This document shows positions 1-64,000 of a stretch of DNA of 64,000 bases, one piece after another (position 1 is the stretch's first letter; the number at the start of each line of letters is the position of its first letter). Position numbers and translations under genes: made by a program. The stretch is taken from the IMG/VR virus record IMGVR_UViG_3300017963_000188, positions 1-64,000 of that record; one strand, given 5' to 3'. The notes under the pieces are model-generated. The model saw only the letters and a list, made by a program, of their open reading frames with translations, did not search any database and had not been told where the DNA came from.

Positions 1-45
1 AAAGATTGAGGCTATGATTAGTGTTTGTAAGTCTTTGAGTCCAGA

Positions 46-519
46 ATGAAGTGGTATGTGAACAAAGATGTGTCTGGTTCTGGTCCTTGTCAGCTCATTA
101 CAGCTCTTAATGCTCTTGTGTATCTTGAATCCCCATTACCTTCAAGACATGTTATTGAAATCCTCATTGATGCAGTAGCATGTCGGTATGGTTCGGCACT
201 TCGCATTGAAGCAGGATGGGAAGCTCTTGGATTACACGTAGAATGGTTACCTAGAGATTCTATACCGTTGATTTGGATTAAGGAGCAATTGAAACTTGGA
301 AGACCAGTAGAAATAGGTGGGTTTAGTCCTGATTGGGGATATCATAGCTCTCTTTGTATTGAAGCGAAGGGGAAAAGTTTGAGACTTGTAAACTGGGAAA
401 AAACTAAAGATACCTCTATGGTAAGATGGGATCAGATTAAAATACCAGAGTGTAACAAAGGTCCTGTAGCATTTTATATGGATGACCGAAAACGAGAATT
501 GGATCTTTACCCGTTATGA
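46..519 (+). CDS. hypothetical protein, possible C39-like cysteine peptidase fold
   Basis: GPCQLITALNAL (Cys), GYHSSL (His) and VNW spaced like a papain/C39 triad; by eye only. Confidence 0.35.
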   Translation: MKWYVNKDVSGSGPCQLITALNALVYLESPLPSRHVIEILIDAVACRYGSALRIEAGWEALGLHVEWLPRDSIPLIWIKEQLKLGRPVEIGGFSPDWGYHSSLCIEAKGKSLRLVNWEKTKDTSMVRWDQIKIPECNKGPVAFYMDDRKRELDLYPL

Positions 520-1109
520 AAATATATCTTTCCATAGACTATGATTATTGGGGATTTACCTATCACCAAAGAGACATTCAGTTCTTGTATCAAGCCTTAG
601 CACTTAAAGTTCCAAAGATTGCTATGGTGAACCATGATTTGATGGTGGATCATATAGATTCGATATCACATGATCTGTTGATTAACATTGACTATCATTC
701 TGACCTTCCATTTTCATATGACTGTCGATCTTGTTTGAGTATTGGTAATTGGCCTTGTTATCTTGATTATCATAATGATCGGGATTATGAATGGAGACAT
801 CCATTTTTCAGATATCGAAACGGTCTTTGTCGGGATTCTAAGTGGTATCGTACCCATGATAATTTCAGAAAGGTTTTTAGGAAACAAGGAGTTTCAGATA
901 TCAATCTTGATGATGTGGTGGGGGTAGGTTTTTGTTTAAGTCCAGAATATATTGAGGAGGAATCTATACCTCAACTCCTTAAAGTTGAATCCACTAAGTT
1001 TTTGAGATTTATCAATAGACAGATAAAGCGTTGGAAACGGGATGGAGGTGGGTGGAGGACATTTTGGGATTATGTTGGGGAAACCATTGAGGAAACCGTT
1101 AAATTTTAG
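516..1109 (+). CDS. UPF0489/arginase-like putative metallohydrolase
   Basis: LSIDYDYW, NHD, NIDYHSDL and IGNW motifs. Confidence 0.45.
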   Translation: MKIYLSIDYDYWGFTYHQRDIQFLYQALALKVPKIAMVNHDLMVDHIDSISHDLLINIDYHSDLPFSYDCRSCLSIGNWPCYLDYHNDRDYEWRHPFFRYRNGLCRDSKWYRTHDNFRKVFRKQGVSDINLDDVVGVGFCLSPEYIEEESIPQLLKVESTKFLRFINRQIKRWKRDGGGWRTFWDYVGETIEETVKF

Positions 1110-1117
1110 GAGCTGAC

Positions 1118-1438
1118 ATGAAATATCGAGTCTGGTCTAATAATGAATTTCAGTATCATGAAGAAGATTTCCAGCTCTATGCTGATGTGAAGGATTCAAA
1201 AGGAAACCCTATTTATGAAGGGGATATTGTCAAAGGAATTTGGAATGGTATATTTCCAAAGGATAAAGTGGGTTTTATAGGTGTTGTAGAGTGGAGCACA
1301 CTCATGCTCAGATTCATGATTTATTTACCATCTGAAGGTGGGTGGGTCATATTGAACCATGATGACATAGAATATCTAGAAGTAATTGGTAATGAGAAAG
1401 AGAATCCAAATCTTTTGGAGGGTGTATGTGCCATATGA
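1118..1438 (+). CDS. YopX family protein
   Basis: KYRVW...KDSKGNPIYEGDIV...LEVIGNEKENPNLL, the typical YopX signature. Confidence 0.9.
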   Translation: MKYRVWSNNEFQYHEEDFQLYADVKDSKGNPIYEGDIVKGIWNGIFPKDKVGFIGVVEWSTLMLRFMIYLPSEGGWVILNHDDIEYLEVIGNEKENPNLLEGVCAI

Positions 1439-2127
1439 TAATAAATATCAATGATAAGATACATTTTTATCATTGCCCAAATAGAATACATGAAAAGAAG
1501 ATCCAAGATCCAGATGGTACCGCACCGGAATATTTCTCTCATAAACATGCTGAAAAGGAAGGATGGTCTTTCACTATGGATGAGAAGTGGAGTAGTGATG
1601 GTGAACTCGTTGCTGTATGTCCTCAGTGTAATCATACCACAGCTCTTTTGAATCGTCTTGACACAGTGTATGCTACTCACTGTGAGCAACTTCCAAAAGA
1701 ACCAGATAAGTTCAAGAATTGGGCCGAGAAGGAAGACCTCAAGGGGATGGAGGTTATATTTGTCCCCGATCAACCTTTTTACAAGAAAGTTCTGGATCTT
1801 ATAGATCCAAATGATGTGGTATTTGATGCTGGTGCTGGGGATTTCAGACTTTCTTACCTCATGGCTCAGGTGTGTCAAAAAGTCTATGCTGTGGAAGTCA
1901 ACCCTTTGACAGTATCTCATGCATTGGAGACTTTTGGATATGATATGCCTCCAAATCTGATTACGATACGAGGTAATTTCCGTCAAATACCTATGTTTTG
2001 GGATGTCACCACAATCGTAATGTTGATGCGTCATTACCAGCACGAACTTCCAGGTGAATGGAAGAACAAAAGGCTCATCACAAATGCCTTTGGGAACGAT
2101 AAAGAATTGCTCGTCCAGAATATTTAG
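1426..2127 (+). CDS. class I SAM-dependent methyltransferase with N-terminal Cys/His segment
   Basis: VVFDAGAGDFRLS (motif I) followed by VYAVEVNP. Confidence 0.8.
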   Translation: MCHMIININDKIHFYHCPNRIHEKKIQDPDGTAPEYFSHKHAEKEGWSFTMDEKWSSDGELVAVCPQCNHTTALLNRLDTVYATHCEQLPKEPDKFKNWAEKEDLKGMEVIFVPDQPFYKKVLDLIDPNDVVFDAGAGDFRLSYLMAQVCQKVYAVEVNPLTVSHALETFGYDMPPNLITIRGNFRQIPMFWDVTTIVMLMRHYQHELPGEWKNKRLITNAFGNDKELLVQNI

Positions 2128-2128
2128 C

Positions 2129-2157
2129 TTTAAAATCTACCATCTCCCCAGTATATA
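2129..2157 (+). promoter_or_regulatory. phage promoter TTTAAA-N17-TATATA
   Basis: exact match to the window-wide consensus. Confidence 0.7.
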
Positions 2158-2187
2158 TTTATGGTAATTTTTTAATATGTTCTGTTT

Positions 2188-2475
2188 TTGACAGGACGTA
2201 TGAAGATATTTATAGAAAATAGGGGATTGAACATGAGTTCTATAGAACTTAGAAAACTTTCATTCAAAATAGCACAGGATGAAATTCAAGCTCCAGACCC
2301 AAAAGTCAAGAAAGAAGTGAATAAATACTACAAAGAATGTCGTGCCGATGGTGGTTCACAAGAGTATTGTGCCCGTGTTGCATGGCAAATCTATTGTGAA
2401 AATGTCAATCCCGACTATGAGGGTTGCACTGAATTTGGTGAAACTGAAAAGACCGTTGGTCCTCTCAACAAATGA
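2188..2475 (+). CDS. hypothetical protein carrying the ELRKLSFKIA motif (start probably MSSIE at 2233)
   Basis: ORF with a Cys-rich C-terminus; AGGGG RBS before 2233. Confidence 0.6.
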   Translation: MTGRMKIFIENRGLNMSSIELRKLSFKIAQDEIQAPDPKVKKEVNKYYKECRADGGSQEYCARVAWQIYCENVNPDYEGCTEFGETEKTVGPLNK

Positions 2476-3110
2476 CGGAGTTTGTAATGCCCAGTTCAAA
2501 TCTATGTGAGTTAGGTAGGAAAATTAGTATATCGGTGGGAGATACATCACAAGGTGGTTTGAAACTTACCAAAACATTGGCTATTCGATTTGGTAAAGAA
2601 GCTCAGAATTCAATGGAGACTCATTTCACATTAAATGGGCCTGATGACTCTAATTTTCATGTTGAGAAAAAAGGAAATAGTTATTCTGTAGGTGCTTTTG
2701 CTGAAGGTGTCCCAGGAGAAATGTGGATTGGTGGGGAAGATAATGCTCTGGTGGAAAGAGAAACTCAACAAGAAGCTAGTTGGCAGGGAATTGAAGAAGG
2801 CACTGAGGAATGGAATGATTTATATGAAGAGATTGAACGACGTATTTATCGTCCAGCCAATGAAGCTGAAATCAACATAGAAATGACCCTTGAACAAGGG
2901 GAATACACAGAACATATCGAAGATGATGAGTCCAATATTGTTGGTGAGGAAAAAATCCCATATGTACACCTGACATACGAACTCTTCTCTAAATATGGTT
3001 ATGATGATGGGAAGTCTCGGGGGTGGTATGAGGAATGGCTTTGGACAGAACAAGAAGTCAAAAATGCCATCTCAGATATGAAACGTCATATTGAATACAT
3101 GACAATATAG
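2472..3110 (+). CDS. hypothetical acidic protein
   Basis: 212-aa ORF overlapping the upstream stop. Confidence 0.7.
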   Translation: MTEFVMPSSNLCELGRKISISVGDTSQGGLKLTKTLAIRFGKEAQNSMETHFTLNGPDDSNFHVEKKGNSYSVGAFAEGVPGEMWIGGEDNALVERETQQEASWQGIEEGTEEWNDLYEEIERRIYRPANEAEINIEMTLEQGEYTEHIEDDESNIVGEEKIPYVHLTYELFSKYGYDDGKSRGWYEEWLWTEQEVKNAISDMKRHIEYMTI

Positions 3111-3148
3111 AAATAGCAGTAAAACTCGTCACAAAAAGGAAGAAACCC

Positions 3149-4021
3149 ATGGATCTCAATGAAATTTCAGGATATGAATCGGGCTCAACAGAGATTTGGT
3201 ATTATAAACCAGGACAGAGCCGTGACTTAGGGATGGGTTCAGAATGGATGCTGAAGAAAATGCCCAAAGCCATGCCTGACCCCAACAATTTGAAGAAGAC
3301 ACATACTCTTCTGGGTACTCTCAAGGAAACCAATCTCAACAAGATCTATGAGATGTTGCAGGGTATGTTTTGGAGTCCAAACGGTGAGGCTCGTGAACTT
3401 ATCAATGACTTAGACCTTGATCACACATCAATGAGTGTGGGAGATATCATCAAGACTCCATCAAGAACGGTGATGGTTGATGGTTATGGTGACCATGGTT
3501 TCTATGACCTTACCAACAAAAAAGGTGTAGAGAGCACACTAATCCAGACCATAGATAGGATAGCTAAAAAAGCAAACAAAGCTGAATTTGAACGGCACTT
3601 GGAACAGAACCCTGTGGTAGGTCAAGAATTTGCTGATTCAGTTATGGTTTACAGTGAGAAAGATCTCGATGATCCTATTTGGGTATCTTTTGCCTGGTAT
3701 GGTCATGGGCATCAATCGGTACATTGTATCGGAATCAGTGAGTATGGTCCTGATTCAGCTATTGAAGCTGCATTTGATACGGCTGAACAAGAGACTTTTG
3801 CAGACATGATCCGGGAAGCTGAAGAAGAGTATTATCAGGACTTCATTGAAGAAGGTATGTCTGAAGAAGATGCTCGTGAAAAAGCATATGAATGGTCACA
3901 GGAACCATTAGATGGCATGGTCTATGAGCTAACCAAAGGTGAGTTTGGAGAAGTAGCTGAAAAGTCCAAGAGCATGCAAGGTAATGACCTCTCAAAACTC
4001 TACGATGAAGATATCGACTAA
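3149..4021 (+). CDS. YodL-like domain plus acidic domain joined by an IDRIAKKANKA linker
   Basis: HTSMSVGDII...VMVDGYG resembles the YodL HSLSVSDVV..YVDSFGF motif; C-terminal half is very D/E-rich. Confidence 0.55.
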   Translation: MDLNEISGYESGSTEIWYYKPGQSRDLGMGSEWMLKKMPKAMPDPNNLKKTHTLLGTLKETNLNKIYEMLQGMFWSPNGEARELINDLDLDHTSMSVGDIIKTPSRTVMVDGYGDHGFYDLTNKKGVESTLIQTIDRIAKKANKAEFERHLEQNPVVGQEFADSVMVYSEKDLDDPIWVSFAWYGHGHQSVHCIGISEYGPDSAIEAAFDTAEQETFADMIREAEEEYYQDFIEEGMSEEDAREKAYEWSQEPLDGMVYELTKGEFGEVAEKSKSMQGNDLSKLYDEDID

Positions 4022-4032
4022 TCCCTACCAAC

Positions 4033-4061
4033 TTTAAAAAATCGATTATCTCCGGTATAGA
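4033..4061 (+). promoter_or_regulatory. phage promoter TTTAAA-N17-TATAGA
   Basis: exact consensus upstream of the RNA ligase gene. Confidence 0.8.
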
Positions 4062-4120
4062 TCTTTAGGAGGAGGTGGAGATCCACCAAGTCCAGTAGGA
4101 TCTGAAATTGGAGGTAGTAG

Positions 4121-5242
4121 ATGAATCCATATAACATTCCATTTAATGAATTGTATCAAGGATTACTTGCTGAGGTTGAAAAGGGGTGGATTCGTAAAGT
4201 AGATGACCCTGAAGGTCCATTAGAGCTATATAACTACACAGAAGACTGTCAAGAACAACGAGTATGGAATCCCTCAACAATCGTTGCAAGGGGTCTTGTA
4301 CTTGATCCAATCAAGAAGAAGGTTGTAGCTCACCCCTTCCCAAAATTCTTCAATCTGGGGGAACCTGAGGCTGCTGAGATACACCACCCCATCAAGGTAA
4401 CAGAGAAGATGGATGGGTCTTTGGTAATAGCTTTCTGGGATGAATATCAAAATAAGTTCAGAACCGTGACCAGAGGTTCATTCACAAGTCCAGCAGCTCT
4501 ATCAGCTCAAGATATGTTACCTCAGAACCTGAACAAAGATTACACATATCTGCTTGAGTTGATTGGTCCTGATAATTGGGTTGTGGTGAAATATCCTGAT
4601 GATCGTCTCATTCTTCTCACTATCTACGATCAAATAGGTCATGAGTTGAATTGGCCTGATGTTCTTTTATGGGGTAGGAGGATGGGTGTTGATGTCGTTC
4701 AGACTCATGTTTTCGATACTGTTGGGGAGACATTGCAATATGCTCAAACTCTCCCAAATGACCGTGAAGGATTTGTAATACGTGATAGATATGGAAGTAG
4801 GGTAAAAGTAAAGGGTCCAGAGTATCTGAAGCTCCATAAATTCTTGTCTAGAATCACACCTAAGAATGTGTGGAGGTGGATGAGGCATGGTGAGGGGGTA
4901 GATCCAGAACGAATCCCTGACGAATTTTTGCCTGACTTCAAAGAACTCCAACGAATGTTTGAAGAGAAGTTTGAAGAAGTGTTGGGGCAGGTGGGTTTGT
5001 TGAAGGGAAAGGTATATCAGTTCTCTCGAAAAGAACTAGCACTGACTCTTAATGGAGGGAAATGGCCTCGTGGTTCAGAAGTTACGAGGTTTGAGAAGAA
5101 GTTTGCCTTCCACTGTTTTGATCTAGATTTCCCAGAGAAGGCTCGTACCATAGGGTCCAAACAACGTCGTAACGTGTTTGATGAGTTTGAGCCAAAAGGG
5201 AAACATCTCGATGGATTTGAACCACTCAATTCAATGATCTAA
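4121..5242 (+). CDS. T4 Rnl1-like RNA ligase
   Basis: ARGLV, PFPKFFN, TEKMDGSL (motif I, adenylated Lys), EGFVI (motif IV), RVKVKGPEY (motif V). Confidence 0.9.
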   Translation: MNPYNIPFNELYQGLLAEVEKGWIRKVDDPEGPLELYNYTEDCQEQRVWNPSTIVARGLVLDPIKKKVVAHPFPKFFNLGEPEAAEIHHPIKVTEKMDGSLVIAFWDEYQNKFRTVTRGSFTSPAALSAQDMLPQNLNKDYTYLLELIGPDNWVVVKYPDDRLILLTIYDQIGHELNWPDVLLWGRRMGVDVVQTHVFDTVGETLQYAQTLPNDREGFVIRDRYGSRVKVKGPEYLKLHKFLSRITPKNVWRWMRHGEGVDPERIPDEFLPDFKELQRMFEEKFEEVLGQVGLLKGKVYQFSRKELALTLNGGKWPRGSEVTRFEKKFAFHCFDLDFPEKARTIGSKQRRNVFDEFEPKGKHLDGFEPLNSMI

Positions 5243-5284
5243 TAATATACCATTTCCGGTAAAATATTAAATCGGAGATGGTAT

Positions 5285-6007
5285 ATGAGAAGAAAGTGGA
5301 CTCCTAAAGAGATAGCAGACCTTAGACTGCTTGCAGAATTAAAATCAATACAAGAATTGTCCCGATTATTTGACCGTAGCTCGGACTCTATAAGAGCACA
5401 ATGCCGATTACATAACATTAGTTACAAGAGGGTTGTGAATCGTAAAGAATGGTCTAGTAGGGAATTGGAACGACTCAAAGGTCTATTAGAGCATTATACG
5501 ATAAGTGAAGCTGCTGAACGATTGGGTCGCAACCCAAAAGCTGTTTGGGCTAAGATGAAACAGGAAGGTATAAAGCATAAGGTCACAAAGGCTAGTCCTT
5601 TCCATACCAAGGATCGGAATAGGGTATGGACCCAGGAAGATGATGATTTACTCTACCAGATGGCTGAGACAAGTTCGGTACGGAACATAGCTAAAAGGAT
5701 GGATCGAAGCCCTGGAGCTATCAGAACCAGAGCTATGGAGCTTGGTATTACATGGCATCGATACCGATGGACAATAGGGAAAATAGCTGAACTTTTAGGG
5801 GTAGGTAAGACTACTGTTGCTAAATATAGAAAAAAACTCAAACAGAAGTGGAGATATAAGAGCACTTTCAAAGAACCCACAGAAGAAGAGATACAAGCTA
5901 TAGCTCAAGCCATACTTGATAATCCTCGTTCTCAGGTCAAAGATGCAAAAAGACTCAGACAAATAGCTGAAGGAAATTGGGATGCTTGGGAGTGGAGATT
6001 AAAATAA
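5285..6007 (+). CDS. tandem Myb/SANT-like HTH repeat DNA-binding protein
   Basis: repeats WTPKE..L, WSSRE..L and WTQEDDDLL plus an HTH; paralog of 37370-38233. Confidence 0.7.
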   Translation: MRRKWTPKEIADLRLLAELKSIQELSRLFDRSSDSIRAQCRLHNISYKRVVNRKEWSSRELERLKGLLEHYTISEAAERLGRNPKAVWAKMKQEGIKHKVTKASPFHTKDRNRVWTQEDDDLLYQMAETSSVRNIAKRMDRSPGAIRTRAMELGITWHRYRWTIGKIAELLGVGKTTVAKYRKKLKQKWRYKSTFKEPTEEEIQAIAQAILDNPRSQVKDAKRLRQIAEGNWDAWEWRLK

Positions 6008-6020
6008 TCCTTTTTTCCTC

Positions 6021-6049
6021 TTTAAAAAAATAAATCTCTTCAGTATAGA
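6021..6049 (+). promoter_or_regulatory. phage promoter TTTAAA-N17-TATAGA
   Basis: exact consensus followed by AGGAGG and the ORF at 6060. Confidence 0.8.
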
Positions 6050-6059
6050 TCTATAGGAG

Positions 6060-6266
6060 GTGTTCATGTCCCCTCAACTCAAAAAAACCTACGATGCCAT
6101 CGCTGCTAAATATGGATTTCAGTGGCTTGACATGGATCAGCTTGATAGAGAATTCAACTCTCATCATCTTCTCGACCTTCTCCAAATCGGTATGGCTACT
6201 TGTAAGACTCTCCCTCGTCAATTGGGAGTTCCTCACCCTGTGACCCGATATCGTATCTTTGCTTAG
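6060..6266 (+). CDS. hypothetical protein
   Basis: promoter and RBS upstream. Confidence 0.65.
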   Translation: MFMSPQLKKTYDAIAAKYGFQWLDMDQLDREFNSHHLLDLLQIGMATCKTLPRQLGVPHPVTRYRIFA

Positions 6267-6382
6267 GAGACGATATGAAGCTCTATGAAGTGAAAGTCGA
6301 GATGACTACGTGCCGATATTGCTTGGGTTGAACCGGGACGGGAAGGATCTGGTACATGGAAAAATCTGGATAGGAGGAAGTA

Positions 6383-6679
6383 ATGTCAATGAATCTACAC
6401 CTTAAGGTCGATGATCAAGAAATCGACCTTTGGCAGACACCAACGAGCATCACGCATATGTGTTTGGTTAATCACAATTTTGAGATTCAATTTGAGGTTG
6501 AAGGAGAAGCCGCTCTCAGAGCGATAGCTATCTATACTACCTGGGTCCGAAGCACATTAAACGGTATATGGGATGATGAAGAAGACCTCAGAACCCATCA
6601 GGTGTTTGTCTCGGATCATATCTCGGATATAAAAAACGCTGTCACAAAAGGACACAAAGTAAATGTGTATCAGCTTTAG
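6383..6679 (+). CDS. hypothetical protein
   Basis: AGGAGG RBS, operon position. Confidence 0.7.
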   Translation: MSMNLHLKVDDQEIDLWQTPTSITHMCLVNHNFEIQFEVEGEAALRAIAIYTTWVRSTLNGIWDDEEDLRTHQVFVSDHISDIKNAVTKGHKVNVYQL

Positions 6680-6688
6680 GAGGGAGCA

Positions 6689-6940
6689 ATGACCATTGAT
6701 ATTTCCATGTGGCAAGAATGTCCGGCCAAGGGCTGTGACTGCCCACCCCGATTCTGGGGAAAGCCTGTAAAATTCCTGATTGAAGACCCACATATCCCAG
6801 CAGGGTATGTGGTTTTGATGGGCTGGGAGTGTGATGGTCTCATTTATGGGACCGTGACCAGAGCTGGTGGGGAGAACATGGAAAGCCATGGTCATACCTA
6901 TCTCCGTAACCTTCCTGGACGTACTGTAACTGTGACCTGA
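6689..6940 (+). CDS. hypothetical protein
   Basis: GGAG RBS, operon position. Confidence 0.65.
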   Translation: MTIDISMWQECPAKGCDCPPRFWGKPVKFLIEDPHIPAGYVVLMGWECDGLIYGTVTRAGGENMESHGHTYLRNLPGRTVTVT

Positions 6941-6948
6941 GGTTAGAC

Positions 6949-7215
6949 ATGAATCATACCAGGCACTCAAAGCACAGGAAGTTGCGTAAATGGTGGATGC
7001 GTAATGAATCCCATAGTGGTCCTATCCGTGTGAAACGTCCCGGTCGAAGTCGATACCGTCGATGTCCTTTATGTAAAAAACGTCGTAAATGGTGGATGCG
7101 AGCTAATGAATGGCATGAAGATAGAACTCGATGGGGGTATGTGAATGGGGTAAAGGCTTGTTGGTTGTGTGTGAAACGTGCTCAGGAGAATGGGGATGTC
7201 ACTGGTCAAGACTGA
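6949..7215 (+). CDS. basic CxxC-pair (zinc-ribbon-like) hypothetical protein
   Basis: CPLC and CWLC motifs; internal RKWWMR duplication. Confidence 0.6.
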   Translation: MNHTRHSKHRKLRKWWMRNESHSGPIRVKRPGRSRYRRCPLCKKRRKWWMRANEWHEDRTRWGYVNGVKACWLCVKRAQENGDVTGQD

Positions 7216-7801
7216 GATTCAACGAGCTATTATCGAGATGTCTTGCATGATTAATAATGATGAGGTGATTTACCATTTCATCTCACAGGATTCTTTGGAG
7301 AAGGTACTTCCAAAACTCAAGGGACGTTTCAATGACCCTCATATAAGATGTGTCAGGCCAGTGTTCAAAGAGGAGATTCAGCAAGGGTTGGACCCAACAA
7401 AGAACTGGACCACTGACGATATCTTTGCCTATATTGACAAGCATGAAGAGAATCCATTTCCTAAAATCACTCGTGCCTTAGATGCTCTTTACATTCTTCA
7501 TCGAAGGATTGAAATCAGTGTGGGTAAGCTTCAGAGAGATCCCAAAGAAGCTATTGTGCAGTTCATAGCCTATGAATATTATGATTGTATGTCAGGAGGG
7601 TGTTCACCATACTCATTGGCCATGTGTCGGTATCTGTATGAGAAGTACGGATTCGATCTTGATGAGGAAGTGTACCCAGCTTCAGAAGGGAAGGGGAATG
7701 ATAATGGGTGGTACACAATGAAGATGTTTCTAGAACACATCGAACATATCCCAAGATATGAAACTTTGTTCCCTGAAATATTAGCCCTTCCTGAACCATA
7801 A
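7196..7801 (+). CDS. hypothetical protein
   Basis: long ORF in operon; start uncertain (7178-7196). Confidence 0.65.
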   Translation: MSLVKTEIQRAIIEMSCMINNDEVIYHFISQDSLEKVLPKLKGRFNDPHIRCVRPVFKEEIQQGLDPTKNWTTDDIFAYIDKHEENPFPKITRALDALYILHRRIEISVGKLQRDPKEAIVQFIAYEYYDCMSGGCSPYSLAMCRYLYEKYGFDLDEEVYPASEGKGNDNGWYTMKMFLEHIEHIPRYETLFPEILALPEP

Positions 7802-7887
7802 TTAAACCCCATTAGTATAGTTATATAGCTCTATACAAAAGAGTTGGTATAGAGCAGAATGTTCAATAAATTATTGAAGGCGGCCAA

Positions 7888-8118
7888 ATGCCACACCAAT
7901 TTAAACCTGCAAAAATTGCTAAGGAAACTTGTAGTTGTGGTGTTCAATTTGACCTGATGATCGAACCTGGAATGTGTCCAGGTTGTAATGGGGATGGTCT
8001 TGGGGATGGTCCAGATGGGAGTTGTGGTGCTTGCAACGGTGCAGGATACGACTGGTCAGAACAATGGTTGTGTGACGACTGCATAAGGGAATATGATGAG
8101 CCAGTACACGAAATGTAA
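7888..8118 (+). CDS. CxxCxGxG zinc-finger protein
   Basis: CPGCNGDG and CGACNGAG, DnaJ-type zinc repeats. Confidence 0.65.
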   Translation: MPHQFKPAKIAKETCSCGVQFDLMIEPGMCPGCNGDGLGDGPDGSCGACNGAGYDWSEQWLCDDCIREYDEPVHEM

Positions 8119-8326
8119 CTATTGCATCTATCAACGGATCAAGAAACATGCTGAGTCTAAAGGAATGTCCATATCAGTAACTACTGGTGATTATGGATTC
8201 CAAGAGGTGCATGTCTACCCACCTGAAGTACCTATTGAAAAAGCTACGAAAAGGAAACCAGATGGAGAACCCAATGAATATTGGGTGGCTGGATTTATGG
8301 CTCTTTCTGATCATTGTTGCTGTTAG
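8093..8326 (+). CDS. hypothetical protein
   Basis: ORF in operon. Confidence 0.6.
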   Translation: MMSQYTKCNYCIYQRIKKHAESKGMSISVTTGDYGFQEVHVYPPEVPIEKATKRKPDGEPNEYWVAGFMALSDHCCC

Positions 8327-8334
8327 GAGATGGT

Positions 8335-8991
8335 ATGGCTTTTAATAACATAGTCCCACCATACGTTTTTGCTATTGATACCGATCAATATGCAGGCAAT
8401 TTTGAACGTCAGATGGTGGGGTATATCACTGGTCAGTTTGGTGAATGTGGTGTGGGAAAATCTGAATCTGATGTATTCTGGGATGATTTTGCAGGAGACC
8501 CTATTCTTATCAGTGATGATGAAACCATATTTGATGATGTGGTTTCCTTGCCAGATCATAATGGATGTTGTAGACCAGCAACAATATGGCCTACCCCAGG
8601 ATGGTTCAATGATGGAATGGGTGGGCATTATCAAGATGGTCAGGAGGAAGAAGCCCAAAAAGAATGGGTGCGGAAATGCATCAGAGAAGCTAATGATCCT
8701 GGAAGTCTTCATCCAGCAAATCATCAGGAACATAAGGAAAGATGGTTGGAACAATCAAAAAAATCTATGACTAAATATCCTGCATATCAAAGTGTGGCTG
8801 TGCTTTGGGGTGATAAACCTTGTGAGACAGCTATCGAAATCATGATAAAACGGTCCCATCGATTCTGCTCAAGTTACGTCAAGACTACCAGTAGTGGTGT
8901 AATTTCTTTACTCAGACCTTACATCAAAATTCTAGGCTTTAGGTTGATCTATCAACAAATAACTTCAGAAGTTATCAATACATATCCATAG
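8335..8991 (+). CDS. hypothetical protein
   Basis: AGGAG RBS before MAFNN. Confidence 0.7.
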   Translation: MAFNNIVPPYVFAIDTDQYAGNFERQMVGYITGQFGECGVGKSESDVFWDDFAGDPILISDDETIFDDVVSLPDHNGCCRPATIWPTPGWFNDGMGGHYQDGQEEEAQKEWVRKCIREANDPGSLHPANHQEHKERWLEQSKKSMTKYPAYQSVAVLWGDKPCETAIEIMIKRSHRFCSSYVKTTSSGVISLLRPYIKILGFRLIYQQITSEVINTYP

Positions 8992-8999
8992 GAGATACT

Positions 9000-9446
9000 A
9001 TGTATTACCTACACATCAAATGCATTGAAAGCCAAGAATTGTATATTTGCAATGCTGAAACCGAATCAGAAGTGAAACATAAAATCCAACATCTTAATCC
9101 TACTGAAGTGCTTACTGAAGTGCTTATTGATGTCGTTGAAGGTGTTTCGGTAAAGGATCAATTCAAAACAGATCTGAAAGTCCACACAGGGAAAGAACCT
9201 CCAAAACCTGGAGATGTGATTTACATAAAGTCATCTTATTACATTGGCCATGGTGAGGATGATGTATGTGGTGGCAAGGCTATTGTAGAAGAAGTTTCAG
9301 AAGGAATCAGTGCAGGGAATCCAACTCCATTTGTAACGGTACATGGGGTTGATGTGAGTTACAATTGGGAAATACTAGCTGAACAACAGGAGAAGTTGAA
9401 AGAACAATTTGGGGATGAATGGGCTCATCCATGTCCTGACAGATAA
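9000..9446 (+). CDS. hypothetical protein
   Basis: AGGAG RBS. Confidence 0.7.
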   Translation: MYYLHIKCIESQELYICNAETESEVKHKIQHLNPTEVLTEVLIDVVEGVSVKDQFKTDLKVHTGKEPPKPGDVIYIKSSYYIGHGEDDVCGGKAIVEEVSEGISAGNPTPFVTVHGVDVSYNWEILAEQQEKLKEQFGDEWAHPCPDR

Positions 9447-9457
9447 GGAGATTTTCA

Positions 9458-9994
9458 ATGCATATCAATCTTAAAAAACATGCGGGAGTCTATTTCTCGG
9501 ACTCAAGAATTCTTGAGCTACACATCACTGTGGATAGTCATGGAGAGGGTAGCTCTATACGAGGTTCAATCTTATTTGATTCTCCAGATATCGTTGGTAA
9601 ACCTGTAGATATTACAGTGTCCTGTTATGACCCAGTAGCTAGGGCAAGTCTCCAACTAGAACTCTATGGGGTAGAAATTGAAGGAGATGTATTTAAGGCT
9701 AAAGCTCTCAAGAATTGGACTCCTATGAGGGACACAGTGAGGACAGTATGCTTGGCTTGTGACGGCACGGGTCTTTATCGGGGCATGGCTGAACCCGAAG
9801 GTATTGCTGTGGTGTGTCTTATATGTGATGGTACGGGGTTTAAGGAACGTAAACTGTTTGTAAGACGTATGCCTCGAAAGGGAATCAATACAGTGAGGAG
9901 AAGTAAAGGGTCTTTTATTGCTACAGGGGTAGGTCCTACAGGCTCTTCAATCACATACCAAGAATTCACAGAAGGGAAATATCCTGAACAGTAG
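9458..9994 (+). CDS. hypothetical protein with C-terminal CxxCxGxG zinc finger
   Basis: CLACDGTG and CLICDGTG. Confidence 0.7.
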   Translation: MHINLKKHAGVYFSDSRILELHITVDSHGEGSSIRGSILFDSPDIVGKPVDITVSCYDPVARASLQLELYGVEIEGDVFKAKALKNWTPMRDTVRTVCLACDGTGLYRGMAEPEGIAVVCLICDGTGFKERKLFVRRMPRKGINTVRRSKGSFIATGVGPTGSSITYQEFTEGKYPEQ

Positions 9995-10092
9995 TGATAA
10001 CATTCATAACATTTCAGTATCATTACATAATCTAGAAACCAAAAAAATTAAAAGCCCAGTATAGTATCCGTAACTTTTTACGGAGGTGGGCT

Positions 10093-10851
10093 ATGAGCAC
10101 ATTGCCAGAACGAAAAGAAGTAGAAGATCAGTTTAGTGAAGTGGTGGATTTCCACAAAGGTCAAGGACGAGGGAAATGGCAGTTACGGATACGACCAGAT
10201 ACTCCCTATGCTTGGTTTATCGCTGAGGATGTTTGCAAAATCCTTGGAATCAAGAACCAGGCTCAAGCTCTGAGAGCTTTAGATGAAGATGAAAAAGCCA
10301 TCATATCTATTGTAGATGATGGGGTTCCTCACAAACTCTCGATTATTTCAGAACCAGGGCTCTATAGCTTGATTCTTAGATCTAGAAAACCAGAAGCAAA
10401 ACCGTTTCGACGGTGGGTAACTCATGATGTTTTACCTACGATTCGAGCCACTGGTAGCTATGGGGCTTTGGAAAACCATCACAAAAAACTTCTTGAAGAG
10501 ATAGATAGGGCTCAGAATCAACTTAGAGCCCTCAAGGAGCACACCATTGAGCTTAAAGAAGCTCTCCCATCCCTAAAGGTTAGTTACGGTAGAAATGTCT
10601 TATACGCCCTTCTGAGGCATGTAGGAGTGCTTCAGTGGGATAACAAACCCAAGCCTGAATATCTTGAAAAAGGTTATTTTGTCATGGAGCCTCAGTCTCG
10701 ATATTCAAAGAAGAAAGACAGGTACAATTGGACCATGAAGTTGAAGGTAACGAAGAAGGGGCTCAGTTTTTTGAAAGAATTGGTACAGGAATGGGAAGTT
10801 GTCAAGGTTCCTCAGAATCAACTGCCAATGCAGAGTCGGAATAAAAAGTAA
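10093..10851 (+). CDS. Bro-N / KilA-C (ANT) phage antirepressor
   Basis: WFIAEDVCKILG, ISEPGLYSLILRSRKPEAKPFRRWVTHDVLPTIR; C-terminal GRNVLYALLR..P..EY.EKGYF..KVTKKG. Confidence 0.92.
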   Translation: MSTLPERKEVEDQFSEVVDFHKGQGRGKWQLRIRPDTPYAWFIAEDVCKILGIKNQAQALRALDEDEKAIISIVDDGVPHKLSIISEPGLYSLILRSRKPEAKPFRRWVTHDVLPTIRATGSYGALENHHKKLLEEIDRAQNQLRALKEHTIELKEALPSLKVSYGRNVLYALLRHVGVLQWDNKPKPEYLEKGYFVMEPQSRYSKKKDRYNWTMKLKVTKKGLSFLKELVQEWEVVKVPQNQLPMQSRNKK

Positions 10852-10940
10852 CATTTACACACTTATGTCTATGGGACAATTCCCCTATATATAAAATAGA
10901 TAAATAAAATACATATAGAAATATAGAATTGCCCTCGTCC

Positions 10941-10980
10941 ACAAAACCCCATGAAACTCCACGAAACTCCACGAAACTCC
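10941..10980 (+). repeat. 10-bp tandem repeat (A(C/T)GAAACTCC x3 plus one degenerate copy)
   Basis: acaaaacccc atgaaactcc acgaaactcc acgaaactcc in an intergenic region. Confidence 0.8.
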
Positions 10981-11049
10981 AAATCTTTATAAAAAATAAA
11001 GAGAAGTATAGTCTTAGAGTGTTGATTATTTTTCACCAAGGAGGTTCAA

Positions 11050-12078
11050 ATGTCAATCAATGTGAAGTTTGGGGAACTTGAAATCAGTAACCTTACAATG
11101 CCACAACTAAATGAAATAATACCACAATTTAAAGATATGATGGGGAGTTCACCATCGGTAGATAAATCAAAACTCAAACCTAAGCCTGTTATACCTGAGC
11201 CTGAGCCTGAGCTTGAGCTTGAGCCTAAATCTGATCCCATCATAGTAAAACCTGCTGGTCGTAAGAGAGGGAGGAAACCAAAATTGAAAAAAAATGAACC
11301 AATACTCCCTGGGATGGGGTGTCAGATATGTGGTGAGGAAACCAAGGGACGACGATTATGTGCGGTGCATCATCAAGAGTATGAACGATCTATTGTGAGG
11401 ATGGATCTTAGAGGATGGGCTAAAGCTAACAATATTACCAACCTTTCTAATCTTGATACTCGTTCTCGTACATGTTCAATATCTCTTAGTGAAGAATTGA
11501 TACAAATCAATGGTCGATTCTATGACCTTAGAATGATTGGAGACCCAAGTTTCATAGAAAGACTCCATGAAGTTACCAAGGGGTGGAAAAAACATATGTT
11601 TTATACCACTAAAGAAATTAGACCATATATACCAAAAATCATGAAACGCTTTGCAGTGAAGATTGGGAAACTACCATCTATTGATATACATAGAGAAGGA
11701 ATTGTGGTGAAAAATATGATGGTAGATGAGAATACAGGGAAAGTTAAAGGGGGAAAAGTCATCCCATTTATTTCGGATTCAGTGATTGATAAAACACATA
11801 TTTTGCACAAAGGAGTTAAAAGACAAGTTGATAATGCATTCCGTCTCACTCCAGAAGCATTGGTTTCAGATCAATTTGAAAAAATGAGTTATATTCCTAA
11901 ACGATTCAAAACAAAACCTATTTTGACAAGAGATATTACAGGAAAAGTTTTGCCAAAAGAGTCCACTGGAGCAAGAAAGATCATTGTTGAAGGTCTATAC
12001 GGTATCTACAAAGAATATGCAGTGTGGAAAGTAGAAAATCGTTACGCTTGTCTTTATATTGAAGATCCCAAGCTATAA
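11050..12078 (+). CDS. hypothetical basic protein with PEPE linker and C2-CH zinc finger
   Basis: AGGAGG RBS; CQICG..LCAVHH; AT-hook-like GRKRGRKPK. Confidence 0.7.
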   Translation: MSINVKFGELEISNLTMPQLNEIIPQFKDMMGSSPSVDKSKLKPKPVIPEPEPELELEPKSDPIIVKPAGRKRGRKPKLKKNEPILPGMGCQICGEETKGRRLCAVHHQEYERSIVRMDLRGWAKANNITNLSNLDTRSRTCSISLSEELIQINGRFYDLRMIGDPSFIERLHEVTKGWKKHMFYTTKEIRPYIPKIMKRFAVKIGKLPSIDIHREGIVVKNMMVDENTGKVKGGKVIPFISDSVIDKTHILHKGVKRQVDNAFRLTPEALVSDQFEKMSYIPKRFKTKPILTRDITGKVLPKESTGARKIIVEGLYGIYKEYAVWKVENRYACLYIEDPKL

Positions 12079-12182
12079 ACAGAAAGTGGGGGTACAGTAA
12101 AGAGGTGATGGTAGGGTAACTCCTGTATCGGTTAAAGTGACTAACCGTCTAATTGCTAGCAAAGTAAAAAAGGAATGGAGTC

Positions 12183-12389
12183 GTGACACCTAGAATCCAG
12201 TTCATATTGAATCTATTTGAGTATCAGGTCATTGACCAATATTGTTCTCTTGAAGACTATGCTAAGCAACTTCAAGAATGGTTGATTGGTTTTGGTGGGG
12301 TGCTTGATGCTCATGTAATACCTGAAACCCCCAACTATCTTAAAATCCTTGTGAGAACAGAACCATTTGGAGGATGGATACAGCTATGA
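12183..12389 (+). CDS. hypothetical protein
   Basis: GTG start with GGAG RBS. Confidence 0.55.
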   Translation: MTPRIQFILNLFEYQVIDQYCSLEDYAKQLQEWLIGFGGVLDAHVIPETPNYLKILVRTEPFGGWIQL

Positions 12390-12691
12390 AATACCTACAA
12401 GTAGAAATGGAAGATGGGTCAAAATGGGCAGTCCCAGTATATGTCATTGCTCGAAACAGAGCTATAGCCTACAAATCAGAATTTGATGACAACATAGAAT
12501 TGTCACTCGAATCTGATACCATGCCTCTGTTCGATTCTGATCCATTTGAAATTGAGGATTGGGCTGTCAATAACATGGATTGGAAAGATGTTGAGGAATT
12601 TGCTGTGTGTATCTCACAGCCAGAACCTGATTATGAAGAGGGGTGGACAAACGGACCTAAAACCATAATTGATGAAAGTGAAGTACCATGA
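12386..12691 (+). CDS. hypothetical protein
   Basis: GGAGG RBS, ATGA overlap. Confidence 0.7.
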   Translation: MKYLQVEMEDGSKWAVPVYVIARNRAIAYKSEFDDNIELSLESDTMPLFDSDPFEIEDWAVNNMDWKDVEEFAVCISQPEPDYEEGWTNGPKTIIDESEVP

Positions 12692-12984
12692 AGATATTTG
12701 ATAGGGTACATTTCAGAATTCTTGCTGCTTTTGTTCTTGGTTTTGCTGCTGCTATTGCCGTAACAACAATAGTCAGAAACCAATATGGGTTAGAGGCATG
12801 GGTACAATTTTTGAGAGAGAATTGGGAGTCATGGGAGACATGGAAGAGTATTGTTTCTTTAGGATTCATCTCATATTTCATGGTATATCTTCTCAAAGTG
12901 AAGACTATTCCTGTGACTCTTCATAGAATCAAAAAAGAAGATTGGGATAAGATGCAAGAGGATCTTCATGAGTGGGAAAGATAA
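12688..12984 (+). CDS. small membrane protein
   Basis: two hydrophobic segments. Confidence 0.65.
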   Translation: MKIFDRVHFRILAAFVLGFAAAIAVTTIVRNQYGLEAWVQFLRENWESWETWKSIVSLGFISYFMVYLLKVKTIPVTLHRIKKEDWDKMQEDLHEWER

Positions 12985-13252
12985 AGTAGTCTACATGATC
13001 CAAAAGGAGTTGAACAAGTATGCAGAATATTCTTGTTCTCTACCCACTGGTCAATCTTTAGGGAAGAAATGGGTTCGTAACCAAAGCTTCCTTCTCCCTG
13101 CTGACCATCCAAAAAAACATATCGGTGACTGGTGGCTGGGTGAATATGTTCCTGACCCAGACCCAAAGATGATTGGTGTTCGATGGGTTCCAATTGAAGT
13201 GGTCGATGTTTGGGGAAAGGTTGATTATAAACCAGGAAAGGTACTTGTATGA
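12968..13252 (+). CDS. hypothetical protein
   Basis: ORF in operon. Confidence 0.65.
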   Translation: MSGKDKVVYMIQKELNKYAEYSCSLPTGQSLGKKWVRNQSFLLPADHPKKHIGDWWLGEYVPDPDPKMIGVRWVPIEVVDVWGKVDYKPGKVLV

Positions 13253-13467
13253 TCAAGACAAGAGAAATAAAAACATCAATTGGAAAACCATTGGTTAGGG
13301 ATAATGACAAAATTGTACTGTCTATCCTAGAGTCTTGGGATTTATCAAACCTAGATGAAAAGGATAGTGGTAGAATATTACGTTTGTTGAACCGACTAGA
13401 TCTGGTTTATAAAGATAGAGTTCGGAAACTTCAATACAAAATCTATACTTCCCAGGAAAGGGTTTGA
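13249..13467 (+). CDS. hypothetical protein
   Basis: ORF in operon. Confidence 0.6.
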   Translation: MIKTREIKTSIGKPLVRDNDKIVLSILESWDLSNLDEKDSGRILRLLNRLDLVYKDRVRKLQYKIYTSQERV

Positions 13468-13468
13468 T

Positions 13469-14494
13469 ATGATAGAAAAGATATTCACATTGGAAACTAC
13501 TCAATATTCAACAGCACCTTCAATTTATTTGGCAGGACCTACATATAGAATTATTGATGGTGCAGAACCACCTATAGGGTGGAGAAATAAAGCATCACAG
13601 ATTCTTGAGTCGTGGGAAGGAGCTGTTTATATCCCTGAATGGAGAGGTGGGGTGAAGCCAGAGGGGTGGACTTATAGCAGGCAGGTGGATTGGGAAATGC
13701 AGGCTATGGAGAATGCCACAGTAATTTTGTTTTGGATACCAAGGGAACTTCCAGTTCTCCCAGCCTTTACCACCAATATAGAGTTTGGAGAATTTCTACA
13801 GACTGGAAAGATTGTGGTGGGAGCCCCTAAGGACGCTCCAAACAATCGTTATATATTTGAACGTTGTTCTAGAAGTAATGTCCCTACCAGCCATGACCTC
13901 GAAACTTGTGTGTTGCAAGCCATCAACTTGGTCAAGAGATTACGGGGAGAGATTGATACGGTACATTTCACTGCTGATACTCATTTCAATCATAAAAGAA
14001 CTCTAGAACTATCAAGACGACCATTTTCCAGTGTTCTAGAGATGAATTCTATGATGATTTACTACTGGAACGGGGTAGTATCTAGAAATGGTACTGTGTA
14101 TCATCTTGGTGATTTTGGTGACCCTTCATATATTGAACATCTGAATGGGAAAAAGATCTATATAGTTCCTGGAAACTATGACAAACCAGAGATCCTTGAA
14201 ACTTTGACCAAAGACCCAAGGGTAGAGATTCTTGGTCCACGTAGTTCTTACCATATCGATAACAACTACTTTACCTTGATTCATGCCCCTGAAGATGGGA
14301 AAGATGTGAATATGTTCTATCTCTATGGGCATATCCATAAGCTACAAATGGTGAAAATGAATGGACTCAACGTGGGGGTAGATTGTCACAACTTCACACC
14401 AATAGATGAAAATGAGGTGATGTTCTATCGAAGTGCTGTGATGCAACATTATGATGACAACGTGTTCACGCTAGGTATGGGGATGAACACTTAA
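13469..14494 (+). CDS. nucleoside 2-deoxyribosyltransferase-like domain fused to a calcineurin-like metallophosphoesterase
   Basis: N-terminal IYLAGP..WR..QVDWE..ATVILFWIP..TTNIEFG; C-terminal ADTHFNH, HLGDF, GNYD, YGHIH, NVGVD. Confidence 0.85.
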   Translation: MIEKIFTLETTQYSTAPSIYLAGPTYRIIDGAEPPIGWRNKASQILESWEGAVYIPEWRGGVKPEGWTYSRQVDWEMQAMENATVILFWIPRELPVLPAFTTNIEFGEFLQTGKIVVGAPKDAPNNRYIFERCSRSNVPTSHDLETCVLQAINLVKRLRGEIDTVHFTADTHFNHKRTLELSRRPFSSVLEMNSMMIYYWNGVVSRNGTVYHLGDFGDPSYIEHLNGKKIYIVPGNYDKPEILETLTKDPRVEILGPRSSYHIDNNYFTLIHAPEDGKDVNMFYLYGHIHKLQMVKMNGLNVGVDCHNFTPIDENEVMFYRSAVMQHYDDNVFTLGMGMNT

Positions 14495-14504
14495 AGGAAA
14501 AAGA

Positions 14505-14729
14505 ATGGAAAGACAATATGTAGACACACCAGAAGGGATGCTAGAACTCCTTGAGAAATTTGAAGGTGAGGAGTGCTATAAAGTTCAACATTCAATGTTG
14601 TATGGTTTTATTGTAGGTGATACCGAATATGTTATTCGTTATATACATTTAGCTGGATCTGGTAGAAGTAGAGGAGAGAAGTTCATGATCGTTTTTCAAA
14701 AATTACCAGAAAGAGAAAGTGATGATTGA
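14505..14729 (+). CDS. hypothetical protein
   Basis: ORF in operon. Confidence 0.6.
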   Translation: MERQYVDTPEGMLELLEKFEGEECYKVQHSMLYGFIVGDTEYVIRYIHLAGSGRSRGEKFMIVFQKLPERESDD

Positions 14730-15129
14730 ACAATTTCCGGTACGTCTCATTTGTTGTGGTGATGGGAACATTTCAAAAATCTATGTAGAAGAGAGGGGAA
14801 AAGTATCTGATCCTGAGACTCTAAAGGCACATGTTGAGAGATGGAAAGTGCTCTGGGAATGGGGAGAAGGGACTGAAGAAGAACAGCAACTAGCTTCAGG
14901 GAATTATGATCCAGAAAAGGTTTATGAGTGTTTTCGTAAACATTCAAGAACAACTCATTGTGGATGTACCACACCTTCCTGTCATGCCATGCACATTGTA
15001 CTTCCATTGATTTTTGTACCTTCATTCAATTTGAGTCAAAAATATGGGGTATGTTTTGACATAGCTTTTTTCAGAGTTCTAGAAGTTAAGGGGGCTATCA
15101 CAGATGATGACCGAGCAAACTTCTATTAA
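14719..15129 (+). CDS. hypothetical protein
   Basis: ORF in operon. Confidence 0.65.
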   Translation: MMIEQFPVRLICCGDGNISKIYVEERGKVSDPETLKAHVERWKVLWEWGEGTEEEQQLASGNYDPEKVYECFRKHSRTTHCGCTTPSCHAMHIVLPLIFVPSFNLSQKYGVCFDIAFFRVLEVKGAITDDDRANFY

Positions 15130-15156
15130 AAATCAAAACCAGTATAGTTCTATAGG
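15127..15156 (+). promoter_or_regulatory. probable promoter of the AAAAAT..AGTATAGTTCTAT class
   Basis: AGTATAGTTCTAT also occurs before the ORFs at 15443 and 20194. Confidence 0.55.
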
Positions 15157-15177
15157 GGGGAAATAAAGGAGTGGCTA

Positions 15178-15318
15178 ATGAAATTTTCGACCTATTCTTA
15201 CGGTGCTAGAGAACCAACAAATAAACCTATTGTTGAAGAGCAACTTTCTTTAGCCCATAAATATTACAATACACTGGTAGAGATTGAACTAGGAGGCTTA
15301 GTATTCATGACGCTATAG
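15178..15318 (+). pseudogene. truncated N-terminal fragment of a type V-M (Cas12m / V-U1) or TnpB-derived effector, fused to a CRISPR repeat
   Basis: AAGGAG RBS; translates MKFSTYSYGAREPTNKPIVEEQLSLAHKYYNTLVEIELGGLVFMTL*, matching my recollection of the Y.YG...P...EQL.LAH.Y.N.LVEIE start of V-U1 effectors; reading continues into repeat sequence. Confidence 0.6.
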
Positions 15319-15383
15319 AACACGGTATCAAGACCGTAGACGAAACTGTTGAAATGCCAGCATGGAGGCTTAGTATCCATGAC
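15292..15383 (+). CRISPR. minimal CRISPR array: partial repeat, 36-nt spacer, full 36-nt repeat
   Basis: full repeat GTTGAAATGCCAGCATGGAGGCTTAGTATCCATGAC (15348-15383) with CATGGA/TCCATG stem; 15292-15311 matches its last 20 nt at 19/20; spacer 15312-15347. Confidence 0.65.
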
Positions 15384-15442
15384 GTGGGCCTTGTGTAGTT
15401 ATGATTATGGACAACATAAAAATATAGAGTTAGTATAGTTCT

Positions 15443-15667
15443 ATGGGAGAAAATAAAAATGGGATATGCTGGGGAAAGACTTTGTTCATAATGGACTACA
15501 CAGTTTCAGTTCTGATTGTACCTGACTCTAGAGTAGACTCGTCTCAACTTGTAGAGACAATAAGATCTATAGCTGACGAACTTGGGTATGATGAATCATT
15601 GAAAAGTGACCCATTGTATTTGGCACGGCACATTCGAGGTAGATGTCTATACGAACTAGGAGAATGA
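15443..15667 (+). CDS. hypothetical protein (start uncertain)
   Basis: ORF downstream of an AGTATAGTTCTAT motif. Confidence 0.5.
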   Translation: MGENKNGICWGKTLFIMDYTVSVLIVPDSRVDSSQLVETIRSIADELGYDESLKSDPLYLARHIRGRCLYELGE

Positions 15668-15668
15668 G

Positions 15669-16046
15669 ATGCACAAAGTTGAAGTGACGGTACACAAAGA
15701 CATTCTGGTAATCACAACCAATGATGAAGTGGAGTGTGAAGGTTGGGTCCCAGCAGGTGACGGGAAGATTGGATGTGTACTGATCGACACTAAGGGGAAG
15801 CTAGGTATCAGTGAAGAAGCTCTGGCTTGGCTCAAGAGTGTGGAAAAGAGCTGTGATGCTATCGGAGATGTAGATGCATGGAAATCTGATGATGGACCAT
15901 GCTTCTCATGGCTGGGAGGCCCAAATTCGTTAAAGCAAAGAGGCTGCACTGGAAGTAGGGGGTATAATACATCCTGTCTCGAATATGACATCATCCCCAA
16001 TCAAGTTCCTGAAGAGGCTGTGAAAGTTATTGAGGAGAATACATGA
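15669..16046 (+). CDS. hypothetical protein
   Basis: AGGAG RBS. Confidence 0.7.
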   Translation: MHKVEVTVHKDILVITTNDEVECEGWVPAGDGKIGCVLIDTKGKLGISEEALAWLKSVEKSCDAIGDVDAWKSDDGPCFSWLGGPNSLKQRGCTGSRGYNTSCLEYDIIPNQVPEEAVKVIEENT

Positions 16047-16693
16047 AAATAGTTAAGGAGGGTAGGCCCCAGAAGGGATGGGCAAAAGAATTCAAATGTA
16101 CCGGGAAGGGAAATGGTGATGGTGGATGTGGAGCTGTCCTTCTGGTAGAGAAGGGAGACTTATTCCATACCTATCGGAGCTTTATGGGTCGGGAAGAGGA
16201 ATGGTATACCACATTTGAATGTCCTTGCTGTAAGGTTCTCACCGATATCCAAACACCATTCCAATCTAGTGAACTTCCACATTACAAGGAATGGAAATCT
16301 AAACTTCCAGAATCAAACTACAGACCTGTGGCTAAGGGAAATATCCAAGGGGATCTGTTACGAAGTATGAATCATATCCTAGAAATCTATGAAGATAAAG
16401 ATAATGCAATGGTCAGGATTATCACTGATGGTTCTGACATTAATTTAGAAGAAATCAGGAAAATCATACCTCTAACGGTAGGTATTGAAATAGCAAATAG
16501 TCATGAATTTATGATTCTTTACAATGATGATCGTATGGGTCGTTGTAATACCAACTGTGAGCATAATCATCATTGTGCTTTGAATCGATCTTCCTACAGT
16601 TCAGAGCAACGGCATATCCCTAAATTAGGAATAGATGTTAGTCCTGATGGTGAAATACGGTTGGTCTGTCAAGACAAAATAGAAAGGCTTTGA
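16043..16693 (+). CDS. hypothetical protein with N-terminal zinc ribbon
   Basis: CTGKGNGDGGCGA...CPCC. Confidence 0.7.
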   Translation: MKIVKEGRPQKGWAKEFKCTGKGNGDGGCGAVLLVEKGDLFHTYRSFMGREEEWYTTFECPCCKVLTDIQTPFQSSELPHYKEWKSKLPESNYRPVAKGNIQGDLLRSMNHILEIYEDKDNAMVRIITDGSDINLEEIRKIIPLTVGIEIANSHEFMILYNDDRMGRCNTNCEHNHHCALNRSSYSSEQRHIPKLGIDVSPDGEIRLVCQDKIERL

Positions 16694-16694
16694 T

Positions 16695-16904
16695 ATGTTG
16701 GATTTATTGCAAAATATGAGTTTTGGGAGGAAGATTGAAACTGGAGATGGGGAAAAGGTGATTGTGGTTCAAGATGGAGTGGGCTACAATTTTGAAGCTG
16801 GAGTCAAATTCAATCTGGTTGTCAAAGAAACAGACATGAACAATGAGAAGTATATGGTTCCTGTCTTTATGGTTATGGAATATCTACCCAAGAAGGAGGG
16901 ATGA
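16695..16904 (+). CDS. hypothetical protein
   Basis: ORF in operon. Confidence 0.6.
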   Translation: MLDLLQNMSFGRKIETGDGEKVIVVQDGVGYNFEAGVKFNLVVKETDMNNEKYMVPVFMVMEYLPKKEG

Positions 16905-17350
16905 TGGGAACAAGCACTGATGCATATCTCTACTATGGTTTCAGCCTCGATGAAGGTGAACTAGAAGAGATTTGTGAAAAAGATACAGGTAAAGATTATT
17001 TTGAAGATGATTTTGAAGAATGGCTCTGTGGGAAGATAGGAGGCCCTTCAAGACTTGACGTTGAATATGAAGGCAACGAAGCTGTTTACGAGAAGTATTT
17101 GGATGAGAAACGGGAATTTATGGAAGCTTTAGATGTGGAGATCAAATCTCACTGTAGCTGTGATTACCCTATCTATTTTGTTCATATCAAAGAATCATAC
17201 TCATGGGCATGGAGGGGTGAGCCACATCGTTTCGGTACTCAACTTCCAGTCACAAATCCTGGATGGGATGAAAAGATAAAAGAATTCTGTAAGAAACTTT
17301 ACATTCCGTTTCGAGAACCGGGATGGGAACTAGCCTCAATGTGGTGTTGA
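16901..17350 (+). CDS. hypothetical protein
   Basis: AGGAGG RBS. Confidence 0.7.
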   Translation: MMGTSTDAYLYYGFSLDEGELEEICEKDTGKDYFEDDFEEWLCGKIGGPSRLDVEYEGNEAVYEKYLDEKREFMEALDVEIKSHCSCDYPIYFVHIKESYSWAWRGEPHRFGTQLPVTNPGWDEKIKEFCKKLYIPFREPGWELASMWC

Positions 17351-17542
17351 AAATGGAGTCACAAGATTTAATCACAAGGGTGGTGCTCAAAAAATGGGGC
17401 AGTACCTACACCAATAGTGTCTATTGGGTCAAAGGTATCAGGATACTACAGACAATGTACCGACGAAAAGAAGGAAAGTTGTAGATATTCCTTTTTTATT
17501 TCCCTTGATATAGATGTGTTTCTGAAATTCTAGAAAAGGGAA

Positions 17543-18547
17543 ATGACAATGTATAGATATTCAAGATCATGGTTTGAGGTTGGTGATTATATAAAGCAAG
17601 AGCTACGTGACATGACAACTTGGGCTCTTGTCATTGGTAAGCTAAAGAATGGTGCAGAGAAGGTCATAGCCGTTGATTCTGATCGAGGAATACCTGCTAT
17701 CAGATCTACCAGTGGGTGGTATCCAAGTCCTGTTAGGATCGATGAATCTGAAATCCCTGAAAAGTTCCTAAAGAAGATTTTGAAGAAAAAGAATCAGGTT
17801 GGTGCTTCCAAACAAGCTAAAGATGTGACCTTCCCTGAGATGTGGAACAAGGTCAAGAAGGTATATGATCAGACCCAGAAGCAGATAGAAATGCTTCCTT
17901 GGCTTGGTGATGTGGAACTTATGGCAGCAGGTAGAGATGAATACTATACTGAGGATGTTAAAGAAATATATGATGAGATGATTAAGTATGAGGAAATACT
18001 AGAAGATTTCCTTGCAAGATATAAGGGATATCGTCCCGCTCACAAACAAAGCTCTGCCCTCAGAAAAATTGCTCAGGACATTGTAGTTAAAGAAGGTCTT
18101 TTCTTTGGTCCAAAGTTCAAAGAGAAAGGTATTAATCAAGTAGCTGGTGTATATAAAAAAGACCTCAAGAATTTCATTGAGAAGGAAATCCCTAAGAAAT
18201 ACCACCTCCCAGACCTAGCTGCTAATGTCTCTATTGATATAACCCCACATCCAGAATTCCTCATGTTCACTGTCAATGCAGAGGTATGGGATGAAGTGGG
18301 GAACAATAAGATCAGTGACATCACCATCAAAGCTGAAGGGGAAATAGACATTAGTGGGAAAGGTGAACTCGATATTTCCATGGTGGGTGCATACAGGCAT
18401 GAAACGATAGACACCAAAACAAAGAAAGAAGAGTTCAGCTTTGTGCCTGGAAAAGATGCTACTGATGCTGCACTGAAGGCTCTGGTAAAGAAAATAAAGA
18501 ATGTCCTTACCTGGGAAGGTGAGGGACTCTTTGCTATGTTTGACTAG
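17543..18547 (+). CDS. MYRY-leader multi-segment protein with internal KQA and LRKIA linkers
   Basis: MTMYRYSRSW; VGASKQA; KQSSALRKIAQD. Confidence 0.75.
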   Translation: MTMYRYSRSWFEVGDYIKQELRDMTTWALVIGKLKNGAEKVIAVDSDRGIPAIRSTSGWYPSPVRIDESEIPEKFLKKILKKKNQVGASKQAKDVTFPEMWNKVKKVYDQTQKQIEMLPWLGDVELMAAGRDEYYTEDVKEIYDEMIKYEEILEDFLARYKGYRPAHKQSSALRKIAQDIVVKEGLFFGPKFKEKGINQVAGVYKKDLKNFIEKEIPKKYHLPDLAANVSIDITPHPEFLMFTVNAEVWDEVGNNKISDITIKAEGEIDISGKGELDISMVGAYRHETIDTKTKKEEFSFVPGKDATDAALKALVKKIKNVLTWEGEGLFAMFD

Positions 18548-18807
18548 TGATAAAAGAACTCGTCCCAATATTCACAGAATACATCCCTGAAAATCTAGAA
18601 GAGGGAAATCTCTATATTTCAGATAAATATCAGACCTCAATCCATCTTTGTTGTTGTGGCTGTGGGAATCAGGTGGTAGTTACAGACCAATGGAAGATTC
18701 TTGTAGACGATGACAAGAAGGTGACTATCTCACCATCAATTGGTAATTGGAACTTTCCATGTAAGTCTCACTATTTTATCTGCAAAAACAAGGTAGTTTG
18801 GTTATAG
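18547..18807 (+). CDS. DUF6527-like protein
   Basis: HLCCCGCG..W..TISPSIGNW..PCKSHYFI. Confidence 0.75.
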   Translation: MIKELVPIFTEYIPENLEEGNLYISDKYQTSIHLCCCGCGNQVVVTDQWKILVDDDKKVTISPSIGNWNFPCKSHYFICKNKVVWL

Positions 18808-18889
18808 TCCAAATGGAACTTTGAAATCTGTTTCAATTTCCTGAAAAAATCCTTGTATATTCCAGTTATCCCAGAATATTCTAGAATAA

Positions 18890-18981
18890 CCAGCTTGCGC
18901 TGGGCTCATTAGAGCAGACCACTTGTACGGCTCGATTTGAGTCTTCCCCCCCAAGGGTCGGAGTCGGCAAGTGGTCTGCTC
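18890..18981 (+). ncRNA. candidate structured small RNA
   Basis: GC-rich intergenic; perfect 14-bp stem GAGCAGACCACTTG/CAAGTGGTCTGCTC extended by G-U-containing helices; 5' CCAGC/GCTGG hairpin. Confidence 0.45.
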
Positions 18982-19004
18982 ACCTTATTTTCCCAATTTA
19001 AAAA

Positions 19005-19033
19005 TTTAAAAATCTGAAAAGTTTCGGTATAGA
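19005..19033 (+). promoter_or_regulatory. phage promoter TTTAAA-N17-TATAGA
   Basis: exact consensus, then AGGAGGT and the ORF at 19052. Confidence 0.85.
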
Positions 19034-19051
19034 GTTGTAGGAGGTGACGAG

Positions 19052-19429
19052 ATGAAATTCAGAGTCGAACTCGAAGTCACTGAGCGTGGTATCCTGGCCA
19101 ATGGTCAAGTCCTGACTCATGTCCGTACCATGCACATGCCTGACCGTCGATTCTACACAGGTGGTATCACCAGCAATGACAAGCGGCTGGTCTACCGTCG
19201 TGATCTGGTCCGTAAAGAACTCAAAGAGTGCTATCAGGTCAATCTCCCCAGGGGTGCCGAGATCGGGACAAAATGGACCATCGAGGTCGAAGTCGAAAAG
19301 TTCTGGGGATGGTATCATGGTGATGCTGATGACGTGACCAGCTTCGAGGATGAAGACTACGATGCCTATAGCATCGATATGGCCGATGATGATGTCCCAG
19401 TCACCCCCAACCATTTGGTAGGAGAGTGA
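19052..19429 (+). CDS. hypothetical protein
   Basis: promoter, RBS, GC-richer codon usage. Confidence 0.75.
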   Translation: MKFRVELEVTERGILANGQVLTHVRTMHMPDRRFYTGGITSNDKRLVYRRDLVRKELKECYQVNLPRGAEIGTKWTIEVEVEKFWGWYHGDADDVTSFEDEDYDAYSIDMADDDVPVTPNHLVGE

Positions 19430-19432
19430 GGA

Positions 19433-19771
19433 ATGAGGATTGGAATCAACTTTATGGACAACGATTTTGGTAACACCTTCCATGGTTTTGCCAAGGTGTT
19501 TCTAACAGCGGTGGACTGGAACGAGACGGTGGAGGGAAATTTCACCAAAGAAAAGCTGGCCAAGATAATCAATGACATGATGCTGCCCATGTATCTTCTG
19601 TTCCAAAGTAATGGTCAATGGGAACATACCCCAAGCATCAACATGCAGGTGTATCCAGAACATATCTACTTGAATGAAGAGATTGATGAAAAGCTCAAGA
19701 ACTTTGAGTCCTGGGCCAACTACTCATTTCTCTACATTGACACAGATAACCAGCAGTCTGAGATTTGGTGA
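19433..19771 (+). CDS. hypothetical protein
   Basis: ORF in operon. Confidence 0.7.
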   Translation: MRIGINFMDNDFGNTFHGFAKVFLTAVDWNETVEGNFTKEKLAKIINDMMLPMYLLFQSNGQWEHTPSINMQVYPEHIYLNEEIDEKLKNFESWANYSFLYIDTDNQQSEIW

Positions 19772-19783
19772 AAGGAGAACATT

Positions 19784-20137
19784 ATGGATTTTGACAGGTA
19801 CAAGAATGGTATGCCCTGGCCACAGAAGAAGGAGTATGTGAACCCAAAGGTGGAAGAGGTGGAGGAACACTTTGTTGGAACCATCCGTCAGATTGAAGCG
19901 GCTCGTGCCGATGCTATTGAAAGGGGTGAGGCTGAGTACAAAGAAGCTCGTCGAGCCTATGGTGCTGAGACTGCCAGGCTCGAAGCCCAGTTCAAAGCTG
20001 ACCTCGAAGAAGAGACGGGTCTTCAGAACCATCCAAAGAAAGACAAGCTCTATGCAAAGGCATGGGAGCGTGGTCATTCTGGTGGGCTCTCTGAGGTTTA
20101 CAACGAATACCTGGACCTTTCCGATCTTCTAGAGTAA
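19784..20137 (+). CDS. hypothetical coiled-coil protein
   Basis: AGGAG RBS; C-terminal KLYAKAWERGHSGG. Confidence 0.75.
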   Translation: MDFDRYKNGMPWPQKKEYVNPKVEEVEEHFVGTIRQIEAARADAIERGEAEYKEARRAYGAETARLEAQFKADLEEETGLQNHPKKDKLYAKAWERGHSGGLSEVYNEYLDLSDLLE

Positions 20138-20193
20138 TTACCAATACCCACCAATAAATATCATACCTAGTATAGTTCTATAGGAGGCTCAAG

Positions 20194-20328
20194 ATGGGAG
20201 ATAAAGAGTATAAGGAGATTTGTAAGAGAGTCCCTTGGTACGTTAGGATCACATTTCCCGATGTGGTACTGCCAACTGTAGCTTTGGGAATCGTAGCTTA
20301 CATGATTTACCGAGCCTTCTTCAGATGA
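20194..20328 (+). CDS. 44-aa membrane protein (absent from the ORF track)
   Basis: AGTATAGTTCTATAGGAGG upstream; MGDKEYKEICKRVPWYVRITFPDVVLPTVALGIVAYMIYRAFFR. Confidence 0.6.
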   Translation: MGDKEYKEICKRVPWYVRITFPDVVLPTVALGIVAYMIYRAFFR

Positions 20329-20453
20329 GCCTCTATACTGTCCAGAGAGCCAGTAGAGACGATTCTCTCTATGGACCCATACATGGAACAGATGATGATC
20401 AAAAGACTCTCTGTGGGCAATCTATAGACGAGAACTGTTGAAGGAGCAAAGCA

Positions 20454-20648
20454 ATGATGGTGAGCCTGAAGGGTCTGGTTAAAAACATTTCTGAAGTCCT
20501 CAACGACCCAGAAGTGAAAGAAATGTACCCTCATAGTGGTGGTTTTGCTTACACCCTTGAAGAGATGGCTAAGAACATGGAAGAACTCAAGGCAAGGAAA
20601 AAGGAGGGAGAGAAGGTCATTGATGAATTCTTCTCTTTATATGTATGA
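20454..20648 (+). CDS. hypothetical protein
   Basis: AGGAG RBS. Confidence 0.55.
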   Translation: MMVSLKGLVKNISEVLNDPEVKEMYPHSGGFAYTLEEMAKNMEELKARKKEGEKVIDEFFSLYV

Positions 20649-20869
20649 AGGTACAATTTGACAAGATAGGATTTCATAGCAAGAAGTCTGGGAAATGTCC
20701 GGGATGTGGTAAGAGAGCTACCAGGTCAAAGGAATTTTATCAAACCCACAATCCATGGAATAAAGATAGTGAGGGGAATATAAAGACCCCTCAGGACATC
20801 ATGGAAGAACTGAAGGTTAGATGTAAGGAATGGGAAGAAGAACCTACTTACCATGCTCGTTGTGAATGA
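20645..20869 (+). CDS. hypothetical zinc-ribbon protein
   Basis: CPGCG. Confidence 0.65.
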   Translation: MKVQFDKIGFHSKKSGKCPGCGKRATRSKEFYQTHNPWNKDSEGNIKTPQDIMEELKVRCKEWEEEPTYHARCE

Positions 20870-20914
20870 TCTATTTGTATGTCTCTCTATATGAAACTAT
20901 TGAGGGAGACATAA

Positions 20915-21319
20915 ATGGAATTCATTCAAGAAAATCTAGACCTCATTCTCAAAATCGTCAGTCCTATCCTACTAGCTCTGTTGTCATGGGGTTCAGTGAA
21001 GCTAACACAGCTCATCAAAAATAAGGTCAAGGATGAAGAGACAAAGCAAGTATTGCTGAAGCTCAATGATGCTTTGTTCACAGCCGTTAAAGATGTCCAG
21101 CAGACCATTGTGTCTGATCTCAAAGCAGCCAATGTTGATGGAAAATTGACTGGAGAAGAGATCCAAGACGTGAAGTCTAAGGCTATTGAAAAAGCAAAAT
21201 CATTCCTGGGCTCTAGCATCTCAGATATGCCTGGAACATTAGGGATGACCCAAGAAGAGTTTGAAAAATATATATCTTCAAAACTCGAAGCCATTGTTCT
21301 AGATCTTAAAAAGGAGTGA
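20915..21319 (+). CDS. holin-like (LL-H type) membrane protein
   Basis: N-terminal TM, then AVKDVQQ..GKLTGEE..KAIEKAK..IEA-like tail. Confidence 0.5.
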   Translation: MEFIQENLDLILKIVSPILLALLSWGSVKLTQLIKNKVKDEETKQVLLKLNDALFTAVKDVQQTIVSDLKAANVDGKLTGEEIQDVKSKAIEKAKSFLGSSISDMPGTLGMTQEEFEKYISSKLEAIVLDLKKE

Positions 21320-21322
21320 TCA

Positions 21323-21511
21323 ATGCCTATACCATTTGATCGTTTCAGATTATTGAATGAACCTACAAAGAGGTTACGAAATGAGTCTCGATATATGGGG
21401 CATGTCAAAGTAGATGAAGAAGATCCGGGTATAGAACTAGCTCCAGGACAAGAAGTAGAATTACCCCCTAGTCCTGAAGTTATTCTAGATATAGAAATCC
21501 CGGAGAAGTAG
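21323..21511 (+). CDS. hypothetical protein
   Basis: AGGAG RBS. Confidence 0.55.
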   Translation: MPIPFDRFRLLNEPTKRLRNESRYMGHVKVDEEDPGIELAPGQEVELPPSPEVILDIEIPEK

Positions 21512-21512
21512 G

Positions 21513-21776
21513 ATGCTTTCAAAACAACTCTATGATATATCAAGAAAAATAGCAGCAAAAGATGTATATGTATGGACCTTCTATGAATGTGAGCATGGAG
21601 GGGATATGGATATGTATGCTGCTGATGTAACTAGTTCAGGTGGTGAGATCTTAGACCAGAAGCTCAATGATGATGAATGTGTCATGAAAGTAAAAGTGAA
21701 AGACTGGGATTCATTTATAGAAAGATTCAAAAACACAGAGACATTTGAATTCTGTAGTCTTTCAGATTTTGTTTAG
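21513..21776 (+). CDS. hypothetical acidic protein with an LYDISRKIAA leader
   Basis: ORF in operon. Confidence 0.65.
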   Translation: MLSKQLYDISRKIAAKDVYVWTFYECEHGGDMDMYAADVTSSGGEILDQKLNDDECVMKVKVKDWDSFIERFKNTETFEFCSLSDFV

Positions 21777-21799
21777 ATGTAACATAAAGGATAAAGATA

Positions 21800-22237
21800 A
21801 TGCTATCTATATCCCCTTGGAACGTAAAACCTCCTCACATCCCATCTAATCAAATAAAGCTCAACAAGCTCATTTCAAAAATGACGAGTGAAGGGTGGAA
21901 GGGACGACCCATTCTTGCTTTGAAGTATTCAGATACGGTTAGAGCCTTAACGGGAAGCCACAGGATAGAAGCTGCTAGAGCTTCAGGGCTCAAAACTATC
22001 CCTGTCCTTACCCTAGACGGTCCCTGGTTTGAAAATGTCCTCAAAGCTGATTATGGGCTCAGTGCAGACCTGGACCTAGACGATGTGTTATGGCATGTTC
22101 AACTTACCTATTGGGGAAGACATAGAATAGCCATGCTTGCAAAAAAACATGGACACAAGAAATTCCATGATGTGATGATGAGAGAGGGAAAACAATCTCG
22201 ATCTCCAGTTATGAAGCCAGTGCTCAATCCTGCCTGA
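21800..22237 (+). CDS. ParB/Srx N-terminal domain protein
   Basis: GWKGRPILAL..ALTGSHRIEAARASGLKTIPV. Confidence 0.8.
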   Translation: MLSISPWNVKPPHIPSNQIKLNKLISKMTSEGWKGRPILALKYSDTVRALTGSHRIEAARASGLKTIPVLTLDGPWFENVLKADYGLSADLDLDDVLWHVQLTYWGRHRIAMLAKKHGHKKFHDVMMREGKQSRSPVMKPVLNPA

Positions 22238-22339
22238 TTCAACTAGATTCAATTTCTGTAGAAAAAATTTACAGATTCTGACTTCCAAAACTAAATCTTG
22301 ATGGTATAGTATATAGAACATTTTACCTGGAGGCTTACT

Positions 22340-23274
22340 ATGACCAAAAAGACAGAAGAGAAAAGATGGGATGCAATGATACCTTCTTATGAAGACACTG
22401 AAGGTGGAGGACAAAAATCTGATATACAAATTGTTAATCAGTCTGATGGTTCAAAACTTTACCCCTTGGATATCCGTGTTAGACCAGCTTTTTCTTTAGA
22501 TGAATTAGCTGCTGGCAAAGTAAACAAAGCTAAATATACACATTATTGTTTGTTTGATGGTGTTGAGTTTCTACATAAAAACAAAGAGAGTGATAAAGGT
22601 ACTGATGAAGACATTGGGAGACTTTTAAATTTTGAAATTGGAAATACTATAGAATATATGCTTTTATCTACGATAGAATTCATAGAAGATTCTTGTCAAA
22701 GAGAATTAAACCAAGTGCTGTCATTTAAAGATTCTGAAGTGGGAAAAGGAGTAGCTTCATATCTGGAGGGGGTGGAAATCTTAGTGAGAAGCCATTTTGA
22801 TAATTCCCCACAGCTTGTAGATCTTATGGATATGACGAAAGCTGTCTTACATAATCCGGCATTATCACAAATAGTTAAGCTCATTCATTTTGCTGGGTTT
22901 CAACCAAATATCTTGGTGAGGTAGAAGAACTATTTGATGTCAATGTGAAGAGACTCAAGGCACGGATCAGTAAAAGTCATGGTACAAAAAAAGTGAAGCT
23001 CCAAAAGAAGCTGGAGCAAATGAACCCTGAACAAATCTTATTGTTGGGTCGTTCAATTCAGGTGATGAAAACCATAGGGTCTTCAGAAGAAGGGGATGAT
23101 TCGGGACCCAAGCTCAAATATCGTTTATTAGTGGCAGGTCATTGGAAGAATCAAGTCTGTGGACCACAAAGGTCGGAAAGAAAACGTATCTTCATAGAAC
23201 CCTATTGGAAAGGTCCAGGGGAGGCTATTGAAGTGAATAAAGACCATAGTATAGAATTAGGAGAAATGAAATGA
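22340..23274 (+). pseudogene. frameshift-split homolog of the VxGHW...PYWKGP protein at 62328-63581
   Basis: ORFs 22340-22924 and 22945-23274 join by a -1 shift at the T4 run 22888-22891; C-terminal LVAGHWKNQVCGP..RIFIEPYWKGP. Confidence 0.5.
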
Positions 23275-24083
23275 TAGAAGTAGGGCAATGGTGGGAAGTA
23301 TGTAAAGACTTCAGAGTAATTGTAGATATTAATGAGGATGGTGTTATTTACGATTGGGCTAATAGAAATAAAAAAATACAGTCTAGGCACAAGTGTCAAA
23401 AGAGGACTTTCATTCGATGGGTAAAGGATAATAATGCATCCCTTGCTGAACCACCCAAGAAACATGTCACTTCAGAGCTGAATTTGAAATTAGATGGAGT
23501 GGATGTCTTATCTGTTGACCCGGAAGCATGGGAAGACCTGTTTATGACTTGGAAGTATAATGGATTTGAATGTCCTATTGTCCATACTGAAATCATATAC
23601 ACACCTAAATATGAATCATCATTGCATAAAGAGGTTTTTGAGTTTTGTCCCAAGCAACATGTGAAATTCTATGTAGAGCAAACAGTTGAACCTGACATAG
23701 CAAGTTATGAACACAAAGGGAGAAAACAGTATCAAGACTTATCGGCATGGTTATATGGGAAAGATGAAGAAACCCAAGCTGCTATTTGTATCTTCTCGTA
23801 TCTCCATAAGTTGAATTTTGATGATGTAGGGAAGAGATATATTTATAATATATTGAGAGGAAAGTTTGGGGATGATTTTATTTCACGACATAAATGGCAT
23901 CACACTCAACAACCTATACCGGTAAGGATTGAAGATATTTTTGATATGGAGTTTGAAAAGGGGGATTGGAAAGCTCATGCAAAACTTCTTGTGAAATGTG
24001 CTGCTGTCTCAATGGCTCTCAGTTTATATGAGTATGAAATGGTGAGAGTAAAGATCGAACCACCAAATTTAATACACACATGA
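23271..24083 (+). CDS. hypothetical protein
   Basis: AGGAG RBS, 270 aa. Confidence 0.7.
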   Translation: MIEVGQWWEVCKDFRVIVDINEDGVIYDWANRNKKIQSRHKCQKRTFIRWVKDNNASLAEPPKKHVTSELNLKLDGVDVLSVDPEAWEDLFMTWKYNGFECPIVHTEIIYTPKYESSLHKEVFEFCPKQHVKFYVEQTVEPDIASYEHKGRKQYQDLSAWLYGKDEETQAAICIFSYLHKLNFDDVGKRYIYNILRGKFGDDFISRHKWHHTQQPIPVRIEDIFDMEFEKGDWKAHAKLLVKCAAVSMALSLYEYEMVRVKIEPPNLIHT

Positions 24084-24313
24084 AAAAAATAGATATGAAA
24101 TGTAAATGTGGCTCAGAGATGATCCCATTCAATGGGAAGGTCGGTGTGGAAGGATTCGGTCTGGTATGTACCTCCATGAATTGTAGAAGACAAGTACCAC
24201 CAGGAGCTATGGGGGAAGATATGATCTGTGTAAGACCAGCCACGAGTCAAGACTACTTAGACCCTGAAGTCATGGTCAGAGTGGGGTGGGTCGTAACATG
24301 GGGAGAACTATGA
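24080..24313 (+). CDS. small Cys-rich protein
   Basis: CKCG and CTSMNC. Confidence 0.6.
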   Translation: MKKIDMKCKCGSEMIPFNGKVGVEGFGLVCTSMNCRRQVPPGAMGEDMICVRPATSQDYLDPEVMVRVGWVVTWGEL

Positions 24314-24318
24314 TATAG

Positions 24319-24855
24319 ATGAGTAACTTTAAAGACCTGAAAACAGGAACTGTGTTCTGGTATGAAGACTGCTGCTATAAAAAAATTGATGAAGCTTTCG
24401 GTGAGTATATTTCCACTGGATGGGTCTACTACATGAAACCTGACACCCCCATAACTACTTTGGAAAGAAATATGACCTTTGAAGAACTAGAAGTGGTGGC
24501 TCAACAATATAAGATTCAATTGCTACGACCAGAACCAGGATACCTTGATGAAGGTGGGATGAGTTCCATCGACACTATATGGCTACATGAATCCGAAGAA
24601 TGGAAACAAGAACTCAGCTTCTGGCATGAGTTAGGTCATGTACTACTGAATCAAGAAACAGGACAAGCCATGAGTACCATCTCAAGGGAAGGGGCTGCTT
24701 GGGAATTAGGACTCATCGAAGCTGCAAAATATAGTCGTCACTGGGAATACCATTCCAAAGAACTGGGGTGGGCTAGACAATGCCTGGCTAGCTACATACA
24801 CGGTCAATATGATGACCTACCGTATAAAAAAAATCCCAGAGAAAATAATATTTGA
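24319..24855 (+). CDS. HExxH metallopeptidase-like (ImmA/IrrE-like) protein
   Basis: SFWHELGHVLL followed by REGAAW. Confidence 0.6.
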   Translation: MSNFKDLKTGTVFWYEDCCYKKIDEAFGEYISTGWVYYMKPDTPITTLERNMTFEELEVVAQQYKIQLLRPEPGYLDEGGMSSIDTIWLHESEEWKQELSFWHELGHVLLNQETGQAMSTISREGAAWELGLIEAAKYSRHWEYHSKELGWARQCLASYIHGQYDDLPYKKNPRENNI

Positions 24856-24889
24856 GAATATGAAAAAAAATCCCAGAGAAAATAATATT
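24826..24889 (+). repeat. 27-bp direct duplication (period 37)
   Basis: AAAAAAAATCCCAGAGAAAATAATATT at 24826 and 24863. Confidence 0.85.
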
Positions 24890-24901
24890 GGGGAGGTGGA
24901 T

Positions 24902-25084
24902 ATGAAGGTGAAAGAACTAAGACAGATACTTCGTACCCTCAGGGATGATATCAATGTTATAGTCAGTATAAAGGATACGAAAAGAAACCTCTCAGATGTT
25001 ATCCCTATCCACCATGAAGGAGGTATTGCCTTAGTCATGAAAGGGGAAGATACACCTATACCCACACCACCTCATTCTTCGTGA
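24902..25084 (+). CDS. hypothetical protein
   Basis: GGAGGT RBS before MKVKE. Confidence 0.6.
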   Translation: MKVKELRQILRTLRDDINVIVSIKDTKRNLSDVIPIHHEGGIALVMKGEDTPIPTPPHSS

Positions 25085-25170
25085 TGAAGTAATGGGACAC
25101 ACACCATCTGGTTGAGGATAGAAGTCGAAACTGTATCAGCTATAGGAACCTTACAGTCTGGGAGGGAATT

Positions 25171-25533
25171 GTGAAAATATTTGTAAAAGGATATGTATCT
25201 GAAGACTTCTCTGAAGGGGCCTATCAAACCGATGGACTCACTGCTCTAGGGATATTCTATTACCATCTACAAGGGGCTGATGTCTTCCTTGAAGATGAAA
25301 GTGGAGAATGGTTCCTGTTCTTAGAGAACATTGATGATGGTCCTGCTATGGGATTTATTAACCCTGAACAACCACTGAAACAATACTTAGAAGCCCTACC
25401 CCAAGGGAAGGTGGATGAAGAACTACTCAATGAATGTAGAAACATCATAAAAGATATGTTCGGATTCAAATCTGTGCAGTCAAATGACCTCTACAGAGAG
25501 ATAAGGCAATTTGTTATCGGGGGGATGAACTAG
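25171..25533 (+). CDS. hypothetical protein
   Basis: GTG start with GGAGG RBS. Confidence 0.65.
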   Translation: MKIFVKGYVSEDFSEGAYQTDGLTALGIFYYHLQGADVFLEDESGEWFLFLENIDDGPAMGFINPEQPLKQYLEALPQGKVDEELLNECRNIIKDMFGFKSVQSNDLYREIRQFVIGGMN

Positions 25534-25625
25534 AAAGAGAAACTGCTCAGAGAGGGGTATAGTGAACCTCTCTTGTAGAATATTCCCAAAAATCAAACCA
25601 CGACGCAGCGCATCAAAAAAATCCG

Positions 25626-25769
25626 AAAATGGGGTGTTCACATGAAGTCGATTTTTCAGTCATCACATGCAAAATGTCTGACTTAAATGTATGTATGAAA
25701 GACCACCCCCGATCAAATACCCATAATGAATCCTTGACGATCTGAGATTTTTAGACACTTCACATGAAG
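25626..25769. promoter_or_regulatory. operator-like TTCACATGAA motif pair
   Basis: AAAATGGGGTGTTCACATGAAG at 25626 and CTTCACATGAAG at 25758. Confidence 0.45.
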
Positions 25770-25814
25770 CTCATAAAAATGAATTCTATGTATAGTTGAA
25801 TAGGAGGTGTCAAT

Positions 25815-26855
25815 ATGAAAACTATAGAATTTGGTATCCCCCTGAATATCAGGGATGGAATGATTAGCTTGAATGACCTAGTGTCTTGTCTCGGACTCAG
25901 CCCCAAATCAAGAAGTAGTGTGAAGAAACGAATCGGTGACCCCCACCTGAGCTATGAAGTAGTAGATGGGAATCGAACCCTCATGGTAACGAAGCAAGGG
26001 GTAAAAGAATTGTCTGGTACGCTTCGTAAAGAGGAGGCTCAGACCAGAATCAAACAATTGCTGACTCTGCTGAGTGATGATGTTTATGAGCCCCCTGTCA
26101 CATCCTTGGCTGTGGTGGAAGCAGAAGTATTTGAAGCCAAGGTAATCAATCTTGATGAAGACCCAGATAGTTTCAACCCCCATGAGTTCCCTAACTCAAA
26201 TCCGATGGAAGGTCTTGATGACCTGATGGTGTATCAAAGACAGTTTCAGGGACTCCCTGTCGAGTTCAGAACCAATGGTCAGATACCGGTGCTGACCAGA
26301 GAGCAGTTGGGGGAGAAGCTGGGATATAAACACCCACGTCTATCAATAGGGAAGATCCACAGAAATATTGAAGGGGGTCTAATAGGGCATAGCTGGGAAA
26401 CCGATTTGGTTTCTGGGGACCCTCAAAAGGGAGGGGGTCGAAGAAAGACTTGGATATATGACCTGGCAGGTATCTTGAAAATATGTGCTCGGTCCAATCA
26501 ACCTCTGGCAAAAGACTTCTCTGATTTCTGTTGTGACACAATCCTGAAAATCATGACCCACCCCTCAAGAGAAGAAAAGGTCATTGACCAGTTCTGTGAT
26601 CGAATCATGGCAGTGGGGGGCAGGTTGGAGATTTATCGTAACAGAGCAATCAGAGCTGAAACGACCAGTCAGATTCAGGTACGTGAAACATCCAAGCTCA
26701 GACTGAAGGTGTCAGAACTAGAAGAAGAGAATGAAGAACTCAAGAAGATAGTGAGACACCAGGGGAGGAAGATTAATTTCTTGGAGGGGGAGGTGGAGAG
26801 ATTAGAGGACGAGCTGGATATAAGAAGTACCATTTCTGTTGTCAGGACTTCCTAG
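25815..26855 (+). CDS. Bro-N-like DNA-binding protein with C-terminal coiled coil
   Basis: VLTREQLGEKLGYKHPRLSIGKIH..YDLAGILKICARSNQPLAKDF; paralog of 38281-39207. Confidence 0.6.
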   Translation: MKTIEFGIPLNIRDGMISLNDLVSCLGLSPKSRSSVKKRIGDPHLSYEVVDGNRTLMVTKQGVKELSGTLRKEEAQTRIKQLLTLLSDDVYEPPVTSLAVVEAEVFEAKVINLDEDPDSFNPHEFPNSNPMEGLDDLMVYQRQFQGLPVEFRTNGQIPVLTREQLGEKLGYKHPRLSIGKIHRNIEGGLIGHSWETDLVSGDPQKGGGRRKTWIYDLAGILKICARSNQPLAKDFSDFCCDTILKIMTHPSREEKVIDQFCDRIMAVGGRLEIYRNRAIRAETTSQIQVRETSKLRLKVSELEEENEELKKIVRHQGRKINFLEGEVERLEDELDIRSTISVVRTS

Positions 26856-26880
26856 TTTCAAAAAATAAAAAAATAAAAAC

Positions 26881-27106
26881 TACAAAATCCCAGAAAGTTT
26901 CAGTATAGAATAGTAGCTGGGGGTAACGGTTACACGACCTAACCCCTCCAGGAGAAGGAACGCTTCGGGGGGATCTGTCCTGGGGAATATGGGACAGGTC
27001 GGTCCTCCCCATCCCCCTAGCCTTTCGACCGGGGGTATCTGTTCTCGAAACCCCTTAGGAGCATCAAGCTCTATATTTATATACTGAGACTTTTCTGATT
27101 TTTAAA
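26881..27106. other. non-coding cassette A between convergent promoters (core on the minus strand)
   Basis: TACAAA-N17-TATAGA (+, 26881-26909), TTTAAA-N17-TATATA (-, 27106-27078); core 26956-27012. Confidence 0.75.
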
Positions 27107-27147
27107 GTATTAATTAACATTCTATATAGAAACTTTGGAGGTAAACT

Positions 27148-27474
27148 ATGTACCGATATTCCAAGAGAGCTGACTATTTAACTCAAAAACATCCTGAACT
27201 AAGAAAGGGAAACACCATGTACCGTTATAGACAAGCCCGTAGAGTTAGAGCTGCCTCCTTATTAGAGATGCAGCGTGAATACAATCGTGGATTGTCTGAC
27301 CTCGAAAATGGGTATGCTGTCATGATGAAGTTGGCAGATACCTATGCTGCTGAATCTCAATATGTGAATCACCAAGCCCTCGATACTCTCAGAGAAGTGC
27401 TGGCTGACCTCCATGACCTGGTAAATGTCAACCTGAGAACTATTCAGACTCAACTTTGGGAGGATGCAAATTAA
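27148..27474 (+). CDS. MYRY-leader protein with two tandem leaders
   Basis: MYRYSKRA at 27148 and MYRYRQARRVRA at 27217. Confidence 0.75.
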   Translation: MYRYSKRADYLTQKHPELRKGNTMYRYRQARRVRAASLLEMQREYNRGLSDLENGYAVMMKLADTYAAESQYVNHQALDTLREVLADLHDLVNVNLRTIQTQLWEDAN

Positions 27475-27607
27475 GCCATGGATACCCAAGAGCCATAAGA
27501 AAGCATCCCTAGAACGTATGAAAGGTTATGGTTCATATTCTCGTAGAAGTCGTAGAACCAGAATGGTGAGAGCTACAGTAGAATGGGGTGTAGACGAAGA
27601 GGAATGA
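27464..27607 (+). CDS. 47-aa ORF with an RRSRRTRMVRA motif (absent from the track)
   Basis: MQIKPWIPKSHKKASLERMKGYGSYSRRSRRTRMVRATVEWGVDEEE. Confidence 0.4.
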   Translation: MQIKPWIPKSHKKASLERMKGYGSYSRRSRRTRMVRATVEWGVDEEE

Positions 27608-27668
27608 AACAAAATCTATGTTTCGTCACTATTGTTAGCTAATGATGCTAACACGATAGGAGATACAC

Positions 27669-27911
27669 ATGTACCGATACCGTAAAGCCCGAAGGGTGAG
27701 AGCCATGGGTATATTGCCTGATGAGATACTTGTTCGTTTGGATCAGCTAGAGAAAGATGCCAAGACGTTACAGAAGCAATACCAAGTCTTGGCAAATGAC
27801 ATGGCAATGAACCCACAGGTTGACCCTGAAGATGTTGATGACTTTATAGATGTAGTCAATGCTGTGAACGACCTCGTATATGATATCCAGAAGTATCGGA
27901 GAGGTTACTAA
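27669..27911 (+). CDS. MYRY-leader small acidic protein
   Basis: AGGAG RBS; MYRYRKARRVRA. Confidence 0.75.
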   Translation: MYRYRKARRVRAMGILPDEILVRLDQLEKDAKTLQKQYQVLANDMAMNPQVDPEDVDDFIDVVNAVNDLVYDIQKYRRGY

Positions 27912-27981
27912 CCCCCTGCAATAATTTATTTATAAATGTTACAAAAGACAGAATTTGTAACGTTTCATTGGAGATCTGAAG

Positions 27982-28368
27982 ATGAGACTAACAGCCAAAG
28001 ATTTGAGTCCTGAGACAGTGGACCTCATCCAAACAGCTAATGGTGATCCAGAGGTGGTGAAGTTACGTAAGGAACTGACCCTCTACAAAAAGAATGATCC
28101 AGGTCTGGCTATGATGAGAAGTAAGGTCACTACTTCCATTATGAAGTTCAATGAAGATTTGGGGAGAGCTTTGGATAAGTATAAAAGATTCCCTTCAGAC
28201 TCTGTTCTTGAAAAGTTAATTGACAAGAACTGGAAAAGAGCTGGGGTGGTTGATGACTTTGAAGGGATGTTCAAGGATTACTGCTTAGGTGTTATAGCTA
28301 AGGTGAAGAGTCTCAAGTCTACAGTGTCTGGTAAACTCAGAGCCCTTGCATCACAAATCTGTAAATGA
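27982..28368 (+). CDS. hypothetical protein ending in KLRALASQI
   Basis: GGAG RBS. Confidence 0.65.
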   Translation: MRLTAKDLSPETVDLIQTANGDPEVVKLRKELTLYKKNDPGLAMMRSKVTTSIMKFNEDLGRALDKYKRFPSDSVLEKLIDKNWKRAGVVDDFEGMFKDYCLGVIAKVKSLKSTVSGKLRALASQICK

Positions 28369-28811
28369 ACTCCAGAGTAAAGCACATCATTGACACGATG
28401 GATCATTCAGATCCATTTGCCCCCAATCTGAATGAATGGCCCCTGGTGATAGTGACCTACCCCAAAGTATCCAGGCAGGTACTTATCGAGCATTTAAAAA
28501 ATGGAACTGACCTCACCCCCTTTGATAAGGTAGGGGAGTATTATGGTCTAGTGCTTGATAGTAGGAATGATGAACAGGCAACGGCTATGGAACGTAGAGC
28601 AGGGGCAGACTCTTTAGCTCAGATACAAAAACGTCTCGATAGGGGTGAGTGCAATCTTACATGTATAGCCATAGTGAACAATGCAGGTCCCTTCCTAAAG
28701 ACTGTACTCAACATCGTACTCATGCTCCAGAACATATCAATCCCAGTCAAGATGTTCAGTCATTTGCTTGAAGCAAAGTCCTGGGCTCTGAATGAAATTT
28801 ATAGAAAATAG
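28365..28811 (+). CDS. hypothetical protein, possibly STAS/SEC14-like
   Basis: EWPLVIVTYP..LVLDSR..CIAIVNN..PVKMFSHLLEAKSWA pattern. Confidence 0.4.
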   Translation: MNSRVKHIIDTMDHSDPFAPNLNEWPLVIVTYPKVSRQVLIEHLKNGTDLTPFDKVGEYYGLVLDSRNDEQATAMERRAGADSLAQIQKRLDRGECNLTCIAIVNNAGPFLKTVLNIVLMLQNISIPVKMFSHLLEAKSWALNEIYRK

Positions 28812-28814
28812 TTC

Positions 28815-29010
28815 TACAAAATCTCAGAAAGTTTCAGTATAGAATAATAGGGAGAGGGGACTTCAAAAGACCCCTGGACCCATGGGGAGGTCTGGTCTGT
28901 AGACAGTCCCTTGATAGATCTCCCCGAAGCCATGCTCCCTCAACCGGCCCCAGGTCTCGATACCCTTTTGCCTGTCATTATTATATACTGAAGAAAATCT
29001 AGATTTTAAA
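28815..29010. other. non-coding cassette B between convergent promoters
   Basis: TACAAA-N17-TATAGA (+, 28815-28843), TTTAAA-N17-TATATA (-, 29010-28982); core 28881-28935. Confidence 0.75.
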
Positions 29011-29020
29011 TAAAAAGTTC

Positions 29021-29215
29021 TACAAAATTCGAGAAAGTTTCAGTATAGAATAATAGAGGGAGGAACCGAAAAGGACCTGGGCTCATGGGGAGGTCTGTCT
29101 TAAGGGATACTCCCCTGGACAGATCCCCCCGGAGCGTTCCTACTTCGACTGGCTCCGAGTCTCAGTACCCTTTAACCAATCACTATTATATACCGAAGCC
29201 AGATCAGATTTTAAA
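29021..29215. other. non-coding cassette C between convergent promoters
   Basis: TACAAA-N17-TATAGA (+, 29021-29049), TTTAAA-N17-TATATA (-, 29215-29187); core 29085-29141. Confidence 0.75.
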
Positions 29216-29237
29216 GTGACTTTTTGAAATTTTTTAA

Positions 29238-29266
29238 TTTAAAATCTCGTCTCGGTTCAGTATATA
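29238..29266 (+). promoter_or_regulatory. phage promoter TTTAAA-N17-TATATA
   Basis: consensus followed by AGGAGGT and ATG at 29283. Confidence 0.8.
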
Positions 29267-29282
29267 GTAGTAGGAGGTGCCA

Positions 29283-29460
29283 CATGGCTAAGACCCACAA
29301 GGACCACAACTACTGGAACCCCAAGAAGGAGAAGAAGCCTGCCAGGAAGAGGACCAACCGTAAGGCCCGTCACCTGGCCAAGGCTGCCCTCACCGATGGT
29401 TGCTTCGATGCCCACCCCCTCACCTATAGCCCCAAGACCTCTGGCTGGGAGACCAACTAA
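29283..29460 (+). CDS. small basic protein MAKTHKD
   Basis: promoter, RBS, high GC3. Confidence 0.7.
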
Positions 29461-29461
29461 T

Positions 29462-29944
29462 ATGCCCAAGCGTAAGGAGCTGAAGGTCTATGTGCAGGGA
29501 ACGGTAACCCCCTCCAGGAAACTGGAGGTCGAGACCATGACCCGTGAGCTAGTAGCCAAGCTCTTCTCCACCCGTATGAGCAACACCCTCAGGATCACGG
29601 TCAAGCTCAGAGCATCCACTCTCAAGAAGAGTACCAACGGGGTGGCTTGCTTCAAGTCTCTCCAAGCTCATACCTCCCACAAGTCCAAGCACTACACCAT
29701 CACCATCCAACGTGACAGATGTGACAACTTCAAACGGACCCTGGCTCATGAGCTGGTACACGTCAGGCAGTTTGCTACGGGTCAACTCAGGTTCGGACCC
29801 AAGCCCTACACCAACAAGCGTGTCTGGGGGTGGTTCTGGAGGTCAGGACCAGGGGCTGCTCAGTATTATGAACAAGACTACCCCTACGTGGACCAGCCCT
29901 GGGAGATAGAGGCCAGGCAGGTCGCTCAGGGGGTGGTCTCTTAA
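29462..29944 (+). CDS. zinc metallopeptidase-like (HExxH) protein
   Basis: TLAHELVHVRQF..QPWEIEAR. Confidence 0.7.
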   Translation: MPKRKELKVYVQGTVTPSRKLEVETMTRELVAKLFSTRMSNTLRITVKLRASTLKKSTNGVACFKSLQAHTSHKSKHYTITIQRDRCDNFKRTLAHELVHVRQFATGQLRFGPKPYTNKRVWGWFWRSGPGAAQYYEQDYPYVDQPWEIEARQVAQGVVS

Positions 29945-29965
29945 CCACCCAGGGAGGTGACAGGC

Positions 29966-30157
29966 ATGGATAAGCCAGAATGCAAGCTCACAGGAACCGA
30001 TGGGAACGTGTTTGCCATCATGGGGAAGGTCACATCAGCCCTCAAGAGGGCAGGGCAGCGTGAAAAGGCCGAAGAATTCAGGACCAAGGCCATGTCGGGG
30101 GACTATGACTATGATGGAGTGCTTCAGCTCTGCTTCGACTATGTGGATGTCTGCTAG
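29966..30157 (+). CDS. small conserved phage protein
   Basis: KLTGTDGNVFAIMGKV..ALKRAG..SGDYD. Confidence 0.7.
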   Translation: MDKPECKLTGTDGNVFAIMGKVTSALKRAGQREKAEEFRTKAMSGDYDYDGVLQLCFDYVDVC

Positions 30158-30287
30158 CCCTACCCCTCATACCCCTCAGTCATAACATTTTCAGCAAAAA
30201 ATAGCTCACATTTATAACCGCTTCATTAATTGCCATATATGGCTATATATGGCAAAATTCGCTCGTTTGACCAATACGAATTTTGAT

Positions 30288-30420
30288 AAAATGGAGTGTT
30301 CACATGGACTCCATATGAACTTATTTCATAATCTGTAGTAAATATAAAGAGATTCTGAATTTCAGATTTTGACTTAGAGCTAGATCTGGATTTTTTAGAA
30401 AATGGACTGTTCACATGAAG
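30288..30420. promoter_or_regulatory. operator-like AAAATGGnnTGTTCACATG motif pair
   Basis: copies at 30288-30308 and 30399-30420 match 25626-25647. Confidence 0.45.
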
Positions 30421-30492
30421 ATATATTCAATAGATTACTTATATATCTATAAGATTGGAACGTATTTCTGTTAATGACATAGGAGTCTTCAA

Positions 30493-31359
30493 ATGCATGT
30501 CAATGAGTTGATACCAGATATTGAGAGTGCTATTCGGTCCATATGGCCTGATGCCTTCTTAGATGTGAATTTCACCGTTGGGATATATCCCACAATTAAC
30601 ATCTATTTTGCCATTGGTTCTGACAAGTCTCAGTGGAGCAATGGTATCATTCACAATGATCCTGGACATCACAGGCTCACTATTGGTGGGGTGGATAGGT
30701 ATGGGATAACAGAAGGTGGTGAGATTGAGGGTGATGTTGAGCTTATACGACAATTGGGTGGTGGTATTTCAGATAAGAGCTTCTCAACTCAGAAGGTGCC
30801 GTTCCGTAAGAAGAAGGTAAGTCCTGACAAGGTAAAGACATTGGTTCCTGCCATCAAGACTTACTTTGAAAGATTGAAGAAGAAGTATGATGAGATGGTA
30901 GCTGCTGGAACAGTGAAGGTTCCAGGAACACAGGCATCAATACTCAGAACTCTAGCAGCTAAGATTGCTAATGAGCCTATGGGGTGGGAACCAGAAGATG
31001 ATCCTGATGTGCAGTGGATGGCTCAGGACGATATTGGTCAAATAGAGCAAGACAAAAAGGCTATAAAGAAAGATATGCTCAAGATAAATGGTGCTTTGAG
31101 ACGGTTGATTATCTCTTTACCTTTTGTAGAGATGAAGGGAAGGGATTTATATCTAACCAATGAAGCTGATATCGATGATTTGTATGACCTGACTGAACAA
31201 GTAGCCAAAACCATTGATGACACGACTGAGACGGGGGTGTGGGGTTATTGGTCTTGGGATGAGGGGCATACATCAGAGATGGACCACTTTGATATGTCTC
31301 GTTCGGATGCTGAAGCCATGATGAAGGCTGATGGGTTTAGATGGGTTTTAATGGCATAG
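30493..31359 (+). CDS. two-segment protein with an internal ILRTLAAKIANE linker
   Basis: AGGAG RBS; acidic C-terminal half. Confidence 0.75.
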   Translation: MHVNELIPDIESAIRSIWPDAFLDVNFTVGIYPTINIYFAIGSDKSQWSNGIIHNDPGHHRLTIGGVDRYGITEGGEIEGDVELIRQLGGGISDKSFSTQKVPFRKKKVSPDKVKTLVPAIKTYFERLKKKYDEMVAAGTVKVPGTQASILRTLAAKIANEPMGWEPEDDPDVQWMAQDDIGQIEQDKKAIKKDMLKINGALRRLIISLPFVEMKGRDLYLTNEADIDDLYDLTEQVAKTIDDTTETGVWGYWSWDEGHTSEMDHFDMSRSDAEAMMKADGFRWVLMA

Positions 31360-31368
31360 GAGAATAAA

Positions 31369-31659
31369 ATGCTATCACAACACTTGAGAAGATTGGCTAG
31401 GAAAATTACTAGGTTACATGACCATGATGCTAAGTTCCAAGACCGTAGAGTCTGGGATATGGTCAATAGAGCTGTAGATGAAGCACAGAGAAAGGACCAG
31501 GAGCTAGATGCTTGGATAGGTCCTAGCTGGTCAGGGGAGGACATGATTTATCTGGTTCCGACTGGTCAGCATTCACCAGGTACACAGCCATTGAATGTGA
31601 CTTTGACTCCTGATATGACTCGTGAACAGATGAAGACACAACTCTTCTCAGTTGTTTAG
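31369..31659 (+). CDS. protein with an LRRLARKI leader
   Basis: AGGAG RBS. Confidence 0.7.
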   Translation: MLSQHLRRLARKITRLHDHDAKFQDRRVWDMVNRAVDEAQRKDQELDAWIGPSWSGEDMIYLVPTGQHSPGTQPLNVTLTPDMTREQMKTQLFSVV

Positions 31660-31689
31660 GGGGTGTTATGATATCACAAGGACTTAGAC

Positions 31690-31968
31690 GTGGTGATGTT
31701 TATATCTTTCCCTCCAGAAGAACTCCCTGAATTATCTGAACAATTGAAACATGGTTATATCTTCACCACTCGGGTCATGGAAGAGATTGGAAAGTATCGA
31801 CCCGGAATGGTGGTAGATTCTCCTATGGGGACCCTTCAGGTTATAACAGTATCATTGCTCCCACACATCACTTTCCATCCCTTCTATGAAGAGCTTACAG
31901 TGTCACAACGGGATTTGATAGGTGATGGGGAGATGGAACTGATTAGACTTGTCTCTTATAGATCCTGA
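31690..31968 (+). CDS. hypothetical protein
   Basis: ORF in operon. Confidence 0.6.
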   Translation: MVMFISFPPEELPELSEQLKHGYIFTTRVMEEIGKYRPGMVVDSPMGTLQVITVSLLPHITFHPFYEELTVSQRDLIGDGEMELIRLVSYRS

Positions 31969-32506
31969 AGTAATCATGAATCCCCATATGTTGTGGGATA
32001 TGAATGGTTTTTAAGACTTCCCATTGTGATTCAAGAAGGTGGGAAAAAGCATCATTAGCGGTGCATCCACCCCAGCCCTCACCGACAAAGATGAAGTATT
32101 GACCTGTATATTTCTTGAGAGCATAGAATGCCCATGGCTTATCGTAATCAGGCCAGATCATCATAAGGGTATGGTCAAGATACTTTTCAATAGCATCTTC
32201 AGCACAGATGATTTCAGGACTGAGCCAGAGGTGACCACCCTTTACTTGTGGGAAGTAGTTGTGGTGTTTATCCACAATATCTGTGGGGATTATATCAACT
32301 CCCCTTTCTCGTAGCTCATATGCCCAGTATCCGTTACCAGCACCAACTTCAAGGATGGGACTATGTTCAGCAATGGCAGTGAAACATTCTTCTGTAGGGA
32401 TAGCAAATGAGAAGAGACTTCTCATTGAATCCATAGCTTTCCAGTCTTTAGCAGTGATTCTTTGTCCGAGTCCCAGATTGATGTATGCGGTATGGTATCG
32501 AGACAT
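31943..32506 (-). CDS. class I SAM-dependent methyltransferase-like protein
   Basis: ILEVGAGNGYWAYEL..DIIPTD..LMMIWP..FVGE. Confidence 0.75.
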   Translation of the reverse strand: MSRYHTAYINLGLGQRITAKDWKAMDSMRSLFSFAIPTEECFTAIAEHSPILEVGAGNGYWAYELRERGVDIIPTDIVDKHHNYFPQVKGGHLWLSPEIICAEDAIEKYLDHTLMMIWPDYDKPWAFYALKKYTGQYFIFVGEGWGGCTANDAFSHLLESQWEVLKTIHIPQHMGIHDYFRIYKRQV

Positions 32507-32766
32507 TACCCTACCTGTGTGATGAGTTTGGTCTTTGGGTCGAACCACCCATGAACCCTTTTGACACCCTCAGAGCCCAGGAGAGTGATATCGTAATGCC
32601 TCCACTCCTCAGGGGGTACATCAGCATTGGTCATGTAGGGTTTGACGTACCTAGACCGTTCTCCGGTGTAGCAGGAGCCGTGGATGGTCCCACACCCTGA
32701 GCAGCGGTACATTTGGGTTCCGATTTCTTCTTGAGCTTTGTAGTTGGCATTACAGAGTGGGCACAT
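32506..32766 (-). CDS. zinc-ribbon protein
   Basis: CPLC and CSGC; promoter and GGAG RBS upstream. Confidence 0.7.
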   Translation of the reverse strand: MCPLCNANYKAQEEIGTQMYRCSGCGTIHGSCYTGERSRYVKPYMTNADVPPEEWRHYDITLLGSEGVKRVHGWFDPKTKLITQVG

Positions 32767-32800
32767 ATCGTCTCCTCTCTTGGAGGGTTAGTGTTACTAC

Positions 32801-32829
32801 TCTATACCGAGACTTTTCAGATTTTTAAA
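32801..32829 (-). promoter_or_regulatory. phage promoter TTTAAA-N17-TATAGA
   Basis: exact consensus on the minus strand. Confidence 0.8.
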
Positions 32830-33010
32830 TATTAAAAGGTGGGGGAGGTGAAAAAAAAGTTTCAGAAAAATAATATATATACTGGTTGATAGGTGTTGAT
32901 AGGTGAAAAAAAGTTCCAAGAAAATAATATATCTAGGGACCTGATTAGAATCAAAAAATAATCTCTACGGTATAATATAATGGGGTTATGGAGCTGAAAG
33001 GAGTCATTGA

Positions 33011-33140
33011 ATTTCACGAGAAATAGTCTAGAGTGTTCTAGATAATTTCCCGTGAAATTAAGAAGGGTCATAGACAATTCCACGGGAAATAAAGTATAGT
33101 GTCTTAACCCATTTCCCGTGAAATACATTTCCCGTGAAAT
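33011..33140. repeat. five copies of the quasi-palindrome ATTTCCCGTGAAAT
   Basis: 33011, 33045, 33077, 33111 and 33127 (two in inverted orientation). Confidence 0.8.
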
Positions 33141-33151
33141 AGGGAGGAGCA

Positions 33152-33406
33152 ATGTGGAAAACAGGATCAATAATCTTGAAGCCAAGATATGCAAATGACC
33201 ATACTCTGTTGGTGGATGAGCTTTCAGAACTGGCTAGCTATGCTTCAAAGCAATCGTACAGTTCTGAACTGAGTCCTGAGCAAAGGGAGTGGTGGAGAGG
33301 TAGGAGTGGGGGTATCAATAGTGCAATCAAACTCCTGATTGATCCGAATCATGACCTAGAAGAGCTGAAGACAGCAAGCTGGCCTTCAGATATAGTGCTG
33401 AAATGA
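33152..33406 (+). CDS. hypothetical protein
   Basis: GGAGG RBS. Confidence 0.65.
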   Translation: MWKTGSIILKPRYANDHTLLVDELSELASYASKQSYSSELSPEQREWWRGRSGGINSAIKLLIDPNHDLEELKTASWPSDIVLK

Positions 33407-33618
33407 AGCTGAATCTTGTAGGAGACTGGACTTTATGTCCCCCTGCCTGTCAGGAAAAGGTGGTGAGGATACATTTGGGTATGATAGAGCTGTTGAGACA
33501 AGCCCAGCCCAGGATGAGTAAGAGATGGGGTAGGGAGGCTGAAGAACTGATAAAAGAAGGAGAAGAGCTATGTTTGACGGGAAAACATACGAACCTGAAC
33601 ATGACAGAGCCCGGTTAA
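33403..33618 (+). CDS. hypothetical protein
   Basis: ATGA overlap. Confidence 0.5.
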   Translation: MKLNLVGDWTLCPPACQEKVVRIHLGMIELLRQAQPRMSKRWGREAEELIKEGEELCLTGKHTNLNMTEPG

Positions 33619-33989
33619 GTACCCAGCTTGATCGTGTGAAGGACTACATGAAGGACCAGGAGTGGCATGACATAGAAGAGATACGGAACATAGCAGGGGG
33701 TACAAGTCAGAGCATTAGTGCTAGGATACGTGACCTTCGTAAGCCTAAGTTTGGGGGGTGGGTCATTGACCGTAGGAGGGTAGGGAACAAGAAGAGGGGT
33801 TTGTTCCAGTATCGTATGACGGGGGAGCAAATCAAGACTCAGGTGATGATAGGGACCAAGAAGGTGAGGGAGGGGGTGGATAAGGGACGTGTCAGAAACT
33901 TGGAGAAGTTGATACGAGAAGCAGCTCCATACATGGATGAGAAGTGGAATCAAAGAGCTTGTAGAGCCTTGGGAGTGTTGTTTTTATGA
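33570..33989 (+). CDS. winged-HTH DNA-binding protein
   Basis: QLDRVKDYMKDQEWHDIEEI..SQSISARIRDLRKPKFGG. Confidence 0.7.
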   Translation: MFDGKTYEPEHDRARLSTQLDRVKDYMKDQEWHDIEEIRNIAGGTSQSISARIRDLRKPKFGGWVIDRRRVGNKKRGLFQYRMTGEQIKTQVMIGTKKVREGVDKGRVRNLEKLIREAAPYMDEKWNQRACRALGVLFL

Positions 33990-34207
33990 AACTATACTTG
34001 GCAAAATGGATAGGAGAGAGGGGGTGGAGACAAGAAAGCCATTGGACCACATCTTTGAGGGAGGCTGAACGTGCCTTGGAGCTTCATGAAGATGTATCTC
34101 AGGCAAGTATTGACGTTATAGAATTCCATCCTGATCCTAGAACGGTATGTGAACTTTTGAATGGGTATACAGGAAATGTAGAGGTAGAACATACCAAGTA
34201 TAAGTAG
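33986..34207 (+). CDS. hypothetical protein
   Basis: ORF in operon. Confidence 0.6.
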   Translation: MKLYLAKWIGERGWRQESHWTTSLREAERALELHEDVSQASIDVIEFHPDPRTVCELLNGYTGNVEVEHTKYK

Positions 34208-34216
34208 AGTTAGATC

Positions 34217-34540
34217 ATGTCTATTATAGTTGAGGGAGAGAAAGATATTTTCACGATACGATCTGAACCCAAGGTGATAGTGGAACGTGCAGTTTCATTT
34301 ACCTGCTGCGGTATTCCTGTGGGATCTATTGATGCTACCTATGACTTCTCTGATCTTCCTCCTGAGCTTCATTCCATGGCTATTCAAACTGTTCTTCAAC
34401 GGTCTATGAACATCTGTTTACCCTATGATTTCTTACCTCCCAGTCATGAGGTGAGGCAAAGGATGGAAGCTAAGATTAATAGGGAAAGGGATGAGGCAAG
34501 AAAGAAACTGAAACAAAGGAAATGGTGGAGGTTTTGGTAA
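34217..34540 (+). CDS. hypothetical protein
   Basis: ORF in operon. Confidence 0.6.
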   Translation: MSIIVEGEKDIFTIRSEPKVIVERAVSFTCCGIPVGSIDATYDFSDLPPELHSMAIQTVLQRSMNICLPYDFLPPSHEVRQRMEAKINRERDEARKKLKQRKWWRFW

Positions 34541-34809
34541 TGGACCCTAAGATGCCAAAGATAGATGAGCATCCCCTCAGGGATATTGAAGAGTTGAGTT
34601 GGGAGTGGGATATCTTGGAGACCAAGATCAAGGTTCTGAAAATCAGGATAGAGACAGCTACAAATCCTGCCTTTAACCGATATGATGAGATACCTGAACT
34701 CCTAGAGGTGCTGAGAGAAATCAACAATGTTTTGCACCCAGTTGTGCCAGACATTCCTTTTATGCTTCAGGGCTATGTGAAGAAATATAGGAGGTTTAGG
34801 AAGCTATGA
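34540..34809 (+). CDS. hypothetical coiled-coil protein
   Basis: GGAGG RBS, TAATG overlap. Confidence 0.6.
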   Translation: MDPKMPKIDEHPLRDIEELSWEWDILETKIKVLKIRIETATNPAFNRYDEIPELLEVLREINNVLHPVVPDIPFMLQGYVKKYRRFRKL

Positions 34810-35006
34810 GTTATATGAATGAACATGATCTAAAGCAGGCAAGGGAGCATTACTTTGCAGCGGGTGGTCTGGAGTCTGATATAGGTCCCAGGAATGACCC
34901 GACCTGGTATTGGAGAAGAGCAGCAAAACTCTGGAGAGAAAGAGCTGAACAAACCGAGAAGGAATGTACTTCAGCCTTTACCCCTCTGAGTGGGGAAAAG
35001 GAATGA
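34806..35006 (+). CDS. hypothetical protein
   Basis: ORF in operon. Confidence 0.55.
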   Translation: MSYMNEHDLKQAREHYFAAGGLESDIGPRNDPTWYWRRAAKLWRERAEQTEKECTSAFTPLSGEKE

Positions 35007-35182
35007 CTGAGCAAGAATTCATCGAGCAGTATAAGGATTCTCTTTATGACCTTCGAGAACTCACCGACCTGCTTTTAAAGCAAGTCGATGAGGGACCATT
35101 GAGATATCTGGCTGAACGGTATGAGCAAGCAGAAGAGGACATGTTCATGGCTCTGAAAGCTGAAGGATTCTTTGAGGATTAA
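35003..35182 (+). CDS. hypothetical protein
   Basis: ATGA overlap. Confidence 0.55.
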   Translation: MTEQEFIEQYKDSLYDLRELTDLLLKQVDEGPLRYLAERYEQAEEDMFMALKAEGFFED

Positions 35183-35423
35183 TATGGTTGTCACTACCAT
35201 TGTTTGTGATGGGTGTGGGAATGAGGTTCAAGAAACAGGACCCTACACTACAAAAATCATGTATCGTAACAGACCTACCCCAGCCCATGTGATGCGTAAT
35301 TTTTTGCATACACAATATGGATGGGTTCAGAGGGGGCGTTATGATTACTGTAATGAATGTAAGGAGCATAAAGATGGACATAAGAGAGCTACAAAAGACG
35401 TTTATAGGGGCTGTCATTCTTGA
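35172..35423 (+). CDS. zinc-finger protein
   Basis: CDGCG..CNEC. Confidence 0.55.
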   Translation: MRINMVVTTIVCDGCGNEVQETGPYTTKIMYRNRPTPAHVMRNFLHTQYGWVQRGRYDYCNECKEHKDGHKRATKDVYRGCHS

Positions 35424-35868
35424 TGTTACGAGGTCTGAAAGGGACGAGTCGTTATGTGAATTCAAGATACTCCCTTCTGGAAGAGATGAGGGGGCAGTAG
35501 AATATGTGACTATACATGTTAGTGACATCATGGATTGTTGGTTGAGTAAAAGGAATTTTCTGGGACACTATTATGATGTTCAAGAGATGTTTAAGGCTGC
35601 ATGGGAACATACCGATAGATGTGAGGAGTGGCATGACGATGAAGGTGAAGGTGATGATTTTTACAATGAATTTACAATAGAGACTGACCCCTTAGCATTA
35701 GCTATAGAATTCAAATGTCCTTGTGGTCAAAAGTTTGGGGTAGCTTTAGCAGCAATCAAGCAAAGTGAGTATCGTGACTACTTCAAGCCTGAAAATCGTT
35801 GGAAGATAGCCAAGCATCTTTCTGGTTATATATCCTGCCCTGAAGATTTGGAGCGTTACAATGATTGA
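35317..35868 (+). CDS. hypothetical protein (start uncertain)
   Basis: long ORF in operon. Confidence 0.6.
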   Translation: MDGFRGGVMITVMNVRSIKMDIRELQKTFIGAVILDVTRSERDESLCEFKILPSGRDEGAVEYVTIHVSDIMDCWLSKRNFLGHYYDVQEMFKAAWEHTDRCEEWHDDEGEGDDFYNEFTIETDPLALAIEFKCPCGQKFGVALAAIKQSEYRDYFKPENRWKIAKHLSGYISCPEDLERYND

Positions 35869-36133
35869 TCCTCTAAAGGTACTAGGGCATCTCATAGATG
35901 GGAACTATGTAAGACTCAGAAATGGTGATGAGTATGGAATGACTAAGGATCATGATGTGGTGGTTAAGGCAGAGAAGGTGTGGTTAGCCCCACACCCTAA
36001 GGGAAAGAAACCTGGTTACAAAGAATGGGTATGGCTCCCTACCGACTACACGGTTGGTCAGTTCTTGAAGCTGTGTAAGGAAGGGGGTCAGTATTTAGAT
36101 CATAAACATGGACCATGGCAAGAGATAGAATGA
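35861..36133 (+). CDS. hypothetical protein
   Basis: GGAG RBS. Confidence 0.6.
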   Translation: MIDPLKVLGHLIDGNYVRLRNGDEYGMTKDHDVVVKAEKVWLAPHPKGKKPGYKEWVWLPTDYTVGQFLKLCKEGGQYLDHKHGPWQEIE

Positions 36134-36495
36134 AGATACAATTTTATACATGTGAATCAGATCTGGCTTTTCGTGACTGGCCTGTGCCTCCTAGAGTAGG
36201 TGATGGTATAAGGCTTGAAAAGGTAGATTACAGTGTGGTTGAGGTAAACTGGGGAGATCATGTAACAGGAACTGGTCAACCTATCAAGGATAGTCCCTGT
36301 GTTTCTGTTCAGGTTGAGCCATTGGTCCAGGAGCTAGAAGACAGGGATGGTCTTATTCTTCATCTATATGAAGCCTTGGAAGGTACCACCCCGGAACGTT
36401 GCATATGTGGGTGTGAACCGTGTTGTTGTGGCTATAAGTTGGGTCTTGACACTCTTGAGATGGCTAAGCCCTACTATCACAGACTGATAAGGTGA
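36130..36495 (+). CDS. hypothetical protein
   Basis: ATGA overlap; Cys-rich tail. Confidence 0.6.
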   Translation: MKIQFYTCESDLAFRDWPVPPRVGDGIRLEKVDYSVVEVNWGDHVTGTGQPIKDSPCVSVQVEPLVQELEDRDGLILHLYEALEGTTPERCICGCEPCCCGYKLGLDTLEMAKPYYHRLIR

Positions 36496-36499
36496 TTTT

Positions 36500-36703
36500 A
36501 TGATATACGGATTATGCCCTAATTGTAAGAAGAGAGCTATTGAATATAGTCGTATGCCTGTAAAGGGTGAGTTGATAAGTAGTGAGTTGGTACTCAGAGC
36601 TGTGGGTGGGCCGAGACTTCAACCAAAGGAAAGATACCCCAAATGTCCTGAATGTGGGCATCAGTTTGAGAGCAATGATTTTCGGTTAGAATTAGTTGAT
36701 TAG
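36500..36703 (+). CDS. zinc-ribbon protein
   Basis: CPNC..CPECG. Confidence 0.65.
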   Translation: MIYGLCPNCKKRAIEYSRMPVKGELISSELVLRAVGGPRLQPKERYPKCPECGHQFESNDFRLELVD

Positions 36704-36903
36704 CTCCAGATATTGATATGGATTATTTCAGTGAATGGTGGGAAGAGACAAAAGCTGAACTAACTGTTCTTGTAATAGTGATGGTTCCTATCTTGATGTT
36801 CATAGGACTCAAAGCTATACAGGCTCAGTTCATTGAACGTAGACGGTACAAAAAGGAACTGAAACGTATCAGGAAAGAGCCCTAATTTTTTTTGCATATA
36901 TAT

Positions 36904-37320
36904 TTAGAGTGAAGACCCGTTTTTATCCAACCACTTGTTGAACGCTTCATCGAAGATGCCCCAGGCTCGTACCTCGTCCCAGTGTTTTGATTGTCCATGA
37001 ATCATTCCTATGATCCAATATTTGAAGTTACCCTGGGATTGTATGGCACGACGAACCTTCAAACACATTTGACGTGCCGTTTCAGGATAGACCTGTGGTG
37101 ATAAGGTTTGAGCTATCTTTCTAAAGGTCCACCCCTGCATTCTCAGCTTAAAGGCTTCCCAATGTCTAGGATTTAACCCCCTCACCACTCCATAGTAGCA
37201 AACTATCTCTACGAAGTATTCCCACTCTGCTGTTACAACAATAGGATCTGATTGATGTTTTGATGGATGGTGCTTGATTGGTTTGAGTCGTTTAGCTAAT
37301 CTTTCGTATCGGTATTTCAT
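36904..37320 (-). CDS. sigma70 region-4-like HTH protein
   Basis: LNPRHWEAFKLRMQGWTFRKIAQTL..ETARQMCLKVRRAI. Confidence 0.55.
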   Translation of the reverse strand: MKYRYERLAKRLKPIKHHPSKHQSDPIVVTAEWEYFVEIVCYYGVVRGLNPRHWEAFKLRMQGWTFRKIAQTLSPQVYPETARQMCLKVRRAIQSQGNFKYWIIGMIHGQSKHWDEVRAWGIFDEAFNKWLDKNGSSL

Positions 37321-37369
37321 ATTTTATTTGTACCATGTCAAACCTCTTAAATCTCCTGCAATTTTTTGC

Positions 37370-38233
37370 TCATTTTCTTGCACCACGAGTCAGTTTGTAG
37401 TACCGACACTGTACCGAGTTTAGGCTACGTCCCAATTTTTTTGCCACAGCAACTAGATTAGGAAGACCCGTTTCGAGTCTTGACTCTATAGCCATGTCAA
37501 TTATGATTCTATCCTCTTCTGGAGTGTATTTACGTTTCCTATCCTTCTTTACTTCCACCCCATCCCAGATCCCATTGGCTACGTCTCGTATCCGTTTCGA
37601 GTCTTTGAGGTTCGTGTGTGGATTGTCCAATATGGCTTGGGCTATCTCCTTTACCCCCTTCTCTGTCAATCTGCGGTCACGGTAAGAGATTCGTTTCCAA
37701 TACCTGTGTACGGTCTGGTAGCTCACCCCCAGGACCTGAGCAGCTCTGGTGAAGTTCCATCTCTGGTCTTTCCAACGACGACCCAATTTAGAGGCACGTT
37801 GACATATCGCTGCTTTGGACCGATTGAATTCATCTGCTATATCATCCAGCTCTTTCCACTCCAACCTATCCAGCATCATCCAATCATCTTGTTTTTTCCA
37901 TTTCCTATTTGGAGCTTCGACCCACCCATTTTTTTCGCATACACTTTGTATTGCCTTAGGTGTCCGGTCCAGTTTCTCTGCTATCTCTTTATTGCTGTAG
38001 CCTTGGAGTCTATAAATAAGTACCAGTTCCAGTTCATTATCGGTCCATCTTCTACCAGCTTTCTGGACCCATCTTTTTTTTCTGCATCTGGTAAGTATGG
38101 CTGCCTTGGTTCGATTCAGTTTTTTAGCAATCTTCTCACGATCCACCCCACGTTCAATTAGTGACTTGAGTAGTCTATCTTCAGTTTCGGTCCAAGGTCT
38201 TCTGAGACTCTCTTTGAACTTTCGTTTCGTCAT
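37370..38233 (-). CDS. tandem Myb/SANT-like HTH repeat protein
   Basis: WTETEDRLL, WTDNELEL, WKKQDD and YTPEEDRII repeats; paralog of 5285-6007. Confidence 0.7.
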   Translation of the reverse strand: MTKRKFKESLRRPWTETEDRLLKSLIERGVDREKIAKKLNRTKAAILTRCRKKRWVQKAGRRWTDNELELVLIYRLQGYSNKEIAEKLDRTPKAIQSVCEKNGWVEAPNRKWKKQDDWMMLDRLEWKELDDIADEFNRSKAAICQRASKLGRRWKDQRWNFTRAAQVLGVSYQTVHRYWKRISYRDRRLTEKGVKEIAQAILDNPHTNLKDSKRIRDVANGIWDGVEVKKDRKRKYTPEEDRIIIDMAIESRLETGLPNLVAVAKKLGRSLNSVQCRYYKLTRGARK

Positions 38234-38280
38234 GGTCTATAATACCATGATTGGAAATGTTTGGGGAATGTCTGGAAAGT

Positions 38281-39207
38281 TTAGACACGATTCTTAGGCT
38301 GGGAAGTCTGGTAGATGTTAGACATCATATACATGTCACGGTTCTGCTTCTTCAGACGCTCGATTTCAGCATCCTTTTCTTTGATGATCTGGTCTTTCTC
38401 TTTTGATTCCTTACCCATCTCGTAGACTTGATTCAGAACAGCAGCCATATCACAACCCTGGCTTTTCTCTGACATTTCAGCTTTGACCAGACCAACCTGG
38501 ATCTCGACCATTGCCTGGGTCAGCCAACGACGGAACATTGGAGCCCTCTTCATGGTGGAAGTGCTGCAAATTTCAATGGCACCGACCAGGTTGAATCCGA
38601 CCACGTTACGTTCTTTACCATCCTTTGTGATGGTAGGGACCAGACAACTGTAACCTTCCAGTTTCTGACGAGTCACGATATTTGAAATACTCCGCTTCGG
38701 GTCTTTGTATCCCAACGCTTTCCCGAGCTGTTCACGAGTCACGATGGGATTTTGATTCTCAGCATACATACAGATGCTGTGATTGCCATACATCTTGGTG
38801 CCTGCCAGAGAATATCCGTTGGTAGGGACCAGATCGGTAACCACTTCTGCCTCAACAACCTCAGGCTCAACAACCTCAGGCTCAACAACCTCAGGCTCAA
38901 CAACCTCAGGTTTGGGCATAGGTTCGGGTTTGGATTCAGGTTTGGGCTCAGGTTTGGACAGATAGTTCTCCTCGAACACCATCATATCATCAGCGATGGA
39001 TTCGGTTTTGTGAGCCAGCTTCTTTCCGAACTTATCCACCATCTCACAGACCCCTTCCATGGACACAACCCTCTCCCCTGCATCTTTCCAGACACATTCA
39101 GGAGAGAGCTTCTGAGCTACTGTGGTCGGTGAATAGGTGGAACCGATAGCTTTGATGAGATTCTTCAGGTTGACTACCACGAATCCTCTTGAGACTTGAA
39201 ATTTCAT
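38281..39207 (-). CDS. Bro-N-like DNA-binding protein with a PEVVE repeat linker
   Basis: IVTREQLGKALGYKDPKRSISNI..FNLVGAIEICSTS..APMFRRWL. Confidence 0.6.
   Translation of the reverse strand: MKFQVSRGFVVVNLKNLIKAIGSTYSPTTVAQKLSPECVWKDAGERVVSMEGVCEMVDKFGKKLAHKTESIADDMMVFEENYLSKPEPKPESKPEPMPKPEVVEPEVVEPEVVEPEVVEAEVVTDLVPTNGYSLAGTKMYGNHSICMYAENQNPIVTREQLGKALGYKDPKRSISNIVTRQKLEGYSCLVPTITKDGKERNVVGFNLVGAIEICSTSTMKRAPMFRRWLTQAMVEIQVGLVKAEMSEKSQGCDMAAVLNQVYEMGKESKEKDQIIKEKDAEIERLKKQNRDMYMMSNIYQTSQPKNRV
38851..38910. repeat. 15-bp exact tandem repeat x4 (in-frame PEVVE)
   Basis: ctcaacaacctcagg x4. Confidence 0.9.
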
Positions 39208-39225
39208 ATCGTCACCTCCTATGAC

Positions 39226-39254
39226 TCTATACTGAAACTTTTCGGATTTTTAAA
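39226..39254 (-). promoter_or_regulatory. phage promoter TTTAAA-N17-TATAGA
   Basis: exact consensus, then AGGAGGT and the ORF at 39207. Confidence 0.85.
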
Positions 39255-39339
39255 TTTTTATATCTTGGAAGGTTAAATTTTTTTGCCGTGTAATATTAGA
39301 TGTTTAACCCACTTTTTATATTTTTTACCTCATAATCGG

Positions 39340-39467
39340 TCAAGGGGGGATCACAGTGATCCCCCCTTGAACCTGTGTCATATAATAATTTTTCTGCATA
39401 TTATCAGTAGGTTAAGCCCACTTTTTTATCCCTTTATATTTAGGGGGGATCATGGTGATCCCCCCTA
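39340..39467. repeat. two GGGGGGATCA-centred palindromes
   Basis: TCAAGGGGGGATCAC-A-GTGATCCCCCCTTGA (39340-39370) and TAGGGGGGATCA-TGG-TGATCCCCCCTA (39441-39467). Confidence 0.9.
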
Positions 39468-39505
39468 TAATTTTTGACCACCTGTAGAATGATTAGGAGG
39501 AAACG

Positions 39506-40096
39506 ATGCGATTAAGACCAGGCATGGTTTGGGTACATTGTGGTGGCACTGCTGAAGCTAAGACTATCAGTTCTTTACTACTCACCCAAAGATTTGAACG
39601 ATACTACTGTGGCTTTGATGGTTCTGATCCCCTAAAGCTCATGGCAAAGTTTAATATTGGTGGGAAGGTTGTGGTGAGTAGAACTGAAATAGATGATCAA
39701 GATCAAACATTCCCTTTCTCTTTCCATATTCTCCCTCCCACCGAAGCTAAGAAGAAGCTCGTCATCATAGATTCTATAGAAATGATAACGAGTCGATACA
39801 CCATGTTGTATCATCACAGAAACCATTTGATTAGACAGGCACGAGAATGGAAAAGTCCTGTAATGATGATAAGTCAAGTATCTCGTGAAACTATGCAAAA
39901 AGCTAAGAAGGAACAGATACGTAATGAGACTAGTGGGTATTTGATCGGAAATAATCTGGGATTTGATGCTGCTCTCCCTGATATCATAACCACTTCTCTA
40001 CGACGGAGAGACAATTCTGTTTTGATTCAGTGTCTGAAAGGTTATAAGTGGGCCTCAAAGATTTGGTATTGGTCAGGTCCTCTCAGGAAGGCATAA
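39506..40096 (+). CDS. degenerate RecA/DnaB-type ATPase-fold protein
   Basis: GGTAEAKT at the Walker A position, LVIIDSI (Walker B), PVMMISQVSR. Confidence 0.5.
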   Translation: MRLRPGMVWVHCGGTAEAKTISSLLLTQRFERYYCGFDGSDPLKLMAKFNIGGKVVVSRTEIDDQDQTFPFSFHILPPTEAKKKLVIIDSIEMITSRYTMLYHHRNHLIRQAREWKSPVMMISQVSRETMQKAKKEQIRNETSGYLIGNNLGFDAALPDIITTSLRRRDNSVLIQCLKGYKWASKIWYWSGPLRKA

Positions 40097-40119
40097 ATTT
40101 TTTTGCAACGAGGATATAG

Positions 40120-40653
40120 ATGAAATCCGATCTCACCGACCCAAAGCAGCTTGATGAGCATATTCAAATGCTTCGAGAAAGATTAAGGTGTGACCAATTG
40201 GATCTACAAGATGCTTTGGATCTCAAGGCTAGATTGGCATGCCCCTTCTCTATTGGAGATCATGTCACTGGAGGTGCTGTTGGGGAATCCATTGGCAAAG
40301 TTTCTGGAGTATCCTTTGATGATTCCAATGACGAACAGGTTCTGAGAATCATCATAGCTGAAGGTCTACCTGGTGAATACCCAATACTGGTCAGAGAACG
40401 TTGGTTCTCACAACTAGAAAAGGTAGAAGAGAAAGTAGATCCCACTAAACTCTATGTGGTCAGACTCTATGATGGTTTCGATAATCAGTGGATTGATGTA
40501 AGTGGTCCTGTGTCAAGACCTGAGGCTGAAGAGATTTGGAAACAGAAAACTGATAATGGAAGCCACAATACCAAGTTTGAAGATATAGATTACTACAATA
40601 TTTTCCCTGCCAATACTAAGATGCTCTACTCAAACGGATTCGGTGAAAGATAA
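40120..40653 (+). CDS. hypothetical protein
   Basis: GAGG RBS. Confidence 0.7.
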   Translation: MKSDLTDPKQLDEHIQMLRERLRCDQLDLQDALDLKARLACPFSIGDHVTGGAVGESIGKVSGVSFDDSNDEQVLRIIIAEGLPGEYPILVRERWFSQLEKVEEKVDPTKLYVVRLYDGFDNQWIDVSGPVSRPEAEEIWKQKTDNGSHNTKFEDIDYYNIFPANTKMLYSNGFGER

Positions 40654-40713
40654 TTATCCATTTATAGATCTTTAAATATAGGTTATGTTGTTATTCTATA
40701 TTGGAGATTTACC

Positions 40714-41877
40714 ATGAGCTTCGAATCTATAGTTTCAAGAGTAGTACACAGATCCAGTGATAAGTATGAGTTCTTAGAAGGCAATCCTGAACTCACTTTC
40801 AAAGTTGGTACAGATTGGATTCCTGATTTAGAATATCCAATGGATGACCAAGACCTGGCAGACCTAATACAAGACATGATTTACGAAGATTGTAAAGCTA
40901 TGGGTGGGGACATCTCAAAGAGTGAAGTGGATGTAGATAAGGTAGGTTTTGGTGGTGGTGACAAGACATGGAAAAGCACTACCTTTACAGCCATTGTCAC
41001 AGTAGGACCCTTCGAAGGAAAAGTCTATGGGAAAGGTACTGGACTAGTTGAAGAGTATGATGCTTGGATTCGTCCAGAGAGTTTCAGCATTATGTTTGGT
41101 GGAAGAGGAGAAAAGGAAAGCTCCAATAAAGAAGGTTCCAAAGAAAGCTCGAATAAAGAAGGTTGGCTCAAGAAATTCATCGTATTACTCAAGAACATCA
41201 ATCTTGGTGACTATAGAACCATGACCGATGAAGATTGGGATTGGATCATTGATGCCTATCGTCCCGAAGCTGATCATTTTGAGTATTTTCTCAGATTAAA
41301 TGAAAATCGCACCTTTGACAAAGAGAATGATCTCAATTCCCTGGTCATTGAGGCTAACAACATCTTATCAGAACTTGAAGCTCAACTCTTGAAGATGCAA
41401 CGAGATGTGGATACCCCTGAACTGAATCAAACCTTGGATCTGATTCATGAGCTTCAGAAGACAAAAACATCAGCTCTTGAAGGACTCAAGGTCACAGACT
41501 ATGGTTTCTTTGAAGCTCCCCCAGATGATCTAGATCCTGACTTTGCTATGACTGCTGAAGTTACATTTTCAGTATCTGGACCTCTGCTAGCAAAACTTCT
41601 GGGTCGTCAACAGAGAATGGTTGAGAGAGTCTTGAAGGAACTCAAACCTGACAAGGCTATTAGACAACTCCATGATGGGCCTGCCTCTGATACTATCCTG
41701 AAGGCTTTGAAACGCTATGTTGACCGATCTGTCTATGATATGGGTCAGGAAGAATATGATCGAGACGCATACATGGAACGATATGATTGGGGCAATACTG
41801 AATATTGGGAAGCTAGGATTGGCCCCAATTCAATTACCTACCGAGTCGAGTTGGATGTGTTGGGTGAGTGGGACTAA
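40714..41877 (+). CDS. acidic multi-segment protein with a duplicated KESSNKEG linker
   Basis: leader SFESIVSRVVHRSS; 24-bp near-duplication around 41113-41165. Confidence 0.75.
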   Translation: MSFESIVSRVVHRSSDKYEFLEGNPELTFKVGTDWIPDLEYPMDDQDLADLIQDMIYEDCKAMGGDISKSEVDVDKVGFGGGDKTWKSTTFTAIVTVGPFEGKVYGKGTGLVEEYDAWIRPESFSIMFGGRGEKESSNKEGSKESSNKEGWLKKFIVLLKNINLGDYRTMTDEDWDWIIDAYRPEADHFEYFLRLNENRTFDKENDLNSLVIEANNILSELEAQLLKMQRDVDTPELNQTLDLIHELQKTKTSALEGLKVTDYGFFEAPPDDLDPDFAMTAEVTFSVSGPLLAKLLGRQQRMVERVLKELKPDKAIRQLHDGPASDTILKALKRYVDRSVYDMGQEEYDRDAYMERYDWGNTEYWEARIGPNSITYRVELDVLGEWD

Positions 41878-42125
41878 ATAGGGTACATATCACTGTACCA
41901 GCGATCAATCTCATCAAAGAGTTCTTTGTCAGCTTTATCATATTCTTTTTTGATCTTCAGAAATGCTTCAGCCAAGGTACGTAATTTGGAGCTTGGATCA
42001 AGTTCTTTTACAGCTATTTCTGCAATCCCTGCAATAGTGGTATCCACTTTATTATCATGGATCATTTCCATAAGCTCTGTTTCAGTCATTGCTCTGACTT
42101 TACGTGCTCTTTTATATCTATACAT
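41874..42125 (-). CDS. MYRY-leader small protein
   Basis: MYRYKRARKVRA. Confidence 0.75.
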   Translation of the reverse strand: MYRYKRARKVRAMTETELMEMIHDNKVDTTIAGIAEIAVKELDPSSKLRTLAEAFLKIKKEYDKADKELFDEIDRWYSDMYPI

Positions 42126-42127
42126 GC

Positions 42128-42670
42128 CTACACCCTCTCTTGAAGGTCCTTGATTACTTCTTCCAGAATATATTGAGCTTTGTAGGGCATTTCTGATTCA
42201 ATACCAGGGGCAACTTTGTTGATCTCTTTAGCCACACTATCAGCAATCCTTATTGCTACTTCATCAAGCTCTGGGTATTCACCAGCTCTCACCTTCCTGG
42301 ATCTCCGTGATCTTTTCCCTACATACTTCTGTAGATCTTTGTATCGTTGCTCAGTTCCTGCTTCACCACCACTCTCTTCCCACTCTTCAGGAGTTCCACC
42401 CCACCTTGGATCAAGACCTGGGTGAGTCACTACTCCATTAGCCAGTTCCATTTTCTCCATCTTACCAAACTGGTCAGAATCGAGATCATAGATACGTTTG
42501 ATTTTAGTGGGCTTATTATTATACATCACTTCATCACCCACATAGTAGGTTTTGTCACCCACTTGCATTTTATCCTTATTCACTTCTTCTCTGGCTGTCT
42601 TCTGGGATCTTGCCACAACCCTATCTGCCATTTTTCTATACATGCTTGAAGACATCACTGATTTTTCCAT
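42128..42670 (-). CDS. two-segment protein with KTA and RSRKVRA linkers
   Basis: MYRKMADRVVARSQKTA; KRSRRSRKVRA. Confidence 0.75.
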   Translation of the reverse strand: MEKSVMSSSMYRKMADRVVARSQKTAREEVNKDKMQVGDKTYYVGDEVMYNNKPTKIKRIYDLDSDQFGKMEKMELANGVVTHPGLDPRWGGTPEEWEESGGEAGTEQRYKDLQKYVGKRSRRSRKVRAGEYPELDEVAIRIADSVAKEINKVAPGIESEMPYKAQYILEEVIKDLQERV

Positions 42671-42679
42671 GTCAATCTC

Positions 42680-43009
42680 CTACAATCTGATTGTACTATC
42701 TGCAATTGGTTTGTTATTGATAAGAGCCGTGACTTCTGGGACGTTTACTTCTAGAACAATCTCACTTGGATCTATATCATGATCATCTAGATAATCAAAG
42801 ATGATAGGTTCAAGATTATCTATAGCAAACAGGAATCTGCCCAAAGAGAAGTCATATCCTGCATCCATAAGTTCTTCGTGAATTTCTATGAGCACATCAT
42901 CTTGGAACATGCCATATTCGTCCATGATACCATCGAATTCTGGCATTATTTTTTTTGCTAATCTCCTCAAATAAGAAACTGTTTTGAAGTTTGCTGCTAA
43001 TCGAAACAT
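42680..43009 (-). CDS. acidic protein with an LRRLAKKI leader
   Basis: GAGG RBS. Confidence 0.7.
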   Translation of the reverse strand: MFRLAANFKTVSYLRRLAKKIMPEFDGIMDEYGMFQDDVLIEIHEELMDAGYDFSLGRFLFAIDNLEPIIFDYLDDHDIDPSEIVLEVNVPEVTALINNKPIADSTIRL

Positions 43010-43020
43010 GATTTTGACCT

Positions 43021-43293
43021 CTACAAACCACTGTCTTTGATTTCTTGGTTTGTTTCCTGTAATCTTTTATTTAGAAAGGTCATTACCTCAAGGAACCGAT
43101 TAAGTTGTTTGACCCTTGATGGATCGTCAAAGGAAAATCGATCAGGTTTAGAATCAACAATCTCATCAATAAGACGTTTTGTTTCTTGGCTTAGTTCTAG
43201 ATGTTTTTCAGTCTGATTTCTGAGTTTTCTGAGAGGTGTTACTTCGTCTACATGTCTCTCAAGTAAACCAGCTCTTTTTGGATATCGGTACAT
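43021..43293 (-). CDS. MYRY-leader small protein
   Basis: MYRYPKRA. Confidence 0.75.
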   Translation of the reverse strand: MYRYPKRAGLLERHVDEVTPLRKLRNQTEKHLELSQETKRLIDEIVDSKPDRFSFDDPSRVKQLNRFLEVMTFLNKRLQETNQEIKDSGL

Positions 43294-43296
43294 ATC

Positions 43297-43488
43297 TTAC
43301 CTCTTTCGTTCCAGCTTAGCATGGAGTTCTTCAATCTTTAACCATAGTCTCCAAATCACATACCCTTCAATGACCATGATTGCGTATGGACCTCCAACCT
43401 TCAGAAATTCAAGCACCTTTTGTGCTGTTGTCAATGTGGCATCGATCATATCTGACCTTTTACAGATAAACTTTCCCGTCATCCCCAA
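43297..43488 (-). CDS. small single-TM protein (holin-like)
   Basis: GGPYAIMVIEGYVIW followed by a charged tail; start probably MIDAT. Confidence 0.45.
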   Translation of the reverse strand: MGMTGKFICKRSDMIDATLTTAQKVLEFLKVGGPYAIMVIEGYVIWRLWLKIEELHAKLERKR

Positions 43489-44950
43489 TATATGGGTCTA
43501 CCCCACCAAAGGTGTGACTGATATCGGTGAGAACTTTCCCTACTTCTTCAGTGTAATCTGAGCTATCCCAGAATCCTGCCCCATGACCATTTCTAGTAAG
43601 CCAGAAATTATGTCCAAGGCTCACACTATCCATTTCATCTACAGCTTCTTTCCCAAGCTTTTCCTCAGCCAAAGAAATGAAACCTTCAATGTCTTCACGG
43701 CTTTCTTTCAGAGCTTCATCTGAGAAATCACTAATATCAACCAGGTCATCCATTGGAGTCCCTGAATTATCATCTTCATCTTCAAAATGGACACTGGACC
43801 ACAGAGCTGTCTCTAGATATGAATCGAGAAGGTCATCTTCCCAGTTTGCTTGTTTTGCACCCATAGAAGATTCTTTCATATCTTCTTTTATTTCTTGCTT
43901 TCTTTCATAGACATGTTCTGCAATCTCATGCCAATTGATTTCTCTCAGGCTTGCATTGAGGATATCAGAGTAAGGTCCACTTGGAAGATCTGGAGCATTC
44001 TCTTCAGCATCGTTTTGAAGCATCCTAGCAATGTCTCCCTCACTCATATCTTCATCAAGAGCTGTTTCTGCATAGCCATTGATCTCATCACCCTGGTCCA
44101 TCCACAGAGCCCAGTTCCAAGTCTCATAGTTGGTCCATCCATTGTACTCTGCTGTTTTTGAACTCTTAACTACCTTGTCTGAATATTCTTTTTCAAGACT
44201 TTCAGTATCCCACTGATCATCAACTAATGCTTGGGCTTGAGGAGAATCCTCTACAACCTCTGCATCAATAGAGTAGTCTGGCCATTGTCCTCCCTGTAAA
44301 GGAGAATCTACAACCACTCTCCCACCATCTTCCATGATAATTTCAAATACTTCATGTAATTCAAACTGATCTTCATAATAACCACGTTCATCGAAATCAT
44401 CACGATCCCATTCACTGATAGGATGTCCAATTTCATCACCGTGATCTTCAAGTATTTCCCAATCACTACGAGTTACATACCAATTTCTCATCTTATTGAA
44501 GAGTTCTTCACTGATGTCTTCATAGTTACCAGCGATGTTAAGTTCATGATATGTTTCAATTTTCTTGATTGGATGGTTTGCTGCTTTCTTATTTGCTGCT
44601 ATATCAAACATAGTGCTCACCTCGAAAAGTGTTATTTCAACTTCTTTCCCCATATCTATAATAGAGATATCTTTCCCCAAACCTTGTTTACCAATATCCA
44701 TACCAGCTCTTTCGGCTTGCTTTTTAGCTACCTCTTCAAACTTAGCTGAAAGAACTTTGTTGGGGAATTTATATTTGAGTTCAAAGTCATCGAAAATCTC
44801 AAACTCTGAAGGCTGACCAGATGTTCTCACACCCTTATACTTTTTAGCTATTCGATCAAGTTCAGAAATGAAAGTGTCCATTTCCATAGCTTTTTTGCTA
44901 TTAGCACTTTTTCTGCCAGACCACTTATTTGACCAATTGTATCTATACAT
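43460..44950 (-). CDS. MYRY-leader acidic polyprotein-like protein (about 4 segments)
   Basis: linkers KSANSKKA, IAANKKAA, KSSKTA and GAKQA; segments YNGWTNYETWNWALW and GHNFWLTRNGHGAGFWD. Confidence 0.8.
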   Translation of the reverse strand: MYRYNWSNKWSGRKSANSKKAMEMDTFISELDRIAKKYKGVRTSGQPSEFEIFDDFELKYKFPNKVLSAKFEEVAKKQAERAGMDIGKQGLGKDISIIDMGKEVEITLFEVSTMFDIAANKKAANHPIKKIETYHELNIAGNYEDISEELFNKMRNWYVTRSDWEILEDHGDEIGHPISEWDRDDFDERGYYEDQFELHEVFEIIMEDGGRVVVDSPLQGGQWPDYSIDAEVVEDSPQAQALVDDQWDTESLEKEYSDKVVKSSKTAEYNGWTNYETWNWALWMDQGDEINGYAETALDEDMSEGDIARMLQNDAEENAPDLPSGPYSDILNASLREINWHEIAEHVYERKQEIKEDMKESSMGAKQANWEDDLLDSYLETALWSSVHFEDEDDNSGTPMDDLVDISDFSDEALKESREDIEGFISLAEEKLGKEAVDEMDSVSLGHNFWLTRNGHGAGFWDSSDYTEEVGKVLTDISHTFGGVDPYIGDDGKVYL

Positions 44951-45042
44951 GGGTTTCCTCCATTACAAATTGTTCTATATCTAAAATCTACAAATAAACT
45001 ATTTATCTATATGTTTAAGTAGAAACTTTTTAGGAGCAGGTC

Positions 45043-45339
45043 ATGGACATTATTGATAAGGTAGCAGAACGAGTCACGGCAGACGATGGTGAAGCAGCGG
45101 TTGAAGATGCATTTTTCTATGAGATGTATCAGAAATTCATTCGACAAGAACTCGATAAATTCTTTAAGAATCTAGATCAAACTCTCCTTAAGATCCAACA
45201 TGGTGAGTGGCCACCTAAGATGGAATATAAGGTGATGAGATACAAACCTATGGGTATGACCGACCAAGAGTTCAGAGAACATCTTGTCGATGAATATCTG
45301 AGTTGGAAGCATGAAGTTCAGGGATTGATAAGGGAATAA
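45043..45339 (+). CDS. protein with an IIDKVAERVTA leader
   Basis: AGGAG RBS. Confidence 0.7.
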   Translation: MDIIDKVAERVTADDGEAAVEDAFFYEMYQKFIRQELDKFFKNLDQTLLKIQHGEWPPKMEYKVMRYKPMGMTDQEFREHLVDEYLSWKHEVQGLIRE

Positions 45340-45340
45340 A

Positions 45341-45568
45341 ATGATACGTGATATGATTCGGTTCTATTCTCGAACTTCTTTTGTCTTGAACCAGGATTAT
45401 AGCCCTGAGCAAAGACTTAACAACCAGAGTCCCCTTCCTACCTATGAAGAGGGAACACAGTTCATGCTTGTGGAACATCTCGGTAATGATGGTGACCTTT
45501 TGCTCAGAGATAGTGAAGGTCGTGAATTTATCGTAGATGGAGATGTTGCTTTAGAACTATTCCAATAA
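45341..45568 (+). CDS. hypothetical protein
   Basis: ORF in operon. Confidence 0.6.
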   Translation: MIRDMIRFYSRTSFVLNQDYSPEQRLNNQSPLPTYEEGTQFMLVEHLGNDGDLLLRDSEGREFIVDGDVALELFQ

Positions 45569-45624
45569 ACTCAAGATCTAGAACAATAAAAAATAGATTG
45601 GGTAGAGTCATCTGGAGGTGAGGC

Positions 45625-45837
45625 ATGACTCGTCATAAAGATCTCCAAGAACTCTATGATTTGGCTACCAGTGTCTCATGGGGCATGAGCCACAGTTCTG
45701 CTAGTGTAGGTCAGGTTTGTGTCAGATGTCATAAACCAAAAGGTGAGTTCACCACTGAGAAGGCTCATAGAGAATATGGTATTTCAGGTCTCTGCGAGTC
45801 TTGTCAAAACGAAGTATTCAAACCACCAGAGGAATGA
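45625..45837 (+). CDS. zinc-finger protein
   Basis: CVRC..EYGISGLCESCQ. Confidence 0.7.
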   Translation: MTRHKDLQELYDLATSVSWGMSHSSASVGQVCVRCHKPKGEFTTEKAHREYGISGLCESCQNEVFKPPEE

Positions 45838-45838
45838 G

Positions 45839-46018
45839 ATGGAAGACAAAGACAAGCAGGAGCAGAGAGCTGAAGAAAGTGAGTACAAAGGCAATCCTAT
45901 GATTACTCTCCACCCCTATGGGAATCATGGTTTCAGCTTTGGGTACAAGAAGGCATGTCTTATCGTAGATTTAATAGATGACATCAAGGCTTTTGTGGAT
46001 CGTCACAAGGAACAGTGA
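45839..46018 (+). CDS. small conserved protein (possibly PC4-like fold)
   Basis: SEYKGNPMITL..FSFGYKKACLIVDLIDDIKAFV. Confidence 0.55.
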   Translation: MEDKDKQEQRAEESEYKGNPMITLHPYGNHGFSFGYKKACLIVDLIDDIKAFVDRHKEQ

Positions 46019-46541
46019 TTCCAAACTCAGCTAGTTTGGCTTCTTCTTCAGTTTGTTGTTCAGCCCAACCTTTTCGAATCTCTTCATGTCTTTCCTCTTC
46101 TGTCATATCGAGAAGAGTCTTTTTTTCAACCTTCCTTATCCCTTGCTTATACTCATCTTTTTGTAACGGACCACGTTCTCTGAACCTGGCAGCAAACAAC
46201 CCAAATTGAGGTGTCTCATAATCATACTGTGATGCTTTGTAGAATAGTTCTGAGATTTGCTTGAGTACCACGGGATGTGGATGGAACTGGATCGTAGAAG
46301 TTTGCCCCATGTTACTGAGACTGAACCGAACAATAGGATGTCCGTGTTTGTTCTTGAAAATCTTGATGCCAACACCACCATTGTTGATGTGGTAATGATC
46401 TTCAATTACATCAGTCCAAACTTCTACATCACTTTCCATTCGGTGGATTTTCTCATCACCAAGTTCTGTGTCAAACCATTTGCTACTGATACTAACGGTG
46501 GTGTCTGGACGAGGGACTACTCTAATCTCTTTGGCTTCCAT
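45984..46541 (-). CDS. hypothetical protein
   Basis: AGGAGG RBS before MEAKE. Confidence 0.7.
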   Translation of the reverse strand: MEAKEIRVVPRPDTTVSISSKWFDTELGDEKIHRMESDVEVWTDVIEDHYHINNGGVGIKIFKNKHGHPIVRFSLSNMGQTSTIQFHPHPVVLKQISELFYKASQYDYETPQFGLFAARFRERGPLQKDEYKQGIRKVEKKTLLDMTEEERHEEIRKGWAEQQTEEEAKLAEFGITVPCDDPQKP

Positions 46542-46616
46542 TGCTGACCTCCTGGTCGGTATGGGGTTTATGTGCTGCGCTACTGCGCTATTTATAGGGG
46601 GGTACAAAAAGACTAT

Positions 46617-46865
46617 TCAGATTATCTCATAGTACAAAGGCTCAGGGGCATGGCTTGGGGCTTTATCATCATGCCAGCCTTCGATTTGAGATGCCCAATC
46701 TATGAATTTTTGAGCTTCATATTCAGTAAGCTTCACGTAGTTTGCATTGCCATGAGTCAATGGTTTGGTCTCATCACTGAAAGGTTCCATATCTCGGACA
46801 TTTTCCCACCATGTCTCAGCATTGTTTTCAGGGTCTACACTGATTTCCCAATATTCATTTCCCAT
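46617..46865 (-). CDS. hypothetical protein
   Basis: ORF in operon. Confidence 0.65.
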   Translation of the reverse strand: MGNEYWEISVDPENNAETWWENVRDMEPFSDETKPLTHGNANYVKLTEYEAQKFIDWASQIEGWHDDKAPSHAPEPLYYEII

Positions 46866-46873
46866 AACTTTTA

Positions 46874-47578
46874 TTATTCCTCCTCAGCTTCAAGCAAAGG
46901 TTCAATCAATTCCCGGTGCTTGGAGATCTCAGTATGGTGTTCACTGAAAATGGTTTGTTCTCCCTCAGTGGTTTTAACGATAAGGGTGCCATATTTCCAT
47001 TTGTTATCTAACTTAACCCATGGTTCATGCCCTTCATCTACAACCATCTTCTTGAGTTCAGCACAGCTCTTGTTTTGCATCTGCTTTTGGCTAAAATGCA
47101 TCTGTGCTAACATCTGCACAGAGTTAGTGATCCAATCTCTTTGCCTCCAGACAAAGTAGTTAGTCACATCATGCCTGGGGATGTTGAATGCACGACCATC
47201 GAAGTAAGCCAGTCGGTTCGAGGTATTCTTGATGTAGTAATTGAAATGAGTCGCAGCCATAGCAGCACTGACTGAACAAATCTTTTGAATGTTGTTGTCA
47301 AACCAGGCATCGGTCACAAAACGCTTGTAATCGACCAGCAGGACCGATATCTCATCAGACTGGACAAAGGCACACTGAGCCCCCTGGATTCGTTTCAGGA
47401 GCTGTTCTGAGGTCCTCACCATAGCCCAATTAAGGTCCTCACTGAACTTTGGGTATTTACGAGTGAAGGTATGGAAAGCCACCCCGTCTACCCTTACGAT
47501 GACAGGAGTTCTACGTACCAGGTAGAATCGTTGCCGGTCCTCATAGTTCTTTTTCATTCTGTCACCAAGGCTCTTCAT
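46874..47578 (-). CDS. thg1: tRNA(His) guanylyltransferase Thg1-like protein
   Basis: VRVDGVAFHTFT, QSDEIS, WFDNNIQKICS, FDGRAF, YFVWRQRD, KYGT. Confidence 0.93.
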   Translation of the reverse strand: MKSLGDRMKKNYEDRQRFYLVRRTPVIVRVDGVAFHTFTRKYPKFSEDLNWAMVRTSEQLLKRIQGAQCAFVQSDEISVLLVDYKRFVTDAWFDNNIQKICSVSAAMAATHFNYYIKNTSNRLAYFDGRAFNIPRHDVTNYFVWRQRDWITNSVQMLAQMHFSQKQMQNKSCAELKKMVVDEGHEPWVKLDNKWKYGTLIVKTTEGEQTIFSEHHTEISKHRELIEPLLEAEEE

Positions 47579-47775
47579 TTCTCGACCTCCCATTCCTCGT
47601 ATTGATGGTGAATTCCAGTCTCTTCTTTGAGTTGAGCACATCTTTTTTCTGCTAGCTCTTCAGTAGCACAGACTGTTACAACACAAGATATATCACAACC
47701 ATAGTCTTGTTTGTATTCTATTCGTTCAATGACATAGACGATAAAATCATCCCTATCATCCATGAGACTCTCCAT
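47575..47775 (-). CDS. hypothetical protein
   Basis: ORF in operon. Confidence 0.6.
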   Translation of the reverse strand: MESLMDDRDDFIVYVIERIEYKQDYGCDISCVVTVCATEELAEKRCAQLKEETGIHHQYEEWEVEK

Positions 47776-48565
47776 TTTTCTTCATCCATTCTGGTAATTC
47801 AACTTCCCTAGAACTATACCAATCAAAAAGCATATCTCGTTGACGTTGGTTTATTTTGTCCAGATAATATACCTCACCACCACTGATTTTGACCCATCCT
47901 CTTTTTTCTAACTTGATATCCTGGAACCCTAATCGGTCAGCCATATCAGTGTGTCCTCGTAACGGACATCTATAGTATTTACCATCTGGACTGAGCCACC
48001 CATCAATGGTCGTTATTTTGTATTCTGGTGGGGGTGGATCTTCAGGTTCAGTTGGATCTGGTTCAGGATATGATTCAAGTGATTCAAGTTCAGAATCGAA
48101 TCGTGAGTGTCGATACCATGAACCAAACATCGTTTGTCGATATGGTATATCTTCTAGACCAACTTCACCTTTCTCCCATTGTTTTTTTCTTCTCTTTGGT
48201 ATCTCGATACGACCCTTGACCGACCCTACCGCATGAGTTTCACCGATAGCTAATTGGAAGTAGTCTTGTTTTGTCTCGTACTTGTCACGGATAGTTTTGA
48301 TCGTGTGTTCGATACTGAGAGGATTACCAAGTTTGGACTCAGTAGTATCATCATCTTCTAAGGTCATACCATGGCTGTCACCAACCAGCTTGTACGACCC
48401 ACATAGGATTAGATACATCGTTCCTTCGACCATTTCAGGGAAAGCTGACCGAAGGATGTTTATGGCTTTCTCTGGCTGCTGGTCATCAGCCCAGAGTGTC
48501 CGTACTATGTCCGTGAGTCTTTCACCTGTAATGTTGAATGCTATAGCAGTCATATTTTCTCCCAT
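47756..48565 (-). CDS. hypothetical protein
   Basis: C-terminal GWLSPDGKYY.C...H..A..LG..LEKRGWVKI domain. Confidence 0.7.
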   Translation of the reverse strand: MGENMTAIAFNITGERLTDIVRTLWADDQQPEKAINILRSAFPEMVEGTMYLILCGSYKLVGDSHGMTLEDDDTTESKLGNPLSIEHTIKTIRDKYETKQDYFQLAIGETHAVGSVKGRIEIPKRRKKQWEKGEVGLEDIPYRQTMFGSWYRHSRFDSELESLESYPEPDPTEPEDPPPPEYKITTIDGWLSPDGKYYRCPLRGHTDMADRLGFQDIKLEKRGWVKISGGEVYYLDKINQRQRDMLFDWYSSREVELPEWMKKNGESHG

Positions 48566-48951
48566 GCTTCTATTGGTCCTTTGACAACTTTGAAGATTGG
48601 GTGTGATTTCTCAGATACTTTCTGAATGTATTTTGGATTTCTTGTTTCTAATTTTCTGATCAAGTGTTCTGTTTCGTACTTTATTTGCTGGTCAGACACT
48701 GGGATTTGACCCACAGAAGGATTTGTTACTTTGGATATATCAAACCTGTACCCACAAATTTGATTAGCGTATGAAGCGATATAGTGTAGATAAGCATCGA
48801 TAGTTTGTTGATCAAACCTTTGCAGTTGGGGGTGATGCTTGTACCCTTTTGTCATCCCTTGAAGAACTCGACGTGCAAGAAGACCTTCTCGCCAAACAGC
48901 GACCAATCCTTTTGGGTCAAGACACTGGGGATGTAAAGACCAAAGTCTCAT
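48550..48951 (-). CDS. pyrimidine dimer DNA glycosylase / endonuclease V family
   Basis: MRLWSLHP..LD.KGLVAVWREGLLA..VL.G.TKGY.HHPQL.RF. Confidence 0.92.
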   Translation of the reverse strand: MRLWSLHPQCLDPKGLVAVWREGLLARRVLQGMTKGYKHHPQLQRFDQQTIDAYLHYIASYANQICGYRFDISKVTNPSVGQIPVSDQQIKYETEHLIRKLETRNPKYIQKVSEKSHPIFKVVKGPIEAWEKI

Positions 48952-49730
48952 AGACTATCTCTGATGGTTTGTAGATATTCGTCAAACTTCTCTTTCCCCC
49001 AGGCATGGATCTCGATAGCACTGGCTTGGGTTTTGTCGAAGTTGTGCCAATCTTCATCTGCCCAAAATGAAGTGTCATCTCTCTCTGCCAGCTTGGCAAT
49101 TGCAGATATCATGAATGGTGATTCTCTCTCCACCTTGATCGAGATGACTCTCTTTCGAGGACCGTAGGTAATCTTGGCTCCCTTCTCCACAAAGGTATAC
49201 CACGGCTCATTGTTCTTACGGTCATTGTAATACTGATTTGGGATTTCAGTTGCCTCTGTAGTTTCAACAGTATCTTTCCAGAATTCTCGGTGCTTCACAC
49301 CAATAGGGTCTACAGGCATTGAAAGGTCTTTGGTGGACTCAGAATCAATTAAGACCCAATCCCTTGACTTGTCACTGGGGGTATATTCTTTTTCCCCTTT
49401 ACCTAAAGACATGGTGACACCATCATCTGAGTCATCCCTGATACGTAGAAAGACATTCATGCACTCTGGGATCTGTGGTGGTGTGAGAAGGGTCTTTTCT
49501 TCACGCATAACTCGAAGTAATGGCATGATCACGTCATTGACATAATCTTCTAAGGTCTTCTCATTTTTAGATTCAAGTGAATAGAATACCCAGGGGTGTA
49601 TTTCCATCACATAACGACCGCAGTTGCAACACGAGAAACTTGTGTAAGATAGTCCTGGCCCACAATATCCACCACCACCGGAATAGTCATGGGAACCACA
49701 AATGCAATTGGGGAGGTCTTCTTTTAGCAT
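48948..49730 (-). CDS. hypothetical protein with N-terminal zinc ribbon
   Basis: CICG..CCNCG. Confidence 0.7.
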   Translation of the reverse strand: MLKEDLPNCICGSHDYSGGGGYCGPGLSYTSFSCCNCGRYVMEIHPWVFYSLESKNEKTLEDYVNDVIMPLLRVMREEKTLLTPPQIPECMNVFLRIRDDSDDGVTMSLGKGEKEYTPSDKSRDWVLIDSESTKDLSMPVDPIGVKHREFWKDTVETTEATEIPNQYYNDRKNNEPWYTFVEKGAKITYGPRKRVISIKVERESPFMISAIAKLAERDDTSFWADEDWHNFDKTQASAIEIHAWGKEKFDEYLQTIRDSL

Positions 49731-49739
49731 GGCTTTCTC

Positions 49740-50573
49740 CTAGAAAAGTATTGTTGCTTTTGAGTTCCAACTTGTATAGACGTGTCCGTCCTGATTGAAG
49801 ATCAGAGAGCGTACATCTTCATTGTTGCTTCGTTCCTGAATGCAGTAATCAGAATGCAAGAATCCAATTCCCTTGTAGTCGTAGATAGCATTGTCCCAGG
49901 CCAGTGTCCTGACCAGTCTTGCTTGTTCAATGATTGACTGGTATTGATGTTGGAACTCCTGGTACTGTGAAGTTGCATAGAATGGGTACACCTTTTCATG
50001 AATGTATTGAGCGGTTCTATTCGTACAGTTCTCCGCAACCATGATTTTCCTGAATGTGACCTGGGAGATATTGTGCTTATGAGCATAAGAGATAATTCCA
50101 GCAATCCCATCTACCAATACTTCATGGACGAGATGAGGGAGTAAATTGATCGTGAGTCTGATATGCAGGCTCTTTTTGTAGCATTCGTCAAAGCTGTCAG
50201 CAAATGATTCAAGCTGTTTAAGAGAGTTGATCGATACGGCAATGGTATCGAACCCAAAAGCATAGAGCTTTTCAATATTATTTCTTCCTTTTGGTTGTTG
50301 GAAAAGATACCCGTTGGTCTGAAGTTCCATAGGGAAATCCTCAAACTCTTGTGAGAGACGGTAAAGGTCTTCATTCATTGTTGGCTCACCCTTGCTTGTG
50401 AACAAGACATGAGAGACATGTGCAGCTCGTGCCAGCGTCTTTACCTTTTCAATGTTTCGGTACATCCGACCAAAATTTGGTTCTACTTCTGGAGTCATCT
50501 TCGAGATACAGAAAGGACAGTTTTGATCGCATCCGTTGTTTGGAACACAAATGGTTAGGATCTCAGCTTTCAT
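49740..50573 (-). CDS. radical SAM protein
   Basis: CDQNCPFC (CxxxCxxC), FTSKGEP, LQTNG. Confidence 0.88.
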   Translation of the reverse strand: MKAEILTICVPNNGCDQNCPFCISKMTPEVEPNFGRMYRNIEKVKTLARAAHVSHVLFTSKGEPTMNEDLYRLSQEFEDFPMELQTNGYLFQQPKGRNNIEKLYAFGFDTIAVSINSLKQLESFADSFDECYKKSLHIRLTINLLPHLVHEVLVDGIAGIISYAHKHNISQVTFRKIMVAENCTNRTAQYIHEKVYPFYATSQYQEFQHQYQSIIEQARLVRTLAWDNAIYDYKGIGFLHSDYCIQERSNNEDVRSLIFNQDGHVYTSWNSKATILF

Positions 50574-50854
50574 CACTCTTCTCCGATACATCGTTCAATC
50601 AACTCTACCCAATAATGGTCAAAGTCATGGTCGTCCCAGCCCTCACACTCTTTCTGACCACGCATGAAGTTTCGGATCTGCATACCTTCTCGGAAATGAA
50701 CTGGATGAGGAAGCCCACTTTCATTCCAGACAGCATTGACACAACCATAGTCTTTTTTCACACCTATGAAGAAAGCTATTCCGATAGGACCCAAAAACTG
50801 TTTGGTCTTCTCAACCAGACTATCCGGTATTACCTTTCGATTTTCCATCCCCAA
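50573..50854 (-). CDS. hypothetical protein
   Basis: HPVHFREGMQIRNFMR. Confidence 0.65.
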   Translation of the reverse strand: MGMENRKVIPDSLVEKTKQFLGPIGIAFFIGVKKDYGCVNAVWNESGLPHPVHFREGMQIRNFMRGQKECEGWDDHDFDHYWVELIERCIGEE

Positions 50855-51105
50855 GTCTTTCCTCTCGTATATTCACGGATCATAGATTTGATATCATAAC
50901 TGGTTCTTTTTTGAAACAATGTGAAGGTCTCCGTCTTTACATCATAGGAGACAGATCCGATAAAGAAGCTTGGGCCTTTGGGGAATTTGATTCCTATTCC
51001 AGGCACTGGTACAAATGGTAATGCAGCTTCTTTCACCAGCGTACAATCCTCTGGTGTCCTGACGTTTGGGTGTTCAATCCTCACCCTCAGTGTCACTTTC
51101 CACAT
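50830..51105 (-). CDS. hypothetical protein
   Basis: AGGAG RBS. Confidence 0.6.
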   Translation of the reverse strand: MWKVTLRVRIEHPNVRTPEDCTLVKEAALPFVPVPGIGIKFPKGPSFFIGSVSYDVKTETFTLFQKRTSYDIKSMIREYTRGKTWGWKIER

Positions 51106-51781
51106 TCCCAGCTCCTAAAGCTAGTTGTTTAAGTTTGCCCAAGCCAGTCTTCATAGCCACTGTGGTAACGAATGAATCTACCTCGGCCTTAGCTTGCTCT
51201 ACGATAGTCTCTGTTGATTCTCGGAACAGTCGGATCATGTAGGGAGTATTGCTGGCCACCTCCCGCATTACCATATCCAAAAGACTTTTGATCTCTTGTC
51301 GATCAGATTTCTTGATGGTTTTCTGCTCAAGGATCTCTAACACTCGTTGTCTACCAGCATCAAGATCCTGAGTGAATTTGCTCAGTCTCTGTCGGAAGTG
51401 TTCTTCGACTCTCTCAATTTCTTTTTTCTGAACCGGGGGTGCTTCAACTCCTTGATACTTCCCATCCTTCCAAACACGCTCAATAGTACAAGGAACCCCA
51501 TCTCCCATGTTCATGGTAGTAAGAAGCTGAGCAAACTGGGAAGCTGTCATCCTGATACGAATCAGATGTTTCCTTCCCATGTAATAATCTTTGCCGTCGT
51601 GGTGTCGCTCACCTTCTTTGATCTCTAGTGAGATGTATGTTCCTTGACCTTGAACCTCTGAACCAAAGAAGAATCGAGGAGAACCTTGAACTCGATGGAA
51701 AACTACCATCCCATAGCTGGGATGTGATTCAATGGTTCCGTCATCATTTTCCTCAATGATGGGTTCAGTCTTAGTAGTCAT
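51074..51781 (-). CDS. conserved phage hypothetical protein
   Basis: SHPSYGMVVFHRVQG..FFGS..MTASQFAQLLT.MN.GDGVPCTI. Confidence 0.75.
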   Translation of the reverse strand: MTTKTEPIIEENDDGTIESHPSYGMVVFHRVQGSPRFFFGSEVQGQGTYISLEIKEGERHHDGKDYYMGRKHLIRIRMTASQFAQLLTTMNMGDGVPCTIERVWKDGKYQGVEAPPVQKKEIERVEEHFRQRLSKFTQDLDAGRQRVLEILEQKTIKKSDRQEIKSLLDMVMREVASNTPYMIRLFRESTETIVEQAKAEVDSFVTTVAMKTGLGKLKQLALGAGNVESDTEGED

Positions 51782-52100
51782 CTTCAAACTCCATCGCTTC
51801 TCGTGCCAGAGCATAGGGCTCGTACCCCAAAGCTCTGATCAAGTTATTAATCAATGCATGGAAGGTCCGAGCCTCTTCCTTATGGAAAAGTGTGTAGGAC
51901 CATGCCTGCGAACCAAAGAATGGGGCTTCTTCAATATCCGGTTCGATCTGTTTCAACAGTTCTTTAAGATGGAGATGTGCTGAAGCACCTCCTTCTGGAA
52001 CCCATGTCAAAAGCCTGAGCAATGCTTTTTTGACATCAGCATTGCAGTCATGGGTCAGAATGCTATTGCATTTCGTGCATTTGATCTCGTAGCTCATCAC
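51771..52100 (-). CDS. hypothetical protein
   Basis: ORF in operon. Confidence 0.6.
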   Translation of the reverse strand: MMSYEIKCTKCNSILTHDCNADVKKALLRLLTWVPEGGASAHLHLKELLKQIEPDIEEAPFFGSQAWSYTLFHKEEARTFHALINNLIRALGYEPYALAREAMEFEDDY

Positions 52101-52270
52101 ACTTTCTCCGTTCTGACCAATTCTTTGATCTCAAAACTCTTGAGGAGTTGCTTGAAGACGATATCCTTATCATACATCAGGTCACGTACCTCAACAGTCT
52201 TCTCCCACCAATCCTCATCCTTCCCCTTGGTCTTGACAAGCCATGTAACATTCCATCGGCGTTTCTTCAT
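52097..52270 (-). CDS. 57-aa hypothetical protein (absent from the track)
   Basis: MKKRRWNVTWLVKT...; GGAG RBS; fills the operon gap. Confidence 0.55.
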   Translation of the reverse strand: MKKRRWNVTWLVKTKGKDEDWWEKTVEVRDLMYDKDIVFKQLLKSFEIKELVRTEKV

Positions 52271-52273
52271 GAC

Positions 52274-52441
52274 CTACTCCGAGTCGTCAAAGTTCATGAA
52301 CCGCTGGAGTTTTATGAGAAGTTCCATTGAGAGTTTGTCAGTGTATGGTCCAAGCTCACCCCATATCTCTTCAAGCAGTTCTTCGGCTTCCTTGAGATGG
52401 TTTATCTCCATCAGCAAATTTTCTATGGTATCGAGTTCCAT
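52274..52441 (-). CDS. 55-aa acidic hypothetical protein (absent from the track)
   Basis: MELDTIENLL...; promoter and AGGAGG upstream. Confidence 0.65.
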   Translation of the reverse strand: MELDTIENLLMEINHLKEAEELLEEIWGELGPYTDKLSMELLIKLQRFMNFDDSE

Positions 52442-52459
52442 TTACAAACCTCCTAGATC

Positions 52460-52488
52460 TATATACTGAGACAAGCTCAGATTTTAAA
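52460..52488 (-). promoter_or_regulatory. phage promoter TTTAAA-N17-TATATA
   Basis: exact consensus. Confidence 0.8.
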
Positions 52489-52557
52489 CCTCTATATTAT
52501 ACCAGCCAATTTTCTATTATTATTTTTCTCTATATAAATGTGTGGGAAATGGAGACT

Positions 52558-52860
52558 ATGATGAAAAAGTTCTACAAAGACGCAATCAAGATGCTCCGAG
52601 AAGTTGAAGATGGGGAATGGAAGATAAAACAAGTCTTTGATACGTTAGAGAAATCTTCTTGGACCAAAGATAGAGATGACTCTGATGACATTCCTGGTCT
52701 ATCAGAAGTCATGGAAGATTTTGAATCCACTCTCAAAGAACTCAAACCATTGATACAAGAAGTCTCTGGGATATGGGACAAGCTATCCTCATATGTAGAT
52801 GAAATTGAAGAAATGGGTCTTGAAGATGGTTGGCTAGAACAATCAGACCTGGAAGATTAA
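52558..52860 (+). CDS. acidic coiled-coil protein
   Basis: GGAG RBS. Confidence 0.65.
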   Translation: MMKKFYKDAIKMLREVEDGEWKIKQVFDTLEKSSWTKDRDDSDDIPGLSEVMEDFESTLKELKPLIQEVSGIWDKLSSYVDEIEEMGLEDGWLEQSDLED

Positions 52861-52869
52861 GGAGAACCA

Positions 52870-53496
52870 ATGCGAGTTTACACTGGACCAGCAATCGAGA
52901 AGGGTGATACATGCATTAAAGCTGAAGTAACACCAGGAGTGAAATACCTTTATGAAAAAGGTTTTTTCAAAAGTCCTGTTGTAGATTGGGGCTGTGGTAA
53001 ACATGTCAGAAATGCCAATTGGCTAAGAGCTAAAGGATTAAAAGTCTATGCTTATGATCCAAATTATGATACTGGCAGTGGCTATGGTGGTATCTCAAAT
53101 GTTGAGCCTACAGATAGATTCGAAACAGGTTTTTCTAGTTATGTTCTGAATGTAGTTAGGTTGGAAGATGAAGAATATATCATCCACAAGCTCTTAGAGC
53201 TATGTGCCGAATCCTACCATATAATCAGAACCGATGTTTTGGCTCAGGTCAAGAAGTGGCTTGAAAAGAACAATGTCACTGCTACAAAGTGGTTCAAAAC
53301 TGAGTTTGCTACTAAGAAAGAAATCAAGCTTCTCGACAAGGGTGAACTCCCTGATGAATTGATTGAAGAGTTTGCTCGATACGGTGTGAAGACTTCAAGA
53401 GGTAGAGGTCGATACGGATTCCAACGCCATTGTAAACTTGATCTTCCTTTAATCCTCAAAACAAATAACTTCAGTATCTTCAAGGGTGCTCAATAA
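52870..53496 (+). CDS. class I SAM-dependent methyltransferase
   Basis: VVDWGCGK, YAYDPNY, SYVLNVV. Confidence 0.78.
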   Translation: MRVYTGPAIEKGDTCIKAEVTPGVKYLYEKGFFKSPVVDWGCGKHVRNANWLRAKGLKVYAYDPNYDTGSGYGGISNVEPTDRFETGFSSYVLNVVRLEDEEYIIHKLLELCAESYHIIRTDVLAQVKKWLEKNNVTATKWFKTEFATKKEIKLLDKGELPDELIEEFARYGVKTSRGRGRYGFQRHCKLDLPLILKTNNFSIFKGAQ

Positions 53497-53816
53497 TCAG
53501 ATTCAAAAGGTCCTTGGATTCGATCACCACAATGGCAGTAGTGGAATTCTCGTTTCGTAGAGTCATCATAGAAAGCAAGGTCCAACTTTTTCCACTCTAC
53601 TACAGTATATGAAAGACCACATTCACATTTGAGTTTAATTGACGGGTCTTCTTCTCTCGAATGTTCTTCACAAACATATCTAGGATGCTTTGTGACCTTG
53701 GGTTTTGTAGCCCATCCCTCAACGTCTTCAGGGTGACGGTCTCTACAGCTACATTCATAGCTTGCTGGTTTTTTACAACCAGGATACCCACATCGTTTGA
53801 TCTTAAAGTCAATCAT
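53490..53816 (-). CDS. Cys-rich zinc-binding protein
   Basis: CGYPGC, CSC, CECG, CHCG. Confidence 0.6.
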   Translation of the reverse strand: MIDFKIKRCGYPGCKKPASYECSCRDRHPEDVEGWATKPKVTKHPRYVCEEHSREEDPSIKLKCECGLSYTVVEWKKLDLAFYDDSTKREFHYCHCGDRIQGPFESDY

Positions 53817-54376
53817 GAGTATTCCCTCAGAGCATGGATAGTTAGCACCCACTCAAGGTTGTCTTCGTCGTTGAACTTGAACTTCCCATTTTCAAACCGG
53901 AAATTGTGGATACCATCAACGTAATCATACAGCTCTTCCCGGACATACTTCTCGACCTGTTCTGTCGAGGTAAAGTAATAGTTGGGATTGATCCCATCCC
54001 TGGTACCACTCTCATCTCCAACCAAAAACTTGGCTGGGAGATTCGGCTCGTCAGAGAGGTTGTTTCTCTGCATATAGAATTTCCGAGCCCTCTCATAAAT
54101 CTCTTTTCGGTTTTTAAGATCTTTGTATGTTTCCCTGATGATGATCTCTTCTTCTTGATTAATTGGTGGCACATCATCCCAGGGGTGGGCCAGATCCATC
54201 ATGGTCTTAGCTTCTCGGAGCCCAAGACCAGTCCTGTACCGATACATCTTGAGGGATTCGATCCGCATGGTTTGGGCAACAGCCTTTTCAAAAATGCTAT
54301 ATTTTGGCAAGTCTTCAATGTTCATTTCTGGTATCCTCTCTCTTCTAAGATCACCCAACGATTTTGTATAAGTCAT
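53813..54376 (-). CDS. hypothetical protein with a ribosomal L7/L12 C-terminal-like motif
   Basis: IESLKMYRYRTGLGLREAKTMMD resembles the KI.AIK..R..TGLGLKEAK..VE motif. Confidence 0.45.
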   Translation of the reverse strand: MTYTKSLGDLRRERIPEMNIEDLPKYSIFEKAVAQTMRIESLKMYRYRTGLGLREAKTMMDLAHPWDDVPPINQEEEIIIRETYKDLKNRKEIYERARKFYMQRNNLSDEPNLPAKFLVGDESGTRDGINPNYYFTSTEQVEKYVREELYDYVDGIHNFRFENGKFKFNDEDNLEWVLTIHALREYS

Positions 54377-54576
54377 TCCCCATTCCGTTCTCTGAGTTCG
54401 AGGGCTTTGACACGAGCAGCCCATTTACAACATGCCTGAACATCAACGATCTTCTTCGTGTCGTTGTAGTGGACGTGATACCAGTCACCAACTGACTTTG
54501 TGACTGACATCTTCACCTGACCAACATCTTTGCAAGTGTCCTTGAGCAGCATTTGACAGAAACGATGGTTGTTCAT
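54373..54576 (-). CDS. hypothetical protein
   Basis: ORF in operon. Confidence 0.55.
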   Translation of the reverse strand: MNNHRFCQMLLKDTCKDVGQVKMSVTKSVGDWYHVHYNDTKKIVDVQACCKWAARVKALELRERNGE

Positions 54577-54938
54577 TTTTCTACCACCTTTCTGAGATAA
54601 TCAGCAGCATCGTAGAGTCCCAGCTTATTGGCTGCTCCGATGAGCTGAGTAAGCTGTGTCGTGAGATCATACTGCACCTGGGGGCACTGCCTCATCTGAC
54701 CAATAACATACTCTGTGGAGTCTGTCTCGACCCTCTGAGACATTTTCTCTGCCACATCCTTGCCATCCCATCCACAGGTACAATGGTAGCAACGTACATC
54801 ATCATCTTCATGGAGCTGGAGACAGTCATCGTTGACAGAACTTTCGATCACGAACTCATCAGGACCAGCCCCACAAGCAGGACACTTCCACTCATGACGA
54901 TGAGGTTGAAACTTGGTATGAGCATGATTACAAAACAT
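54573..54938 (-). CDS. zinc-ribbon protein
   Basis: CPACG..CYHC; AGGAG RBS. Confidence 0.65.
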   Translation of the reverse strand: MFCNHAHTKFQPHRHEWKCPACGAGPDEFVIESSVNDDCLQLHEDDDVRCYHCTCGWDGKDVAEKMSQRVETDSTEYVIGQMRQCPQVQYDLTTQLTQLIGAANKLGLYDAADYLRKVVEK

Positions 54939-54992
54939 GTCTTTCTCCTAGTTCTAGAGATTTCTAAGCTTCGTCTCAAAACCTCCTATTGA

Positions 54993-55021
54993 TCTATACC
55001 GATCCAAATTCATTTTTTAAA
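54993..55021 (-). promoter_or_regulatory. phage promoter TTTAAA-N17-TATAGA
   Basis: exact consensus followed by AGGAGG. Confidence 0.8.
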
Positions 55022-55052
55022 GTGGTATAATGAGAAAAGGAGGTATTATGTA

Positions 55053-55490
55053 ATGATCTGCAAAGAAATCAATTTTTTAGACAAGCTGTTTAATGTAGAT
55101 AGAGTCCTAGTTGAAACAGACAGATTGTTGACCTGGACCTTCATGCAAAAGAATACTTTGATGTTGGCCCATCGTATCGAAGAAGGTATCCTGATTGTCT
55201 GCACCACTCCAGATGAAATAAAGGATATTTGTAGTGGTGGATCATTTCGAAATCTATTTTTCCGACCACCACTTTATTGGGTCAAAACAGATGGTGTGAA
55301 GATCTTAGGGATTGCTGTGACAAATCCTATAGAAACTCCTGTGAACGTCCCAGAACGATTATATCCGGTAAGCCAGTACATACAGGTGCAATACCCAATG
55401 TCTTCAATAGAGGGAAATCTGAGAACCATATATCTATCTGAATTCAAGAATCGACAATTCAATATAAGGGACTCTGACCAAAAATCCTAA
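55053..55490 (+). CDS. hypothetical protein
   Basis: TATAAT and AGGAGG upstream. Confidence 0.65.
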   Translation: MICKEINFLDKLFNVDRVLVETDRLLTWTFMQKNTLMLAHRIEEGILIVCTTPDEIKDICSGGSFRNLFFRPPLYWVKTDGVKILGIAVTNPIETPVNVPERLYPVSQYIQVQYPMSSIEGNLRTIYLSEFKNRQFNIRDSDQKS

Positions 55491-55549
55491 ATTCCCTTTT
55501 GATTTTTAATATAATTTATGCCATTCTGTCTTTAAGGTAGGAGGGTATT

Positions 55550-55888
55550 ATGGAAATAGAATTTCTCAATTCTGCTGATTTAGCACATTCAGCATGCCTT
55601 GTCATTGCACGTAACATCTCATTTGACGGTATATGTTCTACTAGACCTCTGAAGTATCGAGCAAAAACTGCTAGAATAGAATTGAATGCCAAGAATGTTG
55701 ATGAGCTTGTGCCTGAATATGATAGAATTGAAGGGCCTTATTTCCATGAGGGTCTTTTCACAGGGATGTCAAAAGAAGAAATGATACCTCCACCACCCCC
55801 TACTAATGAAAGGTCTTCATTTGAAATTGAAGGGGTATTATATAGCAAAGATGGCCCCACGGATTTCTTCGGGACTTTTAATTATTGA
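55550..55888 (+). CDS. hypothetical protein
   Basis: AGGAGG RBS. Confidence 0.65.
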   Translation: MEIEFLNSADLAHSACLVIARNISFDGICSTRPLKYRAKTARIELNAKNVDELVPEYDRIEGPYFHEGLFTGMSKEEMIPPPPPTNERSSFEIEGVLYSKDGPTDFFGTFNY

Positions 55889-56508
55889 GGATTGCTATGA
55901 AAGAACTATATTTTTACTGTATCACATTCAACAAAGAAGCCAAGGTCCAACCAAAGACTAACAACAATAATTTTAGGAAGGAACCAAGGCTTGGTGTTAG
56001 TATCTTGGAGAGGTATTTCAAAGATAAAAGAATTGGTTATTTCCGTACCATTGTGGAACCTGACAACACTTTGATTCTTGCTGTGAAAAGTCCTCAAGAA
56101 TTGTACCATACTCTAGCTATTTATGATGATGGCTCCATTACAGGTATTCAGTTTCTTAGCCTAGAAACTGCTAAGACATTTGATTCATTTGAAGTTGTTG
56201 AAGGTAAGGAATATAAAAAAGGAGTGGTGCGGAATATTTCCTTTTACCCATATAAAGATTATGTACTCGTAGCTGACAGGACCCTACAAAAAACAGAAAT
56301 GAGGACTTCAATAAGAGGTGAGACTGTAGACACCCTAGTACCTGAAGATGAACGTATAGAAGAGATATCTTATTTCCACCCAGCTCTTTTTGATGGAGGT
56401 ACAGAAGAGGATATGACCCCTTCTAGAAAAGAAACTGAAGACCAGTATAAGGAATTCATTTCTTCTATTGCCCCTCCAATCGAGAATGTAGAGAAACGTC
56501 TACAATAA
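55885..56508 (+). CDS. hypothetical protein
   Basis: ORF in operon. Confidence 0.65.
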   Translation: MRIAMKELYFYCITFNKEAKVQPKTNNNNFRKEPRLGVSILERYFKDKRIGYFRTIVEPDNTLILAVKSPQELYHTLAIYDDGSITGIQFLSLETAKTFDSFEVVEGKEYKKGVVRNISFYPYKDYVLVADRTLQKTEMRTSIRGETVDTLVPEDERIEEISYFHPALFDGGTEEDMTPSRKETEDQYKEFISSIAPPIENVEKRLQ

Positions 56509-56547
56509 TCTCAACAGATCCAGTATATATTACTGAAGGTGGTTGAG

Positions 56548-56814
56548 ATGAAATGTTTGAGATGTGGATACTGCTGTACCAAATATGCTGTCATAATTGT
56601 AGATGATCCTGAGAAAGGTCCAGTAGAAGATAATCTCAAACCTCATCTTGGGGATGGTCCTTGCCAACATCTTGAAGGGGAAAAGCCAGGGAAGTATCAT
56701 TGCAGGATACATCATTACCCGTGGTACAAAGAGACTCCCTGTTTTGAACATACTCAAATTGGTAAGGATGATGAACCTTGTCGTATCGGCCAATGGGTAT
56801 TAAGTCGTCCCTAG
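56548..56814 (+). CDS. YkgJ-like CxxCxxCC Fe-S/Zn cluster protein
   Basis: CLRCGYCC..CQHL..CRIH..PC..C. Confidence 0.7.
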   Translation: MKCLRCGYCCTKYAVIIVDDPEKGPVEDNLKPHLGDGPCQHLEGEKPGKYHCRIHHYPWYKETPCFEHTQIGKDDEPCRIGQWVLSRP

Positions 56815-56899
56815 CTAATCTGATCTATATGTTCTTGCCATATCAAGACCTCCTGTCTATAATACTAATTGTTTTGTTTTTTCTATATCTTGAGGATTA

Positions 56900-57283
56900 G
56901 TGATGAGAATAGATATAGCAAAAGTGTTTATTTTGTTTGGGGTGGATATCCGGGTCGAAATGAGCCGGTGCAAATCCTTCCCTGAAGCTGTGAAGATGCT
57001 TGAAAATTGTAAAAAGAAAGCCAAGGTTGGCTATAAGAAACTTGCCTTTGAGCATCATCCTGACCGAGGTGGTGACGAAGATAAGATAAAAGAACTGAAT
57101 GCACTATTTGATTTAATAGAGAAGATTCAGGTACAACCTCCACGACCAAGACCAATTGTCATTCATTTTGGTAATTTTGGTGGATGGTCAAGTTCATCTA
57201 CTACCACAACATCTACATTCACTGGTGGTGGTACAAATATCCACTATACAAACTCTGGGACAGGAACTACTGGTGGTTTTTAA
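56900..57283 (+). CDS. J-domain (DnaJ-like) protein
   Basis: KVGYKKLAFEHHPDRGGDEDKIKELN (HPD motif); S/T/G-rich tail. Confidence 0.88.
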   Translation: MMRIDIAKVFILFGVDIRVEMSRCKSFPEAVKMLENCKKKAKVGYKKLAFEHHPDRGGDEDKIKELNALFDLIEKIQVQPPRPRPIVIHFGNFGGWSSSSTTTTSTFTGGGTNIHYTNSGTGTTGGF

Positions 57284-57285
57284 TA

Positions 57286-57753
57286 ATGGTTTATTTTTAT
57301 TATGAAAAGGAAGATAGAGGTCAAGACTTCAAAGGTCTAGATCAAGATTATTTTGATGATGATGACAAGAAGATGGAAGTAGGCCCAATGGTGGAGCCAT
57401 CATCAGAATTTGATCTCAATGAAATCATCAATGACCTACCACCTCTATATTTTTGGAGATCAGGGAGAATTGCTATGAAACCGGAAGAATTGTTAATCTG
57501 GGCAAAAGGATTTGATGCAACTATTAAGATGGGTCCCTCTCCTCGTTCTGATGCTGATTTTTTCATGGACTTCAGAGAAGGTGAGGAAGAGTTGGGTGCT
57601 ATCGTAAGTCAAATAAAAGATAAGGCTAAAAGAGAAGGGTATCGACTAGTCGATTCCTATTCCTCTAAATCTCTAGGTCTTAACCGAGTGGTGTTAGTGT
57701 ATCGAGATGAAAGAAGAGAACGGGCAGCAGTCCAAGAAGTTCTCAATAAGTAA
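57286..57753 (+). CDS. hypothetical protein
   Basis: probable start MVYFY immediately after the J-domain gene. Confidence 0.6.
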   Translation: MVYFYYEKEDRGQDFKGLDQDYFDDDDKKMEVGPMVEPSSEFDLNEIINDLPPLYFWRSGRIAMKPEELLIWAKGFDATIKMGPSPRSDADFFMDFREGEEELGAIVSQIKDKAKREGYRLVDSYSSKSLGLNRVVLVYRDERRERAAVQEVLNK

Positions 57754-57796
57754 TTTATATATCTAAAAGTATAGAACTTAACCTTTGGAGGATAAA

Positions 57797-58054
57797 ATGG
57801 TTTCCAACGAATTAAGGAAGATTGCAGAGAATATGACCAAAGAAGCAGTGAGCTGGACTAAAGGGCATTTCCAAGCCGTGGCTGATATTATAGAAAAAGT
57901 AGAAGCTACTAAAACAGTGAAGTCTGCTTTGGCTTTGATGTTTGTAAGTTACTTTGAAGCTTCAAATAAGAGCTTCAGACCTGAACAGTTTATTCGAGCC
58001 TGTGGTCTCCCTGTCTCAATTCTAAAAGACAAGGGAGAAGCTGTAGAAGAATAA
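57797..58054 (+). CDS. protein with an ELRKIAENMTKEA leader
   Basis: GGAGG RBS. Confidence 0.7.
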   Translation: MVSNELRKIAENMTKEAVSWTKGHFQAVADIIEKVEATKTVKSALALMFVSYFEASNKSFRPEQFIRACGLPVSILKDKGEAVEE

Positions 58055-58123
58055 TCCTAGATTTCTTCGCTAGACAATTTTTGTTTTATCCCTGCCTATA
58101 TTAGTAGGTAGGAGGATACATCT

Positions 58124-58777
58124 ATGCTTGAAACGATCATAATTTTGCTTGTGCTTATAGTATTGATTCTAGGATCAATAGCAACGTTATGGTACCTTAC
58201 ATATCGAGCCAGTAAAAATCTAGAAGACCCTGAACATGACTTGGATGAGTTGGGAGCCCTTACCGAAACTCTGTATAAGACTCAGCAAGATTTCCTAAAG
58301 AAAGAAGCATTATATGAGGAAAGGTATCGTACCGTAATAACACTTATCCCTCATATATTTTATGTCTTAGATACTGATGGAAATTTCACATTTTGTCGTA
58401 ATGCAGAAGAGTTACAATGGAGTTGTAAGGAGTTGCAAGGTAAACATTTTAGTGTTTTATTTCATCCAGATTGTCTTGATAATATTAGCTTGACCCATCT
58501 ATTGAAAAAGTTAAAAGACCCAGATTATCGAGAGAAGTTGATACAGAGTGGGAATCCTCCTGGTCTCGCTGATGAGCGTAGATCAGGGAAGAGAATGACC
58601 AGACGAGAACCTGTGACCCTAATCTGTAAAGATTGGAACGGAGAACCTGATAAAGTTGTCAATGGACGTATCACAGTCTCTGGACTCTTATCTTCTGCTG
58701 GTTTTTATGATCAACCTGTACGGTCTGAAGAAAAGGAATTTCTGGGTTCTATGGGCATTATAGAGTTGGAGAAATAG
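58124..58777 (+). CDS. membrane-anchored PAS-domain protein
   Basis: N-terminal TM, coiled coil, YRTVITLIPHIFYVLDTDGNFTF..ELQGKHFSVLFHPD; no kinase domain. Confidence 0.75.
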   Translation: MLETIIILLVLIVLILGSIATLWYLTYRASKNLEDPEHDLDELGALTETLYKTQQDFLKKEALYEERYRTVITLIPHIFYVLDTDGNFTFCRNAEELQWSCKELQGKHFSVLFHPDCLDNISLTHLLKKLKDPDYREKLIQSGNPPGLADERRSGKRMTRREPVTLICKDWNGEPDKVVNGRITVSGLLSSAGFYDQPVRSEEKEFLGSMGIIELEK

Positions 58778-58778
58778 C

Positions 58779-59033
58779 ATGCCAAATGGAACTCCTCCTA
58801 ATCTGGGAACACCAACTGAAAATGATTGGCCTAAATGGTCTATGTATGTTTTAGAGGAATTGAAACGACAGAACACATGCATGGAAGCTATAAAGAAACG
58901 ACAGAATGACCACAGTGTTGATCTAGCCATGCTCAAGGTGAGAGCCAGCGTGTGGGGACTTCTTGGGGGTGCTATCCCAGCAGCTCTGATGTTAATTTAT
59001 TGGCTTCTTAAAGGAGTTGTTGGGGGTCAGTAG
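58779..59033 (+). CDS. small coiled-coil plus C-terminal TM protein (XhlA/holin-like)
   Basis: DLAMLKVRASVWGLLGGAIPAALMLIYWLL. Confidence 0.45.
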   Translation: MPNGTPPNLGTPTENDWPKWSMYVLEELKRQNTCMEAIKKRQNDHSVDLAMLKVRASVWGLLGGAIPAALMLIYWLLKGVVGGQ

Positions 59034-59319
59034 AGCAGATGTCTATCCATTGTTCAACTTCTTCCCCACCATGAATCATCTCGATCTTTTTTAGAGAATG
59101 TTCCCATCTTTCAGAGCCATTTCCAAGAGTATTTAAAGTCCAAGGCTTGTAATCTTTCAATCCTGCCTCTACTTTCTTTTCAGCGTCACGTCTCCCCAGC
59201 TCTTCAAAACAGACTTCAAATGCTTCTTCTTTAGTGAGATTGACATGAGTGAAATTGTCTACCACATCACTGAATCGAGCCAGCAGACCATTTGGTTGTA
59301 GGATCATTCTCCAAGCCAT
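59008..59319 (-). CDS. conserved hypothetical protein
   Basis: QPNGLLARFSDVVDNFTH; AGGAGGT RBS and GTATAG upstream. Confidence 0.75.
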   Translation of the reverse strand: MAWRMILQPNGLLARFSDVVDNFTHVNLTKEEAFEVCFEELGRRDAEKKVEAGLKDYKPWTLNTLGNGSERWEHSLKKIEMIHGGEEVEQWIDICSTDPQQLL

Positions 59320-59377
59320 TTGTCACCTCCTAACTACTATACTCTGTTTATATTTTTTATTCTAGAGTGAGGTATTC

Positions 59378-59563
59378 ATGAATGATTTAGAGAATATCAA
59401 AGAATCTCTTATTGAGATTAAAGAAAAAGCTGGTGAGGCACAGGATCGACATCTTCGTGGGATGGATGTGCTTTCACTGCTATCAGAAATATATAGAGAA
59501 GCAACTGGAAGTCTAGAAAGAATACGGGAGATAGAAAATGAAGAAGCAAGCAGGAACATATGA
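59378..59563 (+). CDS. hypothetical coiled-coil protein
   Basis: GAGGT RBS. Confidence 0.55.
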   Translation: MNDLENIKESLIEIKEKAGEAQDRHLRGMDVLSLLSEIYREATGSLERIREIENEEASRNI

Positions 59564-59795
59564 ACCTAGCCATTTCAAAGGTCAAGGTTGGTACTTGACA
59601 TTTTGTGATGAACTCATAGGTGGACCATATGCAGACTGGTCTGATGTAACTACTGAGATGATTAATCAATGTGATTGGGGTGTGTTAGGTCGTGTGTATC
59701 TTGACAAACATGGTAAAGTCATGGACAAGGCACCAGATGTGATGTCTACAGCAGCTTCAGGTCTGAGGGAATTAGCACAGTACCTCAAAGATTGA
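59538..59795 (+). CDS. hypothetical protein (MKKQA leader)
   Basis: ORF in operon. Confidence 0.55.
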   Translation: MKKQAGTYEPSHFKGQGWYLTFCDELIGGPYADWSDVTTEMINQCDWGVLGRVYLDKHGKVMDKAPDVMSTAASGLRELAQYLKD

Positions 59796-60042
59796 GATCC
59801 TTTAACATCTCTTGTTGTAACACATCCACCTCATGTTCTGCTTGTTCTATAGCTCTATAAATATTGGAAATGTATGTTGAGTGCTGATCAGAATCTTCTA
59901 GACTATTCTCTAGAATTTCCATGACTTGTCTGATGTCACCAATTCTTTCTTTGAGATACGGGAAACCCTCTTTGGCTACAGCAACCAACTCCTGCCGTAA
60001 TATCTTGGCAGAAATAATACGAAGCTGATCTGAATCTTTCAT
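59785..60042 (-). CDS. hypothetical protein
   Basis: AGGAGG RBS. Confidence 0.65.
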   Translation of the reverse strand: MKDSDQLRIISAKILRQELVAVAKEGFPYLKERIGDIRQVMEILENSLEDSDQHSTYISNIYRAIEQAEHEVDVLQQEMLKDLNL

Positions 60043-60100
60043 TATAACCTCCTCTATATACTATACCAGGATCTTTAAATATATAAAGGAGATTTTAGGA

Positions 60101-61117
60101 TTACTTACACATCCAGTCGTAGAAGATCTCATCTCCATCTGAGTCGAAACTCTTTCTTTGATCCTGATCATACTTCTCCTTCGATTCTTTGCACTTCTGG
60201 AGAGCCTTTTCGATCTTCTTAATCCTCTTCTTGGCCCATCCATCTTCCTGCAACATCTTGAGCAATTCCCTGTGCTGATGATCATACTGATACCGACGAT
60301 CAGACAGTTCTAGAGTGGTGAGGATTCGGCACATATCATATGCTCTCTTTTTCCCCTTCTTCTTATACTGAACACGAGCCTTAACAATTCTGAGATGAAT
60401 CCGTACCAAATCCTTCATGGGGAACCGATATGGTTCAGACATGGGTAGAGAAATGTCATGATGCATGTTCTGCTTCTTAAACCACTTCTTCACCACATCT
60501 TCATCCTGTTGGAATCTGATGTAGACAGCTTCAGCAATCTTGTTCAACAGATAAGCCTTACCATAAATATCCTCAGAGGTGAACATAGCAAAACATTCAC
60601 CCTGGATTCTTGCTACAAGATCACTGAGTCCTGAAAGGTTCTTTGCAAATTGATCTTTGTACCTTCTCAGGTAGTAGATCAACTGCTCAATCCACCCATA
60701 GATGTCATAAACCTTATTGTGTGGTGCTGGGAGCAGACCTCCAATACTCAAGAACCCATCAAACGGATCAAATTCTTTATCCCTATCTGGGTCGAAAAAG
60801 TCATCACCATCTCGACTGAGTTCACGAGCCCCAGCTTCAATGTGAGATTTGATAGCAACACCCCAAGGAGTATTGGTTTCCCATGACACCGTATTTGAAG
60901 CACTGGACCCCATGATCCAATGCATGCCATTTGACTCTGAGCCAACAGCAGCAGGCCATAGCCTCTTGATGAGACGGCACAGTTCTTCATAGTCATGAAA
61001 TCCATAAGACCTAGACTGTTGTTCCTCAAGTTCCTTCCCGAGCTTTGTGATAGCACGGATGGAATAACAGATGCCTTCGATTCTTTCTTCGTCACTGAGT
61101 CCCATAATGTCCTCCAC
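60101..61117 (-). CDS. hypothetical protein
   Basis: 338-aa ORF with GGAGG RBS. Confidence 0.75.
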   Translation of the reverse strand: MEDIMGLSDEERIEGICYSIRAITKLGKELEEQQSRSYGFHDYEELCRLIKRLWPAAVGSESNGMHWIMGSSASNTVSWETNTPWGVAIKSHIEAGARELSRDGDDFFDPDRDKEFDPFDGFLSIGGLLPAPHNKVYDIYGWIEQLIYYLRRYKDQFAKNLSGLSDLVARIQGECFAMFTSEDIYGKAYLLNKIAEAVYIRFQQDEDVVKKWFKKQNMHHDISLPMSEPYRFPMKDLVRIHLRIVKARVQYKKKGKKRAYDMCRILTTLELSDRRYQYDHQHRELLKMLQEDGWAKKRIKKIEKALQKCKESKEKYDQDQRKSFDSDGDEIFYDWMCK

Positions 61118-61352
61118 CCTTCAAATATTCCAGGAGATCCACAAGACCTCCAAAGTCGATAAACTCTGCCAATCGATCTAGAAGGATTGTATCAAAACTC
61201 AAAATTGCACATAGTATCATCACCGCAAGTATTGTCCCCACTACAGGTGGGAAAGCTATGATAAAATACTCAAGCAGTTTTTGTTCCCAAGGCAACTGTT
61301 TGAACTGTTCCTTTAGGTTTTCTTCAGTGATTCGTCTGAATGATTCATTCAT
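61092..61352 (-). CDS. small membrane protein
   Basis: single TM segment. Confidence 0.6.
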   Translation of the reverse strand: MNESFRRITEENLKEQFKQLPWEQKLLEYFIIAFPPVVGTILAVMILCAILSFDTILLDRLAEFIDFGGLVDLLEYLKGGGHYGTQ

Positions 61353-61735
61353 CTTCTACTTACCTCAACAGTCACCTCAATTTCATGGTCAAGATAACCC
61401 ATCTGTTTGGCTTCTAACAATACACACCGAGCACAACCCCTATCAGTATTCATCAGGTTGTCATCACTGCATGAGGTACGGTCATGGTTTGGTGTGAGAG
61501 CCAGAAGAGAATCAATGTGTGAGATCACAAGTTCAGCTCTCATGATTTTCATTTGAGTTCTGACTTCATTAATCTGATCATCAATCTGTCGGATCTGTGC
61601 TTCTAATTCACCTTTATCTTTGTTCAGTGGTTCTTTCTGACCTTGCAACTCTTGCAATTTTTGTTGCAGATCTTCAGTGGTAGGCTTTTCAGGATCTTTT
61701 CTTTTTACCACCATCTTTTTTTGTCTGGGCATCAT
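61349..61735 (-). CDS. coiled-coil protein with a Cys/His tail
   Basis: AGGAG RBS before MMPRQ. Confidence 0.7.
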   Translation of the reverse strand: MMPRQKKMVVKRKDPEKPTTEDLQQKLQELQGQKEPLNKDKGELEAQIRQIDDQINEVRTQMKIMRAELVISHIDSLLALTPNHDRTSCSDDNLMNTDRGCARCVLLEAKQMGYLDHEIEVTVEVSRR

Positions 61736-62013
61736 ACACTCCTTTTTTTTCTTTCTCGTCTGCCCTTCTTTGCTTCTCTCATGGTCTTGAATGGTCCTAT
61801 GGTGTCTCCTCCAAACAAACCTCCAAGAGGAGATACACGGATTGATGCACATGCCAAACGGAGAGTTTCACAGGGGAGAACTGTTCTCCACCACTCTCTG
61901 CCTTCTTTCCAGATCCAAGTATCTCGACACCGGTATACAGAGGTGCCTACACACTCCCATCTATTAGGAGGTCCACTAAGACCATCAGTGCTCCATTTCT
62001 TTGGTTCTGTCAT
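61732..62013 (-). CDS. hypothetical protein
   Basis: ORF in operon. Confidence 0.6.
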   Translation of the reverse strand: MTEPKKWSTDGLSGPPNRWECVGTSVYRCRDTWIWKEGREWWRTVLPCETLRLACASIRVSPLGGLFGGDTIGPFKTMREAKKGRRERKKRSV

Positions 62014-62324
62014 AACACACAGTCTCCACAGTTGCCTTTACGTTCACAGCTTTCGCAGATCATCCGTCTCACAACCGGAATCTCATGAAGAACCCCTGAT
62101 AAAAGCTCTCTACCACGTTCCAAGTTACGAAACTCCAAAGCATACTTTGTGACCATGCTCATTGCTAGATCAAAAGCTTTTTTCAGCTCTTCATTTTCTT
62201 CATTGACTCGATCTACCTCTCGAAATGCAATGGCCATTTCGTTATGAGTATAAACTCGTTGCACCTTTTGCTTGCAAGCTTTTATGTGGGCTCTCTTGAG
62301 AGTTTCATACTGGTTCATTATCAA
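62010..62324 (-). CDS. hypothetical coiled-coil protein
   Basis: ORF in operon. Confidence 0.6.
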   Translation of the reverse strand: MIMNQYETLKRAHIKACKQKVQRVYTHNEMAIAFREVDRVNEENEELKKAFDLAMSMVTKYALEFRNLERGRELLSGVLHEIPVVRRMICESCERKGNCGDCVL

Positions 62325-62327
62325 TCC

Positions 62328-63581
62328 TTACTTGAGTACATGTTTCTTTGTTGAGAACACACCGTCTTCTGGACCTTTCCAATAGGGCTGTATCCACTTC
62401 CATTTACGAAGAGAAGATTGAGGTCCATAAGCAACCCTTCTCCAGTGACCAGCTACTTTTACTCGTACCATCAAGCTGTTCCCAACACCCGATTCGTCTC
62501 TTTGTTCATCTTCACTACGGTCTACAACAATTCTTTCTCCAAGCAAAAATCTCTTACGGAGATCCATGCCTCGGAGTCTATTTTGAAGGTTCTTACGTTT
62601 CTTGTTGTTCCTGCCTTTTATCTTGTCAATACGCTTCATGAGATTAGCCGCTTCACGATTCATTATGATTTCACGACCTTTTTCTACATTGGTAGCGTAC
62701 AGTATAGCATTCATAGCCCAACGGAATGGGACAGTCCAATACTCAGCCATTTCCCCAAAAGCATTGAAGTTCTTGTTGTCAAGTTTCATCTCAGAATTCA
62801 AAGTCTCAATGATGTCATCAAGACTTTGGCCTGGTACAAGAGAGAGCCTGAAGAATGATAAGGCATCATCTTCTACTTCACCATCACCAATTTTTATTGC
62901 TCCTTTTTTTGAACCTACAAGCATGAACCTCCAGGTACGGCAAGTAGGTAAATCAGGTTCATCAAGACGTTCTATAGGATCATTGTGTCGAAGCGTGTAA
63001 TGATATTTTGGGTCTTCTACAATATAGAACCCTTCAAGGTCATGCCAACCAGATTCTTGATTCCATACCTTGAGGTCTGCATTTTTTGGTACTTCTATAT
63101 ATACAGCAGGGTATGGGAGATGGAGGTCATCTGAAGTAAGACCTCTCAGCTCGGTATCTTTAAGGGACTGAGCTAGACCAGGGCTGACTTGGTAGACACG
63201 TTTACCTGCCATGCCATGGCAGGCAAGGTGGTAAATGAGATTGCTTCTAAAATAAGTCTCCAGCATGGGTGTCTCTGGAATCCCAATAGTTGCAGTGAAG
63301 AGTCTGATGTAAGTCTCTACCCCAGCTTTTTTGGCAGCATCTGAAAAGCAGAATGGGTTAGGCTCCATCATTTCTTTTGCTACCAATGTACCCATGTAAT
63401 GTAAGGTTTTGTTGAAGATACCCAAATCATAAGGCTTTACTTCAAGCATAGCAGCCGCAGCAGCTTGGCTAGAAGCATACTCTCGACCCTCAAACTCTTT
63501 TTTCCATTTCTTGTAGGAGTTCAAGAGACGGCTCTTAACAGAGCTTGGGATAGAGCCCATGATTTTTTCGGGGTGGATCAT
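62328..63581 (-). CDS. conserved phage protein with a C-terminal VxGHW..GP..WIQPYWKGP motif
   Basis: 417 aa; promoter and AGGAGGT upstream. Confidence 0.8.
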   Translation of the reverse strand: MIHPEKIMGSIPSSVKSRLLNSYKKWKKEFEGREYASSQAAAAAMLEVKPYDLGIFNKTLHYMGTLVAKEMMEPNPFCFSDAAKKAGVETYIRLFTATIGIPETPMLETYFRSNLIYHLACHGMAGKRVYQVSPGLAQSLKDTELRGLTSDDLHLPYPAVYIEVPKNADLKVWNQESGWHDLEGFYIVEDPKYHYTLRHNDPIERLDEPDLPTCRTWRFMLVGSKKGAIKIGDGEVEDDALSFFRLSLVPGQSLDDIIETLNSEMKLDNKNFNAFGEMAEYWTVPFRWAMNAILYATNVEKGREIIMNREAANLMKRIDKIKGRNNKKRKNLQNRLRGMDLRKRFLLGERIVVDRSEDEQRDESGVGNSLMVRVKVAGHWRRVAYGPQSSLRKWKWIQPYWKGPEDGVFSTKKHVLK

Positions 63582-63597
63582 TCGTACCTCCTACAAT

Positions 63598-63626
63598 TCT
63601 ATACCGAGAAATTTGATTTTTTTGTA
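63598..63626 (-). promoter_or_regulatory. phage promoter TACAAA-N17-TATAGA
   Basis: same -35 variant as the left promoters of cassettes A-C. Confidence 0.75.
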
Positions 63627-63660
63627 GAAAAAATATATAAATCTGTAATGTCAGTAGGAG

Positions 63661-63912
63661 GTGACTATGTGGGGCAAGCCAGTAGTGAAACAAATAAAGA
63701 CTGAAGGTTGTGAAATTTCAGTCACTTTCATGATCCAACCACATGACCATGACATTGTGATACCAAAAGGTACTGAGCTACAATCCACCCAATATGACAT
63801 GGCCTATGTACTACCTGAAGATATCGTGATACGATGTGAGCCAGAAACTTTACCTTGGTACAAACGTATTTGGTATCACCTCAAAAAGATATGGAGCTGG
63901 ATATGGGACTAG
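63661..63912 (+). CDS. hypothetical protein
   Basis: AGGAGG RBS. Confidence 0.6.
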   Translation: MTMWGKPVVKQIKTEGCEISVTFMIQPHDHDIVIPKGTELQSTQYDMAYVLPEDIVIRCEPETLPWYKRIWYHLKKIWSWIWD

Positions 63913-64000
63913 AGCCTGGTAAAGAACTCAACATAATGATCGCAAAAGAAGTGCTAAAACAAACTCCATGTGATCAATGGTATGTCCAGCATCATTACCC

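Follow-up and report, generated by a model that had tools for sequence, protein, structure and literature searches.

Short N-terminal leaders shared by unrelated proteins of an uncultured jumbo phage resemble sites in its prohead protease

Introduction

In bacteriophage T4 the internal proteins IPI-III, Alt and others bear a capsid targeting sequence (CTS) that is removed by the prohead protease gp21. Head-carried, injected proteins act ahead of phage gene expression, as anti-restriction proteins, polymerases or host-modifying enzymes, and injected cargo that is ORFan escapes ordinary annotation. The herpesvirus protease assemblin cuts at (V/L)-x-Ala|Ser, and to our knowledge herpesviruses are not known to use this cleavage motif as an N-terminal tag on accessory proteins. 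Cleavage sites in the phiKZ-like giant phages end in Glu. For two of these phages, 201phi2-1 and SPN3US, published accounts describe many head proteins as processed at one motif by a gp21-like protease (PMC5694885, PMC10052503, PMC7411985).

Here we describe, in the 358,038-bp genome of an uncultured jumbo phage, short basic leaders of two types (MYRY and LRKIA) that front around 20 unrelated proteins. The starting point was a window of 64,000 nucleotides, positions 1 to 64,000 of IMG/VR record IMGVR_UViG_3300017963_000188.

Results

On six-frame translation of the whole genome the tetrapeptide MYRY is found 16 times, while each of the other 11 orderings of M, Y, R and Y occurs 0-3 times. Ranking of N-terminal tetrapeptides, based on crude gene calls, places MYRY first (8 of 504 genes; the runner-up has 3). 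The seven starts listed in the first-pass annotation of this DNA, at 17549, 27148, 27217 and 27669 on the plus strand and at 42125, 43293 and 44950 on the minus strand, all lie where it had placed them, and further members are present outside the window at 65200 (+), 97224/96972 (-) and 102143 (-). A GGAGG ribosome-binding site precedes most MYRY starts. Codon usage was assessed at 12 sites: Tyr is encoded by TAT (7) or TAC (5), and Arg by AGA (5), CGA (3), CGT (3) or CGG (1). The three 12-codon leaders of the form MYRY..AR.VRA differ from one another at 9-13 of 36 bases, mainly synonymously, and the DNA 5' of the MYRY starts has no homology between copies. Since the codons vary synonymously and the upstream DNA is unrelated, selection acts on the peptide, as had been claimed; the same two observations rule out a DNA-level repeat or promoter cassette.

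The first Ala of the MYRY proteins, preceded by Lys or Arg, is found at residue 7 (four cases), 8 (two cases) or 5 (MYRYA|D), and Met directly follows the leader in 3 of 12 cases (P=0.003). Genome-wide, the pattern phi-x-[KR]-x-A starting within residues 1-20 occurs 27 times where 8.5 would be expected (P=3e-7), a 3.2-fold N-terminal excess that compares with 1.3- and 1.6-fold in two relatives. The sequence that follows the leader is polar or acidic, and hydrophobic stretches of 10 or more residues are absent. Sec/Tat signal peptides are ruled out by this lack of a hydrophobic h-region after the basic leader.

Similarity confined to the N-terminal leader links 21 pairs of proteins, the bodies being unrelated by BLASTP save for one paralogous pair. 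The earlier description of the bodies as unrelated is thus correct for most pairs, which share the leader alone, but fails for 27217/27669, a paralogous pair of bodies 37% identical across 73 aa; the description of the bodies as acidic suits about half, the remainder not being acidic. Almost all the leader-bearing bodies are ORFans, and Pfam and PHROGs searches of them yielded almost nothing beyond DUF7249, phrog_1915 and phrog_5162.

The first MYRY protein (17549..18547, +; 332 aa), an ORFan, starts MYRYSRSW within an ORF that opens two codons earlier, at 17543. Its first Ala comes only at residue 26, making it an exception to the basic-Ala ending that had been ascribed to the leaders; no Pfam or PHROG match was obtained for it and an ESM Atlas search gave nothing usable. 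Two tandem leaders, MYRYSKRA (27148-27171) and the in-frame MYRYRQARRVRA (27217-27252), are present in a 108-aa protein (27148..27474, +). Its body is paralogous to that of an 80-aa ORFan (27669..27911, +) in which the leader MYRYRKARRVRA (27669-27704) is directly followed by Met, and for which no relative was found among 5.8 billion proteins. On the minus strand, leaders front an 83-aa ORFan (41874..42125; MYRYKRARKVRA at 42090-42125, Met directly after), a 90-aa ORFan (43021..43293; MYRYPKRA at 43270-43293) and a 496-aa protein of net charge -70 (43460..44950; MYRYNWSNKWSGRKSANSKKA at 44888-44950, then Met), whose body contains DUF7249 and a phrog_1915 domain. A doubtful member is the in-frame MYRYRTGLGLREA at 54247, within a 203-aa ORF (53813..54424, -), since no ribosome-binding site precedes it.

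Internal copies of the Arg-rich VRA block were confirmed in both of the ORFs in which they had been reported. In a 180-aa protein (42128..42670, -), KRSRRSRKVRA (42284-42316, residues 119-129) separates a 118-aa N-terminal part from a 51-aa acidic C-terminal part. In a 47-aa ORF (27464..27607, +), RRSRRTRMVRA (27542-27574, residues 27-37) is followed by only 10 acidic residues; this ORF is doubtful as a real gene since its ribosome-binding site abuts the ATG. The Ser and Arg codons of the two blocks differ, indicating conservation of the peptide. Elsewhere, residues 98-306 behind an internal MYRY align to positions 3-196 of phrog_5162, the leader thus abutting a complete domain. Searches of the window with Rfam found no match, and a repeated element at 26915-27075 folds no better than its shuffled versions.

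The second leader of the same genome has the consensus x-S-x-x-L-[RK]-[RK]-[ILV]-A-x-[KRN]-I. Nine matches to L[RK][RK][ILV]A.[RKNEG][ILM] were found in the 109,332 residues of the proteome, against 0.1 expected from shuffling. Eight of them fall at residues 6-14 of proteins with unrelated bodies; the ninth, at residue 286 of the prohead protease, is its linker site LRRVA|SRI. Within the window this family is represented by a 96-aa protein starting MLSQHLRRLA|RKI (31369..31659, +; 31369-31398 encoding MLSQHLRRLA), an 85-aa protein starting MVSNELRKIA|ENM (57797..58054, +; MVSNELRKIA at 57797-57826) and a 109-aa acidic protein (42680..43009, -) starting MFRLAANFKTVSY-LRRLAKKI-M at 42947-43009. 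A 138-aa protein (36904..37320, -) starts MKYRYERLAKRL; its first nine residues, MKYRYERLA (37294-37320), combine a MYRY-like start (MKYRY) with the second leader's LA[KR] core.

The gene for the protease (211503-213008) was recognised by a match to the PHROG family 'head maturation protease'. Sequence searching of the PDB found no match, the structural likeness coming from a fold search in which the AlphaFold2 (AF2) model of the protease domain gave Z-scores of 9.6 to T4 gp21 and 8-9.5 to the VZV, PRV, HSV and HCMV proteases. The protein is therefore predicted to have the T4 gp21/herpesvirus assemblin fold. Across 60 homologues the linker cannot be aligned except at this one conserved site, which has the pattern phi-x-[K41/R15]-[A37/V10]-Ala(58/60)-Ser(32/60), where the last two positions are Ala290 and Ser291. 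The domain beyond is helical and scaffold-like, so that, as in assemblin, a conserved Ala-Ser joins the protease domain to a C-terminal scaffold-like domain; the tail of the protease is acidic. An N-terminal site, M-A-F-phi-[K40/R16]-[Y/T]-Ala7, is kept in 56 of the 60 homologues and Ala37-Ser38 is also conserved in the family, making three basic-x-Ala sites altogether. To judge from their conservation, these Ala sites are putative autocleavage sites.

Of the two leaders, the second appears to match these sites directly, and MYRY more loosely. What the MYRY leader shares with the protease N-terminus is basic-x-Ala at residues 5-8, and MYRYA|D may be compared with the protease's own FLKYA|D. 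The RRVRA and KRA endings place a basic residue at P2, a position that is Ala or Val in the protease linker, and the RRVRA block, with its Val at P3, fits the protease motif only loosely. Modelling of a complex between the protease (residues 1-300, with a 60-row alignment) and the N-terminal 40 residues of the 41874-42125 protein gave a score of 0.00, evidence neither way.

Between the protease and major capsid protein (MCP) genes lies a gene for a very acidic, scaffold-like protein. Its N-terminus, ...RRPTSRRRRRA|DAYEMN, corresponds to ...SYLRRA|DEYDMN in a relative whose MCP is 88% identical, and SRRPTRTRRA is present in the leader at 356970. The first-pass annotation had suggested that the scaffold and major capsid precursors be inspected for such an Ala site: the scaffold-like precursor has an Arg-rich RRA|D.Y.MN junction, conserved in the close relative, and the MCP has none. 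The latter is an HK97-type protein of 291 aa; the clade of the phage is G-like and unrelated to phiKZ. The MYRY genes are all positioned at 17-106 kb among small ORFs, with none in the head module. The small-ORF region carries an early-looking promoter motif that is absent from the structural module; a late-promoter motif was sought in order to time the tagged genes, and only the early-looking motif was definable.

Capsid proteins related to that of this phage number 1,911 at E<=1e-10, and the best 120 of the 1,911 are 80-93% identical. The MCP is 79-93% identical among relatives whose leaders differ greatly. In LR745208 (MCP 79% identical) the leader family is TLRSKLIRLAHENP..., and its leader SKLIRLA|HENP may be set beside the sites YLKAA|HQTP and, C-terminally, TLIRLA|S of its own protease. 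Two of its tagged genes lie in the head module, beside the scaffold-like and MCP genes, and its tag stands directly before a complete phrog_3308 domain. The domain families found behind leaders (phrog_5162 in the present phage, phrog_3308 in LR745208) themselves lack the tag. In Tunturi_5 the leader is SKLLxRxA, and in Bacillus phage G it is MKRLIKKA|S, comparable to LEKVA|S and LLKIA|S of gp19. The leader families of LR745208, Tunturi_5 and phage G each resemble sites in their own protease. The L061 protease has MLKVA|S and a neighbouring protein starts MMLRVA|A; the L089 protease contains ELKKIA|S. These comparisons suggest that, from phage to phage, the leader changes in step with the protease site.

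In Tunturi_5 (gp205) and in phage G (proteins bearing an HGT[SD] motif) the tag is also found on ADP-ribosyltransferase-like proteins; the packaged Alt of T4 belongs to the same enzyme class. A strict DNA pattern for the leader had no matches in IMG/VR and recovered only the phage's own contig from JGI metagenomes, and no paper matching the LR745208 leader strings was found in open-access full text. The phage is known from metagenomes only.

Discussion

Since they resemble conserved sites in the phage's own head-maturation protease, the leaders are most likely removable capsid-loading tags, and we lean, by a modest degree, towards regarding MYRY and its sister as N-terminal propeptides that mark substrates of prohead maturation. 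The capsid-targeting and cleavage signal proposed in the first-pass annotation draws partial, specific but indirect support from the modularity of the leaders and selection on their peptide, the eight-residue match of the sister leader to the protease site, the gp21/assemblin fold of that protease with its conserved basic-x-Ala sites, the RRA|D junction of the scaffold-like protein and the leader families of the three related jumbo phages; against it stand the MCP without a site, the loose fit of RRVRA and the position of the genes outside the head module.

The tag, aromatic or aliphatic plus basic residues ending in Ala, would bring a protein into the assembling prohead, perhaps aided by the electrostatic pull of the very acidic scaffold-like protein and the acidic protease tail. 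The gp21/assemblin-fold protease would then cut after Ala, as it may do in itself and in the scaffold-like protein. Where the tag is internal (27217, 96972 and the ...VRA blocks), such a cut would divide the protein into two modules. From the sequences we infer that tagged proteins would be directed to the prohead, cut after the Ala, carried in the virion and ejected into the host.

Leaders that look like protease sites, on genes in an early-looking region of which many encode small ORFans typical of host-takeover genes, might alternatively be degradation or regulatory tags, giving timed cytoplasmic removal or activation by the same phage protease or by a host protease such as Lon or ClpXP, without packaging. 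We consider this unlikely: prohead proteases of the gp21 fold act inside proheads, LR745208 has two tagged genes within the head module, the scaffold-like protein has the same kind of ending, and internal copies at domain boundaries suit processing better.

An arginine-rich nucleic-acid-binding motif, of the lambda N ARM type or like the basic arms of capsids, and retained on the protein, is improbable. It would leave unexplained the invariant MYRY, the strict Ala ending together with the sister leader's exact match to the protease site, and the joint variation of leader and protease site, and some leaders (MYRYADEHDD, MYRYSRSW) are barely basic. In its favour, the leaders carry charges of +4 to +6 within 12-16 residues, and KRSRRSRKVRA, RRSRRTRMVRA and SRRPTRTRRA, the last contained in the leader at 356970, resemble nucleic-acid-binding low-complexity segments.

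We give little credence to a functionless relic of duplication or recombination, whether promoter/start cassette or exon-like N-terminal piece, since a neutral relic would decay first, yet the leaders outlast the bodies. T4-type phages do shuffle early genes via regulatory cassettes, the genes here form clusters (27.1-27.9 kb and 41.9-45.0 kb) and the 27217/27669 pair is truly paralogous; however, upstream DNA is not homologous, and leader codons differ at 25-36% of bases, mainly synonymously, with bodies diverged beyond recognition. Selection for efficient initiation or early elongation at the four or five opening codons, rather than for peptide function, would account for the fixed position at the very start and the strong ribosome-binding site before most copies but is very improbable, for synonymous sites vary freely, in-frame copies of the motif also occur at domain boundaries within ORFs, conservation reaches residues 7-12 and ends in Ala, and the sister leader begins only at residue 6.

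Returning to the capsid-loading tag, a protease-tied leader would let cargo be listed from sequence in widespread uncultured giant phages, and would offer a ready tag by which foreign proteins could be brought into large capsids. More tentatively, and possible rather than probable in our judgement, the very large and mostly uncultured G-like jumbo/megaphage clade may have a common capsid-loading rule: a short N-terminal leader ending in basic-x-Ala, cut by an Ala-specific assemblin-like protease and co-evolving with it in each lineage, MYRY being a second, private leader. Were this so, the proteins that thousands of uncultured phages package and inject could be read from sequence alone, including ADP-ribosyltransferase-like enzymes and very acidic proteins which, we would guess, may be anti-defence factors.

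Comparison with known systems

A close parallel is the T4 CTS. In both cases a peptide of around 10 residues is common to the N-termini of unrelated proteins; the two proteases have the same fold, genes bearing the tag are dispersed outside the head module, and the tagged set in relatives of this phage includes ADP-ribosyltransferase-like proteins. The peptide may likewise end in a recognition site for the prohead protease that the phage itself encodes, a likeness suggested here by conservation and direct for the second leader only. However, the leaders, basic and Ala-ending with no conserved Glu, do not resemble the T4 CTS in sequence, and T4 cleavage is after Glu (L/I-x-E), whereas here it would be after Ala behind basic residues. 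The present system, known from sequence alone, also differs in having two leader families in a single genome, along with tandem and internal copies.

The phiKZ-like phages are likewise giant phages with a head-protein processing motif, but their propeptides, borne by head and ejection proteins, are long rather than one shared short leader. The C-terminal tail of the HK97 protease and encapsulin cargo-loading peptides are comparable as short peptides that send a protein inside an HK97-fold shell, and the LR745208 leader is close to its own protease's C-terminal TLIRLAS; those signals, in contrast, lie at the C-terminus and do not serve as cleavage sites. With herpesvirus assemblin the protease appears to share both its fold and a near-invariant Ala-Ser at the release-site position before a helical domain, the differences being that P3 is basic here (Lys or Arg in 56 of 60 homologues) and that the motif recurs as an N-terminal tag on many accessory proteins. 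The putative Ala|Ser specificity would extend the parallel between phage and herpesvirus maturation proteases beyond their fold.

The phage and its head module

The window covers the opening 64 kb of one virus contig of 358,038 bp (40.6% G+C). The contig is also found as JGI metagenome record Ga0180437_10000024, and all words sampled from it are present in two public runs, one a sediment and one a seawater metagenome. The source virus is a jumbo phage with a tail; beyond the window it carries genes for a portal (178643-180313), a large terminase (180640-182493), GroEL, a head maturation protease of 501 residues (211503-213008), an acidic scaffold-like protein (213019-214116) and an HK97-type major capsid protein (MCP) of 291 residues lacking a delta domain (214801-215676). 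The MCP is 79% identical to that of LR745208.1 (an uncultured huge phage of 485 kb), 46% to that of Tunturiibacter phage Tunturi_5 and 38% to that of Bacillus phage G; it belongs to a very large, highly conserved family, with 1,911 members at E<=1e-10 and 80-93% identity for the best 120.

The MYRY leader

MYRY, which opens a shared basic N-terminal leader, is the commonest N-terminal tetrapeptide of the genome. Six-frame translation of the whole genome yields it 16 times, against 0-3 times for any other arrangement of M, Y, R and Y, and 12 of the 16 start, or lie in frame inside, substantial ORFs, all at 17.5-102 kb. The coordinates in the first-pass annotation were all correct on re-checking, as was its observation of synonymous codon variation (Tyr as TAT seven times and TAC five; four different Arg codons). 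Of their 36 bases, the three MYRY..AR.VRA leaders differ from one another at 9-13, most of the differences being synonymous, and the DNA 5' of the MYRY starts shows no relation between copies beyond the ribosome-binding site. Since the codon changes are mostly synonymous and the upstream DNA unrelated, selection acts on the peptide. The protein bodies had been described as unrelated and acidic; BLASTP bears out the first for most, the proteins starting at 27217 and 27669 being paralogues, and the second holds for about half.

Within the 96298-97224 protein, a MYRY at residue 85 lies just ahead of a complete phrog_5162 domain; the matched profile positions (3-196) all lie behind it, and the phrog_5162 family therefore lacks the leader. 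In three of the 12 leaders a Met follows immediately, as if a former start codon had been retained. In both respects the leader is modular.

The prohead protease and a second leader

The protease domain (residues 43-260), as modelled with AlphaFold2 (pLDDT mostly above 85), matches T4 gp21 with Z 9.6 and herpesvirus proteases with Z 8-9.5. In an alignment of 60 homologues (33-49% identity) the N-terminus is conserved as M-A-F-phi-[K/R]-[Y/T]-Ala7 (56 of 60), as is an Ala37-Ser38 site, and the sole conserved island in an unalignable linker lies at residue 286: hydrophobic-x-[Lys in 41, Arg in 15]-[Ala in 37, Val in 10]-Ala (58/60)-Ser (32/60). Herpesvirus assemblin cleaves itself and its scaffold at (V/L)-x-Ala/Ser (a slash marks a cut, predicted in the phages below), and T4 gp21 uses its consensus site to trim its own two ends. 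Most simply, the conserved basic-x-Ala(-Ser) islands would be processing sites of the protease family itself; MYRYKRARKVRAMTE and MLSNDLRKIAKRIS are candidate peptide substrates.

Four invariant or nearly invariant Cys in the family (C186, C189, C200 and C225 of 211503-213008), inside the assemblin-like fold, look like a zinc-ribbon insertion absent from T4 gp21 and from the herpesvirus proteases. Many homologues (P0138, P0139, P0147, P0167, P0240 and others) have 900-1,960 residues, with the match split into two to five segments, which suggests inteins or gene fusions elsewhere in the clade.

A comparison of all the genome's N-termini revealed a second leader, exemplified by MLSNDLRKIAKRI and of the form x-S-x-x-L-[RK]-[RK]-[ILV]-A-x-[KRN]-I. 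Nine matches to L[RK][RK][ILV]A.[RKNEG][ILM] occur in the whole proteome, against 0.1 by shuffling. In eight cases the match falls at residues 6-14 of a small protein, and these proteins are unrelated; those at 31369, 42680 and 57797 lie in the window and the other five outside it. The remaining match is in the prohead protease, at residue 286 (N-LRRVASRI).

The MYRY leader's match to the protease is partial and looser than that of the second leader, P2 (counted back from the predicted cut) being basic instead of Ala or Val, and R-R-V-R-A having Val at P3. The first Ala stands at residue 7 in four proteins, at 8 in two, and elsewhere at 5, 13 or 16, nearly always directly after K or R. MYRY[RK][KRQ]A has it at position 7, in agreement with the protease family, and MYRYA/D of the protein starting at 65200 parallels FLKYA/D of the phage's own protease. 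Starts of phi-x-[KR]-x-A within the first 20 residues number 27, where 8.5 are expected from the remainder of the proteins (P=3e-7); this 3.2-fold excess exceeds those in two relatives (1.3- and 1.6-fold) and is therefore no general effect of N-terminal composition.

The R-rich block, a RRVRA-type stretch found in leaders and internally (KRSRRSRKVRA, for instance), occurs in only seven proteins of the genome and is, on sequence grounds, a second link between leaders and head. At the start of the scaffold-like protein stands ...NRRPTSRRRRRA/DAYEMN, a junction kept as ...SYLRRA/DEYDMN in a relative with an 88%-identical MCP, and SRRPTRTRRA is present in the 356970 leader. The MCP sequence contains no site of this kind.

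Leaders in related phages

The comparison of leaders with protease sites covered four complete genomes and five partial loci. LR745208 lacks the MYRY leader: it has one match to MYRY and equally one to the control. Its own leader, M(T)TLRSKLIRLAHENPALRPHLLPLLK, has 27 residues and occurs on nine or more proteins that are unrelated apart from it, in one case internally; two of the nine tagged genes lie in the head module, adjoining the scaffold-like and MCP genes. The leader also fronts other unrelated metagenomic proteins, and its strings gave no match in a search of open-access full text. The LR745208 protease has a linker site YLKAA/HQTP and, near its C-terminus, TLIRLA/S; an unusual P1' His and P4' Pro are common to the linker site and the leader, LIRLA/HENP.

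MKRL is the commonest N-terminal tetrapeptide in phage G (11/687), about 14 proteins begin MKRL.[KR].A, and its protease gp19 has PVKIA/G, LVKTA/A, LEKVA/S and LLKIA/S. Three Tunturi_5 proteins begin MS[RK]SKLL.R.A, and gp205, which is among them, has an ADP-ribosyltransferase annotation. One partial contig has an MLKVA/S protease near a protein beginning MMLRVA/A, and the protease of the close relative with the 88%-identical MCP, also on a partial contig, has ELKKIA/S. Found in several relatives, leader families are thus a clade trait, and each resembles the sites of its own protease. The co-variation, seen across few genomes, is suggestive and falls short of statistical proof.

In four MKRL- or MRRL-led proteins of phage G (NC_023719.1: 35181-36314, 178671-179219 on the minus strand, 245994-246467 and 446709-447356) [LMYF]-HGT-[SD] lies a few residues behind the leader, a possible likeness to ADP-ribosyltransferases of the H-Y-E class or to RNA 2'-phosphotransferases.

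Promoter-like motif and other features of the window

An early-looking promoter motif, TTTAAAAATC-N12-CAGTATAGA-N6-TAGGAGGTG, has about 35 copies at 0-140 kb and 320-358 kb, with almost none in the structural module. Those in the window are at 4031-4072, 6021-6062, 19008-19045, 26876-26916, 28797-28857 and 29003-29063 and, on the minus strand, at 32795-32837, 39213-39254, 52448-52488, 54982-55023 and 63586-63623. The fuller form, TTTAAAAATC-N12-(C/G)AGTATAGA-N6-TAGGAGGTG-N5-ATG, is strongly conserved; the motif probably represents a class of early or middle promoters that give near-leaderless transcripts.

A 60-nt G+C-rich element occurs twice, inverted and 78% complementary (26953-27012 and 29085-29144), both copies being flanked by convergent promoter-like motifs; the stretch at 28.8-29.3 kb has several promoters and no long ORF. 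The locus may encode a small RNA or antisense transcript; Rfam gave no match to the element, and its fold was not better than those of shuffles. Two nearly identical perfect palindromes of 25 nt, AGGGGGGATCA..TGATCCCCCCT (39343-39367 and 39442-39466), show 92% mutual complementarity; they are separated by 74 nt within the intergenic region after the 38281-39207 gene and could be hairpin terminators or a candidate protein-binding site.

By eye, that gene (minus strand) and 25815-26855 (plus strand) encode a Bro-N/KilA-N-like central segment, the former with a tandem 15-nt repeat (38839-38913) encoding (EPEVV)n. The 287-residue product of 37370-38233 (minus strand) similarly reads as four or five Myb/SANT-like helix-turn-helix repeats (RRxWTxxED...); it adjoins the MKYRY protein 36904-37320, whose body resembles a sigma-70 region-4 HTH, again by eye.

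Interpretation

The most economical account of the leaders is a T4-like scheme of predicted head-targeting propeptides. A short N-terminal propeptide would bring the protein into the prohead, the head protease would then remove it by cutting after Ala, and the copies inside proteins would serve as linkers open to cleavage. Against the scheme count the position of this phage's tagged genes, in a small-ORF region with the early-looking promoter motif, the partial match between MYRY and the protease, and the MCP's lack of a site. A cytoplasmic tag for degradation or activation, or an arginine-rich arm binding nucleic acid, explains less of the evidence, as do a relic of recombination and an effect on translation. 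The tagged proteins could, hypothetically, be injected effectors, as the first-pass annotation proposed; the sole hints are ADP-ribosyltransferase-like cargo in two relatives and two extremely acidic cargo proteins here (net -70 and -35).

A capsid-targeting propeptide cut off by the prohead protease is a kind of signal already known. What is new here is the sequences, the apparent Ala specificity, the clade, the presence of two leader families in a single genome, and the tandem and internal copies.

What the first reader, a model, noticed from the sequence alone, without database searches (positions are those of the whole stretch)
26881..29215. Three non-coding cassettes, each transcribed from both ends, sharing a structured core
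Seen: A (26881-27106), B (28815-29010) and C (29021-29215) each have a TACAAA-N17-TATAGA promoter on the left and a convergent TTTAAA-N17-TATATA promoter on the right. Each pair encloses about 130-165 GC-rich nt with no RBS-led conserved ORF. Cores: A reverse complement vs C are 45/57 identical without gaps (ATGGGGAGG...GGACAGATCCCCCCG(A/G)AGCGTTCCT). B and C keep a GGGGAGGUCUG/(U/C)AGAUC(U/C)CCCC stem with G-U pairs, and C adds GCUC/GAGC and AGGAAC/GUUCCU outer helices. Inference: a new phage ncRNA family with a built-in antisense partner (a decoy or dsRNA system), or transcription-activated replication origins of the R-loop type.
Basis: partly seen in the sequence, partly recalled or inferred. 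Interest (0 to 1): 0.82.

Follow-up and report, generated by a model that had tools for sequence, protein, structure and literature searches.

The report
Conserved promoter-linked RNA element, huge phages
The three cassettes are real and non-coding, and they belong to a previously undescribed structured-RNA element found just after phage promoters in at least six huge-phage contigs, often as two copies facing each other; what it does is still unknown.

Summary
Three GC-rich non-coding cores at 26.9-29.2 kb are each bounded by inward-facing copies of this 358-kb phage's own promoter motif. That motif also sits in front of about 10 protein genes in the window.

The interpretation needs revision. 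The conserved part is a ~77-nt "unit" that starts 5-9 nt after the promoter's -10 box.

Pattern scans and a covariance model found 10 more units in five other IMG/VR contigs, four of them 286-452 kb, with 54-59% GC. There they again follow those phages' own promoters.

Three helices are supported: 91.7% of cells pair, against 32-62% for slid controls. One hairpin changes on both sides in 6-7 of 13 sequences, and one G-U pair is conserved. No frame is open across members, and Rfam has no match.

In three phages the units occur as tail-to-tail convergent pairs sharing a central hairpin. In the window one half of each cassette is intact. The other half is truncated in B and C and unrecognisable in A, but keeps its promoter.

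Function is not shown. My best reading is a small structured RNA gene whose partner gives a partial antisense. A transcription-primed origin and a cis leader remain possible.

The parts
26881..26909 (+). Cassette A, left promoter (TACAAA-N17-TATAGA). It drives the intact unit of A.
   Evidence: Exact motif. Weight matrix trained on gene promoters scores it 37.6 bits.
26905..26982 (+). Cassette A, intact 77-nt unit (G-rich strand): two nested helices, a third hairpin, and a GGGGGGATCTGTCC tail.
   Evidence: Covariance model R2 scores it 58.5 bits, E about 1e-17.
26967..27010 (.). Cassette A, central GC-rich hairpin formed by the unit's tail and its downstream complement.
   Evidence: Read from the sequence. 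Present in the predicted folds.
27011..27077 (-). Cassette A, diverged opposite half. It is no longer recognisable as a unit.
   Evidence: R2 gives only 3.9 bits here. It contains an A-specific insertion with a GAAA-loop hairpin.
27078..27106 (-). Cassette A, right promoter (TTTAAA-N17-TATATA). Its palindromic -35 hexamer is shared with a rightward promoter-like site in front of gene 27148.
   Evidence: 37.8 bits.
28815..28843 (+). Cassette B, left promoter. It drives the truncated half.
   Evidence: 33.8 bits.
28842..28899 (+). Cassette B, truncated inverted unit. It keeps the promoter-proximal start and the GGGAGGTCTG tail.
   Evidence: R2 9.7 bits, E 0.04 within 2.7 kb, filters off.
28910..28986 (-). 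Cassette B, intact unit.
   Evidence: R2 57.3 bits.
28982..29010 (-). Cassette B, right promoter. It drives the intact unit of B.
   Evidence: 24.2 bits.
29021..29049 (+). Cassette C, left promoter. It drives the truncated half.
   Evidence: 33.4 bits.
29048..29102 (+). Cassette C, truncated inverted unit.
   Evidence: R2 15.3 bits, E 7e-4 within 2.7 kb. Also seen with model R1.
29115..29191 (-). Cassette C, intact unit. It is the best-conserved copy in the window.
   Evidence: R2 76.6 bits, E about 1e-21.
29187..29215 (-). Cassette C, right promoter. It drives the intact unit of C and lies back to back with the promoter of gene 29285.
   Evidence: 25.6 bits.

Best explanation
Each cassette is a tail-to-tail (convergent) pair of copies of one small non-coding RNA gene.

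The gene is a phage promoter followed 5-9 nt later by a ~77-nt G-rich 'unit'. The unit folds into two nested helices, with the inner hairpin carrying an ACAGR-type loop in the GC-rich relatives. It then forms a second hairpin, CGGAG-loop-CUUCG, and ends in a GGGGAGAUCUGUCC tail. That tail pairs with sequence just downstream to form a GC-rich hairpin.

In the window the intact copy is read from the left promoter in A and from the right promoters in B and C. The opposite half is truncated in B and C and unrecognisable in A, but keeps its promoter. The two transcripts would therefore overlap and be complementary across the shared central hairpin.

Shown: the promoters belong to the phage's promoter class; the unit is conserved in six phage contigs; its helices covary; it is not coding.

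Inferred: the RNA itself is the product. Its invariant loops and conserved G-U pair would be read by a conserved phage or host factor. The shared hairpin would end or stabilise both transcripts. The opposing promoter would add antisense control or a double-stranded segment.
For: Promoters:
- Six sites fit a matrix trained only on gene promoters, at 24-38 bits against at most 8.7 in shuffles.
- The spacers of the right-hand promoters have diverged while the -35, TCRG and -10 positions are kept.

Homologs:
- Pattern scans found the motif in intergenic DNA of five other IMG/VR contigs, four of them 286-452 kb.
- Model R2 finds 13 units at 57-82 bits.

Structure:
- 91.7% of cells pair, against 32-62% when partners are slid.
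- The covariation score is 0.471, against 0.208 for shuffles (0 of 500 reach it).
- Three pairs of the inner hairpin change on both sides in 6-7 of 13 sequences.
- One G-U pair is kept in 9 of 13 sequences.
- The complementary strand pairs in only 82.7% of cells, and never better in any member.

Position:
- In every phage the unit begins right after a CGTAT-type -10 box of a promoter class that also precedes protein genes.

Pairs:
- Tail-to-tail pairs with 10-14 nt between units occur in L094, in L032 (twice) and in window B and C.
- In L032 the pair lies between the 3' ends of two convergent genes. In L094 it lies between stem-loop inverted repeats. So it need not be a leader.

Non-coding:
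- Stops occur in every frame in 4-11 of 13 members.
- There is no Rfam match.
Against: - No transcript data exist.
- No intrinsic terminator with a U-tract follows the units, so discrete RNA ends are assumed, not seen.
- Whole-core folding energies are not exceptional.
- In cassette C the second hairpin pairs better on the other strand.
- Solo units in L031 and L092 sit directly upstream of a ribosome-binding site and start codon. That looks like a cis leader rather than a free RNA.
- The alignment used for the pair counts was fitted to the model, which favours the structure.
- No partner protein or target has been identified.
Confidence: 0.45

Rival explanations
1. Transcription-primed bidirectional replication origins. 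Each inward promoter makes a G-rich transcript that stays hybridised as an R-loop, or exposes a folded single strand that acts as a priming signal. The two primers cross in the centre and replication leaves in both directions.
For: - Both transcripts are G-rich in their first half and C-rich in the second (G/C of 74/45, then 42/81, summed over the three cassettes). Units are 29-46% G.
- The arrangement is two-fold symmetric and independent of the orientation of neighbouring genes.
- In L094 the pair lies next to a tyrosine recombinase gene.
- From established knowledge, the geometry matches that of RSF1010 oriV, which has ssiA and ssiB on opposite arms of a palindrome, and of T4 promoter-dependent origins.
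Against: - Several copies lie within 2-6 kb in three phages, which is odd for origins.
- The conserved G-U pair and the 17 wobble cells suit RNA better than DNA hairpins.
- Solo units feed straight into a gene start.
- No replication genes are nearby.
- Cumulative GC skew shows no turn at 27-29 kb.
Confidence: 0.17
2. A cis-acting leader. The unit modifies the polymerase that made it or the downstream message, by attenuation or antitermination in the manner of HK022 put, or as an RNase III processing and stability site in the manner of T7. It would control the operon that follows.
For: - The position is always promoter-proximal.
- The 3' strand of the second hairpin is also part of the longer central stem, so two folds compete, as in switch-type leaders.
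- A co-directional gene follows L031, L092, one L081 unit and window A.
- Long rod-like hairpins form in L032 and L094 (z -4.4 in L032).
Against: - Intact units B and C point into the 3' end of a convergent gene and into each other.
- Both units of the L032 pair and one of the L094 pair face the 3' ends of convergent genes.
- The L094 pair is bracketed by stem-loops.
- A is inverted relative to B and C although all flanking genes are on the + strand.
Confidence: 0.18
3. One reading: the purpose is the double-stranded RNA made by convergent transcription, acting as a decoy, a nuclease sink or a trigger. The sequence would matter only as filler.
For: - Convergent promoters are kept in three phages.
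- Inversion of A would be neutral for such a product.
- The L094 element is a near-perfect palindrome, so either transcript is self-complementary.
Against: - Filler would not keep about 30 nt of sequence between phages of 41% and 59% GC, nor show strand-specific wobble pairs.
- Five of the 13 units are solo, with no opposing unit found.
- In the window one half has decayed, which a symmetric duplex product would not predict.
Confidence: 0.1
4. Recombination modules with no function of their own: repeated promoter-plus-hairpin cassettes that persist because they shuffle small genes, like PeSLs of T4-type phages.
For: - They lie among small genes without known relatives in every phage.
- Inverted copies A and B/C flank a 1.8-kb block of five small genes, and A's core has flipped between its promoters.
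Against: Sequence and structure are kept across unrelated flanks. No protein similarity links the window to the other loci at 1e-4. Compensatory changes are present. Together these point to selection on the element itself.
Confidence: 0.08

Closest known systems
PeSL mobile regulatory cassettes of T4-type phages (PMC2839356, PMC4122927)
   Same: Both are short repeated units that combine a promoter with a stem-loop. Both are scattered among small variable genes, and both are likely substrates for recombination.
   Different: A PeSL is a terminator stem-loop followed by an outward early promoter. Here the promoter comes first and points into a 77-nt conserved folded unit. That unit is kept across phages with unrelated flanks, and the units form convergent pairs.
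Promoter-proximal cis RNAs such as HK022 putL/putR (from memory, not tested)
   Same: Both are two-hairpin RNAs of about 70-80 nt lying just after phage promoters. Both occur in several copies per genome, with structure kept by compensatory change.
   Different: Put elements lead operons. Here many units face other units or the 3' ends of genes. No sequence relationship was tested, and no effect on termination is known.
Convergent sense/antisense loci (P22 Pant/Psar, coliphage 186 pR/pL, pAD1 par; from memory)
   Same: Both have face-to-face promoters 60-220 nt apart that produce overlapping complementary RNAs.
   Different: Those promoters each serve a gene or a toxin peptide. Here both promoters serve copies of the same non-coding unit, and no peptide is encoded.
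RSF1010 oriV ssiA/ssiB palindrome and T4 promoter-dependent origins (from memory)
   Same: Both show two-fold symmetry with strand-specific folded signals on opposite arms, and transcription into the element.
   Different: No iterons, AT-rich unwinding element or replication genes are nearby. Several copies lie close together, and the wobble pairs are RNA-like.
Rfam IMES-5 (RF02995)
   Same: It gives a weak full-length alignment to cassette C, and both come from marine metagenomes.
   Different: The score is 24.3 bits against a gathering score of 96.1. There is no hit for A, B or any relative.

Membership tests
Rfam IMES-5 (RF02995) or any other Rfam 15 family | Score at or above the family's gathering threshold | tested here: not met
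   C scores 24.3 bits against 96.1. A and B have no IMES-5 hit. Four loci with relatives have no hit at E up to 1.
Bipartite sigma-type phage promoter class of this genome | -35 hexamer, 17-nt spacer, TCRG plus TATAKA, at the same layout as in front of protein genes | tested here: met
   All six sites score 24-38 bits with a matrix trained on nine gene-associated sites, against at most 8.7 bits in shuffles. Promoter activity itself was not tested.
Structured non-coding RNA family | Homologs in other genomes with compensatory base changes and no conserved reading frame | tested here: met
   13 units in six contigs. 91.7% of cells pair, covariation is 0.471 against 0.208 for shuffles, and 24 cells change on both sides. 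Stops occur in every frame.
Structured non-coding RNA family | Evidence of transcription and defined RNA ends | not testable with these tools
   No RNA run was listed.
PeSL (promoter-early stem-loop) cassettes | Stem-loop terminator immediately upstream of an outward-facing early promoter | tested here: not met
   The promoters precede the folded segment and face into it. No terminator with a U-tract was found, except one weak site in A.
Type I toxin-antitoxin (convergent toxin mRNA and antisense RNA) | Small conserved, usually hydrophobic, peptide ORF with a ribosome-binding site | tested here: not met
   No shared ORF among A, B and C or among the 13 units.
tRNA or tmRNA | Cloverleaf recognised by ARAGORN | tested here: not met
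   No genes were found in the window or in six related loci.
Transcription-primed or ssi-type replication origin | Replication initiates at the element; RNA:DNA hybrid or primase recognition | not testable with these tools
   Only indirect data are available: G-rich first halves, no skew turn, and no replication genes nearby.

The most novel reading that the evidence does not exclude
Huge phages carry a dedicated, self-contained genetic module: two copies of a structured RNA gene placed tail to tail under convergent phage promoters. Each transcript would be a long self-complementary rod and also the perfect antisense of its partner. The module would act either as a new kind of phage riboregulator or decoy, or as a transcription-primed bidirectional origin.
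Probability: 0.25. Interest if true: 0.85.

Novelty: new variant of a known kind. Interest (0 to 1): 0.68.

Why it matters
Very little is known about non-coding RNAs of huge phages. Here about 77 nt of sequence and structure are kept between phages that differ by nearly 20 points in GC content. Their flanking genes also share no detectable similarity. Something conserved therefore reads this element.

The promoter link gives a predicted 5' end, and the covariance model gives a way to find more copies.

The work also links promoter motifs across several uncultivated huge phages. That points to a shared transcription apparatus. In two of the other phages, some messages from these promoters appear to have little or no leader.

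If the convergent pairs prove functional as pairs, they would be a natural counterpart of the convergent-promoter design used in the laboratory to make double-stranded RNA.

Tried and rejected
**Searches that found no relatives or nothing useful**
- DNA search of the 4-kb region against GenBank phages: no match.
- Short-block searches gave only chance hits. The Streptomyces phage TunaTartare hit is an ordinary stem-loop in a 73-nt spacer.
- The first two-block core pattern found only the source contig in viral contigs. In metagenome and genome collections it found only chance hits in GC-rich coding DNA.
- The promoter patterns found only the source contig.
- Protein-based searches for relatives:
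  - The genes flanking A and B have no homologs at all.
  - The SprT-like gene has a 74%-identical relative on a 905-bp contig with too little flank.
  - A 47%-identical relative (L019) has no unit.
- Three independent assemblies of the phage are identical over 8.4 kb, so there is no population variation to use.
- RNA runs: none was listed.

**Readings considered and rejected**
- Coding or pseudogene readings.
- tRNA-like.
- IMES-5 membership.
- A MITE with target-site duplication: no duplication is visible at the cassette ends.

**Why the three window copies alone were not enough**
- The consensus fold of the three copies was uninformative, with structure conservation index 0.36-0.65. This is why homologs were needed.

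**Left as resemblances only**
- The T7 class II stop signal and CsrA-binding GGA motifs were considered only from memory. I left them as unscored resemblances.
Full report
**1. What is in the window**

The window is the first 64 kb of a 358,038-bp IMG/VR contig, and window and contig coordinates coincide.

- Left ends carry TACAAA-N17-TATAGA on the + strand.
- Right ends carry TTTAAA-N17-TATATA on the - strand.
- The enclosed 137-168 nt are among the most GC-rich spots in the window, at 0.60-0.64 against a mean of 0.41.
- The only comparable stretch is the gene block just downstream, at 29283-30140.

**2. The flanks are the phage's own promoters**

The same long motif recurs in front of protein genes at 4033, 6021, 19005, 29238, 39254, 52488, 55021 and 63626. 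It consists of -35 TTTAAA, a 17-nt spacer ending in TCRG, then TATAKA. There it is usually followed by four bases, TAGGAGGT and a start codon.

I trained a weight matrix on nine such gene-associated sites only. It scores the six cassette sites at 24-38 bits, while shuffled windows never exceed 8.7 bits. Only 16 sites in 64 kb pass 18 bits.

The three right-hand sites differ in the middle of the spacer but keep every consensus position. That pattern fits selection on promoter function. Activity itself is not shown.

**3. Paralogy, orientation and coding**

- B and C are tandem direct copies.
- The core of A is their reverse complement (60 nt at 78%; alignment score 56 against at most 31 for shuffles).
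- The two promoter flavours nevertheless keep their left and right places. The core of A has therefore flipped between its inverted promoter repeats.
- No further copy exists in the window.
- No ORF is shared.
- ARAGORN and Rfam find nothing. The one weak hit is IMES-5 at 24 bits against a threshold of 96, for C only.
- The three copies alone give no convincing consensus fold.

**4. Relatives**

Close relatives are absent, as the following results show.

- The flanking proteins are orphans.
- Three assemblies of the phage are identical.
- The first, strict core pattern found only chance hits elsewhere.

Relaxing the pattern to the best-conserved arm, GAYAGATCYCCCCGRAGC, and then to CCCCGRAGC-N4-5-CTACTYCG, changed the picture. 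It found intergenic matches in five other IMG/VR contigs with 54-59% GC:

| Loci | Contig size |
|---|---|
| L031 and L092 | 427 kb |
| L032 | 452 kb |
| L094 | 286 kb |
| L097 | 393 kb |
| L081 | 17 kb |

A first covariance model then found three further copies, two in L032 and one in L081.

**5. The conserved unit and its strand**

The alignable part runs from a promoter to the centre of the cassette. In the relatives its G-rich strand starts with GAAGCGGACGG or a near variant. This lies 5-9 nt after a CGTAT- or CGTAC-type box.

That box belongs to each phage's own promoter class, which also precedes protein genes:

- L032: CTTAAC-N18-CCGTATCTA, then five bases and ATG.
- L094: TTGAATCC-N12-GTGTTCC, then about eight bases and ATG.
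- L081: the same box lies about 30 nt before a ribosome-binding site.

These classes resemble the window's TTTAAA-N17-TCRGTATAGA.

Model R2 covers 77 positions and 12 pairs. It scores 13 units at 57-82 bits. The window units are A 26905-26982 (+), B 28986-28910 (-) and C 29191-29115 (-).

On the model-fitted alignment:

- 91.7% of cells pair, against 32-62% when partners are slid by one to three columns.
- The covariation score is 0.471, against 0.208 for shuffles (0 of 500 reach it).
- Three pairs of the inner hairpin change on both sides in 6-7 sequences.
- One G-U pair in the second hairpin is kept in 9 of 13 sequences.

The complementary strand would pair in 82.7% of cells, and never better in any single member.

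Two caveats apply. The alignment was fitted to the model. In cassette C the second hairpin is better on the other strand.

Every reading frame on both strands has stops in 4-11 of 13 members. Rfam has no match for the relatives.

**6. The tail hairpin and the pairs**

In 11 of 13 units the tail GGGGAGAUCUGUCC pairs with sequence just downstream. Where the tail differs, the partner arm is complementary to the changed tail (L092, L094, second L032 copy; read).

In L094 and L032 the downstream arm is a second full unit on the other strand with its own promoter. This makes a tail-to-tail pair with 11-14 nt between model ends.

- L094 is nearly a perfect palindrome. It is bracketed by stem-loop inverted repeats and lies next to a tyrosine recombinase gene.
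- The L032 pair lies between the 3' ends of two convergent genes.

In the window, the left halves of C and B are recognised as truncated units, at 15.3 and 9.7 bits. The right half of A is no longer recognised. The convergent promoters are thus explained: each cassette descends from a pair, one member of which has decayed while keeping its promoter.

This also explains why both transcripts would be G-rich in their first half.

Solo units also exist. In L031 and L092 they lie about 90-130 nt upstream of the start of paralogous 133-residue proteins. In L097 a unit lies after a homolog of that protein.

**7. How it most likely works**

Shown:

- promoter-class membership;
- conservation of sequence and structure;
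- the non-coding nature;
- the fixed promoter-to-unit distance;
- the paired architecture in three phages.

Inferred:

- The unit RNA is the product.
- Its invariant loops and G-U pair are read by a conserved factor.
- The shared hairpin ends or stabilises the transcripts.
- The opposing promoter supplies partial antisense.

I give this reading 0.45. The rivals are:

| Rival | Confidence | Main point for | Main point against |
|---|---|---|---|
| Cis leader or attenuator | 0.18 | Favoured by the solo units and by competing folds | Orientation of B, C and of the L032 and L094 pairs |
| Transcription-primed origin | 0.17 | Symmetry and G-rich transcripts | Clustered copies, RNA-type wobble pairs, no replication genes |
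| Pure double-stranded RNA product | 0.10 | Convergent promoters kept in three phages | Sequence conservation and strand-specific wobble pairs |
| Passive recombination cassette | 0.08 | Setting among small variable genes | Selection on the element itself |

**8. Comparison and novelty**

The nearest described things are PeSL cassettes (PMC2839356, PMC4122927) and promoter-proximal RNAs such as put. The layout here differs in three ways: the promoter points into the conserved unit, the units form convergent pairs, and the element is conserved across phages. It is not in Rfam.

I rate it a new variant of a known kind, a phage-encoded structured RNA element. It is of real interest because it is conserved across very different huge phages and now has a testable model.

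Noticed in passing
window 4033, 6021, 19005, 29238 (+); 32829, 39254, 52488, 55021, 63626 (-): A long conserved promoter motif (TTTAAA-N17-TCRG-TATAKA) is followed in most cases by four bases and TAGGAGGT. The messages would therefore start at or within a few bases of the ribosome-binding site. Related motifs in two other huge phages (L032, L094) sit 5-10 nt before ATG, which implies leaderless or near-leaderless messages.
   Followed up: partly
window 27148-27474, 27464-27607, 27669-27911 (+): Three small genes between cassettes A and B share an arginine-rich motif of the type MYRYRKARRVRA. It occurs twice in the first gene and is also visible as DNA repeats. It resembles the arginine-rich RNA-binding peptides of phage N proteins (from memory). 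These proteins are possible partners of the RNA.
   Followed up: no
window 29283-30140 (+): A block of three genes has 57-64% GC in a 41% GC genome, directly downstream of cassette C. The genes encode a 58-residue lysine/arginine-rich protein, a 160-residue SprT-like HExxH protein (weak Pfam hit, phrog_10499) and a 66-residue protein.
   Followed up: partly
window 19005-19060 (+) and 39254-39200 (-): Two nearly identical promoter-plus-gene-start segments occur here (MKFR... and MKFQ...). The second gene (38281-39207) and the gene upstream of cassette A (25815-26855) both carry a Bro-N domain.
   Followed up: no
L031:4092-4493 (-), L092:171-566 (-), L097:1320-1694 (+): A 124-133-residue protein family of unknown function (53-73% identity between copies) lies next to the unit in two different huge phages. 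It is downstream of the unit in one phage and upstream in the other.
   Followed up: partly
L094:4588-5424 (+) and 5526-5717: A 278-residue tyrosine recombinase gene ends about 100 nt before the near-perfect palindromic unit pair. The pair is bracketed by stem-loop inverted repeats on both sides.
   Followed up: partly
L097: about 1950-2000 (locus + strand coordinates, approximate): A sequence with a tRNA-like T-arm (GGGGTTCGAATCCCC) lies about 150 nt from the unit. ARAGORN does not call it as a tRNA.
   Followed up: no
L018:1-90: A 905-bp ENA contig encodes a 74%-identical SprT-like protein behind a similar promoter and ribosome-binding site (…TATATGGTAGTAGGAGGT…). A related phage therefore exists but is poorly assembled.
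   Followed up: no
window 4121-5242 and 13469-14494 (+): The window encodes a T4 Rnl1-type RNA ligase, whose best tblastn matches are about 30%-identical ligases of 130-kb Streptomyces phages and of Bacillus phages. It also encodes a nucleoside 2-deoxyribosyltransferase-like domain fused to a phosphoesterase.
   Followed up: no
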